Of a DNA stretch of 64,000 nucleotides, positions 1-64,000 are shown piece after piece. Below the pieces are notes generated by a model. The model was given only the letters and a program-made list of their open reading frames with translations. It did no database searches and was not told where the DNA came from. The position numbers and the translations under genes were made by a program. This DNA comes from Elusimicrobiota bacterium (GTDB taxonomy: Bacteria; Elusimicrobiota; Elusimicrobia; F11): NCBI GenBank assembly GCA_044221725.1, contig JBGAON010000002.1, forward strand, positions 160,001-224,000, in the 5' to 3' direction. Position 1 is the first letter of the stretch. Each line of letters starts with the position of its first letter.

Positions 1-2729
1 CCGGCGCCAAATTTTCTTCCGTTGGCGGCGGCGATTTGCGCGTCAAGGTGGTTCGAGAGATCTCCGAGCGCTTTCAATGCTTTTTGAATTTCTTGGTTGT
101 CGATCGCGATTTTCTTCGAGGCCTCTTTGATTTCGTTGACGGCGGCGGCCGTTGACGCATCGGTCACGAGCACGTTCCGGGCAAGAACGGCATTTGCAGC
201 AGAAGTATTTGTTTGTGCCGGAACAGGTGATTCGTCCGCGCTCGCGGATGCCAGTGGCAGCCAATCGCCCAGACGTTTAGCCAAGCCACTATTTGATTGG
301 CGCAGGCCAAGCACCAGGCGGTTGTATCCCATGTGAATTCCAATCCCAACAAAAAGTCCACCGATGGCGGTAAGATTCTTTTGAGTCTCTGAAAGATCCG
401 CCATGAGCGAGGGAAGCGCCAGCGGAAGCGACAACAGCGACCCTATCACCGCCATCAAGAAAATCTTTTGACCCACGGTGGCTTTTCGATGCACCAATCC
501 AAAAACAATGTTCGCAGCGATCGCGATAGCACCCATGGTCATGGTGTTGGGGCCAGCCGCTACATGGACGGCGAGCGGCAATTGGAAGATCCATTCCCAG
601 AACGGCGCACCGGCAAGTGGACGTTGGGCCCACGAAAACAATGGTTTCGCTGCCGTTGGGTTTTCCGTGGTGTTTTGCGTTTCACTTTCGGTCCGCTTCA
701 CTGTGTCGTACAACTGTTGGGGTACGAGAATTGCTCCAATTGTTTTTGTCCAAAATGTCCCTGGGAATAGTTTTGTGATCGTTAAAACGTGCTCACGGAA
801 GAGCAGTAGTTTTTCTTTGAACGTAAACTTTGCGGTGATGTCGTCACGTGTCGGATCGGTTTTGTCGAGGATATTTATGCGGAACGTGAGTCGACGTTGA
901 CCGATGCGCCAAGGAAATGTATCGACGCCAAGCAGGCGTGCACTCAAGCTTCCGAAGGTGCGGATGTGTGTGGCCACGCTGTTCTGGTCTTCGGGGGCTA
1001 CGAAAAGTTTTTCGCCCTGAACTAGTTTTTCGATGGGGGTTTTTTCGCGCGCGAAGACCGTGAGATAAGCGCTTCCGGAGGCGTTATCAATCTTGGTGAT
1101 CTTGGGCGAAACCACGACGTAGGGGATTTTCTTTTCGCGGAGGCGTTGCGTAAAGAGAGGCGTGTGGAAACCGCCTACGACGAGCCCCTTCACCGGATGG
1201 GCTTCGCCCATCGCCTCTCTCCCAATGGACGGCGCTGGAGGAAAGGGATTCTCTTTTAAAAGGTTCGCGAGCATTCTCTCGGTGCGGAGGTCCGCTTGTT
1301 CGTAGAAGCTTTCGAAAGGTTTTAAAAAGGTACTTCGTGCAGTGTCCTTCGTCCCTCGTCTCTGGTATTCGTTAATCGAATTCGTCGTGCGACGTACGCT
1401 GTACGAAGCACGAAGTACCTTTTTGTAGTTCTCCCATTCTTTAGCTGTCAGCGAAAACTCCACAAGTTTCTTCGTGAGTGCCACGTGCTCGCTTTCGGCG
1501 AGCAGCTGTTGTTCGCTGCCCGTTTTTGCGATTTCTTTTTTTAGCGCGGTCTCGAGCGCGTCAATCTCGTCGAAGAGTGTGTCGGCTTTGATGCTGTCGG
1601 TGAGCAACACGTAGCGCAGATAATTTTCAAATACGGGTGTCTCGCGAAGATTGATTCCTTTTTTCTCGCAGAGATTGCGGAGATTTCCGTAGTACCGTCC
1701 GAACGTCAACCGGCCGGACCGATACGCCACGCTTTGAGCGAGCAAATCGGACGTTTCGTTTTCACTGAGCGTTGCCGCTAGTTTTTTTAATGTTCGGTTT
1801 CGTTCGACTTCGATTCTCGGTAAATCCAGCGTCCGTTCCATCTGAAACGCTTCAAGAAAACGTGCCACGGTGGACAAAGGCGATGGTTCTTTTATTTCGG
1901 CCAGCTTGCTGAGATAGGTGCCGAGGCCTATCTGTTCGGCGTGATAGGCCGCTTGTATTTCGTCGAACCGTTGCAGCGAGGGAGAAAACACTTTCTTTTT
2001 CTGTTCAACGAGTTCGGTTTCTGCGCGGGCGATTTCTTTAAGTGCCGATTTCTTTATCGAGCGGGAATCCAGGTAGGCTTGTACGTTCGCGTCGTAATGT
2101 TCGCGGTCATCAACGCCAAACCAATCAAGGGTTTTTTCGGCGTTTGTGATGCCAGTGAATGTCGGCGCCGCCATGACGTTTTGATTCAGATAAGACTCGG
2201 CTATTTGTCGCACAGCGGGTTTATCGACGAACTTCCGAAATGCGGAGAAATCCATTTCTCCGAACGCGCCTTCCACGCCGATGCGAGCGGCCAATTTTTC
2301 ATCAATGAGCGTTTGCAGCGTGGCCGCGATATTCGCTTGCGCTTCGCTGTTCATGTGAATATCTTGAACGATGACAATCGGGGTTTTGAGCTGGGTTTTG
2401 TCGCTCGTCGAGTTGGGGAAAACCTCCTGGATCGTTGAAGGCGTCAGAGAGAGCGCTTCAATTACGGGCTTAATTGCAGCGGGCAACTTCTCAAAGCGGG
2501 GTTCCAGTGATGGCTTTAATGTCGGAATTGAAGGAAGGGATGCTCCGATAGCTGAAAAACGCTGCGAGATCGGCGCGCTCGGTGAGAGAGCCGCGTATTG
2601 CGCGGACTGCGCTTTCTTCCGTTCGGACCAAATACTGATTTCGGGCTGACTTCCCAGCGCGATTTGCGTTGTGAAATAAACCAAACAAAGACTGCCAGAA
2701 ATGATTTTTTTAACGGAGGGGACTGTCAC
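1..2729 (-). CDS. Large secreted/membrane protein, 3'-truncated by the window edge (>=909 aa): signal peptide + TraB/Tiki/EreA/ChaN-like domain + degenerate CPBP(Abi)-like TM bundle + unseen C-terminus
   Basis: Not in the ORF track because it has no stop in the window. I translated it by hand from GTG at 2729 (in-frame TAA at 2754-2756 upstream): VTVPSVKKIISGSLCLVYFTTQIALG..PIVIVQDIHMNSEAQANIA..IGVEGAFGEMDF..FYEQADLRTERMLANL..LVVGGFHT..APFWEWIFQ..VFGLVH..IHMGYN..QIAAANGRKFGA. The same frame is open at every point checked. Clear paralogue of 30363-33866. Confidence 0.88.
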   Translation of the reverse strand, partial: MTVPSVKKIISGSLCLVYFTTQIALGSQPEISIWSERKKAQSAQYAALSPSAPISQRFSAIGASLPSIPTLKPSLEPRFEKLPAAIKPVIEALSLTPSTIQEVFPNSTSDKTQLKTPIVIVQDIHMNSEAQANIAATLQTLIDEKLAARIGVEGAFGEMDFSAFRKFVDKPAVRQIAESYLNQNVMAAPTFTGITNAEKTLDWFGVDDREHYDANVQAYLDSRSIKKSALKEIARAETELVEQKKKVFSPSLQRFDEIQAAYHAEQIGLGTYLSKLAEIKEPSPLSTVARFLEAFQMERTLDLPRIEVERNRTLKKLAATLSENETSDLLAQSVAYRSGRLTFGRYYGNLRNLCEKKGINLRETPVFENYLRYVLLTDSIKADTLFDEIDALETALKKEIAKTGSEQQLLAESEHVALTKKLVEFSLTAKEWENYKKVLRASYSVRRTTNSINEYQRRGTKDTARSTFLKPFESFYEQADLRTERMLANLLKENPFPPAPSIGREAMGEAHPVKGLVVGGFHTPLFTQRLREKKIPYVVVSPKITKIDNASGSAYLTVFAREKTPIEKLVQGEKLFVAPEDQNSVATHIRTFGSLSARLLGVDTFPWRIGQRRLTFRINILDKTDPTRDDITAKFTFKEKLLLFREHVLTITKLFPGTFWTKTIGAILVPQQLYDTVKRTESETQNTTENPTAAKPLFSWAQRPLAGAPFWEWIFQLPLAVHVAAGPNTMTMGAIAIAANIVFGLVHRKATVGQKIFLMAVIGSLLSLPLALPSLMADLSETQKNLTAIGGLFVGIGIHMGYNRLVLGLRQSNSGLAKRLGDWLPLASASADESPVPAQTNTSAANAVLARNVLVTDASTAAAVNEIKEASKKIAIDNQEIQKALKALGDLSNHLDAQIAAANGRKFGA
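1185..1247. repeat. REP-like palindromic element (CCCTCTCCC..GGGAGAGG..GGTGAGGG type) inside the CDS
   Basis: Minus strand reads CCCTTTCCTCC-N13-GGGAGAGAGG-cGATGGGC GAA GCCCATCc-GGTGAAGGGG. There is a perfect 7-bp hairpin at 1196-1212. It resembles the intergenic element at 39480-39562. Confidence 0.6.
1324..1424. repeat. 101-bp hairpin with perfect 17-bp terminal inverted repeats and internal heptamer periodicity, inside the CDS
   Basis: aaaaaggtacttcgtgc (1324-1340) pairs with gcacgaagtaccttttt (1408-1424). Inner units: tacttcg tgcagtg tccttcg tccctcg ... cgacgta cgctgta cgaagca cgaagta. Confidence 0.8.
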
Positions 2730-2752
2730 TTCCTTATAATAAGGCAGGTTCC

Positions 2753-2791
2753 CTTAAGATCGCCTTTAGGGGGGATTAAGTTTCCCTTAAG
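2753..2791 (-). promoter_or_regulatory. Phased 11-bp direct-repeat array, OmpR-family (PmrA/BasR-like) binding site candidate
   Basis: Plus-strand hexamers cttaag 2753, ctttag 2764, attaag 2775 and cttaag 2786 have an exact 11-bp period. The minus strand reads CTTAAG-GGAAA-CTTAAT. The array lies 24-62 bp upstream of the GTG at 2729. Confidence 0.5.
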
Positions 2792-2855
2792 GTTCTCGGC
2801 GGACAATCGGTACATTGTACCGCCGCCTTATCGATACTTCCGATCTACGTGTTAA

Positions 2856-5800
2856 TTACGCTGCTTTGCGCGTCTGTTGCGAGATGTTTTCGAGTTCGGT
2901 GCGCAGTTCGTGTTTTTCGTTTTGCACGCGGCGCAATTGTTCGTCCATGATGCTTTGCTGACGCATGAACTCTTGCGTGATGACTTCGACCCGTTTCGTG
3001 AGGTCCTTGCGCGCCTCTTCGAGTTCGCGTTTCCGAACTTCGCCTTCTTCCACGAGTCGATCGTACTCGGCTTTTTGATTGTCGAGTTGCAGTTGTTTGT
3101 TCTGCATTTCGGACATCGTTTTCTCGACTTGCACGGTCATCTCGTGCTGCTTCGCGAGATATTTGCGTTGGAGTTCTTCTTCTTTTTGCGTGAACGAGGC
3201 TTGCACTTCGTTCATACGCGCCATGAGCTTCATTCGCATGTCGGTCGCTTCTTCCAGCCAGTGTTGGCGCGCGGTCGCGAACTCCGCTTCCTTTTCTGCC
3301 ATCTGCTTGCGCGCTTTCTCCGCAATTTCGTTTACGCGGTTCTCAAAACGCGACGGCCATTCGATTTCAACGCTCTTCTTGTAGCCTTCGAATTCTTTTT
3401 CGCGTTGCGCGAGCGCGGCCAACAGCGCTTCTTCTTTCTTTCGATAAGATTCGCGCAGCATATCGGCTTCCTCTTGGGCCCGCAGCTTTGCGTTCTCGAG
3501 GGCGGCCAATGTTTCTTCGTGCTCTTTGCCCCAACGTCCCTTCTGTTGCTCGACCTGCTGCATCCGGGCGAGATTTTCTTTTTCGAGGCGGTCGAGATCG
3601 GCTTTGTAGCGTTTCTCGAGTTGGTCGAGCGCCGCCTGTTTTTCGAAAATCATTTTCTGGCGCGCGGCTTCGTCCTCTTCCAATTTTTTCTGGGAACGCG
3701 TGTTGCGTTCGTGCCACAGCTGCTCTTGCTCAGCCGCGCGGTTGCGCAAAGTCTCTTCCATTTGTTGATACATGGAGCGCTGCTCTTCTTCTATTTTCTT
3801 TCTCATTTCGTCAGAGATCGCGGAAAGATGACGGCGTTCCTGTTCAATGCTTACTTCGAACGCCTTTCGTTCCGCGGCCAAGCGCTGGAACGCATCTTGT
3901 TTTTCTTGGTTAAGCGCCTGTTGTTTGCCGCGGAGTTCGGCTTCTTTTTCTTGGACTTCGACGAGAAGCGCGCGTTTCAGATCTTGGAAGGATTTCTCGC
4001 GCTCGGCTTCTTTTTGTTGAGCGGATTCTTCGAGTTCGGTGGCACGTTTTTTCCAAAGCTCTTCCAATTCCTTCGCGAGGTCGCGGTGGGATTGTTCGGC
4101 TTTCATTTCCCAGTTCTTCTGCTCCATCGTGATGCGAGCGCGAAGATCTTTTTCAAATTTCTCCATCTGTTCCGTATCTCGAAGCATAGTCTCCTCCCAA
4201 GCATTCTTATTCTGCTGAAATTGAGCATGCAACCCGCGCTCGAGCGCCGCCAACCGTTCTTCTTCCTTTCGGCTGCGGAGCTCCATTGCTTCTTCCTTCA
4301 TTTTAACGGCCGCAAGATCGGAATCAAGTTGCGCTTTTCTTTTTTCCCAGTCGCTTTGCTCGCGCGCCAGCAGTTGTTGTTTCTCGTGATAGGTACGCTC
4401 GAGCTCGGCCTGTTTGCTTTCGTACATGCGGGCCAACTGTTTGCGTTCTTCTTCGGTAATTTGCTCCAGTTCTTCGGTACGCCTCTTGAGACGCTCTTCC
4501 ACTTCGGCGGTACGCCGACGGAACGATTCCTCAAACTGCGCTTCCAAATCTTTCTTTTCGCTGGCGAGCTTGCTGCGCAGTTCGCTTTCGGCGAGCGCTA
4601 ACCGCTGTTTTTCGTCGGCAACAAACCGACCGAAGACTTCCTGCTCCACTTTGGCTTTCTCGCGCAGTTCTTTCTCTATGAGCTCGACGCGTTGCTTATC
4701 GGTCTCCTGGTGTTCCTTCATGAGCCGATATTCTGACTCGGCTTTTGCGCGCAGTTCCTCTTCGAGCGCTTCAATGCGGCGTTTTTCGACATCCGCTTTG
4801 TTTTGAAGCATGCGGCGCTCGTTCGCCAAAGATTCGAGACTCGCCGATTTCGCCAATTCCCATTGTTGTTTTTCGAGAATCAGTTGCGCTTCTTTCGCAC
4901 CAAAGTCCTTTTCGAGATCATTGAATTTGGTTTCGTACATTCGCTGTTTCTGGGAAAGCAATTCGTCTGCCTGTTTGTCGAGCTGAGCCATTTTCGCGGC
5001 TTCTTTTTCCAGCAACACCTTCTCTGCTTCGACAAAGCGGTCTTGCAGCGTGCGTTCTTGTTGCGCGAGACGGAACTTTAGCTCGTTTTCTTTGTCGAGA
5101 AGCTCTTGGTCCTTTTGCTTGCGGAACGTTTCAAAATGGGCTTTCGCCTCCTCAATAATCATGCGCTGATTGTCGAGGTCGATTTGGGCGCGGTCGCGCT
5201 GATTGTTCCACTCTTGAACCGCCATCGCGCGTCGGCTTTCTTCCAGTGCCATTTTCGATTCGAGTTCCACGCGGCGCGCATGGAACGTCTTCTCCAAATC
5301 GGCCTGTTGTTCGCGCAGCGCTTCCTCCGCGCGCACTTGCAACCGCGCTTGCTCGCGCGTCATTTTGTCGCGGAAGGCCCGCTCCTCGTTGGCCAGTTGC
5401 TGATATTGCGCATCCACCTTCGCTTGCTGCGCCACGCGTTCTTCTTCCATGCGGCGCTGCGCTTCGGTTTCCATGAGTTCGAGCCGCTGAGAAACTTCCT
5501 CCGCGCGTTGTTGCAAAAGCGCTTTCTCGTTCTCCACTTTGACCATTAAATCTTTCTCGAGCAAATCAAGTCGGTCGCGGTCTTCCCGTGTTTTGTCGAG
5601 CCAAATCTTTTGTTCTTCCTCGGCTTTTGTCTGAATCTGTCGTTCCATATCCTGCAGTTTTTTCTGGTCCGCTTTCATTTGAGCATCCCACATTTCTTTT
5701 TCTTGACGAATGCGGGACATCACGTCGGCCTGCTCTTTCTGGAGCGCCTCGCGTTTCTGCTGGATTTCGATATCAAGAGTTTTGCGTTCTTTCTCGAGCG

Positions 5801-7601
5801 CCCGTGCCGCCTCGGCGCGCTGCGCTTCCCAGTCTTGCCGTTCCATTAATAAGGAATGTTCTTTTTCGGCGTACGAACGTTCGTGTTCCTTCTTTAATGC
5901 CGAGAGTGTGCGTTCGCGCTGCTCTTCGTTCTGTTTGAACGTCGATTCGAGCAGATGGCCGCGCTCGGCCAGCTGCGTTTCGAGTTGATGGGTTTGTTTT
6001 TGGTATTCGGCATTGAGTTTTGCTTCAAAATCTCGGTGTTCCTGAAGCGCTTTCTCTCGAAGATTGGATTCGAGCGCCGCCACGGAAGATTGCAGCGTTG
6101 CCTCTTTGCGTTTCAGTTCCTCTGATTTGGCCTGGAATTCGGCTTCCAGCGCCGAAAGCTTCAAATTAAATTCTTCGGTTAACTTTTCTCGTAGCGTGCG
6201 CTCACTGGTGACCAAACGCTGTTTGTCGATTTCGCCTTTTGTCTCGAGCGCTTTGCGATCGGCTTCAAAGGCCTGTAGCGCACGCGCCTTTTCAGCGTCC
6301 CATTGTTGGCGGTCGAGATACAGGCGGTTCTCTTTGTCTTCGAAGATTTTTTCGAGCGAGATTTTGCGTTGGCGAAATTCGGTTTCACGTTCGGCATCTT
6401 TTTGAGCGGAGCGTTGGTCCCAATCCAGTTTCGTTTTCTCGAATGCCGACTCTTTGGCGTACCACGCATCTTTTAACTCGGTTTCTTTGCGGGCGAAGTC
6501 TTCGCTTAAGATTCGTTGTCTTTCCAGATGTTCTTGTAACAGCGCATGGCCACGGTCGATCAGCTCTTTTTCCATCGCCTGTTCTTTGACGGTCAGTTCA
6601 TGGAAACGGGCGGACGCTTCGCGTTGCGCGGTTTCACGCTCCACTTGCAGCGCTTCGATCGCTTTCTGTCGATCGGATTCGAAACGCGCACGGTCGGCGT
6701 CTGTCTCGGCGGTTTTTCGCTGCGCAATTTCTTCAATTGCTTGGCGACGCATGACGAGTTCCCGCTCGACACCGGCATTTTGCTCGGCCATCTGGCGGCG
6801 CTCTTTCTCAAAATCTCTTTGCAGTTCCCGGCGGCTCTGCTCAACTTCGAGCAACCACTGTCCGCGTTGTTTGTCGAGCTCGTCCTTCTTTGTTTGATAG
6901 CGGCGTTCGGCCTCTGCTTCGATCGAAGCGCGGTCTCGTTGCATTTGAAGACCGTATTGGTTTAGGCGTTCTTGGAGTTCGCGTTCCTTTTGCAGAATTT
7001 GGTCCTGCGCCATGGCGAGCCGAGTCGTGAAATCTTCTTGGAGCTGTTTGACCTTTTCGTTGTACATCCGCTGTATGTTCGGCTCAACGCCGACAAGCTT
7101 TTCACGAAGCGAAACAATTTCTTGCTCTTTCAGCCGCACGTGTTCGGCGAGTTCAAGCCGCTCGCGGTCAATGCGTGCCAATTCGTTTTCCGCTTTTTGT
7201 AGGTTTTCTTCTTGAAGCGACTTATGGCGGCCAAGTTGCAACAAATCGTGTTCGAGCCCGATCACTTTGTCTTGCAGTTGTTTCTTCGCATCGGCTTCTT
7301 GCGGTGCGAATTTTTTCCAGAGCTGCTCCATCGAGGCGCCCATGAGGCCGCGATATTCTTCGAGCAGCTGAGTGGTCTTTGCGGAAATTTCTTTTTCGTT
7401 TAGTGAGACCGTCGATTGATGAGCGAGTTCTTTTGAGAGGCGGGAGGATTCTTCTTCCTTGAGAATGAGTCGGTTTGACATCCGCTGGACTTCATCGTCC
7501 AATTGGCGGATTTTCTCGAGGGACCAGCGAAGGGCCAATTTCGCTGTGGACAAATCATTCACTTCTTCTGCTTGATAGTTCCTGATATCATCCGAGCTCA
7601 T
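2856..7601 (-). CDS. Giant coiled-coil protein (~1581 aa), function unknown
   Basis: ORF track 2856..7694. The ATG at 7601 (MSSDDIRNYQ) is preferred because the upstream part is AT-rich intergenic-like sequence. Extremely E/K/R/Q/L-rich, with no Walker A motif and no TM segment. Confidence 0.9.
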   Translation of the reverse strand: MSSDDIRNYQAEEVNDLSTAKLALRWSLEKIRQLDDEVQRMSNRLILKEEESSRLSKELAHQSTVSLNEKEISAKTTQLLEEYRGLMGASMEQLWKKFAPQEADAKKQLQDKVIGLEHDLLQLGRHKSLQEENLQKAENELARIDRERLELAEHVRLKEQEIVSLREKLVGVEPNIQRMYNEKVKQLQEDFTTRLAMAQDQILQKERELQERLNQYGLQMQRDRASIEAEAERRYQTKKDELDKQRGQWLLEVEQSRRELQRDFEKERRQMAEQNAGVERELVMRRQAIEEIAQRKTAETDADRARFESDRQKAIEALQVERETAQREASARFHELTVKEQAMEKELIDRGHALLQEHLERQRILSEDFARKETELKDAWYAKESAFEKTKLDWDQRSAQKDAERETEFRQRKISLEKIFEDKENRLYLDRQQWDAEKARALQAFEADRKALETKGEIDKQRLVTSERTLREKLTEEFNLKLSALEAEFQAKSEELKRKEATLQSSVAALESNLREKALQEHRDFEAKLNAEYQKQTHQLETQLAERGHLLESTFKQNEEQRERTLSALKKEHERSYAEKEHSLLMERQDWEAQRAEAARALEKERKTLDIEIQQKREALQKEQADVMSRIRQEKEMWDAQMKADQKKLQDMERQIQTKAEEEQKIWLDKTREDRDRLDLLEKDLMVKVENEKALLQQRAEEVSQRLELMETEAQRRMEEERVAQQAKVDAQYQQLANEERAFRDKMTREQARLQVRAEEALREQQADLEKTFHARRVELESKMALEESRRAMAVQEWNNQRDRAQIDLDNQRMIIEEAKAHFETFRKQKDQELLDKENELKFRLAQQERTLQDRFVEAEKVLLEKEAAKMAQLDKQADELLSQKQRMYETKFNDLEKDFGAKEAQLILEKQQWELAKSASLESLANERRMLQNKADVEKRRIEALEEELRAKAESEYRLMKEHQETDKQRVELIEKELREKAKVEQEVFGRFVADEKQRLALAESELRSKLASEKKDLEAQFEESFRRRTAEVEERLKRRTEELEQITEEERKQLARMYESKQAELERTYHEKQQLLAREQSDWEKRKAQLDSDLAAVKMKEEAMELRSRKEEERLAALERGLHAQFQQNKNAWEETMLRDTEQMEKFEKDLRARITMEQKNWEMKAEQSHRDLAKELEELWKKRATELEESAQQKEAEREKSFQDLKRALLVEVQEKEAELRGKQQALNQEKQDAFQRLAAERKAFEVSIEQERRHLSAISDEMRKKIEEEQRSMYQQMEETLRNRAAEQEQLWHERNTRSQKKLEEDEAARQKMIFEKQAALDQLEKRYKADLDRLEKENLARMQQVEQQKGRWGKEHEETLAALENAKLRAQEEADMLRESYRKKEEALLAALAQREKEFEGYKKSVEIEWPSRFENRVNEIAEKARKQMAEKEAEFATARQHWLEEATDMRMKLMARMNEVQASFTQKEEELQRKYLAKQHEMTVQVEKTMSEMQNKQLQLDNQKAEYDRLVEEGEVRKRELEEARKDLTKRVEVITQEFMRQQSIMDEQLRRVQNEKHELRTELENISQQTRKAA

Positions 7602-7721
7602 AATTGAGGCAAGGATAAGAGGAGTTTTCTTGAAAAACCATTTCTTTCTTAATTTGTTTTTAGAAGTATGAATTGGGTTGATTTTACGACGCAATCGGAG
7701 GCTTTTTTAGAGTGTTAATTT

Positions 7722-8363
7722 ATGTCGTTGCTCATTGAACAAGAGATTCCTTGCACGCATTGCCAATATCCGAACGAAGTGGAAGTTTGGTCGGCGATCA
7801 ATGTGAAAACAGACCCCGAGCTCAAAGATTTGTTGCTCGGCGGCGAGATTAATATGGCCGAATGCGCCTCGTGCAAAGAGATTTTCTACGCCGAGCACTT
7901 CCTTTTGTATCACGATCCCCAGTTTGAGCTGATGGCGTTTGTGTATCCTCACACGTACACCGACGAACGAGACCGCTGGAAGCAAAAAACCGCCGAGGAC
8001 TACGCTGCGTCGCAAAGCAATTTGCCGGAAAACGAAAGGTTATCGTACCCGCCCATCACGCTGTTCGGACTGGATCAGCTTGTTTTCCTTGTCGAAGATG
8101 AAGAGGAAAACGAAATTCAGGGAGAAATTATTACGCTCTACACGCCGGGCAACGGATTTAAAGTCCGCGCGTTGACGCACGCGGTGGCGCGGCAGCAGAA
8201 CATCCCACGGTTTGTTCCTTATCTTGAAACGAGCCAAGCTCCAACGCGAGATTCGGTGCTCGGTGCGCTCGAGAAGATTCGAGCCCTAAACGATCGTCTG
8301 TACGTTTACGGTAAATTTGAAGAGACGCTGCGCGGAAATCCGTCCTGGGGTCTTGCGAATTGA
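7722..8363 (+). CDS. CpXC domain-containing protein (two CxxC)
   Basis: CTHC..W.AIN..DPELK..L.G.IN...CASC...FLLYHDP pattern typical of the CpXC family. Confidence 0.75.
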   Translation: MSLLIEQEIPCTHCQYPNEVEVWSAINVKTDPELKDLLLGGEINMAECASCKEIFYAEHFLLYHDPQFELMAFVYPHTYTDERDRWKQKTAEDYAASQSNLPENERLSYPPITLFGLDQLVFLVEDEEENEIQGEIITLYTPGNGFKVRALTHAVARQQNIPRFVPYLETSQAPTRDSVLGALEKIRALNDRLYVYGKFEETLRGNPSWGLAN

Positions 8364-9280
8364 ATATTGCCGAACGACTTCGGCCGCATTTCGCTGTTGA
8401 AATCTGGTCTGTGTTCGAAGCGGTCGCCAAGATTGGAGACCGCCGACGGTTGAATGTGGCACTCGTTGGCGGTGTGATCCGCGATTTGTTGCTCGATCGT
8501 TCCATGGGCGATGCCGACATCATGGCCGAGCATCCTGCGAAGGAATTTGTCGCGGAACTTGCGATGGCGGTGGGGGCTTCCATTGTTTCTCATGAGCGCT
8601 TTTTCACGTTTACAATAACGCTGCCGTCCGGAAAGCATTTCGACATCGTCACCGCGCGGGAGGAGCGTTACGCGGCACCGGCCAAGTTGCCCGACGTGTC
8701 GCCCTCCACGATCGAAAGGGATCTCAAGCGGCGCGACTTCACAATAAATGCGATTGCGTGCCGGCTAAATGCGTCTTCGTTCGGCGAATTGTTGGATCCG
8801 TTTGATGGTCGGACCGACATGGAGCGCAAGGTCTTGCGCGCGCTGCACGAGAAGAGCTTTGTCGACGATCCCACGAGGATTTATCGGGCCGCGCGGTTTG
8901 CAGGGCGTCTCGGCTTTGTTCTTGAGAAAACCACCGAGCAATGGATTCGTGACGCGATCGCTGGGAAATTTCCAGATCTGTTGTCGCCCGTGCGCCGACG
9001 GCATGAGTTTCAAATGATCTTGAAAGAGAAGGATCCTCTTCCAGCGCTTTGGCTGCTTAAAGAATGGAATGCGCTGCGTTTGCTTCACAGTGATTTTGAC
9101 CGGTATGGGGACAAAGGAATACGTTTTGGAGCATCCACCGCGTTGGAGGACCGGCTCCTTGACTGGTTCGCGCCGTTTGGACGCGCGGCGGCCGAAAAGA
9201 TGATGGGCGATTTGCAGTTTGAGAAGGTGATGAAGTCGAAGATCTTGTCAAAACTTGTACAATCCTCGACGAACTCATGA
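8360..9280 (+). CDS. tRNA nucleotidyltransferase (CCA/A-adding, poly(A) polymerase family)
   Basis: VGGVIRDLLL..DADI, DIVTAREE, RRDFTINA, DDPTRIYRAARF motifs; TTG start overlapping the previous stop. Confidence 0.88.
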   Translation: MNIAERLRPHFAVEIWSVFEAVAKIGDRRRLNVALVGGVIRDLLLDRSMGDADIMAEHPAKEFVAELAMAVGASIVSHERFFTFTITLPSGKHFDIVTAREERYAAPAKLPDVSPSTIERDLKRRDFTINAIACRLNASSFGELLDPFDGRTDMERKVLRALHEKSFVDDPTRIYRAARFAGRLGFVLEKTTEQWIRDAIAGKFPDLLSPVRRRHEFQMILKEKDPLPALWLLKEWNALRLLHSDFDRYGDKGIRFGASTALEDRLLDWFAPFGRAAAEKMMGDLQFEKVMKSKILSKLVQSSTNS

Positions 9281-9999
9281 GCTATCAGGTCAAAATCAAT
9301 ATTTTTGAAGGTCCGCTGGACCTTCTTTTGCATCTCATCCAGAAAAACGACCTCGATATTTACGACATTCCTATTTCGGACATCACGCAGGAATACCTGA
9401 ATTACCTCGACATGTTAAAAGATCTCAACTTGTCGGTGGCCGGAGAGTTTCTCGTGATGGCCGCCACGCTGATGCAGATCAAAGCGAAAACGCTTTTACC
9501 GGTGGACCCCACCAATGCCGAGAACGAGGGCCCGGATCCGCGCGCCGAGCTCGTTCAGAAACTCCTCGAATATCAGAAATTTAAAGAGGCGGCGCGTTTC
9601 CTGGCGCGCGGCTTCGAAGAACAGCGCGATGTGTTTTACCGCGGAGCTCCGATTTTTACGAAAGATGATCAAATGCTTGAGCTTTCAATGGGCAAATTGC
9701 TCGAGGCGTTCAAGGGTGTTCTCGAAACGGCCGAGGTCAGTGTTCGCGAGATTCTCGTTGAGGAAATTCCGGTGGAAGTTCGCATCCGCGAGATTTTGGA
9801 TGTTCTCGAATCAAAGTCGTTTGTCGCATTTTCGGAATTGTTTCCGTCCGGCTCACCGCGTAAGACGCTCGTCGTTACATTCCTCGCGCTGCTTGAACTC
9901 ATTCGTCTCAAGCAGGTTAATGTCTCCCAGCCATCGAATTTTGGTGAAATTCACATCAATCGCGTGAAAGACCGTGATTTCGAACTTCTGAAAAACTAG
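9277..9999 (+). CDS. scpA: Segregation and condensation protein A (kleisin)
   Basis: FEGPLDLLLHLI, EFLVMAATL..IK, VVTFLALLEL. Confidence 0.96.
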   Translation: MSYQVKINIFEGPLDLLLHLIQKNDLDIYDIPISDITQEYLNYLDMLKDLNLSVAGEFLVMAATLMQIKAKTLLPVDPTNAENEGPDPRAELVQKLLEYQKFKEAARFLARGFEEQRDVFYRGAPIFTKDDQMLELSMGKLLEAFKGVLETAEVSVREILVEEIPVEVRIREILDVLESKSFVAFSELFPSGSPRKTLVVTFLALLELIRLKQVNVSQPSNFGEIHINRVKDRDFELLKN

Positions 10000-10007
10000 A
10001 GGAATCC

Positions 10008-10700
10008 ATGGAAAAAGAACAAGCAAAAAAGATTATCGAAGCGTTGCTTTACATGGCGGATCACGCGTTGTCGCCCCATGAAATTTCCCAAGTGCTCGAA
10101 CAAAAAAGTTTTACCGAAGACATCGTTCGCGAAATGGTGAACGAAATTGCGCAACAGTACGATGCGAACGGTTCGCCGATTCGAATTGTCGAAGTCGCGG
10201 GCGGGTTTCAGGCGGCAACACGGCCTGACATGGCCCCTTGGATCCGCCGTATGTACAAAGAACGGCTTACGGTTCGGTTGTCTCCATCCTCGCTCGAGAC
10301 ATTGTCGATTATCGCGTACAAACAGCCGATCACGCGTGGTGATGTCGAACAAATCCGTGGCGTTGAAGCCTCTGGCGTGATGGAAACGCTGTTGGAACGC
10401 CGCCTCGTGAAAGTGGTCGGTCGCAAAGAAACGATTGGTCGCCCGCTGTTGTACGGAACCACAATTGAGTTTCTTCGGCACTTTGGTTTGAAGCATCTTT
10501 CCGAACTCCCCGATTTGAACACGATGGTTATTCCGGAATCGATTGCCGGTGAGATTGATCAGCAAGAACTCCCTCTGCCAATCGAGTCGGACGGCGTCGG
10601 TGCGGCGCCCGAAGAAGCGACGGCTGCCACGGCCGTTCTCGAGGCTCCCGCCCCGGATATTGCTTTGCCAGATGCTGAAACAAAGCCGGAATTGAACTGA
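10008..10700 (+). CDS. scpB: SMC-Scp complex subunit ScpB
   Basis: IEALLY, LETLSIIAYKQPITR..IRGV, GRP.LYGTT..FL..FGL..L.ELP; acidic tail. Confidence 0.96.
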   Translation: MEKEQAKKIIEALLYMADHALSPHEISQVLEQKSFTEDIVREMVNEIAQQYDANGSPIRIVEVAGGFQAATRPDMAPWIRRMYKERLTVRLSPSSLETLSIIAYKQPITRGDVEQIRGVEASGVMETLLERRLVKVVGRKETIGRPLLYGTTIEFLRHFGLKHLSELPDLNTMVIPESIAGEIDQQELPLPIESDGVGAAPEEATAATAVLEAPAPDIALPDAETKPELN

Positions 10701-10701
10701 C

Positions 10702-11703
10702 ATGCCAGAACTTCGCCGCGACCCCGTTATTGGTCGTTGGGTCATTATCTCCACGTCTCGCGGAAAACGTCCGAGCAGTTTTGAGCCCGTTCAGGATTAT
10801 CAAGAAGGCGGAACCTGCCCGTTTTGCCCGGGCTCCGAAGACAAAACGCCGCCCGAGATCATGGCGTACTACAACACCGGTCGAGAAAAAAACAAAACGG
10901 GTTGGTGGGTGCGTGTGGTGCCAAACAAATTCCCAGCGCTCGAGATCGAGGGGGATTTGGACCGCGCCGGGGATGGCATGTACGACAAAATGAACGGCAT
11001 GGGCGCTCATGAAGTCATTATCGAAACGCCGAATCACGATCAGCCGATTCATCAGATGGAGTTAAAAAAGCTCGAAGATGTGTTTTGGGCGTTTCGTGAT
11101 CGTATTCTGGATCTGTCGAAAGATCCGCGGCTCGAATACATTCTCGTTTTCAAAAACCATGGCGCGGCTGCCGGCGCAAGCCTCAAGCATCCGCATTCGC
11201 AACTCATGGCGCTTCCCATGGTGCCGATCCGCGTGAAGCAGGAAGCGGCCGGCGCGAAGAGCTACTTCGAGCACAAAGAACGCTGCGTGTATTGCGATGT
11301 GATTCGCCAGGAGTCCGCTCAGCAAATTCGCGTGGTCGCGAAGAACAAGGATTTCATTGCGTTCGCTCCCTTCGCAAGCCGAGCGCCATTCGAAATGTGG
11401 GTTGTTCCACTGCGGCATTCGTCGGATTTTCAAGATATCTTGAAAACAGAAGTGACAGCGCTCGCGGAAATGATGAAACTGGTGCTTGGCAAACATAGCA
11501 TGGTGTTGGACAACCCGCCGTTTAATTACATTCTTCATACGGCGCCGCTGCGTTCCCAGAAACAACCGCACATGCACTGGTATATTGAGATCATCCCGAA
11601 GCTGACGAAGCAAGCGGGTTTTGAGCAAGGCACGGGTTTCTACATTAACCCAATGCCGCCGGAAGAAGCCGCGAAATTTCTCAGAGAAGCAACTCTTTCC
11701 TAA
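10702..11703 (+). CDS. galT: Galactose-1-phosphate uridylyltransferase family (GalT/HIT)
   Basis: MPELRRDP, CPFCPG, RVVPNKFPAL, GAHEVIIE, GASLKHPHSQ active site. Confidence 0.9.
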   Translation: MPELRRDPVIGRWVIISTSRGKRPSSFEPVQDYQEGGTCPFCPGSEDKTPPEIMAYYNTGREKNKTGWWVRVVPNKFPALEIEGDLDRAGDGMYDKMNGMGAHEVIIETPNHDQPIHQMELKKLEDVFWAFRDRILDLSKDPRLEYILVFKNHGAAAGASLKHPHSQLMALPMVPIRVKQEAAGAKSYFEHKERCVYCDVIRQESAQQIRVVAKNKDFIAFAPFASRAPFEMWVVPLRHSSDFQDILKTEVTALAEMMKLVLGKHSMVLDNPPFNYILHTAPLRSQKQPHMHWYIEIIPKLTKQAGFEQGTGFYINPMPPEEAAKFLREATLS

Positions 11704-11712
11704 AATATTTCC

Positions 11713-13161
11713 ATGAAAATTCTCTTCGCGGCGAGTGAAGGGGTTCCTTTTTGTAAGACGGGCGGTTTGGCGGATGTGGTGGGCGCGTTGCCCGATGTTC
11801 TCGCGGCCAAGCGTCACACCGTGCGGTTGTTCTTGCCGCTTTACCGTGATGTGCGGGAACGTTTTCCAAAAATAAAATTTATTGGCCGCACATTAAACCT
11901 GTCTTTTGATGGGCGCACCGAACCGGTTCAAATTTGGCAGGCCGATGTGCGCGCGAATTTCCGCGTCTATTTCGCCGGGTCTGCGACGTTCTTTGACCGG
12001 CCCGGAATTTATGGATCCCACCCCGGTACATCGTATCCGGACAACGACCGACGCTACGCGTTCTTTTCACGTGCGGTATTTGAAATGGCAAAAGCCGTCG
12101 ATTTCAAGCCCGATATTATTCATGCTCACGATTGGCAAACCGGTCTCATGATGGCGCATCAGAAATTTCATTATTCAAGTGACTCGTTCTTCGCTAAGAC
12201 TGCCACGTTATTCACCATTCACAACCTCGCGTATCAAGGGAATTTCCCCGCGCCTTCTTTTCACATGACCGGGTTGCCAGCGCGAGCCTATGAGCCGAAG
12301 GGGCTCGAGTTTTACGGAAAAGTAAGTTTTCTCAAGGCCGGCCTCGTATATTCGGATGCGATTAACACCGTAAGTCCCACCTACGCCAAAGAAATCAGTT
12401 CCGATCCGGTGTTCGGTTGCGGATTGGAAGGTGTGCTTCGCGAGCGCTCGGCCGATTTCCAAGGCATTGTGAACGGTATTGACGTGAAGTTTTGGAATCC
12501 AAAGACGGATCCGAATTTGGCGAGCGCGTTCGATCGCGAGAACGTGGAGCCGCGTTTGCGGTGCAAGCATGACTTGCAACGTCTAGCGGGTTTGAACGAA
12601 GAACCAAACACGCCGCTGTTGGCTTTCATTGGACGACTGGACCACCAAAAAGGAATTGATCTGCTGATCGAAACGCTTCCCGCGGTGCTCAAGAAGGGGG
12701 CTCAATTTGTGAGTCTCGGCCAAGGCAACATTCAATATCAAAAAGATTTGCAGCAGCTTCAACGCATGTATCCAGCGCAGGTGTACGTGAAAACCGATTT
12801 CGCCGAGCCGTTCGCGCACAAAATTTACGCCGGAGCGGACATTTTTCTCATGCCGTCGCGCTTTGAGCCTTGTGGGTTGGGGCAAATGATTGCGATGCGC
12901 TATGGGGCGGTGCCGGTGGTTACACCCACCGGTGGCTTGGTTGATACGGTCATCGATTCAGGAAAATCCCCGTCGGGTACGGGCTTTGTGGCCGCGGATC
13001 TCACGGCCGGAGCTTTTTTGACGGCCATGCGGACAGCGGTTGAAAAATGGGCGAACAAAACCGAGTGGCGCAGTCTCCAACAGCAGGGAATGAGTCAAGA
13101 TTTCTCATGGCGACATTCGGTGAAAGACTATTTGATGCTTTACGAGAGCATCTTGAAGTGA
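11713..13161 (+). CDS. glgA: Glycogen synthase
   Basis: KTGGLADV, HAHDWQ, FTIHNLAYQG, PSRFEPCGL.Q. Confidence 0.95.
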   Translation: MKILFAASEGVPFCKTGGLADVVGALPDVLAAKRHTVRLFLPLYRDVRERFPKIKFIGRTLNLSFDGRTEPVQIWQADVRANFRVYFAGSATFFDRPGIYGSHPGTSYPDNDRRYAFFSRAVFEMAKAVDFKPDIIHAHDWQTGLMMAHQKFHYSSDSFFAKTATLFTIHNLAYQGNFPAPSFHMTGLPARAYEPKGLEFYGKVSFLKAGLVYSDAINTVSPTYAKEISSDPVFGCGLEGVLRERSADFQGIVNGIDVKFWNPKTDPNLASAFDRENVEPRLRCKHDLQRLAGLNEEPNTPLLAFIGRLDHQKGIDLLIETLPAVLKKGAQFVSLGQGNIQYQKDLQQLQRMYPAQVYVKTDFAEPFAHKIYAGADIFLMPSRFEPCGLGQMIAMRYGAVPVVTPTGGLVDTVIDSGKSPSGTGFVAADLTAGAFLTAMRTAVEKWANKTEWRSLQQQGMSQDFSWRHSVKDYLMLYESILK

Positions 13162-14561
13162 GAACCAACAAACTTTTCGTCGCCTCGCATATCGTTCTTC
13201 TTGTTTTATTGGCGAGCGTTTGGCGAAACCTCCAAACCAAAACAACTGCCGAACATCGCGATAGGAGCGTTTCCTGGGCCGCCGATTGGGAAGATGTCAC
13301 CGCCTTTCATGCCTCTCTCGAAACGCTGCCGGTGACCATAATAATGATGTCGACGGAAAGTCGGGAATCGGATGAAAAGCTGGTGCGAGCCGCGGGCCTT
13401 CGTGTTCTTTGGCGACTGGACGATGCCATTCACCCGGACGTTTTTTTAAACCGATTTCACGACGGCGACGGCGTTTTTATTGCGGGGGAGCATGTGCTCG
13501 AACATCCGCAATTGCTTCGAGAGCTGCCATCGCGACTTACCGCATTAAAGGGATTCCTCTCGGTAATGGAATTTGTGCCGAACCGGCTTCTGTCGGTTCT
13601 TGCGCAACAGGTGCCCGCGAGCATGGTCAAAAGTCACACGTTGTCCACTCGAGAAATACTCGTTTCGAATCCATCCTTGTGGAGAGCTCGGTTGGTTCGA
13701 GCCGTCGATGAACGTTGGGTGAGGCTTGTCGTGTTCCGGTTCTGCCCCAATTGGACGGTGGAGGAAAACGTGAAGTTTGTGCGCTCGGTTCAGGAAAACT
13801 TAAGTCGAAAGGGTTTTGCGGTGGCTGCCCCGGTACCGTTTCAGAGTTGGCACACGTCGACCGGCGGCGCTCGTCGACTGATCATTCTGGTTTTTGCGAT
13901 ATTAATTCCGGTTATTTCCATTCAATGGGCCCAACAAACCAAACTTTCGACGATTCCGACTTTTTTATTTGTTTGCTTGGCCAGCGTGTTAATGGGCGCC
14001 GTTGTTCACGGAAGCGGGGCGGTTCCAATGGCAATTCTTGGCGTGCATCCGGCGCGGGGCGTGAAATTGCAACTCGTCGCACCGCTCATGCTCGGGTTGA
14101 TTCTTTTTATTTCAAAGTTCAGCGGGAGAGATTTCCTCGAAACCGAAGTGAAAGTGAAGCATTTGCTCGCGGTCGGTGCGAGCGCGGTTGTTTTGCTGGG
14201 CCTTTATCTTATGCGCAGCGGAAATTTCCCGATGATTCCCGTCACCGGCTCCGAACGCGGCTTTCGAGATTGGCTGGATCATATTTTGTGGGTTCGCCCG
14301 CGGTTTAAAGAAGCTTTTTTCGGTCATCCGCTGTTTCTGCTCGGATTGTGGATTCGCGGAAAAGGCATGCCCGATTTTCTTGTGTCCCTTTTCCTCTGGT
14401 TGGGACTGATCGGACAGGTCTCGATTATTAATACGTTTTCGCATGTCTACGCGCCAATCGAAATGAGTCTTGTTCGAACGTTTCATGGCATGTGGATTGG
14501 TCTGCTGTTGTCAGCGCCTTTGATTCTCCTGGCGACGCGTTTGAACCGAGGCGCCCGGTGA
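13158..14561 (+). CDS. DUF5693-family membrane protein (CsaB-associated)
   Basis: GTG overlapping the glgA stop. C-terminal RGVKL, RPRFKE..GHP, GQVSIINTFSH..P..SL.R motifs; multiple TMs; adjacent to csaB. Confidence 0.75.
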   Translation: MRTNKLFVASHIVLLVLLASVWRNLQTKTTAEHRDRSVSWAADWEDVTAFHASLETLPVTIIMMSTESRESDEKLVRAAGLRVLWRLDDAIHPDVFLNRFHDGDGVFIAGEHVLEHPQLLRELPSRLTALKGFLSVMEFVPNRLLSVLAQQVPASMVKSHTLSTREILVSNPSLWRARLVRAVDERWVRLVVFRFCPNWTVEENVKFVRSVQENLSRKGFAVAAPVPFQSWHTSTGGARRLIILVFAILIPVISIQWAQQTKLSTIPTFLFVCLASVLMGAVVHGSGAVPMAILGVHPARGVKLQLVAPLMLGLILFISKFSGRDFLETEVKVKHLLAVGASAVVLLGLYLMRSGNFPMIPVTGSERGFRDWLDHILWVRPRFKEAFFGHPLFLLGLWIRGKGMPDFLVSLFLWLGLIGQVSIINTFSHVYAPIEMSLVRTFHGMWIGLLLSAPLILLATRLNRGAR

Positions 14562-15592
14562 AGATTTTGATTTCCGGATACTACGGGTTCGGAAACCTCG
14601 GCGACGAATTGATTTTGTCGTCGATCATTCTGCAGTTGCGTGAACGCTATGGTCAGCCAGCGATTACGGTACTTTCTCAAAATCCCGAAGACACAATGTC
14701 CACGCACGGTATTAAAGCGGTTTCGCGGTGGAACCCTTTTGTTGTGATTCGCGAGATCTGGCGGAACGATGTGTTCCTTTTGGGGGGAGGAGGATTGCTG
14801 CAAAATGCGACCTCTTCGCGGTCCCTCCTATATTATATGGCGCTAATTGCGGCCGCTCGGTTGTTGCGGTGTCCGACCGTTTTGTTTGCAATGGGCGTTG
14901 AATCCGTTCACGGCCGACTGATTCGGTGGCTTCTCGGGAAAGTTCTCACGGGTGAGAATATCAAGATCACGGTTCGGGACGATGGTTCGAAAGCGATTCT
15001 GAAACAAGTTGGAATCGATCCTTCCAAGATTCATGTGACGGCGGATCCCGTGTTTGCGCGCCCGGTCAGCGCGACACCAAAAGATCGTTACTCGGTGGGC
15101 GCGTCGGCGCTGCTCATCCCGCGATTTCCGTGCCCCGCTATCGGACGACGCCTTTTTGCGATTGCGGGGCGAATCTTGAAAGACGAAAAGAAAATTCGTG
15201 TGCGTGGACTTTTGTTTCAGCCGCAGATCGAAAAAGATTTTCTTAGGCGTTTTGATGGCGAGTCGATTCTTTCCGAACAAGATTTTTTTGGCGATCTCAC
15301 ATTGGAGGACATGGTCAACCAAATACCGCAACACGATTGGATTATTAGCGCGCGGTTCCATGGACTTGTGTTGGCCGCGTTGGCCGGTAAGCCGTTCATC
15401 GGTGTCGGAGATGCCCATAAAGTCGGACGTATTTGCGATCTTATGCGCATGCCGTTTTTGCCGTGGCACGCTTCCGAAGAGGAAATCGTCGCGGCGATCG
15501 ATCGCCTCGCGCGAAAAAACGGTGATGTGCAGCGCGCGGTGGTCGCTCAGTTGCGTTCCTCCGCGCTTCAAACAACCCTCCACGTCGGATAA
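14558..15592 (+). CDS. csaB: Polysaccharide pyruvyl transferase
   Basis: KILISGYYGFGNLGDELIL, GGGGLLQ..TSSRSLLYY, ITVRD..S, ADP, RFHGLV. Confidence 0.9.
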   Translation: MKILISGYYGFGNLGDELILSSIILQLRERYGQPAITVLSQNPEDTMSTHGIKAVSRWNPFVVIREIWRNDVFLLGGGGLLQNATSSRSLLYYMALIAAARLLRCPTVLFAMGVESVHGRLIRWLLGKVLTGENIKITVRDDGSKAILKQVGIDPSKIHVTADPVFARPVSATPKDRYSVGASALLIPRFPCPAIGRRLFAIAGRILKDEKKIRVRGLLFQPQIEKDFLRRFDGESILSEQDFFGDLTLEDMVNQIPQHDWIISARFHGLVLAALAGKPFIGVGDAHKVGRICDLMRMPFLPWHASEEEIVAAIDRLARKNGDVQRAVVAQLRSSALQTTLHVG

Positions 15593-15612
15593 TCTTGTAA
15601 ACTCCGCCACGC

Positions 15613-16326
15613 GTGACCACACTCGAAGAGGAAATTATTATTCCGTTGCAGCGTCAAATGGCGGCACAATCTCAACCGCGGCCCGCAAAGCCCACGTTCT
15701 GGAACATTTTTTTGTCGATCTCTTTCGGGTTTTTGTTCGGCGTGGTCGTTGGCGGCTTGTTTGTTCTTCGACAAAATTTTCTTGATTCGTGGCGGCAGTC
15801 CGTTGAAAAATTCCAGTGGCTTGTTCTTGCCCAGGGTGATCCGGTCGCTATTGATGAGGTGGGTCGCTATTTAAAAAAGTTGGATGGTGTGTCCGACGTT
15901 CAATTTCTTTCTCCCGAAGCAATGTTGGACCTTGCCAAAGCCGATTCCACGTTGGCCGCCGACCTTTCGTTAATTGAAGGCAATCCGTTTCCGGCCAGCT
16001 GGAGAGTGCATTGGGCTCCGGATCAATTTCGGAACGACCGCCTTCAGCAGGTGCTCGAAGAGGTTCGCGTGTTTCCTGGTGTTGTGGACGTTTCGTCCGA
16101 CCCCGCCGCGTTCGAGCGTGTTCAATATTTTGAAGGTTACGCACGGCGAGCGAAGATGTTTTTCCTGCTTTTTGTGTCCAGTTTTTTGCTTTTTGCGGCC
16201 GCTGGTTTGGGGCGATTTCTGTTTTCGAAAAAATCAAATTTTCAGTCGCGCCTTTTCTTTTTTTTGAGTCTTATCGGTGTTGGTAGCGCGTCGGCCGGTG
16301 CCGCGCTTATTTATTATTTGTGGTGA
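15613..16326 (+). CDS. FtsX-like permease (extracellular domain intact, C-terminal part reduced)
   Basis: TM + ectodomain (GVSDVQFLSPE.ML, NPFPASW, PGVVDV) + 2 TMs; directly upstream of envC-like and ctpA. Confidence 0.7.
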   Translation: MTTLEEEIIIPLQRQMAAQSQPRPAKPTFWNIFLSISFGFLFGVVVGGLFVLRQNFLDSWRQSVEKFQWLVLAQGDPVAIDEVGRYLKKLDGVSDVQFLSPEAMLDLAKADSTLAADLSLIEGNPFPASWRVHWAPDQFRNDRLQQVLEEVRVFPGVVDVSSDPAAFERVQYFEGYARRAKMFFLLFVSSFLLFAAAGLGRFLFSKKSNFQSRLFFFLSLIGVGSASAGAALIYYLW

Positions 16327-17468
16327 TCAAAGTTCGTTCGCTGTTGCTTGTCTGCTGCGTTGTTGTTCCTGCCTGGTCTCAAGATCCAAAAGAAATAACA
16401 CACAAGAGCCGTGACCTCGAAAAAGTGAAAGCCGAGTTAAATCAAAAGAAAGAGGAAAGCGAGCGCCTTAAAAAAGAAGCTCAAGAGTTAAACCAGGCGG
16501 TCATCGATAGCGAAAGCAAAATCAAGAATGTCGAAACGTCTCTTCTGTACACGAAACAGAAAAACTGGGAAGTCGACCAGCAAGTCGCAACCACAAAGAA
16601 TTTGCACGACAAGCTCGCCAATACCGTCGTCCAAGACCGCGCAAATTTCCAATCCTCCGTAAAAACCTATTACGTGGCGTGGGCGCTCACGTCTCCGGAC
16701 ACCGATGCGGCGGTGCTTAAACGTCAAATTCTGCACGGGCAAGCACGCCAACTGCGCTCGAAATTGGGAGAAAAAGAAGTCGCTCATCGCAATCTGCAAA
16801 ATCTGGTCGACACGCAGCAGGTCATACGCGGCGAAGTTCGAAAACAAGAAGGCAAATTGAATTCCATCAAAGCGGGCGTCCAGGACAAGGAGCGCCTAAT
16901 TAATAAGAAGAAGACGCGCCAGGAAATGCTCGAAGCGGAAATGAAGGAGTTGCAACAAACGGCCGAGGAATTGGCCTCTCTTATCGATGTTTTGCGCACA
17001 AAAGCCAAAGACGAGGCGGAATCGCAGAAAGAGGCGCGCCGGCAGAAGCAGCTGACCGGTCAATCGCCGATTCTCGCGCATTCGCTGCCCTGGCCGTTTC
17101 CAGGGAAAGTTACCACGCGTTTTGGTCGCCAATTGAACCCAAAGTCGGGAACGATGTTTGTTTCGAACGGCGTTGTGATTGTCGCCGACGAGTCTCAGCC
17201 CGTGTTGGCTGTGGCCGACGGAAAAGTTTTGTACGCGGGTGAATTTATGAGTTACGGCCCAATGGCGGTCGTCGAACACCCGGGCGATTGGTACACGGTT
17301 TACGGCCAAATGTCCAGCTGGAACGTCGAAAAAGGCCAGGACGTTAAGAAAGGCGAAAAAGTGGGCTCGACACGGCCGCGGGCCGGCGGCGGATACGAAT
17401 CTTATTTCGAATTGCGTTTTTACGGGAAGTCGACCGATCCAATTCCGTGGTTGGCGAAATCCGAATAG
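16320..17468 (+). CDS. EnvC-like murein hydrolase activator (coiled coil + degenerate M23/LytM)
   Basis: Signal peptide, long coiled coil, LPWP..G...RFG, V.AVADG.V; Zn ligands absent (SNGVVI, YGQM, ESYFELR). Confidence 0.85.
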   Translation: MVIKVRSLLLVCCVVVPAWSQDPKEITHKSRDLEKVKAELNQKKEESERLKKEAQELNQAVIDSESKIKNVETSLLYTKQKNWEVDQQVATTKNLHDKLANTVVQDRANFQSSVKTYYVAWALTSPDTDAAVLKRQILHGQARQLRSKLGEKEVAHRNLQNLVDTQQVIRGEVRKQEGKLNSIKAGVQDKERLINKKKTRQEMLEAEMKELQQTAEELASLIDVLRTKAKDEAESQKEARRQKQLTGQSPILAHSLPWPFPGKVTTRFGRQLNPKSGTMFVSNGVVIVADESQPVLAVADGKVLYAGEFMSYGPMAVVEHPGDWYTVYGQMSSWNVEKGQDVKKGEKVGSTRPRAGGGYESYFELRFYGKSTDPIPWLAKSE

Positions 17469-17546
17469 CGTCTTCGCGATGAAAAGACTTGCCGTTTTAA
17501 AATCGGGATGATAAGTAGATGGGAATAAATTAAAGGAGCGCCCCAC

Positions 17547-18854
17547 ATGATCAACAGGTCCAAGTTTCATGCGCACAAACGAGTCGCCATGTCGATTTTG
17601 TTTTCTCTTTCGCTGGCCGGTTCTGCTTTCGCTGTCAAAAAGCCGGCGGCTCCTCCTCCGACGCAGCAACAGCAAGTTGATCGAACGTTTGAGCAAATTA
17701 AACTCTTGGTTGACGTGTATCAGCAGGTGGTGCAGAACTACGTTGATGAAGTCGATGCGCAAAATTTAATTTATGGTGCCGCGGCGGGGATGGTTGCAAC
17801 GCTTGACCCGTTTAGCCAGTTTATGGTTCCCGAAGCGCGCGAGGAAATGCAAACGGTCACCGAAGGTCAATTCGGTGGATTGGGAATTCGGATCATGATG
17901 AAAGACGGTTGGCTCACCGTTATAACGCCACTGCCGGATACGCCGGCGTACCGTGCGGGTATTCTTCCGGAAGATAAAATCATTTCGATCGACGACCAGT
18001 CCACGCAGGGTATCTCGTTGCAGGATGCCGTGAAAAAATTGCGCGGCGCGCCAAAAACGCAGGTAAAGATTTCGGTTGCTCGCGAAGGTTCGAAAGAGCC
18101 AATTCCCATAAACATGATGCGCGAAAATATTGTGATTGCCAGCATTCGTGCGCGCATGTTGAACGACGGCATTGCGCATATCCGTTTGACCGAATTCATT
18201 GAGCCCACGGTTCGTGACTTGGAAGCGGCGCTTAAGAATATGGATAAGCAGGGAATGAAAAGTCTTATTCTCGATCTTCGCAACGATCCGGGTGGGCTTT
18301 TAACGTCAGCGATTGATGTCTGTAAAGAATTTATCGGTGACCAGAAAATGATTGTGTTCACCGAAGGTCGCGCTCAGCCCCGGCAGGAATTTCATGCCGG
18401 TGTCACCGCGCCGTACAAAAAGTTGCCGATTGTCGTGCTGATTAACCGGGGCTCGGCTTCGGGTTCGGAAATTGTGGCCGGCGCTATGCAAGATTTGGGA
18501 CGCGCGGTTCTCGTCGGTAGCGAATCGTTCGGAAAAGGCAGCGTTCAGTCCGTTATCAGTCTCGAGGACGGTTCCGGACTTCGCTTGACCACCGCAAAAT
18601 ACTACACGCCGTCAGGCCGATCGATTCACAGAAATGCGAAAACAGGAAAAGGTGGAATTACCCCTGACATCGTTATAACAGTCGACCGCGAAACGGAAGC
18701 AAAGCTGCAGGCGCAATCCGAGGAGATTTACGCGAAAGGACAGGACACTCATTCGGCCGTGGCCGAGAAAGATCGCGTGCAGGATGAGGCGTTGCAGCGC
18801 GCGATCGAAATCTTAAAGATCCGGCCAATCATCGCGGGTCAGAAAGAAGGGTGA
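17547..18854 (+). CDS. ctpA: Carboxy-terminal processing protease (S41, PDZ)
   Basis: LDPFS, FGGLGI, ILDLRNDPGGLL, SASGSEIVAGA, FGKGSVQ, TTAKYYTPSGRSI. Confidence 0.93.
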   Translation: MINRSKFHAHKRVAMSILFSLSLAGSAFAVKKPAAPPPTQQQQVDRTFEQIKLLVDVYQQVVQNYVDEVDAQNLIYGAAAGMVATLDPFSQFMVPEAREEMQTVTEGQFGGLGIRIMMKDGWLTVITPLPDTPAYRAGILPEDKIISIDDQSTQGISLQDAVKKLRGAPKTQVKISVAREGSKEPIPINMMRENIVIASIRARMLNDGIAHIRLTEFIEPTVRDLEAALKNMDKQGMKSLILDLRNDPGGLLTSAIDVCKEFIGDQKMIVFTEGRAQPRQEFHAGVTAPYKKLPIVVLINRGSASGSEIVAGAMQDLGRAVLVGSESFGKGSVQSVISLEDGSGLRLTTAKYYTPSGRSIHRNAKTGKGGITPDIVITVDRETEAKLQAQSEEIYAKGQDTHSAVAEKDRVQDEALQRAIEILKIRPIIAGQKEG

Positions 18855-19228
18855 GAAAACTTCTCGTCACCGCCGGTTTGATCGGGCTTGGCGCGGGTTT
18901 GTGGTGGATCACCGCGCGCACGGCTCGGTTCTCGATCAAGAAGTGGGACGCAAAGTTTGAAACGGTGCTTCGCCACAATTTGAACTCGATGGGCGTGACG
19001 GATCAGGACTTGTTATCGAGTATCAACGAAATCCGAAAAGACAACCGCGGCGAGTGGGTCGTTCACCGGTTGGCGCTCAAGATGCCGGATCCCGCCAAAC
19101 AGAAAGCGCTCGAGCGCGAGCTTCAAGATTCTGGCGCGAACACCGAAGAAAAAGTAATCGATAACACAAAAACATTGATTGTTCGGCGCGGATCGCGCGT
19201 TTACCAAGAAATTCATTTCTTACAATGA
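18851..19228 (+). CDS. Small membrane-anchored hypothetical protein
   Basis: GTG overlapping the ctpA stop; N-terminal TM; 125 aa. Confidence 0.7.
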   Translation: MRKLLVTAGLIGLGAGLWWITARTARFSIKKWDAKFETVLRHNLNSMGVTDQDLLSSINEIRKDNRGEWVVHRLALKMPDPAKQKALERELQDSGANTEEKVIDNTKTLIVRRGSRVYQEIHFLQ

Positions 19229-19229
19229 C

Positions 19230-19260
19230 GTCGCGCTGGAATGCCGTCATCCAGGATGAC
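19230..19260. repeat. REP-like palindrome (GTCRYCCTGGA family)
   Basis: gtcgcgctggaatgccgtcatccaggatgac; contains the perfect palindrome GTCATCC-A-GGATGAC; related to 34373-34451. Confidence 0.55.
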
Positions 19261-19268
19261 GCAATTCT

Positions 19269-20315
19269 ATGAACATCCTGGCCCTTGAGACCTCCTGCGA
19301 CGAGACCGCCGCCGCAATTGTTAAAGACGGTCGAACCATTCTGTCGAGTGTGGTTGCGACCCAAATTCCTCTGCACAAGCCATATTCGGGTGTTGTTCCT
19401 GAGATCGCAAGCCGCGAACATTTGCTGACGATCAATCGCGTTATCGCGGCGACGCTCGAAAAAGCAAAGTTCAAGAAAGATCTTTCGGACGTTGATTCGA
19501 TTGCGGTGACCGTTGGTCCCGGTTTGGTGGGATCTTTGCTGGTGGGGCGCATGACCGCCGAAACACTGGGGTGGGTTCACAATGTCCCCGTCGTTGGCGT
19601 GAACCATATCGAAGGGCATTTGTTGTCGCCGCTGCTCAACGACGCGAACGTGAAACCGCCATTTCTTGGTCTGGTGGTTTCGGGTGGACACACCGAGCTC
19701 ATTTATGCGCCGAAGTGGGGAAATTATTTTCTCGTCGGACGCACGCGCGATGATGCCGCCGGTGAAGCGTTCGACAAAGTGGCGAAGATGATGGATCTCG
19801 GATACCCCGGCGGTCCGATCATCGACAAACTGGCAGCCGGTTACCGCGCTACAAAAAATTCCAAACACGCATTCCCGCGACCATGGTTGCCCGGTACGTG
19901 GGATTTCTCTTTTAGCGGAATAAAAACGGCCGTGCTCTATCGGCTTCGCGAAAAGAAATCGACATCGCTTGCGCAGAAGAAAGTTATCTGTGCGGAGTTT
20001 CAAGAAGCTGTGGCGCAGGTGCTCGCGCATAAATCCGTGGCGGCCGCCCGCGCATTGAAGGTAAACCGGCTCGTTGTTGGCGGCGGCGTGGCCGCCAATT
20101 CTCGGTTGCGCGGGCTGTTGACCGAGTTGACGAAGAAAAATGATTTGGAATTATCCATTGCGCCGCTGGCTCTTTGCACCGATAACGCGGCGATGATCGC
20201 GTCGTCGGCATATTTTAAGATTCGAACCGGTCGCGCGCGAAAACCCGATCTCACAATTCGTCCGCAGCTTCACGTGCCTTTTTTCGACAAGAAACTCCCG
20301 CCCTTCACTTTGTAA
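19269..20315 (+). CDS. tsaD: tRNA N6-adenosine threonylcarbamoyltransferase
   Basis: LETSCDET, GVVPEIASREH, GPGL, HIEGH, SGGHT, DDAAGEAFDK, DFSFSG.KT, CTDNAAM. Confidence 0.97.
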   Translation: MNILALETSCDETAAAIVKDGRTILSSVVATQIPLHKPYSGVVPEIASREHLLTINRVIAATLEKAKFKKDLSDVDSIAVTVGPGLVGSLLVGRMTAETLGWVHNVPVVGVNHIEGHLLSPLLNDANVKPPFLGLVVSGGHTELIYAPKWGNYFLVGRTRDDAAGEAFDKVAKMMDLGYPGGPIIDKLAAGYRATKNSKHAFPRPWLPGTWDFSFSGIKTAVLYRLREKKSTSLAQKKVICAEFQEAVAQVLAHKSVAAARALKVNRLVVGGGVAANSRLRGLLTELTKKNDLELSIAPLALCTDNAAMIASSAYFKIRTGRARKPDLTIRPQLHVPFFDKKLPPFTL

Positions 20316-20359
20316 AAGCACCTGGCAATTACAACGCGTTTCCTCTACGCTTAGAGCCG

Positions 20360-21889
20360 ATGAGCATTCGTCAGCGCTTGGCGTCGTTTATTTTATTAAT
20401 GACCGGACTGTTGGTATTGGTCGGTGGTCTTCTTTTGGTCGGCGGTCCGGTCATCCTCGGTGCGTTCCGTCAATCCATCGATTCCATGGATTCCTTGGAC
20501 GCGATTCGCGAACTACGCTCCAGCATCTTCCGTCAACGAACGTCCTTGAACCGTTACTTGCTCCTCGATGATAACCAAGAATGGATCACGTTTGAAGAAG
20601 CCACGCGGCATGGACGAAAGAGCGTGGATTCGCTGAAAGATCATGTGGGGAAGAAAATTCCTGATTGGTACCCGGAATTATTGAAACTTTACGATGAAAC
20701 CGAATTGTCGGCCGAACTTGTCGTCGGGCATTACAAAAAAGGAAACAAACTGAAGGCGTACGAAGAAGCCACGACGATTTTTGAAAAGTTGACCAAACGC
20801 GTATCCGATCTCGAAACCGAAAAAGCCGTCGAAGCGCAAAAAATGTTTGAGCGAATCAAACGACTGACACGGAACATCGAATCAATTGTATTGATCGCAT
20901 TGCTCTCGGCGTTTGTGTTGGGAATTGCGCTTTTTCAATCGCTGTACCGGTCCGTCATGAATCCGATCGAAAGTCTCCGCCGCGGAGCAATCGAATTTGG
21001 AAAGGGACATTGGGATCATCGGATCCATCTCACTTCCAAAAACGAATTGGGAGCTTTGGCCGATTCGTTTAACACGATGGCCGACAACGTGAAACAACTC
21101 CAGATGCAGGCGGTGCACATGGACCGCATGAGCGCCGTCGGTCAGCTGGCCGGTGGCGTCGCGCACGAGATCAACAATCCATTGACGGCCGTGCTTGGCC
21201 AAGCGCAGATTCTTATGGCACGCCTTGGAGAAAAGGACCCGTCTTATCCGCAGATTAGCAAGATCGAGCAGGCGGCCTTGCGTTGCAAAAAAATCGTGCG
21301 CGGGTTGCTCGATTTTTCGCGGCCAAGCCAAACGGCGTTTGAGGATATTGATTTACAGGCGGTTGTCAGCGCAACGCTGGAGTTGTGCGAAGCCGATCTA
21401 AAACGGGCGCGTGTGAACGTGGAGCGCCGCGTGACAAGGAATTTCCCAATCATCGAGGGGAATTCCAGCGAATTGCAACAAGTGCTTTTGAACCTCATTA
21501 ACAATGCGATCCAGGCTATGCCCAAAGGTGGAACTCTCTCGATTGAATCGCGTGTGCACAACGACTCGCTAAGCTTTCCCGAGCGCCGCAAAGGCGCGCC
21601 GCCGCGCAAAGCCAACGGTCCATGGCTCGAACTCATGGTAAAAGACACCGGTGTTGGAATTGCGCGCGAGCATTTGTCCCGCGTTTTTGAACCGTTTTTT
21701 ACGACGAAGGAAATCGGCAAAGGTACCGGTCTCGGGCTTGCGGTTTCTATGGGCATTGTTCAAAAACACGGTGGCGATTTGCGGGCGGAGAGCGCGGGAA
21801 TTAACCGCGGTTCGATGTTTTCGGTGATTCTTCCCGTCAAGGGCAGCGCGAACGCGGTGGGCGACCGTCGTTCCGGGATGGCGGCGTAA
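20360..21889 (+). CDS. Membrane sensor histidine kinase (TM-periplasmic helical sensor-TM-HAMP-HisKA-HATPase)
   Basis: NELGALADSFN (HAMP), AHEINNPL, NLINNA, DTGVGI, PFFTTK..GTGLGL. Confidence 0.93.
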   Translation: MSIRQRLASFILLMTGLLVLVGGLLLVGGPVILGAFRQSIDSMDSLDAIRELRSSIFRQRTSLNRYLLLDDNQEWITFEEATRHGRKSVDSLKDHVGKKIPDWYPELLKLYDETELSAELVVGHYKKGNKLKAYEEATTIFEKLTKRVSDLETEKAVEAQKMFERIKRLTRNIESIVLIALLSAFVLGIALFQSLYRSVMNPIESLRRGAIEFGKGHWDHRIHLTSKNELGALADSFNTMADNVKQLQMQAVHMDRMSAVGQLAGGVAHEINNPLTAVLGQAQILMARLGEKDPSYPQISKIEQAALRCKKIVRGLLDFSRPSQTAFEDIDLQAVVSATLELCEADLKRARVNVERRVTRNFPIIEGNSSELQQVLLNLINNAIQAMPKGGTLSIESRVHNDSLSFPERRKGAPPRKANGPWLELMVKDTGVGIAREHLSRVFEPFFTTKEIGKGTGLGLAVSMGIVQKHGGDLRAESAGINRGSMFSVILPVKGSANAVGDRRSGMAA

Positions 21890-22272
21890 TGAAAGTGCTT
21901 TTGATCGAAGACGATTTGGATGTTTCGGAGACCATTACATCGGTGTTGCAAAGCTTTTTTGCCAATGTTGAGGTGCAACATATTGCCGATGGGCCGCAAT
22001 TCCGGAAGGGACAATGGCGCGTGCCCGGATGGAGCCTTGTGATTTTGGATCTTATGATGCCCGGCATGACCGGCTTCGAAGTGTGCGAACATCTTCGCGG
22101 GTATCCGGCGACGAGCAAAGTGCCGATTCTCGCGCTCACCGGTTACGACACGCTTCAGAACGAAGAAAAAATAAAAGCCGCCGGCGCGAGCGGATACATG
22201 GCGAAACCATTTGAAGTAAATAAATTAAGAGAAGAGATTGAGCGCGTGCTCAAGAAAAATGGAATTCACTGA
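21889..22272 (+). CDS. Single-domain response regulator
   Basis: VLLIEDD, ILDLMMPGMTG, LTG, AKPF. Confidence 0.92.
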   Translation: MKVLLIEDDLDVSETITSVLQSFFANVEVQHIADGPQFRKGQWRVPGWSLVILDLMMPGMTGFEVCEHLRGYPATSKVPILALTGYDTLQNEEKIKAAGASGYMAKPFEVNKLREEIERVLKKNGIH

Positions 22273-23152
22273 AATTGATCGTCAGTTCGACGAAGCTTTT
22301 GAGCGCATCAACCGACGCGGGTTGACCACCGCTTCGCCCTACGGCGGAACGCCGCTCGCCGCCGATCACTTCTTGCTCAAGAAAAGCTGGGACTATTTCC
22401 GAAATCGCGTGAAGTCGATCGAAGATCAATGGCGCAAAATGCTGTCGGCCAAAGACGTGCAACTGAAAACGGTTACGGACGAACTGAAACGGGTGCGTCA
22501 AAGTTCGTTGGAACTCGAGGACGAGATCCATATGCTGCGGTCGCTCGATCAGTCAATAAAAAAGGCGCGGACCGAGGATTTTGTGGGTTTCAATCGCAAG
22601 AGCGAAATGCTGCGGATGCGCTGGGATGCGGAGCGCGCGGCGCTCATCAAAAAAGCCGACGACCTCGAGCTTAAAATCACGCGTCTCAAAAAGGACTACG
22701 ATCTGCGTGCGTCCATGGCGCGCGTCCGCGAAGAAAAGTTGCAACAAGCGCTCGAAGCAGCCAAGAAAGATTCGGCGATAAACATCGAGCGCGAGCGCGA
22801 TATTCAAAAGAAATGCACCGACGAATTGAACGCAAAAGACGAGAGAATATTTTCGCTCGATACGAAGACTGAATTGCTACGGGGCGAAGTCGAACGACGC
22901 GATGCGCTTTTAAAAGAAATGAAGGCGACTCTCGCTACGCGTGATGCCGACGCGACGGCGATGACCAGCTACATCGCTGAACTTCAGCGCCTAGTGAAAG
23001 AAAAAGATATCGAGATTGAGCAGCACAAAACCCGCCTCCAAATCCTCTCGCAAGAGAAAGATGGAATTCAGGCCGGCTGGGAACGGGAACGCGCCGAATG
23101 GCGCGAACTCTGGGACCGCGGCCGCTCGTTGTGGGACAAGAAGGCTTCTTAG
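22259..23152 (+). CDS. Coiled-coil protein with Trp-rich C-terminus
   Basis: ATG at 22259 overlapping the response regulator; heptad-rich; ends GWERERAEWRELWDRGRSLWDKKAS. Confidence 0.8.
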   Translation: MEFTEIDRQFDEAFERINRRGLTTASPYGGTPLAADHFLLKKSWDYFRNRVKSIEDQWRKMLSAKDVQLKTVTDELKRVRQSSLELEDEIHMLRSLDQSIKKARTEDFVGFNRKSEMLRMRWDAERAALIKKADDLELKITRLKKDYDLRASMARVREEKLQQALEAAKKDSAINIERERDIQKKCTDELNAKDERIFSLDTKTELLRGEVERRDALLKEMKATLATRDADATAMTSYIAELQRLVKEKDIEIEQHKTRLQILSQEKDGIQAGWERERAEWRELWDRGRSLWDKKAS

Positions 23153-23156
23153 TATC

Positions 23157-23681
23157 TTACGCGTCAGGGCAGGGACGCAGGCTGTCTCGAGCCCTATCTA
23201 TTCGAAGACGGTCATAATCGTCTTTTGCCGCCAAGTAAAGGCACCAAATCGCATCTGCCTCCGCTCGAAGATCGAGCGCGCGTTTTTCTGCTAATTGGAT
23301 TGCTCCCTTCAAACGTATAATGAGGTCGAGTTGGTAAGTAGGATAGCTACCGAGCGGTTCCTTCAGACGAGCACTAAGATCACCGCGCAAACTCACAAGG
23401 TGATCCTCAAGAGCGACACGTTGGTTGACTACATTAGAAAATTGCCGAAAAAGCGATTCCATTTTTATCCACGCTGCAAACATCTCCTCAGACGTACAAA
23501 ATTCTCTTGGATCTGGGATAAAACCTAAGTTATTTTCGTCGAGAATCGGAGGTGGAGTGGGTTTTATTTGAGTTGGAATAGGCTGACTGGAACCCGACAT
23601 ATCTGCGTGGGCAACGCCCTGAAGTGTCAAGCTTGCATAAAATAGGAATTTAAAAATTGAGGACTTTATTTCGGGTTTCAT
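23157..23681 (-). CDS. Secreted hypothetical (orphan) protein
   Basis: AAGGAG RBS upstream; signal peptide ending VAHA; Pro-rich linker; helical body. Confidence 0.65.
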   Translation of the reverse strand: MKPEIKSSIFKFLFYASLTLQGVAHADMSGSSQPIPTQIKPTPPPILDENNLGFIPDPREFCTSEEMFAAWIKMESLFRQFSNVVNQRVALEDHLVSLRGDLSARLKEPLGSYPTYQLDLIIRLKGAIQLAEKRALDLRAEADAIWCLYLAAKDDYDRLRIDRARDSLRPCPDA

Positions 23682-23782
23682 AGTCAGGCTCCTTGTTAAC
23701 TGCGTTTGACCGACAGCGGTCTACGTTGCCTCATATGCAACGCAGGTGCCGACAAAGAGGGAACTTAGGATTTGTTGGTACG

Positions 23783-23811
23783 TTGACAGGTCTGGGTGTG
23801 TATATTAGTAT
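23783..23811 (+). promoter_or_regulatory. Sigma70-type promoter for trxA
   Basis: TTGACA (23783-88), 17-bp spacer, TAGTAT (23806-11). Confidence 0.55.
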
Positions 23812-23856
23812 CGTCGAGCAGCAAAACCCCAAATTTAACCTTGAGTGTGACAATCT

Positions 23857-24177
23857 ATGAGCGAAATCCAAGTTACCGATCAGAATTTTGAATCCGAAGT
23901 TCTTAAATCCAATCAACCCGTTTTGGTGGACTTCTGGGCGCCGTGGTGTGGTCCGTGCCGAATGCTGACCCCGATGATCGCCGAATTGGCTCAAGAATAC
24001 GCTGGTCGCGCGAAGATCTGTAAAATGAACACGGATGAGAATCCAAACATCGCGTCGCAATTTCAAATCTCGGCCATTCCTGCATTGCTGTTCTTCAAGA
24101 ACGGAAAGTTAGCGGACCAGTTAACCGGTGTTCGGCCCAAACCCGAAGTCAAATCGACTCTCGAAAAGTTGTTTTAA
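23857..24177 (+). CDS. trxA: Thioredoxin
   Basis: DFWAPWCGPC, cis-Pro IP. Confidence 0.96.
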   Translation: MSEIQVTDQNFESEVLKSNQPVLVDFWAPWCGPCRMLTPMIAELAQEYAGRAKICKMNTDENPNIASQFQISAIPALLFFKNGKLADQLTGVRPKPEVKSTLEKLF

Positions 24178-24721
24178 AATTCTGAATCGCGCGATTCGCC
24201 GTTATCCTTACTATTTCACTCTGTTCGCGGCGGCTTGCGTTCATCTTTTCATCGGATGTTCGTCCCACGCCGAATCCGACGTTCAAGTTTCGTCGACCAA
24301 GGTTATTAAAGCGCCGGATTTTGAACTGACGGATTTGCAGGGAAAGAAAGTTTCGTTAAAGAGCCTCAAAGGAAAAGTTGTTTTTCTTGATTTCTGGGCG
24401 ACCTGGTGTCCGCCGTGCGTGATATCGGCTCCTGAAGTCGAAAAGCTTGTTCAAGACTACAAAGGCAAGAATTTCGAAGTATTGAGTATCAGTCTGGATT
24501 CGAGCGAAACGCCCGTCAAACGCTATTTGACGACCCATAAGGTAACAAGTCGTGTGATGTTGGCAGGGGAGTCAGGGGTTGACGGTCGCTACAGCGTTCA
24601 AGGGATTCCGGCGTATTTCATTGTGGATCAAAATGGAAACGTGGCAAAGGCGTGGGAAGGATACAACCCAACAATGACCAAACTTTGGCGAAAGGAGATT
24701 GATCGTTTGCTAGGAATTTAA
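24128..24721 (+). CDS. TlpA-family thiol-disulfide oxidoreductase lipoprotein (start uncertain)
   Basis: Lipobox-like LFIGC, APDFEL..L.G..VSL, FWATWCPPC. Confidence 0.85.
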   Translation: MFGPNPKSNRLSKSCFKILNRAIRRYPYYFTLFAAACVHLFIGCSSHAESDVQVSSTKVIKAPDFELTDLQGKKVSLKSLKGKVVFLDFWATWCPPCVISAPEVEKLVQDYKGKNFEVLSISLDSSETPVKRYLTTHKVTSRVMLAGESGVDGRYSVQGIPAYFIVDQNGNVAKAWEGYNPTMTKLWRKEIDRLLGI

Positions 24722-24768
24722 TGTCCGTGTCGCCGCACCAACGTCTCCCTCGTAGTTACCTTCTTTAA

Positions 24769-24807
24769 GAATCAAAAATCCGAGTCAAAAAACCGAATCA
24801 AAATCCG
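24769..24807 (+). repeat. Short tandem direct repeat (~13 bp x3) upstream of polA
   Basis: aatcaaaaatccg agtcaaaaaaccg aatcaaaatccg. Confidence 0.55.
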
Positions 24808-24813
24808 AAAAAT

Positions 24814-27513
24814 ATGCCCAAGTTGTGTCTGTTTGATGCCAGTGGTTACATCCATCGAGCGTTTCACGCCATTCCGCCGCTCAACACGTCGAAAGGTGAG
24901 CCCGTGAACGCTGTGTACGGCTTTTCGCGCATGATCACGAAAGTGCTCAAGGAAGAAAAGCCCGAGTACATGGCGGTTTGCTTCGATACCGCCGCGCCCA
25001 CGTTCCGACACGAACAATTTGTTGATTACAAAGCCACGCGCGCCGAGATCGACTCCGCCCTTTTACCGCAGCTTCCGTTATCCGAACAGCTGGCCGTTGC
25101 GTGGGGCCTGCCGTGCGTAAAGAAAGACGGCTACGAAGCGGATGATGTGATCGCGACATTGGCTCTCCAGGGGCGCGACGCTGGCATGGATGTCCTCATC
25201 CTCAGTGGTGACAAAGATATTTTGCAGCTTGTTGAGAAAAATATTCATGTCCGCGATGAAATCAAGAAAGTCGAATACGATGAAACAAAAGTGTTTGAGC
25301 GTTATGGTTTTCGGCCGGACCAGATTGTCGACTATCTGTGTTTGCTGGGCGACAAAGTGGACAACGTGCCGGGCGTTCCAGGGGTTGGAGAAAAAACGGC
25401 GGCGAAACTGATCGTTGAACACGGTTCTCTCGAGGAAATTTACAAAGCAATCGATTCTAACTCGGCGTCCCTTAAAGAAAAGTTGCTAGCCAACAAAGAG
25501 CGTGTTTTTGGAAATCGGGATTTGATTCGATTAAAGACCGACGTCCCGCTCGAGAAGTCTTTGAGCGAGATGCAAATGATGACGCCCGATTCGCCGACGC
25601 TTTCGACATTGTTAACCCGCCTGGAATTTCGCGGCGGTCTTTACGGTGTTTCCGATGAGGTGGCGGAGCCCACGCTCAAAGAAAACAAAAGAAGAAAAGT
25701 CCATACCGTTTTGACGGAAGACCAGCTAGGTTTGTTGAAGGACAAGTTAGCGAAAGCCGACCGTGTGTCCTACGACTTGGAAACGGATGGTCTGAACAAG
25801 CGACTCTGCGGAATTGTGGGTGTTGCCATCTGTGTGGAAGAAAACGAATCGTGGTACATTCCGGTCGCCCACGCCTACATTGGTGCTCCGCAGCAGCTCC
25901 CGTGGAAAAAGATTTCCGACGTTATTAAGCCCGTTTTAGAAAACCCGAAGGTTCCGAAGTGTGGGCAAAACCTCAAATTTGATAATGCAATTCTTTCTTG
26001 CCAACAAATTAATGTTCAAGGACCAGCGTTCGATACGATGATCGCAGCCTATTGCATTGATCCCGGCCGTCTGAGCTTTGGTTTAAAGGACCTTGCGGCC
26101 GATTTCCTGCAAGAACGAATGACGCGGATCACGGAACTGTTCGGAAAGAAAGCACAGCCAAACTTTGCGGAAGTGCCGATCGAAAGCGCGGCGCCGTACG
26201 CCGCCGCGGACGCCGAAGTGGTGTTCCGCCTCGTCGACCTGTTCAATAAGAAGCTGGACACCGAGCACGCGCGCGCGTTGTTTGAAAATCTCGAAATGCC
26301 GCTCGTCGAAATCATCCAGGATATGGAAATGGCTGGGATTGCGATCAACCGGAAATACTTGGAAGGTATTCGGTCTGATTTTGAAAAGGAGCGGCTCGCG
26401 ATTGAAGCGGAGATTTACAAACTTGCGGGAGAAGAATTCGTATTAAATTCACCGAAGCAGCTGGCGCGGATTTTGTTTGAAAAACTGAAATTGCCGGCCA
26501 TTAAGAAGACGAAAACCGGCTACTCAACAGACGAAGACGTTCTCACGAAATTATCGAAGGACAACCCTATCTGCGAAAAGATTATTGGCGCGCGCGAGCT
26601 TGCCAAATTGATTTCAACCTATGTTGACTCGTTGCTGAACTTGGCCGATCCGAAGACCGGCCGCGTTCACACGTCATTTAATCAGACGGGCACCGTTACC
26701 GGGCGATTAAGCTCCACGGATCCCAATCTCCAAAATATTCCGGTTCGTACCGAACGCGGCCGCTTGATCCGCCGCGCGTTTGTGGCGGAGCCCGGAAATG
26801 TTTTGTTGTCGGCCGATTACAGCCAAGTGGATCTGCGGTCGCTCGCCCACATGTCGGAAGATCCGGTGCTGATTCGCACGTTCCAGGCGGGGGGAGATGT
26901 TCACACGGCCACCGCCGCCGAGATGTTTCATGTGGAGGCAAAAGACGTCACGACCGACATGCGCCGCAGCGCGAAAGCCATTAACTTTGGCATCGTGTAC
27001 GGCCAGCAGGCCTTTGCGCTCTCTCAAAGTCTTGGGATTCCGCTCGAGACCGCCAAAGAATTTATTGCGAAATATTTTGAGCGTTACGCGGGCGTGCGGG
27101 CTTGGATCGACAGGACATTGGCCGAGGCGCGAAAGAATCTTTATGTGACCACTCTCGCCGGTCGCCGTCGGCGCGTGGCCGACATCAATGCGTCAAACGC
27201 TTTCACGCGCGGTTTTGCGGAGCGCGTTGCCATGAATACTCCGATTCAAGGAACGTCGGCGGACATTATTAAGTTTGCGATGATTCGCATCTTCGATGAT
27301 CTCAAGAAAAAGAAGTTGAAGACACGTATGTTGTTGCAGGTTCACGATGAACTTCTGTTTGAATGCCCGAAGAGCGAGTTGTCCGAAGCGGCAGCGCTCA
27401 TCCGTGCGGGAATGGAAAACGCATTTATGCTCAAGGTGCCTCTCGTGGCGGAAATGAAGATTGGCGAGAATTGGAACGACATGGAAAAAATGAAACAAGC
27501 GGTGGCCGCATGA
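24814..27513 (+). CDS. polA: DNA polymerase I (5'-3' exo, 3'-5' exo, polymerase)
   Basis: YEADDVIATL, SGDKD, DNVPGVPGVGEKTA, DLET, TGRLSSTDPNLQNIP, DYSQVDLR, KAINFGIVYG, QVHDEL. Confidence 0.97.
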   Translation: MPKLCLFDASGYIHRAFHAIPPLNTSKGEPVNAVYGFSRMITKVLKEEKPEYMAVCFDTAAPTFRHEQFVDYKATRAEIDSALLPQLPLSEQLAVAWGLPCVKKDGYEADDVIATLALQGRDAGMDVLILSGDKDILQLVEKNIHVRDEIKKVEYDETKVFERYGFRPDQIVDYLCLLGDKVDNVPGVPGVGEKTAAKLIVEHGSLEEIYKAIDSNSASLKEKLLANKERVFGNRDLIRLKTDVPLEKSLSEMQMMTPDSPTLSTLLTRLEFRGGLYGVSDEVAEPTLKENKRRKVHTVLTEDQLGLLKDKLAKADRVSYDLETDGLNKRLCGIVGVAICVEENESWYIPVAHAYIGAPQQLPWKKISDVIKPVLENPKVPKCGQNLKFDNAILSCQQINVQGPAFDTMIAAYCIDPGRLSFGLKDLAADFLQERMTRITELFGKKAQPNFAEVPIESAAPYAAADAEVVFRLVDLFNKKLDTEHARALFENLEMPLVEIIQDMEMAGIAINRKYLEGIRSDFEKERLAIEAEIYKLAGEEFVLNSPKQLARILFEKLKLPAIKKTKTGYSTDEDVLTKLSKDNPICEKIIGARELAKLISTYVDSLLNLADPKTGRVHTSFNQTGTVTGRLSSTDPNLQNIPVRTERGRLIRRAFVAEPGNVLLSADYSQVDLRSLAHMSEDPVLIRTFQAGGDVHTATAAEMFHVEAKDVTTDMRRSAKAINFGIVYGQQAFALSQSLGIPLETAKEFIAKYFERYAGVRAWIDRTLAEARKNLYVTTLAGRRRRVADINASNAFTRGFAERVAMNTPIQGTSADIIKFAMIRIFDDLKKKKLKTRMLLQVHDELLFECPKSELSEAAALIRAGMENAFMLKVPLVAEMKIGENWNDMEKMKQAVAA

Positions 27514-28319
27514 GTGTTTTCCGCGGAGCGAATCCGTTCGATCAACTCACGCCCGGCGTAAAAGGGCTCGTCATCGCGAATGTGGCGGTATTTCTGCTGC
27601 AGATGGTGTTCCGCGGAATGCTCGAGCCCGTGTTAGGCCTTACGCCGGTGTTGGTTGTTACGAAGTATTGGGTTTGGCAGATTCTTACGTACGCTTTTCT
27701 GCATGGCAACGGATGGCATTTGTTTTTCAATATGTTTGCGTTGTGGATGTTTGCGCCGCATGTCGAAGCGAATTTCGGGACAAAGCCGTTTCTTAAATAT
27801 TATTTTCTGTGCGCGTTCGGCGCCGCGTTTTTTCAATTTTTGCTGGCCCCGACGTCGCTCGTGATCGGCGCTTCGGGTGCGATCTACGGTTTGTTGCTGG
27901 CGTTTGGTTTTATGTTCCCTGATGCTGTGATCTATTTGTTCTTCGTGTTTCCGTTGCGAGCAATTCAAGCGGTGATGTTCATTGCGCTATTGACGCTCGT
28001 TTCGGCCATGAGCACCGGGGGCGAACGCATCGCGAACTTTGCGCACTTGGGCGGAATGGTGACCGGATTTATTTATTTTAAGGCGCCGCAGTGGTTTCGA
28101 AACCTGCGCTTGTGGCAAGCGGATCGCCGCTTTCGCAATCCGTTGGGCCGTCGATCAAAAGCCCGCACGCCGATCACCGAATTTGTTGTTCATGATCCTG
28201 CCGATGACATGATTAAAGAAGTGGACCGGATTCTTGAGAAGATCTCCGCACAAGGCGTGGACAGCTTGACCAAAGAAGAACACGAAACGATGCGCAAATA
28301 TTCGGAACGTAAGAAGTGA
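27510..28319 (+). CDS. Rhomboid intramembrane serine protease with C-terminal helical (DUF6576-like) tail
   Basis: HLFFNM, GASGA, AHLGG; VDRILEKISAQG.DSLT.EE tail; ATG overlapping the polA stop. Confidence 0.9.
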   Translation: MSVFRGANPFDQLTPGVKGLVIANVAVFLLQMVFRGMLEPVLGLTPVLVVTKYWVWQILTYAFLHGNGWHLFFNMFALWMFAPHVEANFGTKPFLKYYFLCAFGAAFFQFLLAPTSLVIGASGAIYGLLLAFGFMFPDAVIYLFFVFPLRAIQAVMFIALLTLVSAMSTGGERIANFAHLGGMVTGFIYFKAPQWFRNLRLWQADRRFRNPLGRRSKARTPITEFVVHDPADDMIKEVDRILEKISAQGVDSLTKEEHETMRKYSERKK

Positions 28320-28951
28320 GTGTCGTTTCGAAAGCCGTTCGACGAAAAGTTTTTGAGAATTGGAAGTTGGTGTTGGGACTCACCGGTGGTATCGGCAGTG
28401 GAAAGTCAACGGTTCTCGCAATGTTTAAGGACAAAGGTGCGTTTACGTTGGACGCCGATCGGATTGTCCATGATTTGCTTGAGAAAAATCGATTGGTGAG
28501 ACACGCCATCAAACAAAGGTTTGGTACCTCTGTTTTTGATGCCGCCGGAGTTTTGAACAAGCGCGAGCTCGCATCGGTGGTGTTTGATTCGAAAGCGAAA
28601 CGCCGGACGTTGGAAGCCATTTTGCATCCGCGGGTGCGCGCAGCGATGTGGAACGCGCTCGTGGAGCGCCGCGGCAATGTTGCGGTTCTCGATATTCCGC
28701 TTTTGTATGAATCGAAGTGGCAAGCCGATCTTGATGGCGTTATCGTTGTAGATGCATCGCTCAAAAAACGAGTGGCTCGACTGGTAAAGAAAGGCTTCTC
28801 CGTATCGGAAGCAGCGAAGCGCATTCGCGCACAAATGAATTTGGATGAAAAGGTCCGTTTGGCCGATTTTGTTATCGACAACAACGGAACGATCATCAAC
28901 ACAAAAACACAAGTGAACACAATTTGGAACTCACTTCACGGAGGCTCGTAA
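28316..28951 (+). CDS. coaE: Dephospho-CoA kinase
   Basis: [32 protein letters not shown]. Confidence 0.95.
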
Positions 28952-30351
28952 TGGAATCGCAGCAGGAACAAAAAGATAAGGAATCAACACACGACGCAAA
29001 AAAAGGGGAAACCGCGACGAACGTAACGGCCACCCCCGCCGCTCCCGCGACGCCACCCCAACAAGTAAACACCACGCTTCAAGACGCGAAAAATCATCTT
29101 GATGCGGCCGTGCTCGCGAAGATGCATTTGGGGGAGCTCATTAAGATTGCACACGACGCAAAAGTGGAAAACGTCGCCGGGCTCCGCAAACAGGCTCTGA
29201 TTGCGCGCATTCTCGAAGCGCGCGCTAAAGATACCGGAATTATTCTTGGCGAAGGTGTGCTGGAGATTTTGCCCGACGGTTTCGGTTTCCTCCGGTCGCC
29301 CGAATACAATTATCTTCCCGGCCCGGACGATATTTATGTTTCACCATCGCAGATTAAAAAGTTTGCTTTGCGCAAAGGCGATACCGTCGCCGGGCAAGTG
29401 CGCCCGCCGAAAGATCAGGAACGATTTTTTGCGCTGCTGCAAGTTCGACACGTGAACCAGGAAGCCGTCGAGAAACTTCGTTCGCGTCAATTGTTCGATA
29501 ATTTGACGCCGTTGTACGCGCAGAAACGCATTCGTCTAGAAACGAAGAAAGAAGACCTCAATACGCGCGTGCTCGATCTGATTGCTCCGATCGGTATGGG
29601 TCAACGCGGCGTCATTGTCGCTCCACCGCGAACCGGTAAAACCATTTTTCTTCAGAAAATGGCGAACGCGGTGACCACAAATTTTCCGGACACGGTTCTC
29701 ATTGTGCTGTTGATCGACGAGCGCCCCGAAGAAGTGACAGACATGCAACGCTCCGTGAAAGGGGAAGTCATTTCCTCAACGTTCGATGAGCCCGCCGACC
29801 GTCACGTTCAGGTTGCCGAAATGGTCATCGAGAAAGCAAAACGGCTCGTCGAAATGAAAAAAGATGTGGTGATCTTGCTCGACTCGATCACGCGTCTCGC
29901 GCGTGCTTACAACACGGTCACACCGTCCAGCGGTCGCGTGTTGTCCGGCGGGTTGGACTCCAACGCGCTGCAACGTCCGAAGCGTTTCTTTGGCGCTGCT
30001 CGCAACATTGAGGAAGGCGGAAGTTTGACCATTCTTGCCACCGCGCTTGTTGAAACCGGTTCCCGTATGGACGACGTTATCTTTGAAGAATTCAAAGGTA
30101 CGGGTAACATGGAAGTGTACTTGGACCGGAAGTTGGCGGATCGCCGCATCTTCCCAGCGATCGACATTACGCGCTCGGGAACGCGCAAAGAAGAGTTGCT
30201 GCTCACGCCGGAGGAACTTAACAAGGTTTGGATTCTGCGCAAAGTCCTGTCGTCACTCAATCCGATCGAGGCGATGGAATTGTTGCTTGAGAAACTGAGC
30301 GCCACCAAGTCCAATAAAGACTTCTTGAAGTCGATGGAAGTTTCGGGCTAG
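28951..30351 (+). CDS. rho: Transcription termination factor Rho
   Basis: [57 protein letters not shown]-terminal extension. Confidence 0.98.
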
Positions 30352-30362
30352 CTGGAGACGTT

Positions 30363-33300
30363 TTATCCGGCGCTGCCGACGGTGCGGAGGTCGGGCGTCG
30401 GCGCGTACGGAGTTGCCGGCGCTGGTGTCTCGGTCGCTGGTAGCGGAGTTTCCAGTATCAGTTCGATTTCCTCCGCTGGGACGAGTTCAACCTCGGGTGG
30501 CAGATTATCAACCAGCCCAGGTGGTTGCGAACCTCGTTTGAATTCGCGCATCGCGCGCAGTGCTTCTTTAACATTCCTGCCGTTGTAGGTATCGACGAAA
30601 AGTCGAAACTTCTTGGGCAATGTTTGCTCCGGATTGTCCGGATCTTTCACGGTCACGTTGTATTCCATGCGAACACCATTTTCGAGAAGCCGCGCTTTCG
30701 TTCGATCAACGACCGCTCTTTCAAGTTTGGCAGTGGGACCGAACACAAAAAATGTAGAGCCGCGCGTGTGATAGAACTCGAAGCTTTCTCGTGGAAGTCC
30801 TTCTTCTGACGCTACTTCATCAATGGCTTCTCGAATCGATCGGCCGAATGTTTTGATCAATTCGGTTCCGGCCGCCTGAAGGCCTGGTGCGTGTTTGTTC
30901 ACGAGTCCAAAATTTATCAAGTCGATGATCGTGCAAGGCTGGTCGTCTTTCTTTTTTAACTTCAAGTAAAGCGCCTTAAATCCCTTGGCTCCTGGCACAA
31001 GTTCGTCTTCCATGGCCATTTTCATGTTGCCGTCCGCGTCCCGAAGGATTTCGTGATATTCCGGAAGAATCAGTTTAACCATGGCCAACCGTAGGCGCTC
31101 CAGTGGTGTGTCGGCCCGAAGATCGTGATCCGCTGAATCGTCTGGCGCGGCGGGCGTTTGGAATTTATGAAAATCGGCGTTTAACTTTCTTAAGCGAGGC
31201 TCGTTCGAGCTGGACATGAATTCCGTCGGCATGCGGTTTTTGCGGATGGCCTTTCGTTGGACGGCGCTTTGGTTTGCTTCAAGATCCGTTTTTCCAATGC
31301 CACCGCTTATAGAAACATAAAACTTCTCTTTGAATTGGCCGTCGGAATGCAGAGCGTGAAATTCATGGACACCGAACGCCGATTCCGTCACCGTTAAGAT
31401 ATTCTCAGAATCGTTTTTGTGGCAAACGATGGCGAACTCGTCGCCGCCAATACGAAAAATGTACGGTTGGATGGGGCGGTTCGGATTTACGTGGCGCGCG
31501 TGTCGAAGCGCCACGCCGATTTTTTTTATTAAGAGGTCGCCTTCGTCCCACCCGCGCTCCGTCTCGTTGTTTACGCGTTTGAAGTTGTTTGCATCGTAGA
31601 TGATAACGCGGGTATCGTTGCCGAACGGTTGTTTGCGCAGGATCGTTTGATAGGCCTGAGCGTTACCGAGCCCGGTGTCGGGATCGGTGGTGGCAAAACG
31701 CAGCCACTCATCGCGTCGGTTCGTGGCAAGCTCCAATCGGAACGTCATATCCGGGTAGAAAACTTGCACCACCCATGCGCGGAACCATTCGGGCAGGATC
31801 GCGCGATTTTCTCCTTTCTGCTCGGGCATGAACAGAAATGAGGAAACATCGAGCAGCGCATGGCCTATGGCGGCTGTGATAATAACAGCGCCCGCGTTGA
31901 CTCCAATATTCGATAGCACAACGGCCAATCCGAACGGAATCGCCGAAATGACGGAAGATGAAAAGAAGAACAACCAGAACAGTCGCGAGCGCATCAGCGA
32001 ATAGTGTCGCGGCAAAAAAGAACGGTATGCGATGGCGTTGAGAACCGATATGCGAAAAATATTAGCGGTGTTGATGAGCGTCCAGACGAGCAGTGCTACC
32101 GGCACGCCGACCGTGGCGGAGAAATTGTTTAGCTGAAGAGCCAAAAACGTGCCGAGCGCCGCAACGTAAGAAAAATAAAAAATACGCCAACCCCATGTAT
32201 TCGAATCCAGCGGTCGCACGGAAACAGTGACAAGCGCTTGTTTGCGCGAACTCCATCGGAACACGCCGCCGAGATGAAGCAGCGTAAGGGCGGCCCATGC
32301 TGCGTATGTGAGGAGCGTCGAGAAGTTGTTCTCTTTGGCGAGAGCCGCGAGCTTGCCGTTTATTGCTCCTTCAATGAGACCCGCTGCCGCAAGAACAACA
32401 ATTCCAGCAATGACATCAATGCCCCGTTTCGATAGCAGTGGTTTTCCGTCGTAACGAATGGCCTTAAGAACGCGGCGCGCAAACAACAGCGGATACTGGA
32501 ACAAGGCGGCCGCTGCCGCCGGCGTAACGACCGCTGGGGCGAGTGTGTGGGGTTGCTCTGCGTTGCCCAATTCATCCGCCAGCAACGCCTCCGTGGTGGC
32601 TTGGGCAAGGGGGAAATCGGTGCCCACCGCCGCCACGCGCGCATCGCTCAAGTATTGCTTTCCCCGGAAAAAGTAAGTGTTGAAATCCGTTGCACCGCTA
32701 TCAAAGGCCGACAGGTAGGCGGTTGGAGATAATTTTTCGGTGATGTTTGAAACCTTTGGCGCTAAGACGGTCGTTATGATCCCGCGTTCCCGCAGCAGTT
32801 TGACGAGGTGCGGCGTGTGAAATCCGCCGGCCACAAGAGCGGCCGTGTTTCCGGCGGTATTCGTTCGAAGAAGGTTTTCAAGCATCTGTTCACTGCGGCG
32901 GTCCGCGAAGCGATAAAAATCTTCGAAATTGGTGAACTGGGCGGGCTCTGTTCGCAATGCTTTGTATTGGCCCCATTCTCGCGGGGTGAGCTCAAAGCGA
33001 ATGAGTTTTTCGATCAGATAAAGACGATCGCCCTGAGCGAGCAGCGCGCGCTGTTCGTCTGTTTTCGACAATGCGTTCATCGCCGTGCGCTCGATGGTGT
33101 CCGATTCCATAAACAGGGCCTCAATGTCGACGGAATTTATTATCTGCAGGTAATGTCGGTAAATTCCCTGCGCGGGACGCCGAGCGTCAAGAAGACTTTT
33201 TACGTGCTCCTCCAATTCCGAGGCCATCACGAATCGTCGAAGATTGTTACTTTGCGTCTTTGTCAGTCGAGCAAGCGTCTTTAAATACTCACCAAATGAA

Positions 33301-33866
33301 ATTTCACCGGCTCGGTATCGCTCGCGAAGATCATCAAATCGTCTGAGGGCTCCATGAAACGTCGCTTTTTTGTTCAGGAAAAGCAGTTCGCGTTCGATGG
33401 CCAATTTCCTTAATGCGTTTGGTTGTTGGCGTTTCGCTTTCATGTACGCGTTCACGTTGCGCCCGTAGCTTTCTTGGTCGTCCACGCCCACGGTGCGGAC
33501 GGCGCTTTTCTCTCGGGTGATGCCGACGTAGGTGGGGGCTGAGATTCGATTGGCTTTCAGAAATTTTTCGGCGGATACCAATCGATTGGTTCTTGGAAAA
33601 GCACGAAACGCATTGAAATCAAACGGACCGAAAGCGCCTTCAACGCCGACCAGTTTAATGCTTTTGTCGTCGGCTAGCTTGTTTAGTATCGATGCGATTT
33701 CTTTTTGGGCGACCGCGTTTCTGTGAATGTCGCGTATCAAATAAATATGGAGCTGCCCGCGTGGGCTGCTCGTCGCATCGGATGCCGCGATCAAAGCAGG
33801 TTCAACCGCCAAAATAAGGCCCAGGGTTGCCGCCACCGCCCCTCGAAAATACGCGTATATCTTCAC
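30363..33866 (-). CDS. Large membrane signalling protein: signal peptide + TraB/Tiki/EreA/ChaN-like domain + TM bundle + GGDEF (intact) + GGDEF (degenerate)
   Basis: RDIH, VGVEGAFG, DRRSEQMLENL, AGGFHT; multiple hydrophobic segments; DPDTGLGN..YDANNFKRVN..GD..FRIGGDEF (31434-31448); second copy IIDLINFGLVN..TRGSTF. Confidence 0.88.
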   Translation of the reverse strand: MKIYAYFRGAVAATLGLILAVEPALIAASDATSSPRGQLHIYLIRDIHRNAVAQKEIASILNKLADDKSIKLVGVEGAFGPFDFNAFRAFPRTNRLVSAEKFLKANRISAPTYVGITREKSAVRTVGVDDQESYGRNVNAYMKAKRQQPNALRKLAIERELLFLNKKATFHGALRRFDDLRERYRAGEISFGEYLKTLARLTKTQSNNLRRFVMASELEEHVKSLLDARRPAQGIYRHYLQIINSVDIEALFMESDTIERTAMNALSKTDEQRALLAQGDRLYLIEKLIRFELTPREWGQYKALRTEPAQFTNFEDFYRFADRRSEQMLENLLRTNTAGNTAALVAGGFHTPHLVKLLRERGIITTVLAPKVSNITEKLSPTAYLSAFDSGATDFNTYFFRGKQYLSDARVAAVGTDFPLAQATTEALLADELGNAEQPHTLAPAVVTPAAAAALFQYPLLFARRVLKAIRYDGKPLLSKRGIDVIAGIVVLAAAGLIEGAINGKLAALAKENNFSTLLTYAAWAALTLLHLGGVFRWSSRKQALVTVSVRPLDSNTWGWRIFYFSYVAALGTFLALQLNNFSATVGVPVALLVWTLINTANIFRISVLNAIAYRSFLPRHYSLMRSRLFWLFFFSSSVISAIPFGLAVVLSNIGVNAGAVIITAAIGHALLDVSSFLFMPEQKGENRAILPEWFRAWVVQVFYPDMTFRLELATNRRDEWLRFATTDPDTGLGNAQAYQTILRKQPFGNDTRVIIYDANNFKRVNNETERGWDEGDLLIKKIGVALRHARHVNPNRPIQPYIFRIGGDEFAIVCHKNDSENILTVTESAFGVHEFHALHSDGQFKEKFYVSISGGIGKTDLEANQSAVQRKAIRKNRMPTEFMSSSNEPRLRKLNADFHKFQTPAAPDDSADHDLRADTPLERLRLAMVKLILPEYHEILRDADGNMKMAMEDELVPGAKGFKALYLKLKKKDDQPCTIIDLINFGLVNKHAPGLQAAGTELIKTFGRSIREAIDEVASEEGLPRESFEFYHTRGSTFFVFGPTAKLERAVVDRTKARLLENGVRMEYNVTVKDPDNPEQTLPKKFRLFVDTYNGRNVKEALRAMREFKRGSQPPGLVDNLPPEVELVPAEEIELILETPLPATETPAPATPYAPTPDLRTVGSAG

Positions 33867-34011
33867 AAAATTATTCTAATTTTAAAGGATTAACCCGGCC
33901 TTAATTGTGTGTAAAAAATTTGTAACAGATCGACGGAAAACGCGTTATTTTTGAGTTCTTCAAAAAAACATTTGGCATTCGACGAAAAATTGCTATATAG
34001 CTGCTCTTCTT

Positions 34012-34332
34012 ATGCAGACAGCTATACATCCAAAATACGAAGTTGCCACAGTTCGATGCGCGTGCGGGAACGAGTTTACGACCCGCTCGACGGTATCGTT
34101 GATCAAAGTGGACATTTGTTCGAACTGCCATCCGTTTTTCACGGGTCAACAAAAATTGGTGGACGCTGCCGGTCGCGTTGAGCGATTTGGCAAACGTTTC
34201 GCCAAGACCGATGGGAAAACCGTGGTTCGCAAAGCTCAGGTTCAAAAGAAGATCGCGAAAGCCCTTCCAAAAACCTCCGGCAAAAAAGTTCTCACCTCCA
34301 CTCCAGTCGCGAAAAAGAAAAAAGACCATTAG
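34012..34332 (+). CDS. rpmE: 50S ribosomal protein L31 (Zn type) with Lys-rich C-terminal extension
   Basis: [27 protein letters not shown]. Confidence 0.95.
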
Positions 34333-34372
34333 GTGTCTCGTCACCTCGGCAATGTTTTTGCCCTGGGAAGCT

Positions 34373-34451
34373 GTCATCCTGGTATGTCGTTAGCCAGGAT
34401 CCAATTTTCCTAGACAAAAATGGGCCCTGGATAGAGACATTCCAGGGCGAC
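34373..34451. repeat. REP-like palindromic dimer
   Basis: GTCATCCTGG-N11-CCAGGATCCA-N17-TGGGCCCTGGA-N9-TCCAGGGCGAC. Confidence 0.7.
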
Positions 34452-34473
34452 GCCGTGGCGACAATCCTCCGCC

Positions 34474-35538
34474 ATGAAAGACAAAGCCCAGAACGCTCTC
34501 GAAACTTTCCGATCCATTGACCACGAAATGGCCGCGTTGTCGTCCGCTGACACGGCGCGACTAACCGAGCTTGCGCGCGAACGCAAACGTTTGGAGCCAA
34601 TCGTCCAAGTGGCGGAGTCCTATTTAAAAGTTGAAGCCGAGCTTGAATCGTTGAACGCGATGCTGGCGGGAACCGACAAGTCCATGGCCGAATTGGCGGC
34701 CGAAGAAAAGCCGCAGGTTCAGGCCCAATTCGAGGAAATTTCTCAGAAACTCCGCAGGTTGCTGCACCCTCGCGATCCCAAAGCGGACCGCAACACCATC
34801 GTTGAAATTCGCGCCGGTGCCGGTGGCGATGAGGCTGGGCTTTTTGTCGGAGATCTGTACCGAATGTACACGCGCTTTGCGCAGTCAAAAGGTCTGTCCG
34901 TCGATACCATTACGCTGAATCCGACCGGGGTTGGGGGGCTCAAAGAAGTTATTTTTGAAGTGTCGGGTGACAACGCGTACGGATGGTTCCGCTTTGAACA
35001 AGGGGTGCACCGCGTGCAACGTGTGCCAAAGACGGAAGCGCAGGGCCGAATTCACACGTCGACCGTGACCGTGGCGGTGTTGCCGGAGCCGACCGAAGTG
35101 GAAATCAAGATTGATCCCAAAGATTTGAAGATCGACACCTATCGTTCGTCGGGCGCTGGTGGACAGCACGTGAACAAAACCGAATCCGCAATTCGCATCA
35201 CGCACATGCCGACCGGTGTGGTGGTGGCGTGCCAGGAAGAGCGTAGCCAAGGACAAAATCGCTTGCGGGCCATGGGGCTTTTGCGCGCGAAGCTTCAAGA
35301 GGCAGAAGACGATCGCCAATTTAAAGAGCGCCGCAATTTGCGGCGCAAACAGATTGGTTCGGGCGACCGTTCGGAGAAAATTCGCACGTACAATTTTCCC
35401 CAAGACCGCATTACCGATCATCGCATCAATGTATCGGTGCACAACATGGAGCATTTTTTAGCGGGGGAATTGGACGAAATGATTCAGGCGCTCGAGCTTA
35501 AAGAGCAGGAGCTTGCGGAGTCCGGAGATTTGGCATGA
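34474..35538 (+). CDS. prfA: Peptide chain release factor 1
   Basis: GVHRVQRVPKTE (PxT), GAGGQHVN, IRTYNFPQ.R.TDHR. Confidence 0.97.
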   Translation: MKDKAQNALETFRSIDHEMAALSSADTARLTELARERKRLEPIVQVAESYLKVEAELESLNAMLAGTDKSMAELAAEEKPQVQAQFEEISQKLRRLLHPRDPKADRNTIVEIRAGAGGDEAGLFVGDLYRMYTRFAQSKGLSVDTITLNPTGVGGLKEVIFEVSGDNAYGWFRFEQGVHRVQRVPKTEAQGRIHTSTVTVAVLPEPTEVEIKIDPKDLKIDTYRSSGAGGQHVNKTESAIRITHMPTGVVVACQEERSQGQNRLRAMGLLRAKLQEAEDDRQFKERRNLRRKQIGSGDRSEKIRTYNFPQDRITDHRINVSVHNMEHFLAGELDEMIQALELKEQELAESGDLA

Positions 35539-36413
35539 ACGCGCTCACATCCACAACGATCGGAGATTTGTACGCCACCGCTTGCGGCCAGTTCACGGCC
35601 GTCGGGTTTGAATCTCCCGAAATCGAAGCGCGGGCGTTGTTGACCGGGCTCTTGCGCTGTTCGGTGACGACGCTGATCGTGAGCAAGGACGAAATGGTGG
35701 ATGACGAAACGGCCACCGAATTTGGTCGCTGGGTGGCGCGCCGTCTTAACCGTGAGCCCGCGGCTTACATCATTGGTCTAAAGAATTTTATGGGATTTGA
35801 TTTGCAGGTGAACTCTCAAGTGTTGATCCCGCGGCCAGAAACAGAATTGTTGGTGGAAGATGTCTTGATGGAAATTCGCGATCGTGACTTGCAGCGTCCC
35901 AGAATTCTCGATGTCGGAACCGGTTCGGGTTGCATTGCCATCGCGCTTGCGGCGTTCGTAACAGACGCTCAAGTTCTCGCGCTTGATATTTCCCAGAATG
36001 CGCTGGATTTGGCTTCAAGAAACGCTGATCAGCATGCGGTTTCGATCGAGTTTAGAAAGAGCGATTTGTTGCGGGATTTGCATCCGGAAAAGGTGGGTGG
36101 TTTTGATATCATCGTTTCCAATCCGCCATACGTCGCATCGGCGGATCTCGTAACTCTCCAGCCCGAACTTTCGTTTGAACCGCGACACGCGTTGGATGGT
36201 GGCCTCGACGGCTTGGATTTGGTTCGACGATTGATATCCGACAGCCTCGCGTTTCTCAAGCCCAACGGACTTTTGGTTATGGAAATAGGTCACAATCAGG
36301 GAAGTCGCGTGCGTGATCTGCTTGCCGACGCGAAGTTTCAAGAAATTTGTGTGCTCAAAGACTACGACGGACACGATCGAATCGTGAAAGGACGGAAAAT
36401 TGGATCAATTTGA
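35535..36413 (+). CDS. prmC: Release factor glutamine methyltransferase
   Basis: LIPRPETE, DVGTGSGCI, SNPPY. Confidence 0.96.
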   Translation: MNALTSTTIGDLYATACGQFTAVGFESPEIEARALLTGLLRCSVTTLIVSKDEMVDDETATEFGRWVARRLNREPAAYIIGLKNFMGFDLQVNSQVLIPRPETELLVEDVLMEIRDRDLQRPRILDVGTGSGCIAIALAAFVTDAQVLALDISQNALDLASRNADQHAVSIEFRKSDLLRDLHPEKVGGFDIIVSNPPYVASADLVTLQPELSFEPRHALDGGLDGLDLVRRLISDSLAFLKPNGLLVMEIGHNQGSRVRDLLADAKFQEICVLKDYDGHDRIVKGRKIGSI

Positions 36414-37653
36414 AATAACGGGTGGCGCGAAACTCAAAGGGAGCGTCACGATTTCAGGTTCAAAAAATGCGGCGCTGCCTTGTTTGTTTGCGACGTTGCT
36501 CACCGACGAAAAATGCGTTCTTGAACAGGTTCCAGAGCTTGCGGATATCGACACCTCCCTAAAACTTCTCGTCACGCTCGGCAAAAAAGTTGAACGGAAA
36601 GGCCACGTCGTCACGATTTCGAAAGGAAAAAAACTTACCGGGCACGCGCCCTATGAATTGGTTCGTCGCATGCGCGCGAGCGTGCTGGTGATGGGGCCTC
36701 TGTTGGCCCGCCGCAAACGCGCGCAGGTGAGCATGCCTGGCGGATGCGCGATCGGTGCGCGGCCCGTCAATTATCACTTGGACGGTTTTGAACGCATGGG
36801 CGTTGAGATCCGGATCCATGAAGGGTATGTCGATTCGAAAACAAAAGGGCTGCAAGGGGCCTTGATTCCGTTGCCGTACCCGAGCGTTGGTGCGACCGAG
36901 AATTTGTTGATGGCCGCCGCGCTCGCCGATGGAACAACGATAATTCAGAACGCGGCTCGCGAACCCGAGGTCGTCGATTTGGGCCGAATGCTGCAGCAAA
37001 TGGGGGCTTCGATTCGCGGGCTTGAAACGTCCGAAATTGTCGTGCAAGGCGTGAAATCGCTTTCCGGCGTGCGCCACCGTGTGATTCCGGACCGAATTGA
37101 AGCGGGCACATTCTTGATTGCGACGGCCGCCACGAAAGGCGACGTGCTGCTCGAAAATGTCGATTTGTCGCATCTCACAAAAGTCGTGCAGATGCTCGAG
37201 AAAACCGGTCTTTCAATTAAAAAAGAAGGCGACGCCGTTCGGGTGAAATGGGTGAAGCCGCTCAAGCCGGTCGGAATTCAGACAGACGTTTTCCCTGGAT
37301 TTCCGACCGACATGCAGGCGCAGTGGATTGCGCTCATGAGCGTCACGAAAGGTTCGTGCGTGATCAAAGAAACTGTTTTTGAAAACCGATTCTTGCACGT
37401 GCAAGAACTCATGCGTTTTGGCGCGAACATTGAGTTGAGCGGTCGCGACGCGCGCGTGAAAGGCGTGGATCAATTGTCCGGTTGCAGTTGCATGGTGAGC
37501 GATCTGCGCGCCGGGGCCGCCCTCGTGATCGCGGGCCTCGCCGCCGAAGGAAAAACGACGGTGCTTCGCGTATATCACCTTGATCGTGGCTACGAAAAGA
37601 TGGAGAAAAAATTGCAGAAGCTTGGCGTGAAAATAAAACGGGTGTCCAAGTGA
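36400..37653 (+). CDS. murA: UDP-N-acetylglucosamine 1-carboxyvinyltransferase
   Basis: GSKNAALP, MRAS, PGGCAIG.RP (Cys present), SVGATEN, FPTD.Q, DLRAGA, DRGYE. Confidence 0.97.
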   Translation: MDQFEITGGAKLKGSVTISGSKNAALPCLFATLLTDEKCVLEQVPELADIDTSLKLLVTLGKKVERKGHVVTISKGKKLTGHAPYELVRRMRASVLVMGPLLARRKRAQVSMPGGCAIGARPVNYHLDGFERMGVEIRIHEGYVDSKTKGLQGALIPLPYPSVGATENLLMAAALADGTTIIQNAAREPEVVDLGRMLQQMGASIRGLETSEIVVQGVKSLSGVRHRVIPDRIEAGTFLIATAATKGDVLLENVDLSHLTKVVQMLEKTGLSIKKEGDAVRVKWVKPLKPVGIQTDVFPGFPTDMQAQWIALMSVTKGSCVIKETVFENRFLHVQELMRFGANIELSGRDARVKGVDQLSGCSCMVSDLRAGAALVIAGLAAEGKTTVLRVYHLDRGYEKMEKKLQKLGVKIKRVSK

Positions 37654-38837
37654 GCAACGTTTCAAAAATTGTTGCTGACGTTATAAGTACCGTTCGCGCG
37701 AAGGGCGACGATGCACTGATCGCGTTTATGAAGAAGTTCGACAAGGTGAGCTTGTCGGCCCGGCAAATTCGTGTGCCCGAAGACCAGATCCAGAATGCGC
37801 CGAAGAATATCCCGTCCGAAATGAAGCGCGCGCTCGAGGCCTGCGCGCGGCGCATTCAAGAATTTCATTATCAAGAAAAGAAACACGCACCCGAATCGTG
37901 GACGTACGTGAAAGATGGCGTGCGGCTCGGGCAAATTTACAGCCCGCTCAGTTCCGTTGGCGTGTATGTTCCCGGCGGGCGTTTTTCGTATCCGTCGACA
38001 CTTCTTATGACGGCGATTCCGGCGCGGCTCGCCGGCGTTGAGCGGATTGCGGTCGTGACACCGCCGGCTCGCTTGTCCGATGAAATTTTGGCGGCCGCAC
38101 AAATTGCCGGTGTGACGGAGGTGTACAAAGTCGGTGGGCCCGCGGCGATCGCCGCACTCGCCATTGGAACAAAAACGATTGCACCGGTGGATCTCATTGT
38201 TGGACCTGGGAATGCGCTCGTGACCGAAGCGAAGCGCCAACTTTTCGGTGAAGTGGGAATTGATTTGCTTGCGGGACCGAGCGAACTCGTCGTGTTGGCC
38301 GACGATTCGGCGAACGCCGAATTTGTTGCGGCGGACATGGCCGCGCAAGCCGAGCACGATCCGGATTCGCGCAGCGTTTTGATTTCGTTATCAAAAACGC
38401 TCGCGAAAAAAGTGAAGGCGGCGGTTCCTAAAGAGGTCGTGGCACAGTGCGAATTTATTCACGAATCGGATGTCTACCGGGCGGCCGGCATTGCAAATAA
38501 GTTGGCCGGCGAGCACGTGCAGGTCATGGTGCGGCGACCACAGCATTTTTTGGATTCGCTGAAGAACGGTGGAACATTCTTTTTGAACAACTGGTCACCG
38601 GCCGTCATGGGAGATTACTGGGCGGGGCCGAGTCATGTTTTGCCCACGGGCCGCTCGGCGCGTTTCGGTTCAGGGCTTTCGGTGATGACCTTTCTGCGCC
38701 GATCGAGTTTGGTGGATGTGTCGACGGCCGCGTTTAAGAAAGGCGCGCCGGCGGCGCTGCAGATGGCCGAGACCGAAGGCCTTAAGAATCATGCGCGCGC
38801 CATCAAAATAAGGATGATGAACGAGGAGGGCAATTAG
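37650..38837 (+). CDS. hisD: Histidinol dehydrogenase
   Basis: G.YVPGG, GPGN, AGPSE, QAEHD, EH, GDY.AGPSHVLPT. Confidence 0.94.
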   Translation: MSNVSKIVADVISTVRAKGDDALIAFMKKFDKVSLSARQIRVPEDQIQNAPKNIPSEMKRALEACARRIQEFHYQEKKHAPESWTYVKDGVRLGQIYSPLSSVGVYVPGGRFSYPSTLLMTAIPARLAGVERIAVVTPPARLSDEILAAAQIAGVTEVYKVGGPAAIAALAIGTKTIAPVDLIVGPGNALVTEAKRQLFGEVGIDLLAGPSELVVLADDSANAEFVAADMAAQAEHDPDSRSVLISLSKTLAKKVKAAVPKEVVAQCEFIHESDVYRAAGIANKLAGEHVQVMVRRPQHFLDSLKNGGTFFLNNWSPAVMGDYWAGPSHVLPTGRSARFGSGLSVMTFLRRSSLVDVSTAAFKKGAPAALQMAETEGLKNHARAIKIRMMNEEGN

Positions 38838-38842
38838 TCGTC

Positions 38843-38857
38843 ACATTCCAGGGCGAC
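38843..38857. repeat. REP-like remnant identical to 34437-34451
   Basis: acattccagggcgac, an exact 15-bp match. Confidence 0.55.
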
Positions 38858-38870
38858 CGATAGGGAGACA

Positions 38871-39461
38871 ATGAAAAAAAGAACCGCAACAAAACACCGC
38901 GTCACAAAAGAAACGGACGTGAATCTTTCTGTGAACTTGGATGGGCAGGGAAAATACGACGTAGCGACGACCCTCCCGTTCCTGGATCACATGCTTGAGT
39001 TGTTTTCAAAACACAGTTTGATCGATTTGAAAGTGAAAGCGAAAGGCGACACGCACATTGATGCGCATCATCTCGTTGAAGACATTGGAATCACGCTCGG
39101 AAGCGCGATCGACGAAGCGCTCGGCGATAAAAAAGGCGTGCAGCGTTATGGGTTTTTCTTGTTACCGATGGACGAGGCGTTGTCGTACGTGACGCTCGAT
39201 TTGTCGGGACGTCCGTGGGTGGAGTACGAGGTTCCGTGTTTCAAAATGGACTGGAAAACGTTCGACCTTGATCTGCTTGAGGATTTTTTCCGCGCGCTCG
39301 GCACCGTGGCGCGAATGAACTTGCACATCAAATTGCTGCGTGGGCGAAACAATCACCACATGGCCGAAGCGATTTTCAAGGCGTTCGGCAAAGCCTTATC
39401 GATGGCAATCGCAAAAGACCAACGATATAAAGGAATGCCATCAACGAAGGGCAGTTTGTGA
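38871..39461 (+). CDS. hisB: Imidazoleglycerol-phosphate dehydratase
   Basis: FLDHML, DAHHLVED, PMDEAL, NNHHMAEA.FKA, PSTKG. Confidence 0.97.
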   Translation: MKKRTATKHRVTKETDVNLSVNLDGQGKYDVATTLPFLDHMLELFSKHSLIDLKVKAKGDTHIDAHHLVEDIGITLGSAIDEALGDKKGVQRYGFFLLPMDEALSYVTLDLSGRPWVEYEVPCFKMDWKTFDLDLLEDFFRALGTVARMNLHIKLLRGRNNHHMAEAIFKAFGKALSMAIAKDQRYKGMPSTKGSL

Positions 39462-39479
39462 ACAATATTTATTTCCAAA

Positions 39480-39562
39480 TCCCTCTCCCTGAAGAGAGAG
39501 GGCTGGGAGAGGGAAACCGCGCCCTTTGCCCTCCCCTTAATCCCCTCCCTGAAGGGAGGGGA
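39480..39562. repeat. Inverted pair of CCCTCTCCC/GGGAGAGGG REP-like hairpins
   Basis: tccctctccctgaagagagagggctgggagaggg ... ccctccccttaatcccctccctgaagggagggga. Confidence 0.7.
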
Positions 39563-39564
39563 GG

Positions 39565-40197
39565 ATGAACGAACGATCGATCGGTGTTGTTGATTACGAA
39601 ATGGGGAACCTGCACAGCGTTGCGAAGGCGTTAGCAACGACGGGTTCGCGCGTGTTCGTCAGCAATCAGACATCGAAGCTGAAGGCCGCCGACATCCTCG
39701 TGTTGCCGGGCGTTGGATCGTTTGGTGCAGCGATGCGGAATCTATCAAAGAAGAAATTGGACGGCTTCGTTCAGAACTGGATTATTGATGACCGACCGTT
39801 TCTTGGAATTTGTTTGGGACTTCAACTCTTGTTCGAACGCAGCGAGGAGTCGCCGCGCGTTCGCGGACTCGGCGTGTTCAAAGGCGATGTCGTGCGTTTT
39901 CGTTCGGCTGATTTTAAACGCAAGAAACTTCAGATCCCACACATGGGCTGGAACAACGCAACGCCGGCACAGTCCAATACGCTTGGTATAAATGATTCGG
40001 ATTATTTTTATTTTGTTCACTCGTATTTTCCGGAGCCGGAGTACAAAAAAGATGTTTTCACGGTGACAAATTACGGGCGTCCGTTTTGTTCGGCAGTGTC
40101 GCGGGGAAATCTTGTGGCAACGCAATATCATCCGGAAAAAAGCGGAGACATGGGGCTGAAGCTTCTGAAAAATTTCGTGCGCGCGAGAAAGTCATGA
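39565..40197 (+). CDS. hisH: Imidazole glycerol phosphate synthase, glutaminase subunit
   Basis: DY.MGNL.SV, LPGVG, GICLG.Q, PHMGWN, YFVHSY, QYHPEKS. Confidence 0.96.
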   Translation: MNERSIGVVDYEMGNLHSVAKALATTGSRVFVSNQTSKLKAADILVLPGVGSFGAAMRNLSKKKLDGFVQNWIIDDRPFLGICLGLQLLFERSEESPRVRGLGVFKGDVVRFRSADFKRKKLQIPHMGWNNATPAQSNTLGINDSDYFYFVHSYFPEPEYKKDVFTVTNYGRPFCSAVSRGNLVATQYHPEKSGDMGLKLLKNFVRARKS

Positions 40198-40910
40198 TTG
40201 TTATTCCAGCGATTGATTTGCGCGGCGGCAAATGCGTGCGGTTGCGCCACGGTGATTTGAGTCAGGAAACGGTTTATTCCGACGATCCGGTGGCCGTGGC
40301 GAAAAAATGGCAGGACGCGGGCGCCGAGCGTTTGCACGTGATTGATTTGGATGGTGCGTTCTGCGGAGAACCAAAAAACCTGGATTGGATCGTTCGAATT
40401 AAGAAAGAAACAAATATGGTGATTCAAACCGGTGGTGGGCTTCGAAAACTGGAAACGATCGAAAAGATTTTGGATGCCGGGATTGACAGTGCCATTCTTG
40501 GCACGATCATTCTTGAGGAAGCGGGTCTCGCGAAATTGGCGTTTGATAAATACAGCGCGCATATTATGGTGGCGCTTGACGTGAAAAACGGTCACGTGGC
40601 CGTTCGCGGATGGAAAGACGATTCGGGCTGCCCACTGAACGATGCGATTGCCATTGTTGAGAAATTGGGGGGTCGCGAAGTGATCTATACGGACATTAGT
40701 CGCGATGGCACGCTCGAGGGTGTGAATATCAAAAGCGTGTCCGACGTAATGGCACTGACAAAATTGCAAATCATCGCCTCCGGCGGTGTGTCAACGCTGC
40801 AAGACGTACAGCGGCTTAAAACTCTCGGTGTGCCTGCGTGCATCGTGGGCAAAGCGATTTACGAAGGAAAGCTGAAGCTTAAAGAAGCGATCGAGCTCGC
40901 GGCGACCTAA
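40194..40910 (+). CDS. hisA: ProFAR isomerase
   Basis: [36 protein letters not shown]. Confidence 0.96.
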
Positions 40911-41680
40911 TGCTGGCTAAGCGGATTATCCCCTGTCTCGACGTTGATAAGGGACGCGTCGTCAAGGGCACGCGCTTTCTGAATCTGCGTGACGCGGGCG
41001 ACCCCGTCGAGATTTCGAAGCGATACAACAAAGAAGGCGCGGACGAACTTGTGTTCTTGGATATCACCGCGAGCTCGGATAAGCGAAATATTTTGTTGGA
41101 TGTTGTTCGAAAGACAGCCGAACAAGTTTTCATTCCGCTGACCGTGGGCGGTGGTGTTCGGACCGTTGACGATTTTCGGATTTTGCTTTCCGCGGGGGCT
41201 GACAAGGTTTCAATTAACACGGCCGCTATTAAGACACCGCAACTTATTAACGATGCGGCCAAGAGGTTCGGTAACCAGTGCGTTGTGGTCGCCATTGATG
41301 CCAAACGTCGCAAAAAGGGCCGATGGGAAGTATTTATCCATGGAGGACGCACATCCACCGGTATTGATGTGGTGCGCTGGGCCAAAGAAGCGGAGCGTCG
41401 CGGTGCCGGCGAGATTTTATTGACCAGCATGGACGCCGACGGAACGAAAGCCGGCTACGATGTTGAATTAACGCGGGCGGTGGCGCGGGCGGTGGAAATT
41501 CCCGTTATCGCGTCGGGCGGAGCCGGTACAAAAAAACATTTTGCTGATGCATTTCGCGTTGGCGCGAGCGCTGCTCTTGCTGCGTCGCTTTTTCACTTTA
41601 AGGAATTGGATATTTCTGAGCTCAAGAAGTTTTTGAAAGCCCAACGAATTCCGATTCGGGCTGTAAGCCATAAGCTGTAA
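40910..41680 (+). CDS. hisF: Imidazole glycerol phosphate synthase, cyclase subunit
   Basis: [41 protein letters not shown]. Confidence 0.97.
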
Positions 41681-41718
41681 GTAGCTGGCTTACGGCTTAT
41701 AGCTTAAAGCTTATAGCC
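41659..41718. repeat. Inverted heptamer-repeat hairpin (GCTRTAA / GCTTAYA units)
   Basis: gctgtaa gccataa gctgtaa gtagctg gcttacg gcttata gcttaaa gcttata; overlaps the last codons of hisF. Confidence 0.75.
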
Positions 41719-41722
41719 TGTA

Positions 41723-42136
41723 ATGGAGGAACAAATGACACAAACAAAAGAATTCGACTTATCGGACATCAAGTTTGATTCAAACGGCCTGGTGCCGGCG
41801 ATTGCGCAGGATCACAAAGACGGAACGATCCTGATGCTCGCCTACATGAATTTGGAGTCGCTAAAGATGACGCTTCAAACGGGCACCGCCGTTTATTGGA
41901 GTCGGTCCCGCCAGAAGTTTTGGAAGAAAGGCGAAGAGTCCGGCAATGTGCAGCAAGTGAAAGGGCTGTACAAAGATTGTGATTCGGATGCGATTTTAAT
42001 CAAAGTGGAGCAAATCGGCGGCGCCGCGTGCCACACGGGACAGCGTAGCTGCTTTTATCGTCAATCCCAATCGGACGGAACATGGAAAGAAATTTCACAA
42101 CCGTTATTCGATCCGAAGGCCGTTTATAAAAAATAG
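41723..42136 (+). CDS. hisI: Phosphoribosyl-AMP cyclohydrolase (monofunctional)
   Basis: [32 protein letters not shown]. Confidence 0.96.
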
Positions 42137-43635
42137 TGGAAATCCGACCGTCTTTTAACGAATTCAAGAAGCTCGCGCGGAAGGGAAACCTCGTCCCCGT
42201 TTTCGCGGACATTTTGGCCGACACCGTGACGCCGGTCTCTTTGCTTGCGTCCCAGTGGGACAAGAGTCGGCACTGTTTTTTGCTTGAAAGTGTGGAAGGC
42301 GGAGAAAAGATTGGTCGTTACTCGATTGTTTCGTTCGATCCGTACGCGGTGGTCGAAGAACGGGACGGTGGCTCAACGTTTTCGTCGGATGGAGAAAACT
42401 TTCTTTTCTTGCCCCGGCCGGGTATCGACACGCTGGCGGCGTACATGCGTCGTGTCAAACCGGTGGATGTTCCGGGAGTGCCTCGATTTTATGGAGGCGC
42501 TGTGGGTTACATGTCGTACGAGACCGTGCAGGGAATGGAGCGTTTGCCTCACACGAAACTCAATGTGCGCGGATGGCCCGAAGCCACGTTTCTTATTACG
42601 CGAGACCTGTTCGTGTTCGACAACACGCAACAGTTACTGAAAGTCATTACGTGTGTAGCGATTGATGGCAAGAAAAGCCTTCGCGCGATCTACAATGCGG
42701 CCTGCAGAAAAATCGCAAACAACGTAAAGGTTGTTCGTTCGAGCCGGAAAGATTCGGTGCTTCAACAAAAAAACGGCAAGAAAAAAACACAACCGTTTCG
42801 ATCGAACATGACGCGAAGCGCGTATATGGACGCCGTCAAAAAAGCCAAGGAGCACATTGGAAAAGGCGACATCATCCAAGTGGTTATCTCGCGACGGCAA
42901 GAAAAAGAAACATTTGTTTCGCCTCTGAATATTTACCGCGCGTTGCGTGTTGTAAATCCATCGCCGTACATGTACGTGATGAAGTTGAGGGATCGTGCGA
43001 TTATTGGATCGAGCCCCGAACAGCTGGTTCGGCTCGAGAATGGAGTTGCGACGACGCGGCCGATTGCCGGTACGAGACAGCGCGGGCGCTCGTTTGAAGA
43101 AGACGAAAAGCTTGCGATTGAATTGATGAAAGATCCGAAAGAACGCGCCGAGCATTTGATGCTCGTCGATTTGGGACGCAACGATCTCGGACGTGTGTGT
43201 CGCTACGGCACCGTGCGCGTTCCAAAACTTATGGAAGTGGAGCGCTATTCGCACGTGATGCACATCGTGTCCGAGGTGAGCGGCAAGTTAAAGTCCGGTA
43301 TGGACTCGTTTGATCTTCTGAAAGCGGTTTTTCCGGCCGGAACGGTGGCCGGTGCTCCAAAAATTCGCGCGATGGAAATTATTGATGATCTCGAAACGGA
43401 TCAGCGCGGTCCCTACGCCGGGGCGCTCGGTTATTTTTCGTATTCGGGAAATATGGACATGGCCATTACGATCCGTACGATCTTATGGAACAACGGCCAC
43501 GTGTCGATTCAAACGGGAGCGGGTCTTGTCGCGGATTCCGACCCGGCGAAAGAATATTTGGAAACGGAGAACAAAGCGGCGGGTGTCAAGCGCGCGGTTG
43601 AGCTTGCCGAAAGCGGCCGCTTGTTTGGAAATTAG
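42136..43635 (+). CDS. trpE: Anthranilate synthase component I
   Basis: LLES, NPSPY, PIAGTR, EH.MLVDLGRNDLG, FPAGT..GAPK.RAM. Confidence 0.95.
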   Translation: MEIRPSFNEFKKLARKGNLVPVFADILADTVTPVSLLASQWDKSRHCFLLESVEGGEKIGRYSIVSFDPYAVVEERDGGSTFSSDGENFLFLPRPGIDTLAAYMRRVKPVDVPGVPRFYGGAVGYMSYETVQGMERLPHTKLNVRGWPEATFLITRDLFVFDNTQQLLKVITCVAIDGKKSLRAIYNAACRKIANNVKVVRSSRKDSVLQQKNGKKKTQPFRSNMTRSAYMDAVKKAKEHIGKGDIIQVVISRRQEKETFVSPLNIYRALRVVNPSPYMYVMKLRDRAIIGSSPEQLVRLENGVATTRPIAGTRQRGRSFEEDEKLAIELMKDPKERAEHLMLVDLGRNDLGRVCRYGTVRVPKLMEVERYSHVMHIVSEVSGKLKSGMDSFDLLKAVFPAGTVAGAPKIRAMEIIDDLETDQRGPYAGALGYFSYSGNMDMAITIRTILWNNGHVSIQTGAGLVADSDPAKEYLETENKAAGVKRAVELAESGRLFGN

Positions 43636-43642
43636 GTGACGT

Positions 43643-44215
43643 ATGATCTTGATGATTGATAATTACGATTCGTTTACTTACAACATCGTCCAGTATCTGG
43701 GGGAGCTTGGTGCGGATTTGAAAGTTGTGCGCAACGACGAGATCGATATAAAGGCGATTGAAAAAATGAATCCGTCGCATATTATTTTGTCGCCGGGACC
43801 CGGTCGGCCGGAAAATGCCGGCATCATGGTTGATGCGATTAAATATTTTGCTGGAAAAATACCCATCTTTGGTGTGTGTCTCGGTCACCAAGCAATTTGC
43901 CATGCGTTTGGCGGAAATATTGTGCGTGCGAAGCGGCTCATGCACGGAAAAACGTCCGAAATAATTCACGATAACAAGGGCGTGTTTGCAGGCTTGCCGC
44001 AAAAATTCTCGGCCACGCGTTATCATTCTCTGCTGGCCGAGCCGTCGTCGATCAAAAAAGATTTTGTCATTACCGCCAAAACATTGAAAGGCGAAGTCAT
44101 GGGGGCACGACACAAAAAAATCAAAGCGCTCGAAGGTGTGCAGTTTCACCCGGAATCCATTTTGACCGAAGGCGGAAAAACGATCCTCGCGAATTTCTTA
44201 AGAATGAAGGTATAA
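43643..44215 (+). CDS. trpG: Anthranilate synthase component II
   Basis: IDNYDSFTYN, SPGPG, GVCLGHQ, RYHSL, QFHPES. Confidence 0.95.
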   Translation: MILMIDNYDSFTYNIVQYLGELGADLKVVRNDEIDIKAIEKMNPSHIILSPGPGRPENAGIMVDAIKYFAGKIPIFGVCLGHQAICHAFGGNIVRAKRLMHGKTSEIIHDNKGVFAGLPQKFSATRYHSLLAEPSSIKKDFVITAKTLKGEVMGARHKKIKALEGVQFHPESILTEGGKTILANFLRMKV

Positions 44216-44217
44216 AG

Positions 44218-44249
44218 TTCGTCGTTCCCGCCTGCGCGAAGGCGACGAA
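44218..44249. repeat. Short intergenic hairpin (REP-like remnant or terminator/pause)
   Basis: ttcgtcg-ttcccgcctgcgcgaagg-cgacgaa between trpG and trpD. Confidence 0.4.
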
Positions 44250-44261
44250 AGTAAGCTAACT

Positions 44262-45290
44262 ATGATTAAAGAAACGATATCTCTGTTACTCGATAACAAA
44301 AATCTCTCGCAGAAAGCGGCGTATGCCTCTATGAAGGACATTATGGACGGGCAAGCGACGCCGTCACAGATTGCGGGGTTTCTCGTGGCGCTTCGAGCCA
44401 AAGGCGAAACGGTCGAAGAAATCGCGGGCTGTGCGCTCGCGATGCGCGACGCGGCGCGGCCCTTGTCCATTAAAACGAAAATCATCGTTGATAATTGTGG
44501 TACCGGTGGCGATGGTCGTCACAGCCTTAATATCTCCACGGCAGCGGCGTTTGTTGCAGCGGGCGTTGGTTACACCGTGGCCAAGCACGGCAATCGCGCG
44601 ATTTCCTCAAAGTGCGGCAGCGCCGATGTGCTCGAGGCGTTGGGAGTAAAAATTGATGCACCAATCGCGGTTGTTGAACAAACGATCAACGATGTCGGAA
44701 TCGGTTTTATGTTCGCACCGGCGTTTCATCCGGCCATGAAACATGCGATGCCAACACGCAAAGATCTTGGCGTTCGAACTGTTTTTAATTTGCTTGGGCC
44801 TCTCACGAATCCGGCGAAGTCGAGTGTGCAATTGATCGGCGTTTACGACCAGAAGCTAACCTCGGTTGTTGCAAAGGTGATCGCGAAGATGGGGCACAAG
44901 GCGGGTCTCGTCGTGCATTCGCACGGGTGGGACGAAATTACGCTTGATGGCCCGACCCACGTCAGCGAATTCTCGAATGGTAAAGTGAAATCCTATAAGC
45001 TCACGCACAACGATTTTGGATTGCCGAAAGTTTCGACAAAGTATTTGGCCGGTGGCGATGCCGCACAAAACGCGGAGGCCCTAACGAAGATCTTGGCCGG
45101 AGATAAAATACCAGCGAGAAATGTCGTTGTCGCCAACGCGGCCGCGCTCATTTGGATCGCCGATCGAGCGCGCGGTGAAAAAGGCGTTACGCTCAAAGAC
45201 GCTGTGAAAAAAGCCGAACATTCGATTGATTCCGGTGCCGCCGCAAAAAAAGTGCAACAGATGGCCGAAGTTTCGCACTCCATCGAATAA
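44262..45290 (+). CDS. trpD: Anthranilate phosphoribosyltransferase
   Basis: CGTGGDG, NIST, KHGNR, SAD.LE.LG, FN.LGPL.NP. Confidence 0.96.
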   Translation: MIKETISLLLDNKNLSQKAAYASMKDIMDGQATPSQIAGFLVALRAKGETVEEIAGCALAMRDAARPLSIKTKIIVDNCGTGGDGRHSLNISTAAAFVAAGVGYTVAKHGNRAISSKCGSADVLEALGVKIDAPIAVVEQTINDVGIGFMFAPAFHPAMKHAMPTRKDLGVRTVFNLLGPLTNPAKSSVQLIGVYDQKLTSVVAKVIAKMGHKAGLVVHSHGWDEITLDGPTHVSEFSNGKVKSYKLTHNDFGLPKVSTKYLAGGDAAQNAEALTKILAGDKIPARNVVVANAAALIWIADRARGEKGVTLKDAVKKAEHSIDSGAAAKKVQQMAEVSHSIE

Positions 45291-45292
45291 CG

Positions 45293-46087
45293 ATGGCGGT
45301 GGATCAGCTTGAGACAATTCTTGCGAGTCGGAAAAAGCGCGTAGCCGAGGCGAAGCAGAGGATGCCGCTCGCGGAGGTGGAGCGGTTGGCGAAGATGCAG
45401 CCGGCAGCCCCATCGTTTCTGCGCGCCATTCGCGTGCCGAACGAAATTCGGGTGATCGCGGAATTTAAACGCAGCAGCCCATCGGCCGGCAATATCCGCG
45501 TGGGGGCGGAAGTGGCTCCGGTGACCATCATGTACGAGAAGGGCGGCGCCGCGGCTCTTTCCATTTTGGCGGAACCAGATTTTTTTGGCGGACGTATGGA
45601 AGATTTGAAGAATGCGCGGACAGCAACAGCGTTGCCGGTTTTGCTCAAGGATTTTGTGTTCGACGAATACCAGATCCTGGAAGCAAAGATGGTGGGCGCA
45701 AGCGCGGTGTTGTTGATTGCCGACATGATTCCGGCGTCGCAGCTAAAGCAACTCGCGAAATTTGCAAAAAGTGTCGGGTTGGATACGCTTGTGGAAGTTT
45801 TTACCGATGCTTCGGTGGAAGCCGCCATAAAAACGGACTCGGAAATATTGGGCATCAATACGCGCAATTTGCGCACGCTCGAGATGAATCCAGCGCGCGT
45901 TGAGCAATTGATTTCGCAGATTCCGAAGGACCGTGCGCTGGTGGCCGAGAGCGGTGTGAAAACCGTCGCGGATATTGCGCGGCTTAAGAAATTATCGGTG
46001 GCCGCGGTGTTGGTCGGAGAATCACTTTTGAAGCAAAATGATCCGATGAGCGGGGTGCGAGCGCTCGTCGAAGCGGGGAAAAAATGA
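45293..46087 (+). CDS. trpC: Indole-3-glycerol phosphate synthase
   Basis: IAEFKRSSPS.G, KDF..D.YQ, LVEV, GINTRNL, AESG. Confidence 0.94.
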   Translation: MAVDQLETILASRKKRVAEAKQRMPLAEVERLAKMQPAAPSFLRAIRVPNEIRVIAEFKRSSPSAGNIRVGAEVAPVTIMYEKGGAAALSILAEPDFFGGRMEDLKNARTATALPVLLKDFVFDEYQILEAKMVGASAVLLIADMIPASQLKQLAKFAKSVGLDTLVEVFTDASVEAAIKTDSEILGINTRNLRTLEMNPARVEQLISQIPKDRALVAESGVKTVADIARLKKLSVAAVLVGESLLKQNDPMSGVRALVEAGKK

Positions 46088-46725
46088 AAGTAAAAATTTG
46101 TGGTCTTACAAACAAAGAAGATGCTGTGTGGGCGCTCAATTACGGTGCCGATTATATTGGTGTTAATCTATGGAAAGAGAGCAAACGGCACGTTTCGCTA
46201 GCGTCGGCAACGAATTGGGTCAGTCAGCTTCCGGCATTCGCCAGTGTGGTTGGCGTTTTCGTGAACGCCACGCGCGATGAGATTTTGCATGCGGTGCAAA
46301 AACTTAATCTTAAAGGTATTCAGTTGCATGGCGAAGAGACGCCGGCCGACATCGCGTCGTTGCGGGTCGAACTTGAAGGTGCCGGTAAAAAAGTGTTTGT
46401 GATCAAGGCCATTCGCGTCAAAGACGAATCTTCGATCGCGGCCATGAGCGAATACAAAGATGTCGTCGATTACTTTTTGCTCGATTCGTTTCACCCCGAT
46501 GAGCACGGTGGAACCGGCGAGCGTTTTGATTGGGCGCTCACCGCAAAAGCGAAAGAGTTGGGTAAGCCCGTTATTTTGGCGGGCGGGCTCACGCCAGAAA
46601 ATTTAAAAGAGGCGATCAAAAAGGTTCAGCCGTACGCCGTGGATGTGGCGTCGGGCGTAGAAAAATCGCCAAAAAAGAAAGATCCGGAAAAAATGAAGGA
46701 ATTTATTCGAAATGCAAAAGGCTAA
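46084..46725 (+). CDS. trpF: Phosphoribosylanthranilate isomerase
   Basis: [35 protein letters not shown]. Confidence 0.95.
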
Positions 46726-47929
46726 AACAGCGGCAAAAAATTTCCCTGACAAAAACGGGTATTTCGGCCCGTTCGGCGGAATGTTTGTGCCGGAAACACT
46801 GTGGGCACCACTGAAGGAAATCGAGAAAGGTTTCCGCAAGGTGATGAAATCTCCTGCGTTTCGAAAGGAACTGCGCTTCTATTTGGAAAGTTACGCGGGG
46901 CGGCCGTCGCCTCTTTTTGAGGCGCAACGTCTGTCAAAAGCGATCAACGGTCCTCGCATATTTTTGAAGCGCGAAGATTTGCTGCACACCGGCGCGCACA
47001 AAGTGAACAACACGCTCGGTCAATGTTTGCTGGCCAAACATTTGGGCAAGCCGCGGGTTATCGCCGAGACCGGCGCCGGTCAACATGGAGTCGGAACCGC
47101 GGCGGCGGCGGCGCTCTTGGGGCTTAAGTGCGATGTGTACATGGGCACCGAAGATATTCGTCGCCAGGCGCTGAACGTTTATCGGATGAAGTTGATGGGG
47201 GCCAACGTGATTGGTGTCAGTTCCGGAAGCAAAACTCTGAAAGACGCGATCAACGAAGCCATGCGCGATTGGGTTTCAAACGTGAAGGACACGTTTTATT
47301 GTATTGGGTCCGTGGTTGGCCCCCATCCGTATCCGGAGATGGTGCGCACATTCCAAGCGGTGATTGGCACGGAAGTGAAAACGCAGATCAAAAAACAAAT
47401 TGGACGGTTGCCGAACGCGGTGGTTGCTTGTGTTGGCGGAGGGTCCAACGCGATTGGACTTTTTTTCCCGTTCTACAACGACCGCCATGTTCGAATGATT
47501 GGCGTCGAAGCGGGCGGCGAGGGGCTCTTGTCCGGGCGCCATGCGGCGACGCTTTCCGGCGGAACGATTGGCGTGTTGCACGGCGCGCGCACGTATGTGC
47601 TGCAAGACAAAGACGGTCAGGTGACCGAAACGCATTCGGTGTCGGCCGGATTGGACTATCCTGGCGTTGGTCCGGAACATGCGTTTTACAAATGGAACAA
47701 ACGCGCGGAGTACGTTGCCGCCACAGACAACGACACTCTTCATGGATTTAAATTGTTATCGCGCACGGAGGGGATTATTCCAGCGCTCGAATCGTCGCAT
47801 GCGATTGGTTACGTGGCGCGCAATGCGCGGCGTTTTAAGAAAAGCGACGTGATTGTGATTGGACTTTCCGGACGAGGCGATAAAGATGTGAACGAAGCGC
47901 AGCGCGTGTTGGGTGAGGTGGGAGAATGA
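46712..47929 (+). CDS. trpB: Tryptophan synthase beta chain
   Basis: [53 protein letters not shown]. Confidence 0.97.
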
Positions 47930-48729
47930 AAAACGCTCTCGACCGTAAGTTCGATTCGCTTAGACGACAGAAGAAAAAGGCGCTGATCGCTTATTTGGCG
48001 GCCGGATATCCGGCGTTCCGCGAGGAACAAGCGCTCGTTACGGATATGGTTTTAAACGGCGTGGACGTCATTGAAATTGGAATTCCATTTTCGGACCCGA
48101 TTGCCGATGGTCCGACGATCCAATTTGCGTCGCAGCAGGCACTGGATGCCGGCGTTACGGTGCCGCGGATTCTAAAATGGATTCGCGAATTACAGAAATC
48201 CGTTTCGGCGCCGATCGTTGTTATGACTTACCTGAATCCGGTGCTCGCGTACGGGACGAAAAAGTTTGCGAAAGACGCGGCCGCCGCGGGTGTGAGCGGC
48301 GTGATTGTCCCCGATATGATTCCCGAGGAAAGCGCGGAGATACGGCGCGAGTTGAACGCAGGGAACATCCACCTGATCCATTTGGTGGCGCCCACGACGC
48401 CACGCGAACGGCAAGCCACGATCTCAAAGCTCACCGGCGGTTTCTTGTACGCGGTTTCGGTCGCCGGTGTCACCGGCGCGCGTCGCACGTTGCCGAAGCA
48501 AACGAAACGTTGGCTCGCTTCGCTTCAGCGCTTGAGTGAGAAACCCGTTTGCGTCGGGTTCGGAATTTCGGGACCCGATCAAATTCGGCATTTGAGGTCA
48601 GCGGTGGATGGGTTTATTGTCGGCTCCGCCGTGATCGATGTGATTCGAAAAAACAAAGCGGTCAACAGAAAAGCCGCCATGAAAAAATTTGTGACTGCAT
48701 TAGCAAAGGAGTGCTCGAATGGCCGTTAA
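47926..48729 (+). CDS. trpA: Tryptophan synthase alpha chain
   Basis: [30 protein letters not shown]. Confidence 0.96.
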
Positions 48730-49549
48730 AAAGAAAACCGAAAAGACCACCGGAGGAATTCCCGACGGTCTTTGGACGAAATGCGCGAAGTGCGACCAAA
48801 TCATTTACAACAAAGAATTGGCAACCAATCTGCGGGTGTGCACGAAGTGCGGATATTCGTTTCCGCTCAAGGCAACCGAGCGCGTGGCGCTGTTGCTCGA
48901 TGAAGGTACCGCGAAAGAGATGGACGCAACGATGGAGTCTGCGGATCCGCTCAATTTTTTGGACGGAAAGGTTTACAAAGAGAAGGTCGTTTCAAATCAA
49001 AAGAAGAGCGGCGCGAAAGATGCGATTTGGACGGGGACCGGAACGCTTGATGGTATCGATGTGGCGCTGGGAGTCATGGATTTCGGATTTATGGGCGGAA
49101 GCATGGGAAGCGTTGTCGGCGAGCGTCTTGCTCGCGCTGGCGAAAAAGCGCTTGAAGAACGAATTCCATTCATCATCGTCTCGACGTCCGGTGGTGCGCG
49201 TATGCACGAAGGAATTTTGTCGTTGATGCAAATGGCGAAAGTGAGCGCGGTGCTGGCGCGTCTTAAAGAGGCCGGCCTGCCGTTCATTTCGGTGTTGGCG
49301 GACCCAACGACCGGAGGCGTGACGGCCAGTTTTGCGATGTTGGGCGACGTTATCTTCGCGGAGCCGGGCGCGCTCATTGGATTTGCGGGGCCTCGCGTGA
49401 TCGAGCAAACCATTCATCAAACGCTCCCCGAAGGTTTTCAGCGTTCCGAGTTTCTTTTGAAGCACGGTATGGTCGACCGCATCGTCACCCGCGCTGAACT
49501 TAAGTCCGAACTTAAGCGCACGCTCGAATTTTTGCTTCCCCGCGTTTGA
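48719..49549 (+). CDS. accD: Acetyl-CoA carboxylase carboxyltransferase beta subunit
   Basis: LW.KC..C zinc finger, FMGGSMG.VVGE, SGGARM.EG, PTTGGV.ASF, FQRSE. Confidence 0.96.
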   Translation: MAVKKKTEKTTGGIPDGLWTKCAKCDQIIYNKELATNLRVCTKCGYSFPLKATERVALLLDEGTAKEMDATMESADPLNFLDGKVYKEKVVSNQKKSGAKDAIWTGTGTLDGIDVALGVMDFGFMGGSMGSVVGERLARAGEKALEERIPFIIVSTSGGARMHEGILSLMQMAKVSAVLARLKEAGLPFISVLADPTTGGVTASFAMLGDVIFAEPGALIGFAGPRVIEQTIHQTLPEGFQRSEFLLKHGMVDRIVTRAELKSELKRTLEFLLPRV

Positions 49550-50748
49550 CCGAACATCCGCTCATCGATAGGCTCAAGCCGTCGGTCATGAAGTTTGACC
49601 TGGCGCGCATGCGGTCTGTGATGGCGGAACTCGGAAACCCGCAGGACGATTATCCCTCCGTCCATGTGGCCGGAACCAACGGAAAAGGTTCGGTAACAGC
49701 CATGATTGCTTCCGGCCTCGCACGTTGCGGCCTGAAAGTGGGGATGTACACGTCGCCGCACCTCGAACAGATTAACGAACGTTTCCAAATCAACGGCCGC
49801 ATGATTTCCGATACGAACCTGGGCCGCTTGGTTCGGTCCTCAGCAAAGAGATTTCCGCATCTCACTCAGTTCGAATTTCTTACGACCCTAGCATTCCAAT
49901 GGTTTTCCGACGAAAAAATCGATGTCGCCGTTGTCGAGGTGGGGCTCGGTGGTCGACTGGATGCCACGAATGTTCTGCGCCGTGTGCTCGCGAGCGTTAT
50001 CACGAACATCGATTTCGATCACATGAATTGGTTGGGCCATACGATCGAGAAAATTGCGTTCGAAAAAGCGGGTATTATCAAACCGGGCGTCCCGCTCGTG
50101 TGCGGGGCAACGAAAGGTTTTTCGGTTATAAAATCCGTCGCGAACAAAAGGCATTCGCCGGTCGTGCGATCGCGAGCGCGTTTGCGACCACATTCGCTGC
50201 GGCTTCTTGGCGCGCATCAAAAGCAAAACGCGCGTCTTGCGCTTCAAGCGCTTGACACTTTGCGCGCGCGATTGCCCGGGCTTGAACCGCGCGCGTACAC
50301 AGAAGCGGTCCAGAATACGTTTTGGCCAGGGCGATTCGAACGATTCTTGGTAGGATCGCGTCGGAAAAGACGCGTCGTCGTGTTGGATGGGGCGCATAAC
50401 ACCGCTGGCTGTCGCGTCCTCGTGCGCACGCTTCGCAGCGAGAAGCTTGTGCCGGCGAGTCTTGTTTTTGGTGTGCTGAAAGACAAAGCCATTCGTGAAA
50501 TGGTTCGTGTTCTTTCGCCGATCGCAGAGCGTGTGACCGTGGTGCCCGTTTCGTCGCCTCGCACGGCCGATCCGTCGGAGGTTTCGCGAAACGGCGCCTG
50601 GCGTGGAAAGGCGGAAGCGGCTCGCTCCATTGACGACGCTTGGAAAACGGTTTTGAACGGTCCGGACTCACGACCGATTGTCGTTGCGGGTTCGCTCTAC
50701 CTTGTGGGCGAAGTCCGCCGAAAATTTTTGCGGAGGAGATCAACATGA
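49546..50748 (+). CDS. folC: Folylpolyglutamate synthase/dihydrofolate synthase
   Basis: HVAGTNGKGS, YTSPHL, EVGLGGRLDATN, EKAGI, WPGR, LDGAHN, GSLYLVG. Confidence 0.95.
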   Translation: MTEHPLIDRLKPSVMKFDLARMRSVMAELGNPQDDYPSVHVAGTNGKGSVTAMIASGLARCGLKVGMYTSPHLEQINERFQINGRMISDTNLGRLVRSSAKRFPHLTQFEFLTTLAFQWFSDEKIDVAVVEVGLGGRLDATNVLRRVLASVITNIDFDHMNWLGHTIEKIAFEKAGIIKPGVPLVCGATKGFSVIKSVANKRHSPVVRSRARLRPHSLRLLGAHQKQNARLALQALDTLRARLPGLEPRAYTEAVQNTFWPGRFERFLVGSRRKRRVVVLDGAHNTAGCRVLVRTLRSEKLVPASLVFGVLKDKAIREMVRVLSPIAERVTVVPVSSPRTADPSEVSRNGAWRGKAEAARSIDDAWKTVLNGPDSRPIVVAGSLYLVGEVRRKFLRRRST

Positions 50749-51671
50749 CGTATCGCATGGGAATAGATTTGGGAGGTACAACAGCCAAGTTGGCGCTCGT
50801 TTCTGCCGGCCAAAAAATTGTGCGCGAAATCTCCGTGCCAACCGCCGGGTTTCCAAACGCGGCCCTGTTGGCAGAAAAATTGGGCGCGGCCGGCAAAATC
50901 CTCATGAAAGGCGCATCCGTCCAAAAAGTTGGAGTTGGTGTGGCCGGTGATATAGATTCCGAGAACGGGATCGTGCGCGTGTCGCCGAATCTTGGTTGGA
51001 AAAATGTGCCGCTCGGAAAATTGCTGAAAAAACATTTGAAGCAGACGGTCGTGGTCGAAAATGACGCCAATGCGGCGGCTTGGGGGATTTTTCATACGCA
51101 AGCGCCGAAGCACACACAAAACGTTATCGTAATGACGCTGGGGACCGGTGTTGGCGGAGGGATCGTTCTTAACGGTCAACTTCATCGCGGAACCACCGGA
51201 AGCGCCGGCGAAATTGGACATATGGTTATCGATGAAAAAGGCCCGCTCTGCAATTGCGGAAATCGCGGTTGTTTGGAAACGTTTGTCGGTGGTCCGCATT
51301 TGATTCGCTACGTTCAAGAAGCGTTGGTCGCAGGCGAAAAAAGCGGGCTTCAAACCGTTTATAAACGGGCGCCCGACGAAATTACGCCGTATCTGATCGC
51401 GCAGTTTGCGCGGAAGCGTGATGCGCTGGCGTTGCGCGTTTGGAACCGCGTGGGTCATGCGCTCGGTCGCGCAATTGGCGACTTGGCGTACATTCTTAAT
51501 CCGGAACTCGTGATTTTCACCGGTGGTATTGCTCAGGCGGGGTCGCTCATTCTGAATCCTCTTTGGAAAACTCTGAACACGCGTTCCTTCAAAACCCCAA
51601 TTCAAGCGCTCAAGATCAAAATTGCGGCGGACGCTCCGCACATTGGTGCGCTTGGAGCTTCGCTTCTGTAA
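50745..51671 (+). CDS. ROK family sugar kinase (glucokinase-like)
   Basis: GIDLGGT, ENDANAAA, GTGVGGG, AGEIGH, CNCGNRGCLE. Confidence 0.92.
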   Translation: MTYRMGIDLGGTTAKLALVSAGQKIVREISVPTAGFPNAALLAEKLGAAGKILMKGASVQKVGVGVAGDIDSENGIVRVSPNLGWKNVPLGKLLKKHLKQTVVVENDANAAAWGIFHTQAPKHTQNVIVMTLGTGVGGGIVLNGQLHRGTTGSAGEIGHMVIDEKGPLCNCGNRGCLETFVGGPHLIRYVQEALVAGEKSGLQTVYKRAPDEITPYLIAQFARKRDALALRVWNRVGHALGRAIGDLAYILNPELVIFTGGIAQAGSLILNPLWKTLNTRSFKTPIQALKIKIAADAPHIGALGASLL

Positions 51672-51673
51672 GT

Positions 51674-53887
51674 TTGCGTACAAGGTCTTTCATCGTCGTC
51701 GGACTGACGTTACTGGCAACGGCGCGCGCGCATGCGGCCGTTGAAGTTTCGACCGCCACGGGGCGGAGCATTTTGTTCGATAGCAATTCGGGTGTGGCCG
51801 TTATTGAAGGGAACGCCGTGGTTGACAATTCAACAGCGACACTTAAAGCGGACAAGATTTCCATCAACACAAAAACGAAATTTGGTCACGCCGAAGGGAA
51901 CGTAAAACTCGAGCAGTCGTCGGCCACGCTTAACGGAACCGAGGCCGACTATTTTTGGGAAACGAGCACCGGCACGATCAAAGGCGCTTCTGGCGTTAAC
52001 CCACCATTTCGTTTTACGGCCGATCGTATGACTCAGCTTTCGCCGGACCTATTCAAAATTGAAGGCGGCGAATTCACCACCTGCGACGAAGTGCCGCCGC
52101 ACTACCACATTAAAGCCAAGAGCGGCATTATGCGCCGCGGCAAACGCGTAACGCTTAAGAACGCCGAACTTGTGCCCGACGACACGCCGAGTTTTTGGTC
52201 ACCGATTTATTCGAAGTCGCTCGTGCCCAAAAAATACCGTTTGCAGATCGAACCGGGTCACACGGCACGCGACGGTTTCACGGCGAAGACCATCCTTGGT
52301 TATCCATTTTCGCCGAATACCTGGACGAATTTTAAGTGGGATTATTTGCAGAACACCGGAAACGGTGTGGGTCTTCAACATATTTACACGCTACCGAACA
52401 TCAAAGGCAATTTCGATTCGTATTACATTCGCGACTACAATCCCGATCCCGAAATTCCGCAAAGCAAACGCTACACGGTGCTGTGGGGGCACTATCAGCG
52501 TTTCACGCCGCGCCTGACCGCCAACGCGAAGATCGATATCAAAAGCGACCAAACATTTGGCAATCAATTCACCGGAAACGGCAACCAGGTTCTCGTCGAA
52601 AATCAAACGCGCGGCCTTATTTCCGATGGCGGTCTCACTTATCAGTTCCCGAAGGCGACGCTGCAGTTGCAGGCGTCGCGCCAGGACAAGTTCGACTCGT
52701 TGGTGTCCTCCAAGCAGTACATCAGTCACCTGACATTGCCGAGTTTAAGTTTTAATACCGTCCCGCTGCGCAGCAAGCGTTTTCCTTTCTATACGAGCTT
52801 TAATGGCACGTACGTGAACGAGACACAGGATCGCAATGATCCCATGAAAAATCTCTATTACAAGCGCACCGTGACCGGCGGTGTCGAAATGAAAAAAGAT
52901 TTCCGCGTCAAACGGCGGTGGACGTTTACGCCGGTTTTCAATGTGAACGAGAGTTTCGCGAACCGCGTGCTCGGCTCATCGTATGTCGTGACCGAACAAG
53001 ATCAATACGTGTTGCGGTACACGGGAGGGCTCGATGTGCGTCGAAAATTTCTCCGGTGGTTGGATTTGCGTCTGGGATATCGCTACTCCGCTCGAAGCGA
53101 AGTTAATCAATGGAAGCAGGATTTAAAAGCCGACGATCAAGGTGTTGAGACCAACCAAATGACGGGTTCGTTTCAAACACGAATTGGTCGTTCGAGCCTC
53201 GTGACATTGGGAAGCGGTTACGATTACCGAAATGATCCCGATAGCCAACCCGGAAAATACAAACACGTCAGCGCGCGTGTGCTTAATCCCACCTTGGACG
53301 TTCAGTACGAACTGCAGAAAGATGTAAATCTGTATTTTCGAGAGACGTACAGCATCTACGACACCGCCGCGCAGCGCGTTGTGTCGACGCCGATCAACAC
53401 GTCCGGTGAAATTCAGTTCGGTGATCCGTCCGGATTCACGCTGTTTACCCAAGGTTTCACATTTTCAAAGACCGCGTCGGGCACGCCTTCGGAAGTTTTT
53501 CTCAACAACAAACTTAAGTTTTACCTCACGCCAAAATGGTACTTGGACATTTTCATTAGTTACCGCGCGGTTGGGGATGGGGGACTCAACTACAGCAAAC
53601 TTTTCCCAATCGAGAAAACGTTGCGCGTGGTTCGTGACATGCATTGTTGGGTTGTGCGCGGCGAATTTTCGGCACGCCCCGGCGCAACCGAAGTTTCCGT
53701 GTATGTTGATTTGAAAGCGAACTTGCGTCCCACGCGCAACGTGTTTGAAAAGGATCATTCGTCCGTGTATTCGACGCGCAACGATGGTCCCGATGTTGGG
53801 CAATTGTTCCCGGCCACGGCGCCCGCTCCGACGCCGACGCCGACACCGGTTCCCGCAGCGGATCCGGCTCCGAATGCACCAAAGTAA
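51674..53887 (+). CDS. lptD: LPS-assembly outer-membrane protein LptD-like
   Basis: The TTG at 51674 gives a signal peptide ending ARAHA; OstA-like N-domain, FTTC..PHY, beta-rich body, RDMHCW near the C-terminus; Pro/Thr tail. Confidence 0.8.
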   Translation: MRTRSFIVVGLTLLATARAHAAVEVSTATGRSILFDSNSGVAVIEGNAVVDNSTATLKADKISINTKTKFGHAEGNVKLEQSSATLNGTEADYFWETSTGTIKGASGVNPPFRFTADRMTQLSPDLFKIEGGEFTTCDEVPPHYHIKAKSGIMRRGKRVTLKNAELVPDDTPSFWSPIYSKSLVPKKYRLQIEPGHTARDGFTAKTILGYPFSPNTWTNFKWDYLQNTGNGVGLQHIYTLPNIKGNFDSYYIRDYNPDPEIPQSKRYTVLWGHYQRFTPRLTANAKIDIKSDQTFGNQFTGNGNQVLVENQTRGLISDGGLTYQFPKATLQLQASRQDKFDSLVSSKQYISHLTLPSLSFNTVPLRSKRFPFYTSFNGTYVNETQDRNDPMKNLYYKRTVTGGVEMKKDFRVKRRWTFTPVFNVNESFANRVLGSSYVVTEQDQYVLRYTGGLDVRRKFLRWLDLRLGYRYSARSEVNQWKQDLKADDQGVETNQMTGSFQTRIGRSSLVTLGSGYDYRNDPDSQPGKYKHVSARVLNPTLDVQYELQKDVNLYFRETYSIYDTAAQRVVSTPINTSGEIQFGDPSGFTLFTQGFTFSKTASGTPSEVFLNNKLKFYLTPKWYLDIFISYRAVGDGGLNYSKLFPIEKTLRVVRDMHCWVVRGEFSARPGATEVSVYVDLKANLRPTRNVFEKDHSSVYSTRNDGPDVGQLFPATAPAPTPTPTPVPAADPAPNAPK

Positions 53888-53929
53888 TTTGTTACACTCG
53901 CTGCCCAAACAATATCTCTTGGAGGATTC

Positions 53930-55273
53930 GTGAAAAAAGTTTGCATGATCGGCACCGGATACGTCGGACTTGTGACCGGTACCTGCTTCGCCGAACTCGG
54001 TCACCGTGTAATCTGTGTTGACAAAGACAAATCCAAGATCGATACGCTGAACGCCGGCGATGTGCCAATTTACGAGCCAGGGCTAAAAGAACTGGTTAAG
54101 AAACACCGTGCCGCCAAGCGCCTCACTTTCACAACGAGCATTGCCGAAGGTGTCCAGCAGTCCGACATTATTTTCATTGCGGTGCACACGCCGCCGCTTC
54201 CCGATGGCGGTGCGGATCTCAGTTTTGTCGAAGCGTGCACGCGCGAAGTTGCAGCGCACGCCAACGGATACAAGTTGCTCGTCGAAAAGTCCACGGTGCC
54301 GGTGCAGACCGGCGAACGTGTTCGCCAAACGCTCGCTTCCTTGTCGTCGCGGCACGATGACATTGAAGTGGCATCCAATCCCGAATTTCTTCGCGAAGGT
54401 TCCGCTATCGAAGATTTCTTGAAACCCGACCGCATCGTGATCGGCGTCCAATCAAAGCGCGCTGAAAAGCATTTGCGCGAGCTCTACGCAAAAATTAAGG
54501 CTCCGATGGTCGTGACCGATATCAACAGCGCCGAACTTATCAAGCATGCGTCCAATTCCTTCCTGGCTCTAAAAATTTCCTACATCAACGCGATTTCTCA
54601 GATCTGCGAGCGCGTGGGAGCCGATGTGTCGCGGGTGGCCGAAGGAATGGGGCTCGATCGCCGTATCGGGAAATCTTTTCTCAGCGCGGGCATCGGGTAC
54701 GGTGGTTCGTGTTTCCCGAAAGACGTTTCGGCGTTCATTAAAATTGCCGAGACGAACGGTTTTAATTTTGCGTTGCTCCGCGAAACGGAACGGGTGAACA
54801 GCGATCAACGATTGCTCGTGTTGAAAAAGCTCGAGCACGCGTTATGGACGTTGAAATCAAAAAAGATTGGCGTTTTGGGCCTCGCGTTTAAGCCCAACAC
54901 CGATGATCTTCGTAACGCGCCCGCCATCGACATTATTCAAGAGCTGTTGGCGAAGGGGGCCATGGTGACGGCGTACGATCCGGTGGCCAGTGAAAAAATG
55001 AAACAGCAATTTCCGAACATTACGTACGTCGATAACCCGTACGACGTTGCCCGTGACGCGAACGGCGTGTTGGTCGTCACCGAATGGCCCGAATTCCGCC
55101 GGCTGAATTTGAAAAAACTGAAGTCGCTTATGGCCACGCCTGTTCTCGTCGACGGCAGAAATCTTTTCGATCCGGCCGAGGCGGCCAAGAACGGTTTTAC
55201 GTACCATTCGATCGGACGCCCATCCGTTATGCGCCGAGAACCCGAGGTTTCCAAGTTAAAGGTGACGGCCTGA
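53930..55273 (+). CDS. ugd: UDP-glucose 6-dehydrogenase
   Basis: IGTGYVGL, KSTVP, NPEFLREG, GYGGSCFPKD, FKPNTDD.R. Confidence 0.94.
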   Translation: MKKVCMIGTGYVGLVTGTCFAELGHRVICVDKDKSKIDTLNAGDVPIYEPGLKELVKKHRAAKRLTFTTSIAEGVQQSDIIFIAVHTPPLPDGGADLSFVEACTREVAAHANGYKLLVEKSTVPVQTGERVRQTLASLSSRHDDIEVASNPEFLREGSAIEDFLKPDRIVIGVQSKRAEKHLRELYAKIKAPMVVTDINSAELIKHASNSFLALKISYINAISQICERVGADVSRVAEGMGLDRRIGKSFLSAGIGYGGSCFPKDVSAFIKIAETNGFNFALLRETERVNSDQRLLVLKKLEHALWTLKSKKIGVLGLAFKPNTDDLRNAPAIDIIQELLAKGAMVTAYDPVASEKMKQQFPNITYVDNPYDVARDANGVLVVTEWPEFRRLNLKKLKSLMATPVLVDGRNLFDPAEAAKNGFTYHSIGRPSVMRREPEVSKLKVTA

Positions 55274-55977
55274 AGTTAAGCGTTATCGTCCCCTGCTTCA
55301 ACGAAGAGGCGAATCTGCGCCGGTTTCCGCTTGAGCTCTTCGATCCGCTTCGAAAGACCGGATTTGCATTTGAAGTAATCCTCATCGACGATGGCTCGAC
55401 CGACGAAAGTTACGGGACAATGCGCGAGCTGCAATCCGCGAACGACTTCATCAGAATTTGTCAGCACGCCGAGAACCGGGGACTTGGCGCCAGTGTTCGA
55501 ACCGGCATCTCGAACTCATCGGGTGACGCAATTTTGACTCTCGATGCGGATCTTACGTTTCACCCGCGCGATTTTTCGCAAGTGTTCGCGGCGTTCACAA
55601 ACGATGTGGATTGCGTGATGGGGTCCCCGTTCCTCGGGAAAATGAAAGGTGTCTCTGCGTTTCGGCGGTTGCTCAGTTGGGGCGTCAATTTTATTTACCG
55701 CGTGTTGTTGGGGAAGCCGTTCACGGCGGTCAGTTCAATTTTTCGACTGTACCGCGCGTCTGCGATTAAAGCGCTTCATTTGACCTGTGATTCGTTTGAT
55801 ATCAATGCGGAAATTCTTCTGAAGTTGCTGGCATCGAACGCGCGCGTTGTGGAGGTTCCGGTCACACTGGAACGCCGCATGTACGGTGTGTCAAAAATTA
55901 ATACGGTGCGCGAAATTAAAAATCATCTAAAAATGTTCATGCGAATTCTTTTATGGAAAACAAAAAACCAAAAGTAA
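55270..55977 (+). CDS. Glycosyltransferase family 2 (probable CTG start)
   Basis: [26 protein letters not shown]; the domain starts at the CTGA overlap with the ugd stop. Confidence 0.85.
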
Positions 55978-56711
55978 CCGTTGTCATGCCCGCCTACAAC
56001 GCGGAGAAAACACTGGAACGCACGCTGGCCGATATTCCCGCCGGTTCGTGCGATGACATTATCCTCGTCGATGATTGTTCAAAAGACGGCACCGTGGAAC
56101 TCGCAAAGAAGCTCGGTATATTTACCATCCGCCATGAAAAAAACCTCGGCTACGGTGGAAATCAAAAGACCTGTTACGCGGCCGCTCTTGAGCGCGGCGC
56201 CGATATTGTGGTGATGCTTCACCCCGATTTTCAGTACGACGCGCGTCTCATTCCTTACATGACCGGGCTTATTCGCGATAACGTTTGCGATGTTATTCTT
56301 GGAAGCCGTATTCGCACGCGTCGGGAATGTCTGAAAGGCGGAATGCCGTTCTACAAGTATTTGAACAACCGCATTCTCACGTTGACCGAAAATCTTGTTT
56401 TTGGCATCGCGGTATCCGAAACACACACCGGTTACCGTGCGTACAGCCGAAAGGTCTTGGAAGCCATTCCGTTCAAGAAAAATTCGAACGATTTTGTGTT
56501 TGATCAGCACGCGATCGCCCAGATCGTGCATTTCGGTTTTCGCATCGGTGAAATTCCGGTGCCCACGCGCTATTTTAAAGAGGCGTCCTCGATAAGTTTC
56601 CGTCGCAGCGTCGTCTACGGTATCTCGACCTTATGGACCTTAGCTCGCTACGTGATGCATAAAATTGGCCTCACGTACGCGATTCTCGTGCCCGACGCGA
56701 GACGTGCCTAA
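55953..56711 (+). CDS. Glycosyltransferase family 2
   Basis: [40 protein letters not shown]. Confidence 0.92.
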
Positions 56712-57819
56712 CTCTTCTCGAATCCTTTTCGTCATCACCGATTCCGGCACCGGCGGAACGGAGAAAGTTCTCTTCTCGCTGCTTAAAAATTTGCCCCGCG
56801 ACCGCTTTTCGATCGCGGCGGTCGTCGTGCTTAAACAAAAGCGAGAAATGGCCGTTCAATGGGAAAATCTGGGCGTGCCCGTTGTTTCGCTCGGAATGAA
56901 GCGCTGGCCGACACCACGCATTATCATGGGATTGCGCAAAGCCATTCGTGATTTCCAACCCGATGTTGTTCACGCGCTGCTATTTCATTCCATCCAAACG
57001 GCGCGGCTGGTTCGCGCAATGGACAATTCGTTTGCGCTCATTTCCTCACCGCGCGTCAATTACCGATTTGCTCCGCGCATGGCGTTGTGGCTCGATTCAA
57101 TCTTGAAACGCGAAGACACGCTTACGTTGTGCGAAAGCGAAGCCGGACGAGGGGGGCTCATCGAGCAACACGGCTATATTCCTGACCGCGTCACCGTTGC
57201 GGTCACGTCGGTGGATCCGCAGCGTTTCCGTTTTGATGCCGACGCGCGCGCGCGACTGCGGCACGAATGGGGTGTTTCGTCGGACACCGTCGTTGTTGGA
57301 TCGGTCGGTCGGCTTCATCCGCAGAAAGGATTTGATGTGTTCATTGATGCGTTGACTCAGCTGAGCGGGATAAAAGGCAATTTTAAAGCGGTCTTGGTGG
57401 GAGAAGGCCCCGAAGACGCCGCGCTAAAGCAGCTTGCTTTCGAAAAGGGTGTGTCCATGCTTTTTGCTGGCAAACGAACGGATGTGCCCGATTTGCTTTC
57501 CGCGTTTGATGTGTACGTGCAGAGTTCGCGTTACGAGGGATTATCAAACGCATTGCTCGAAGCCATGAGCGTGGGATGCGCGTGCGTGGCAACCGCGGTC
57601 GACGGTACGATGGATTTTGCCGAAGATGGAAAAAATGTGCTGTTGGTCCCACCGAACGATCCGCTGCGCTTGGCCGTCGCGATTGGAACACTGATTGAGA
57701 AACCGGCGTTGCGGGGCCAACTGGCCGAGAATGCTAAGATCACGGCCTCAAAATTTTCTCTCGATCGAATGATTCGAGAATTCGGAGACGCTTACGACCA
57801 TGTCCGTTCCCTTCATTGA
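56704..57819 (+). CDS. Glycosyltransferase family 4
   Basis: [24 protein letters not shown]. Confidence 0.9.
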
Positions 57820-58915
57820 TGTCCGTGTAAAAAATCCGGAGATGCGCGCACGCATCGACACGGTGCTCGCGAAACTCATCGACGACGCTTCCTATATTGG
57901 CGGCAATGAAGTCCAGAAATTTTCCGAAGAATTTGGCGCATTCTGCGGCGGGGGAAAATGCGTGACGGTGGCCAACGGCACCGACGCGCTGATTCTTGCT
58001 CTGAAAGCGCTTGGCGTTGGTCCGGGCGACGAGGTCATCACGGTACCGTTTACGTTTATTGCGACCGCGGAGGCGATTACGCATGTGGGCGCGTCCGTTC
58101 GATTTGTCGACATCCATCCGAAGAGTTACACAATGGATCCGAACGAGCTGAAGCGCGCGATCACGTCGAAAACAAAAGCCATCATTCCGGTCCATTTGTT
58201 TGGCCAACCCGCCGACATGGATCCGATAATGGACATCGCTCGCGTGCACAAAGCCGCGGTGATTGAAGACGCCGCGCAGGCCCACGGCGCCGAATACAAA
58301 GGAAAACGCGTCGGTACGTTGGGTGATATTGCGTGCTTTAGTTTTTACCCAACAAAAAATCTCGGAGCGATGGGAGATGGCGGGGCCATCGTCACGCGTT
58401 CCGAAGACCTAGCGGCAAAGGTCGCGCGACTTGCCGATCACGGTCGGGCGGACCGCTACTTTCATACGGTCGAAGGTTTTAACAGTCGGCTCGACGCTTT
58501 TCAAGCCGCCATCCTACGCATCAAATTGGAGCAATTGGACAACGCAAACGCGCGTCGGCGAGAGATCGCCGAGGCCTATAATAAGGAGCTACGAAAACAC
58601 TCATTTGCGACGCCGCCCGTCGTAGAGGCGTATGCCAAGCACGTTTTTCACATTTATTCGGTGGAAAGTTCTCAGCGTGATCTGTTTATGCAGCATCTCA
58701 AGGATCGAAATATTGGCTGCGGCGTCTATTATCCGATTCCGCTCCATCTTCAGCCGGCGTACGCGCGGCTCAAACTTTTGAAGGGGGCGTTCCCGGTGAG
58801 CGAGCACTTGGCCGACCGAATCCTTGGTTTGCCGATGTTTCCGGATATGACGGCAGCGGATATTGAAACGGTCTGCGCTGCAATCCGGTCGTTTTCTCCA
58901 GCCGTTTTGCATTAA
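57800..58915 (+). CDS. DegT/DnrJ/EryC1/StrS aminotransferase
   Basis: NGTDAL, VHLFGQ, EDAAQAHG, SFYPTKNLGA.GDGG, NSRLD. Confidence 0.93.
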   Translation: MSVPFIDVRVKNPEMRARIDTVLAKLIDDASYIGGNEVQKFSEEFGAFCGGGKCVTVANGTDALILALKALGVGPGDEVITVPFTFIATAEAITHVGASVRFVDIHPKSYTMDPNELKRAITSKTKAIIPVHLFGQPADMDPIMDIARVHKAAVIEDAAQAHGAEYKGKRVGTLGDIACFSFYPTKNLGAMGDGGAIVTRSEDLAAKVARLADHGRADRYFHTVEGFNSRLDAFQAAILRIKLEQLDNANARRREIAEAYNKELRKHSFATPPVVEAYAKHVFHIYSVESSQRDLFMQHLKDRNIGCGVYYPIPLHLQPAYARLKLLKGAFPVSEHLADRILGLPMFPDMTAADIETVCAAIRSFSPAVLH

Positions 58916-58931
58916 TAAAAAAAGTTAGACG

Positions 58932-58982
58932 TTGACGCTGTCGCGTTTCGGGTGTATATATCGTTTAGAACATTCTAAACGA
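58932..58982 (+). promoter_or_regulatory. Sigma70-type promoter plus palindromic operator
   Basis: TTGACG (58932-37), 17-bp spacer, TATATA (58955-60), immediately followed by the perfect inverted repeat TCGTTTAGAA-CA-TTCTAAACGA (58961-82). Confidence 0.7.
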
Positions 58983-58992
58983 GAGGAACTCT

Positions 58993-59475
58993 ATGACACC
59001 GACTTCCACCACCAACCAAATTGAATTTGCGCGGTTTGCCGGAGAATTGGCAGAGTCGCTCAGTTTCAATCGCTCCATTGGCCAGATTTTCGGCCTTTTG
59101 TACTTGGCCTCCGAACCACTCTCTCTTAGTGACATATCCCAGCGCTTGTCGATGAGCAAAGGAAACGCCAGCATCAATCTGCGCTACTTGGAGTCGTGGG
59201 GAGCTGTTCGGCCGGTAGCAACAGGAACACGTCGCGATCATTACCAAGCCAATACAAATCTTAAAGAGATCATCTTGCGGCGCGTCGAAGAAGGAATATC
59301 ACGCCGTCTCGACCATGCCGAAGAGCGCCTCGCACAAATTATTTCGAACGAAGATAATTCCGCGTCGTTGGATCCGCAGGCGAAAAAGAAGATTCAAGAT
59401 TTGAAAAGTCTCCTGAGCGGCGGCCGAAAGGCGCTGAAATTGCTGCCGACCGCACTGAAATTCCTTCCGAAATAA
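58993..59475 (+). CDS. GbsR/MarR-family transcriptional regulator
   Basis: NRSIGQIFGLLYL..PLSL.DI..L.MSKGNAS.NLR.LE.WG.VR. Confidence 0.88.
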   Translation: MTPTSTTNQIEFARFAGELAESLSFNRSIGQIFGLLYLASEPLSLSDISQRLSMSKGNASINLRYLESWGAVRPVATGTRRDHYQANTNLKEIILRRVEEGISRRLDHAEERLAQIISNEDNSASLDPQAKKKIQDLKSLLSGGRKALKLLPTALKFLPK

Positions 59476-59476
59476 A

Positions 59477-61231
59477 ATGTGTGGAATCGCCGGCATCGTT
59501 CATTACGGACGTTCCGAATCGGTCTCCAGAGATGTCCTTGCGCGCATGAACGATGCGATGACCCATCGCGGTCCCGATGACGCCGGCGTTTTCGTGGATG
59601 GCAATGTCGGTCTCGCGATGCGCCGTTTGTCCATCATCGATGTGGCCGGCGGCCACCAGCCGATGAAAAGCGACGATGCCAACCACACGATTGTGTTCAA
59701 CGGAGAGATCTACAATTTCCAACAATTGCGCGACGATTTGCGCGCGAAAGGACATTCTTTTCAATCGTCGTCGGATACCGAAGTTTTGCTGCGCCTGTAC
59801 GCGCAATACGGAAACGACTGCGTTCATCACTTGCGCGGTATGTTTGCGTTCGCGATTTGGGACAAGCGCGCCGAAAAATTGTTCGTGGCGCGGGACCGGT
59901 TTGGAAAAAAACCGTTCGTGTATCAAATCTCGGATGGTCGTTTCGCGTTTGCATCGGAACTGCAGGCGCTCGTTACCTTGCCGTGGGTGTCCAAGGAAAT
60001 TGATCTGGAAGCGGTCGATCTGTACCTGTCCTTGCAATACATTCCGAGTCCGTGGTCCATCTATAGATCTGTCCGGAAATTACCGCCGGCGCACACGTTA
60101 ACGCTCGAGAAGGGGAAATTCCGAGTGGAGCGGTACTGGGCGCCGCCGACGGACGGAAAAAAACTTTCACTGTCGCTCGCTGAAGCCGAATTCAAAATTG
60201 TTGAGTTGTTAAAAGAATCCACGCGGTTGCGTATGATTTCCGATGTTCCGCTGGGCGCGTTTCTGTCGGGCGGTTTGGATTCGACGTGCATCGTTGGGAT
60301 CATGAGTCAGCTAACCGATAAACCCGTGAAAACATTTTCCATTGGATTCGAAGAAGACGAATTTTCCGAATTGCCCTATGCGCGACAAGCGGCCCACGCG
60401 TTTGGTACGGATCACACGGAGTTCATTGTAAAGCCGGACATGGCCGACGTTTTACCGAAGCTCGCGCAGCATTACGGCGAGCCTTTTGGCGATTGTTCGG
60501 CCTTCGCGACCTACTTTTTGGCTCGCGAAACGCGTCGCAAAGTGACGGTGGCTCTCAACGGCGACGGCGGCGACGAAAATTTCGCCGGTTACCGGCGTTA
60601 CGTGCCGATGAAATGGGATTTTCTTGCGTCGGCCAAGCTGTACCTGAATTTCATTGGAATTTTTAAAACCCATCAGAAAGAATCTCTGTACAAAAAAGAA
60701 ATTAAGGAAGTGATTCGGCCGAATCTTGCCGCCGGCTACTTTGATTCCTTTCTTCAAAAGTCGAACGGACTCGACCGTGTGAACCGATGGTTGAATCTTG
60801 ATTTGCAAACCTACTTGCCGGAATGTCTGATGACCAAAGTGGACATCGCGACGATGGCGAATTCATTGGAGGGACGCTCTCCGCTGCTGGATCATGTGTT
60901 CGTGGAATTTGTGGCTCGGCTGCGCGGCGACTGGAAACTGAAAGGCCTCACGCAAAGCAAATGGATTTTCAAGCGCGCGTTTCAGAATTTAATTCCTCGG
61001 CCGCTATTGGCGCGCAAGAAGATGGGTTTCGGGATTCCACTAAAGACCTGGTTTCAAAAAGATCTGAAAAATTTGTGGAGCGAGGCCGTGTTGTCATCGG
61101 AGTCTCTCAGTCAACGCTTTTTTAATCGCTCGGCGCTCGAGCAAATGTTTCGCGAGCACGTGGAAAACAAAAAAGATCACGGCTACCGGTTGTGGAATCT
61201 GTTGATGCTGGAATATTGGCGCAGCGCATGA
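59477..61231 (+). CDS. asnB: Asparagine synthase (glutamine-hydrolysing)-like amidotransferase
   Basis: [52 protein letters not shown]. Confidence 0.92.
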   Translation: MCGIAGIVHYGRSESVSRDVLARMNDAMTHRGPDDAGVFVDGNVGLAMRRLSIIDVAGGHQPMKSDDANHTIVFNGEIYNFQQLRDDLRAKGHSFQSSSDTEVLLRLYAQYGNDCVHHLRGMFAFAIWDKRAEKLFVARDRFGKKPFVYQISDGRFAFASELQALVTLPWVSKEIDLEAVDLYLSLQYIPSPWSIYRSVRKLPPAHTLTLEKGKFRVERYWAPPTDGKKLSLSLAEAEFKIVELLKESTRLRMISDVPLGAFLSGGLDSTCIVGIMSQLTDKPVKTFSIGFEEDEFSELPYARQAAHAFGTDHTEFIVKPDMADVLPKLAQHYGEPFGDCSAFATYFLARETRRKVTVALNGDGGDENFAGYRRYVPMKWDFLASAKLYLNFIGIFKTHQKESLYKKEIKEVIRPNLAAGYFDSFLQKSNGLDRVNRWLNLDLQTYLPECLMTKVDIATMANSLEGRSPLLDHVFVEFVARLRGDWKLKGLTQSKWIFKRAFQNLIPRPLLARKKMGFGIPLKTWFQKDLKNLWSEAVLSSESLSQRFFNRSALEQMFREHVENKKDHGYRLWNLLMLEYWRSA

Positions 61232-61923
61232 AGATCGCCACGATTGTACAAGCCCGCATGTCGTCCAAGAGGTTGCCGGGAAAGAGTTTGACGCTCATTG
61301 AAGGGAAACCAATCCTCCAATACGTTGTCGAGAAGGTGGCGCACAGCGTGCAGCGAGCGGAAGTAATCGTTGCTACCTCCTCGCAACCCGAAGACGATCC
61401 CATTCAGGCGTTCTGCACGAAAGAAAATGTGCGGTGCCACCGAGGGCCGCTCGAGGATGTTGCGCTACGGTTTAAACAGATCGTCGAGTCGTACGGACTG
61501 ACGGCGTTTGTTCGTGTTAGCGGGGATAGCCCGTTGATTGATCCGGGTGTTATTGACGAAGCGATTCGCTTGTTCCAATCCGGCCCGTGGGATCTTGCGT
61601 CGAATATTGTTGTGCGCACGTTTCCGAAAGGACAGTCGGTCGAAGTTGTTCGCTCGGCCGCATTCTTGAAAGCCTATCCGAAAATGACCGACCCCTCCGA
61701 TAGGGAACACGTGACACCATTTTTTTATCGGCACGCGACCGATTTTCATATTGCGGAATTTCGTTCCGATCAAAATTGCGGGGCCGTGAACCTCTCGGTT
61801 GATACGGCGGATGATCTCCGAAATGTAGAAGAAATCATCCGCTCAATGTCGCGGCCGCACTGGACCTACGGGTGGAAGGAAATCCTTGATAGGAGCAATT
61901 CGCTTCGCAGGAAGACCGCGTGA
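61228..61923 (+). CDS. SpsF-like sugar cytidylyltransferase
   Basis: IVQARMSS.RLPGK, DV..RF, R..GD.P..DP, REHVTP, SVDT. Confidence 0.88.
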   Translation: MKIATIVQARMSSKRLPGKSLTLIEGKPILQYVVEKVAHSVQRAEVIVATSSQPEDDPIQAFCTKENVRCHRGPLEDVALRFKQIVESYGLTAFVRVSGDSPLIDPGVIDEAIRLFQSGPWDLASNIVVRTFPKGQSVEVVRSAAFLKAYPKMTDPSDREHVTPFFYRHATDFHIAEFRSDQNCGAVNLSVDTADDLRNVEEIIRSMSRPHWTYGWKEILDRSNSLRRKTA

Positions 61924-62942
61924 AAAACCGAACGCCTGGACCTTTGCGAGTGGGAATTATTGGCCTTGGTGTCGGCGAACAACATATTGCGGGTTTCAAT
62001 CGCAGCCCCGGTTGTGTGGTGAGGTCGGTGTGCGATGTGTCCGATGAGAAGATCGCTATGGCGCGCGCCAAATATCCAACGATAAAAGTCACAAATAATC
62101 CGGATGATATTCTCGGGGACACGGAGATCGACATCGTATCCGTCGCGTCGTTTGATGAAGCGCATTTTGTTCAGATAAAGAAAGCTTTCGCCCATAACAA
62201 GCATGTGTTCGTTGAAAAGCCGGTTTGTCGAACGCTGGAGGAAATCGCAGCGGTCAAGGAAATGTGGGAAAAGAATCGCGGTCGTTTGAAAATTTCGTCC
62301 AATTTGATTTTGCGCGCGGCACCGCTCTACAAGTGGCTGCGCAGAGAGATCGAATTGGGAACGTTCGGGAAAATCTATTCGTTTGATGCCGATTATCTTT
62401 ATGGCCGCATCGAGAAAATTACGAACGGTTGGAGAAAAAATACGCCGTTCTACTCCGTTATGCTCGGAGGCGGAATCCATATGATCGATTTGATGTTGTG
62501 GCTCACAAACGAGCGGCCTGTGAAAATTTATGGTCTCGGAAACAAGTTTTGCACGAAAGGAACCGCGTTCAAACCGAACGACTTCTCGTCCGCCACGATG
62601 CGTTTTCGGTCATCCATGGTCGGCCGCATCACGGCCAACTTTGGATGCGTTCACCGGCACCATCACGCGATGCGTATTTTCGGAACCAAGCGCACATTCA
62701 TTTACGACGACGCGGGGCCGCGATGGCACGTGACGCGGGATCCGTCGCGCGTGGCCGAGCCGATTTCGGAAAATCCGCTTCCCGGGGCGAAAGGCGATCT
62801 TATTCCTGATTTTGTTGCGTCGATTGTTGAGAGCCGAAACACAAACAAAGAAACGCAGATGATGTTCGACGGTCTTTCGATTGCCGGTGCTTGCGACCGT
62901 TCCATCAAATCCAAAAAAGAGGAGCTCATTCGATACCTATGA
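61920..62942 (+). CDS. Gfo/Idh/MocA family oxidoreductase
   Basis: GIIGLG.G, KHVFVEKP, GGIH.ID. Confidence 0.9.
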   Translation: MKNRTPGPLRVGIIGLGVGEQHIAGFNRSPGCVVRSVCDVSDEKIAMARAKYPTIKVTNNPDDILGDTEIDIVSVASFDEAHFVQIKKAFAHNKHVFVEKPVCRTLEEIAAVKEMWEKNRGRLKISSNLILRAAPLYKWLRREIELGTFGKIYSFDADYLYGRIEKITNGWRKNTPFYSVMLGGGIHMIDLMLWLTNERPVKIYGLGNKFCTKGTAFKPNDFSSATMRFRSSMVGRITANFGCVHRHHHAMRIFGTKRTFIYDDAGPRWHVTRDPSRVAEPISENPLPGAKGDLIPDFVASIVESRNTNKETQMMFDGLSIAGACDRSIKSKKEELIRYL

Positions 62943-64000
62943 CGACACGTTCAATTCCTTTTGGCCGGCCGTGGATCACGGACGCCGAAAAACAAGCGGT
63001 GCTGCGGATTCTCAGCGGCGATATTTTGACGCACGGTCCCGAAAACAAACAGTTCGAATCCGATTTTTCAAACTTTGTTGGCGATGGGGCGCACTGCATT
63101 GCGGTGAGCTCCGGAATGGCCGCGCTGCACCTGTCGTATTTGCAAATGGGAATCGGGCCCGGTGACGAAGTAATTGCGCCGGCGTCCACGCACACGGCCA
63201 CCGCGCACGCGATTGAAATGGTGGGAGCGCGGCCCGTGTTTGTCGATTGCGATCCGCGCACCGGGAATATCGATCCGGCTCTTTTGGAAAAGGCGCTCAC
63301 GCCGAAAACAAAAGCGCTCACGCTCGTCCACTTCCTTGGCATTCCATGCGACATGGAGAAAATTATGGATTTCGCGAATCACCACAAACTCAAGGTCGTG
63401 GAAGATTGCGCGCTGGCCATTGGCTCGCGCTTTAAAAAGAAGCACGTGGGTTTGTTCGGTGTGTCCGGATGTTTTTCGTTTTATCCGGTGAAACAAATCA
63501 CGACCGGCGAGGGCGGAATGTTCATCACGGCGCACAAAGATGTGGCCGACCGCGTGCAAAAGCTTCGTGCCTTTGGCGTGGATCGCAGTTTCGCCGAACG
63601 CACAATGCCCGGTATGTACGACGTGATCACACTGGGTCTTAATTACCGCATGAGCGATATCAACGCGGCCATCGGTCGCGTGCAAGTGCAGCGGTTGCCG
63701 GAGATCATGAAGCGCCGCCGGGAAAACTTTGAACGGCTGAAAAAAGCCGTTTCTAAAGCCAGTTCCATCCGCGTGCTGGACAGTCAATCGGCGGACGCTA
63801 TGAATAGTCATTACTGCATGAGCGTCGTCTTCGAGGGAAAACTCGTTGGGCGCCGCTTGGAGATTGTAAACAAGCTCAAGGAAATGGGGGTTGGTACCAG
63901 CGTTTATTACCCGCAGCCGGTTCCGCGCATGTCGTATTACAAAAACAAATATGGATACGACCCCAAACGCTTTCCCAACGCCGAGGCGATCAGTGACCAT
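62939..64000 (+). CDS. DegT/DnrJ/EryC1/StrS aminotransferase (3'-truncated by the window edge)
   Basis: Not in the ORF track. I translated it from ATG 62939: MTTRSIPFGRPWI..VSSGMAALHL..EDCALA..FSFYPVKQITTGEGG..LGLNYRMSD. Confidence 0.9.
   Translation, partial: MTTRSIPFGRPWITDAEKQAVLRILSGDILTHGPENKQFESDFSNFVGDGAHCIAVSSGMAALHLSYLQMGIGPGDEVIAPASTHTATAHAIEMVGARPVFVDCDPRTGNIDPALLEKALTPKTKALTLVHFLGIPCDMEKIMDFANHHKLKVVEDCALAIGSRFKKKHVGLFGVSGCFSFYPVKQITTGEGGMFITAHKDVADRVQKLRAFGVDRSFAERTMPGMYDVITLGLNYRMSDINAAIGRVQVQRLPEIMKRRRENFERLKKAVSKASSIRVLDSQSADAMNSHYCMSVVFEGKLVGRRLEIVNKLKEMGVGTSVYYPQPVPRMSYYKNKYGYDPKRFPNAEAISDH

Follow-up and report, generated by a model that had tools for sequence, protein, structure and literature searches.

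Two genes of an Elusimicrobiota contig belong to a large unannotated family of long, predicted exported proteins with an enzyme-like head

Giant proteins of uncultured phyla such as Omnitrophota are reported to have N-termini that generally lack identifiable domains and cleavage points that are unknown (bioRxiv 2023.11.21.568195). The TIKI superfamily includes ChaN (PF04187, PDB 2g5g), the erythromycin esterases, BcR135/136 (6xcq, 2rad, 2qgm), TraB/PrgY/GumN (PF01963), HopBA1, and the RRSP and PMT C2 domains. The CPBP/Rce1 intramembrane glutamic proteases (PF02517) include MmRce1 and the myxosortase MrtX (PMC11980579). Here, we describe two minus-strand genes in a 64,000-nucleotide stretch of an Elusimicrobiota contig (the window). 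Both belong to an extensive, so far unannotated family of long bacterial proteins that are predicted to be exported and share an enzyme-like head.

Two genes with a common head domain

The original prediction described two minus-strand open reading frames with a shared N-terminal region, and both frames are present at the coordinates given, with the following features.

2753..2790, minus strand: upstream of gene 1, four-fold TTA(C/A) repeat with an 11-bp period, then a -10-like box
1..2729, minus strand: gene 1, opening 909 codons; the full product has 4,213 aa (open reading frame check and translation)
2652..2729, minus strand: gene 1 putative signal peptide (basic n-region, then a hydrophobic stretch, with small residues near the probable cleavage point)
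1014..2651, minus strand: gene 1 TIKI/ChaN/EreA-like head with a large helical insertion (D123, H125, Q131, E153, R482, H522)
993..1013, minus strand: gene 1 junction EKLFVAP (family consensus F-x-G-E-K-L-F-L-A-P-x-P)
177..668, minus strand: first Rce1/CPBP-like four-helix module of gene 1 (PxxE, FxxxH, HxxxN)
33889..33926, minus strand: upstream of gene 2, four-fold repeat and -10-like box
30363..33866, minus strand: gene 2, 1,167 aa, convergent with rho (open reading frame check and translation)
33780..33866, minus strand: gene 2 putative signal peptide
32661..33779, minus strand: gene 2 head with a shorter helical insertion (D46, H48, Q54, E76, R324, H350)
32535..32660, minus strand: gene 2 degenerate junction (KQYLSD), with a TLAP motif 37 residues further on
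31827..32420, minus strand: gene 2 six marginal hydrophobic helices with GLIEG (E), LTLLH and HALLD motifs; resemblance to Rce1 judged by eye
31278..31691, minus strand: gene 2 GGDEF domain, GGDEF motif intact (Pfam, residues 726 to 863, E value 1.8e-9)
30567..31019, minus strand: gene 2 probable second, degenerate GGDEF-like domain (RGSTF for GGDEF), by eye

Both proteins open with a predicted signal peptide and one common domain of the TIKI/ChaN/EreA type. Their N-terminal regions are identical at 143 of 456 positions (31%; BLASTP E value, 7e-57), a similarity far beyond chance, and every motif pair that had been quoted was located in both translations. In gene 1 these include QDIHMN (2349 to 2366), IGVEGAFG (2259 to 2282), FYEQADLRTERM (1272 to 1307), and VGGFHT (1161 to 1178), and in gene 2 RDIHRN (33717 to 33734), VGVEGAFG (33627 to 33650), FYRFADRRSEQM (32883 to 32918), and AGGFHT (32814 to 32831). 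The signal peptide cleavage site of gene 1 is a prediction from sequence features; a conserved W-x-E-R-[RK] motif comes right after the peptide.

Gene 1 extends left past the window edge, as predicted, and retrieval of the missing sequence completed it to 4,213 aa (G000:C4:150088-162729). The single membrane bundle and tail envisaged for it proved to be five four-helix modules, a coiled coil, and WD40 propellers (residues about 2100 to 2600), with a HExxH motif at residue 3037 and a C terminus ending in VLQSA. Of the GGDEF domains expected in gene 2, one was recognized by Pfam, and its RxxD inhibitory site is absent by eye; the second region, with RGSTF, was unmatched in the same Pfam search.

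The head very probably has the TIKI fold. Its model is a parallel β-sheet core flanked by helices, structurally like ChaN, Ere, and RRSP, and the catalytic-type residues of gene 1 come after model strands 91 to 96, 120 to 125, and 486 to 492, a placement at strand ends that would agree with a single pocket. The D-x-H, E, R, and GGFH residues are invariant (D123-x-H125, E153, R482, and H522 in gene 1), GGFH lines up with the GNGH of ChaN, and the two histidines, two acidic residues, and arginine follow the order and spacing of RRSP and Ere (reference spacing from PMC6254334). The TraB/Tiki/EreA/ChaN assignment originally proposed agrees in fold and in residue order. The catalytic-type residues are intact in both heads, and the head is probably an active enzyme.

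Existing family models cover this domain thinly. ChaN (PF04187) matches 14 of the 26 heads in the genome at an E value of ≤1 (best, 5.6e-8), but only one passes the gathering cut-off, over a partial stretch, whereas true ChaN proteins of the phylum score 173 to 204 bits. TraB/PrgY/GumN (PF01963) matches a single head of the 26, at an E value of 0.004, short of family membership; the Ere esterase family was not found among 25 of the 26 families listed in the head Pfam matches, and five heads tested against NCBIfam drew no model at an E value of ≤0.01. We found no description of the head family in the literature, in keeping with the earlier remark that no characterized system with this architecture was known to its author. 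The head matches 9,848 clusters at 50% identity, and with no curated model these form a new branch of the TIKI hydrolases and leave a sizeable hole in current annotation.

Cargoes, separate heads, and a shared tag

The genome (G000) holds 26 head-bearing paralogues of 775 to 8,862 aa, all with signal peptides, and their differing bodies bear out the exchangeable C-termini that had been predicted. After the head come Rce1-like four-helix modules and mixed cytosol-type enzymes, which we call cargoes. Thirteen of the 26 have no cargo match in Pfam at an E value of ≤1e-4; the cargoes that were recognized are mostly metabolic enzymes or repeats, with many in sugar metabolism, and many duplicate ordinary genes of their own genome. 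The final residue is alanine in 21 of 26, gene 2 (ending in TVGSAG) being among the 5 without it. The four-fold TTA(C/A) repeat and -10-like box stand upstream of most family genes as a co-regulation motif. No neighbor family recurs beyond 5 of 75 loci, and a neighbor cluster of 18 loci is, by position, an antisense frame over the head gene.

In the G000 lineage, every cargo has its own head in cis, in the order signal peptide, head, FLAP, and cargo. Two observations beyond this lineage are new. Three distant genomes encode the head on its own, as a soluble, secreted, stand-alone protein of 560 aa, and dozens of head-less secreted proteins begin with a signal peptide followed by L-[AR]-x-P. 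The cargoes of those three lineages read signal peptide, LAPP or LRPP, and cargo, with tagged partners of 200 to 500 aa. This tag resembles the F-L-A-P junction after fused heads, and it was also confirmed in an unseeded genome. A functional link between head and tag is somewhat favored. That the head is separate in some relatives, and that cargoes there start with the tag that elsewhere follows it, suggests that tagged cargo may be processed for export by the head, in cis or in trans, perhaps into another cell. We hold this reading tentatively, and we give it rather less than even weight.

Homology, fold class, residue invariance, architecture, fused and split distribution, tag, and co-regulation motif come from the analysis itself. 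On the processing reading, the products of both genes would be exported polyproteins with several cargoes, belonging to a system of two parts. One part is a secreted TIKI-fold hydrolase (the head); the other is a cargo chain that starts with the (F)-L-[AR]-x-P tag, bears cytosol-type enzymes often stapled by Rce1-like modules, and closes with a helix whose last residues are small. The chain would leave through Sec by its signal peptide. The head would then recognize the tag and hydrolyze a peptide bond at or near it, so that cargo is released or matured; this is the most uncertain chemical step, and proteolysis as the link between head and tag is a possibility that we put somewhat below even. 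Cargo may then move on, plausibly through the secretin machinery, into a compartment that supplies ATP, GTP, and sugar phosphates. The simplest candidate would be the cytosol of a host or prey cell, and another cell as the destination is likewise a tentative proposal. There, the modules would sit in the membrane with both flanks cytosolic and might cut the chain further.

A broader and rather unlikely extension is a phylum-spanning delivery system in which a TIKI protease matures F-L-[AR]-x-P chains and dozens of enzymes of metabolism and regulation (hexokinase, glycogen synthase, transketolase, sigma factor, diguanylate cyclase), carried with self-cleaving Rce1-like modules, re-route metabolism in the host or prey cytosol and do not poison it. 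If true, this would say what processes the giant proteins of Elusimicrobiota and Omnitrophota, where they are cut, and what they are for. The head, the candidate tag, and stand-alone heads with short partners turn a problem of several thousand residues into a two-protein assay.

The head could be linked to the tag and yet be no protease, serving as an export escort or as an esterase or transacylase on the cargo N terminus or on a cell-envelope substrate at the contact point. The structures nearest to the head are the haem binder ChaN and esterases, in several head-less cargoes the mature chain opens with the tag, which suits recognition or modification more than release, and the fused and split pattern fits equally well. 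We consider this unlikely all the same: an escort and nothing more would have no use for five invariant catalytic-type residues, and the fused lineages pair one head with each cargo in the manner of the autoprocessing peptidases of polymorphic toxins (PMC3482391).

Membrane modules and the location of the cargo

The CPBP-like bundle that had been proposed is supported by Rce1-like motifs in the modules. Among 98 modules, the H of FxxxH is present in 92%, the H of HxxxN in 99%, and its N/D in 97%; all four positions (E, H, H, and N/D) are kept in 78. Read as EExxxR, the first motif has its first E in 90% but its second in only 19 of 98, with no conserved R. CPBP (PF02517) matches 5 of 46 modules (best E value, 7.9e-7), and a module model (pLDDT 75) returned only generic bundles in structure searches. 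The four-helix-module profile did not match the six-helix bundle of gene 2, where the E, xxxxH, and HxxxD motifs are a by-eye reading. Each module is predicted to have four helices, its two flanks lying on one side of the membrane: K/R per residue is 0.12 to 0.14 in flanks and loop 2 versus 0.025 in loops 1 and 3, and loop 2 exceeds loops 1 and 3 combined in 85 of 98.

The K/R-rich flanks and loop 2 would also suit scaffolds tethered in the producer's own inner membrane, with cytoplasmic cargo and the head either outside past one missed helix or behind an N-terminal signal that is not Sec. Certain paralogues do have a hydrophobic helix immediately behind the junction, the cargoes require ATP, GTP, or NAD, and this reading is listed for Omnitrophota giants (bioRxiv 2026.06.07.730766). 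It is nonetheless doubtful, since that helix is absent from gene 1 and paralogues C3:791181 and C4:575445, no helix accompanies the signal peptide in 25 of 42 head-less cargoes, and many cargoes repeat what ordinary genes of that genome already encode.

The original prediction saw modular membrane receptors with a variable cytoplasmic output. On such a reading, an outside ligand would be sensed or cleaved by the head, and the bundle would relay this to an output such as the GGDEF domain. Gene 2 does combine signal peptide, head, membrane bundle, and intact GGDEF, but only 4 of 26 paralogues carry a signaling-type Pfam domain (GGDEF, kinase plus sigma-70, PP2C plus FHA, HD); most recognized cargoes are metabolic enzymes or repeats, and the chains reach 8,862 aa and hold many modules. 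By simple hydrophobicity scales, the odd number of helices expected between sensor and output is not seen: there are none from head to first module in gene 1, none from head to cargo in C3:791181 and C4:575445, and six from head to GGDEF in gene 2. On these scales gene 2 alone may still fit a receptor; its residues 443 to 466, moderately hydrophobic and followed by basic residues, could form a seventh helix. Module flanks on one side of the membrane, and heads standing alone without a membrane part, also speak against receptors, which we regard as improbable; of "signal-transducing or effector proteins," effector is the better fit.

Substrates outside a cytosol are not known for several cargo types (sigma-70, beta-CASP nuclease, protein kinase, adenylate kinase, GGDEF, and SecA-like proteins), and such cargoes count against surface or periplasmic multi-enzyme scaffolds acting outside the cell. 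Pre-processing of prey-released sugars by such scaffolds, as suggested for Archaeovorins (bioRxiv 2023.11.21.568195), would agree with signal peptides on all members and many sugar-metabolism cargoes, and is again improbable here.

Comparison with described systems

Like TIKI relatives, the head has a parallel β-sheet core with helices, an acidic-x-His after strand 1, Glu 30 residues on, Arg, and His after a late strand. Unlike them, it has Asp for Glu in the first motif, GGFH, and a 100- to 250-residue helical insertion, and it always stands directly behind a signal peptide, heading long chains or alone. The modules share the helix-1 E, FxxxH, and HxxxN of CPBP/Rce1 proteases but are the four-helix core only, repeated within one chain, with P-x-x-E for EExxxR and an R[AG]PP loop.

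Archaeovorin-type Omnitrophota giants (bioRxiv 10.1101/2023.11.21.568195; 10.64898/2026.06.07.730766) likewise have a signal peptide, many membrane helices, and shuffled cytosol-type enzymes (GT5, GGDEF, TPI, FBA, PGM, PPDK, SecA-DEAD, HEAT). The main text of both papers names no TIKI head, Rce1-like module, or tag. Archaeovorins are Omnitrophota proteins of at least 30,000 aa with GT, hydrolase, HEAT, and SecA-DEAD content, whereas this elusimicrobial family, overlapping in cargo types, is mostly 0.8 to 9 kaa, with about 26 copies per genome versus one giant. The ESM Atlas clusters nearest to the head (0.90 to 0.91) are unnamed and commonest in Omnitrophota, which may serve as a lead.

Unlike polymorphic toxins, the family has mostly central-metabolism and regulatory enzymes as cargoes and no known toxin families among them; neither the adjacent immunity gene nor the C-terminal toxin domain that defines them was found. 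In contrast to these toxins and MARTX, no recurrent immunity or secretion gene adjoins, and a split form with a tag exists. The family nevertheless resembles MARTX and polymorphic toxins with an N-terminal processing peptidase (PVC metallopeptidase, PrsW type; PMC3482391) in pairing a constant hydrolase with variable cargo, in its multi-cargo chains, and in a CPBP-related membrane peptidase among the modules, although the TIKI domain that is an effector in MARTX is the head here.

The head family and its setting

Both minus-strand open reading frames (ORFs) of the original prediction are present, with all of the quoted motifs in their translations, and the shared N-terminal region claimed for them aligns at 31% over 456 columns (E value, 7e-57). 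Assignment of this region, here termed the head, to the TIKI/TraB/EreA/ChaN superfamily also held. The genome, G000 (2.82 Mb, 5 contigs), contains the window as C4:160001-224000, with the following features.

<1-2729, minus strand: gene 1, extending beyond the window (4,213 aa in full)
2730-2790 and 33867-33926: upstream regions with a -10-like box, which in many family genes sits about 6 nt upstream of the start codon
2856-7694, minus strand: 1,612-aa protein, nearly all coiled coil, immediately upstream of gene 1, ending in ...RKAA; no Pfam match
30363-33866, minus strand: gene 2, 1,167 aa

Housekeeping genes fill the space between gene 1 and gene 2, and since both genes are antisense to that block, they form no operon. 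With either head as the query, phmmer recovered the same 26 of 9,013 ORFs, and a profile built from these 26 heads found no further G000 ORF below an E value of 0.8. The paralogues range from 775 to 8,862 aa, and in each the head is the first domain, after a segment that resembles a signal peptide in charge and hydropathy. The variable part behind it, the cargo, gave Pfam matches in 13 of the 26 paralogues.

Cargo Pfam content of the 13 paralogues
WD40 (2), GGDEF, hexokinase+GH18, phosphorylase, glycogen synthase, PP2C+FHA
HD+adenylate kinase+DHQ synthase, 2-hydroxyacid dehydrogenase, adenylate kinase
sigma-70+protein kinase, beta-CASP, PRK/uridine kinase

A C-terminal alanine is found in 21 of the 26 paralogues versus 141 of 1,379 other G000 genes of at least 250 aa (p = 2e-16), as well as in 21 of 33 complete related ORFs. 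A four-fold repeat lies upstream of 21/26 paralogues versus 25/1,919 other genes (up to 3 mismatches), a contrast partly built in because the consensus was derived from 8 family members; other large secreted-protein genes are preceded by the same repeat. The box-to-start distance of about 6 nt suggests leaderless transcripts for many family genes.

The head family is large and real: a profile search matched 9,848 clusters at E ≤ 0.001. All 75 loci from named genomes, drawn from the best 80 of 380 confirmed matches, were labelled Elusimicrobia/Elusimicrobiota or "Ca. Obscuribacterium magneticum," and the phylum of G000 was assigned on that basis. Within the phylum, 80 of 301 genomes had a head match, patchily among families: f1, 4/4; f10, 6/6; f17, which to judge by size and rank may be the Endomicrobiaceae (symbionts of termite-gut protists), 46/70; f7, 0/92; f11, 0/30; and f13, 0/32. 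Head-bearing frames of 5,900 to 8,300 aa persist in 0.9- to 1.3-Mb genomes (G064:C16 and G027:C13, loci L117 and L118; genus g64). Genus g18, which is without this head, has tandem 370- to 520-aa frames weakly matching the N-terminal ChaN motif (G158:C19, G132:C6 and C11, and G088:C7), which may be another TIKI-like family that has expanded. One contig carries two head-bearing genes that look identical and face opposite ways (L075 and L076), and G006 has similar twins; these reflect duplication or an assembly artefact.

NCBIfam had no model for five heads tested, and we found no description of the family in the open literature searched. The main text of bioRxiv 2023.11.21.568195 does not mention TraB, EreA, or erythromycin, and that of bioRxiv 2026.06.07.730766 does not mention TraB, EreA, Tiki, Rce1, motif, cleav-, or polyprotein; the supplements of both may hold domain tables. 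Giant proteins are recorded in Elusimicrobiota, with no domains assigned in the accessible portions of the reports (PMC11573180, PMC12057145).

Membrane module and topology

An iterated profile found 98 copies of a membrane module in 59 of 226 proteins, five of them in gene 1; gene 2's membrane bundle did not match it. PxxE, FxxxH, and HxxxN/D are retained together in 78 of the 98, and these four kept residues would correspond to the Rce1 catalytic set. Five of 46 modules gave a Pfam Rce1-like match (best, 7.9e-7), and the predicted structure has four helices, with which structure searches returned only generic bundles. EExxxR, which PMC11980579 (in the part available) gives as one of two motifs of Rce1 and myxosortase, is cut down to one Glu in the module.

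Both module flanks and loop 2 are rich in K/R, whereas loops 1 and 3 are not, and such segments are cytosolic by the positive-inside rule, which places both flanks in the cytosol. Helices behind the head were counted with simple hydrophobicity scales, which gave zero before the first module of gene 1, six before the GGDEF domain of gene 2, and zero before the cargo of the proteins at C3:791181 (kinase) and C4:575445 (HD). Because such scales are rough and miss some polar helices of this type, the count for any one protein is soft. Head and cargo thus appear, from these predictions, to share one compartment, even though a signal peptide precedes the head. The original reading of the pair as membrane receptors, with an ectodomain, a CPBP-like bundle, and a cytoplasmic output, therefore mostly fails; it may still apply to gene 2, where a seventh helix is conceivable.

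R[AG]PP is enriched in module loop 2 (e.g., gene 1 residues 1358 and 2748), RGPP occurring 27 times in family bodies versus 0 in a 794,000-residue set from other genes, and a (W/L)P-x-A-S motif follows module helix 4; either could be a candidate cut site. Gene 1 also has a zincin-like HEGRH at residue 3037, in a segment without annotation between modules 3 and 4. An 8,369-aa protein (G000:C5:256705-281814; L024/L025) has a family-like signal peptide and a ...SQA end and matched neither head nor module, with no Pfam match in its first 2,764 aa.

Stand-alone heads and tagged cargoes

Among distant matches of the 301-genome head search, G023, G024, and G028, from three different families in other classes, have heads of 559 to 613 aa with nothing behind. 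G024 also carries a head fragment at a contig end, and a third G023 head (C37; L160:1599-4423) is split over two frames and runs on, with additional sequence behind it, to the contig end. The first module profile had no match in these three genomes, and a later one matched 1 cargo. In head-less proteins adjoining the stand-alone heads, similar signal peptides lead into L-R-P-P, L-R-A-P, or L-A-P-P, a tag of the form (F)-L-[AR]-x-P. Secreted 380- to 490-aa proteins without the tag, ending in a tail-like helix, also adjoin such heads (L102:9209-10690 and L104:9454-10599).

A tag profile seeded with ten N termini (8 from G023 and 2 from G024) matched 28 places in G023, 9 in G024, 20 in the unseeded G028, 2 in G017, and 0 in G071 at E ≤ 1. 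L-[AT]-P-P stood directly behind the signal peptide in 11/11 G028 matches inspected (of the 20) and in 4/6 unseeded G024 matches inspected; both G017 matches lacked the tag. With no more than 21 candidates scored in each genome, matches at E ≤ 0.001 turned up in 25 of 301 genomes, G000 not among them; only G023, G024, and G028 had at least 4, and matches elsewhere mostly span the signal peptide alone.

A motif-based filter on the fetched loci, whose product is not an independent count, yielded 42 tagged head-less proteins (21 from G023, 15 from G028, and 6 from G024). No helix was predicted in 25 of the 42, four share regions with fused family members, and 28 of the 35 complete ones have S or A at the second-to-last position. 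Pfam matched 9 of 33 scanned, including transketolase, PGI, iPGM+enolase, PFOR, PGM, and SecA-DEAD; a further one carries TPI+FBA.

In fused proteins of G000's lineage, F-x-G-E-K-L-F-L-A-P-x-P comes after the head (216/224 covered), and stand-alone heads end just ahead of this position. The fused order signal-head-FLAP-cargo thus corresponds to signal-head plus signal-FLAPP-cargo in the split form. Judged from three genomes and a four-residue likeness, the two patterns look complementary.

A proposed role for the head

The simplest account would be that the tag is the target of the head, in cis or in trans, and that the cargoes exit the cytoplasm. Their destination, perhaps another cell, is inferred from cargo chemistry and from ordinary homologues elsewhere in G000 for 7 of 10 cargoes tested; the adenylate kinase, hexokinase, and PRK segments had none there at 1e-5. 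Secretins occur in 5/5 genomes tested, one of them without heads, and the FHIPEP export gate was absent from the same 5. The action on the tag may be proteolysis, which we favour because head residues are invariant and by analogy with polymorphic toxins, in which a constant peptidase forms the N terminus (PMC3482391, in the part available). Esterase, transacylase, and escort functions remain as alternatives to such a peptidase. The arrangement resembles the known kind in which a constant processing head precedes a variable cargo; its new part is the split form, a stand-alone head with tagged cargo.
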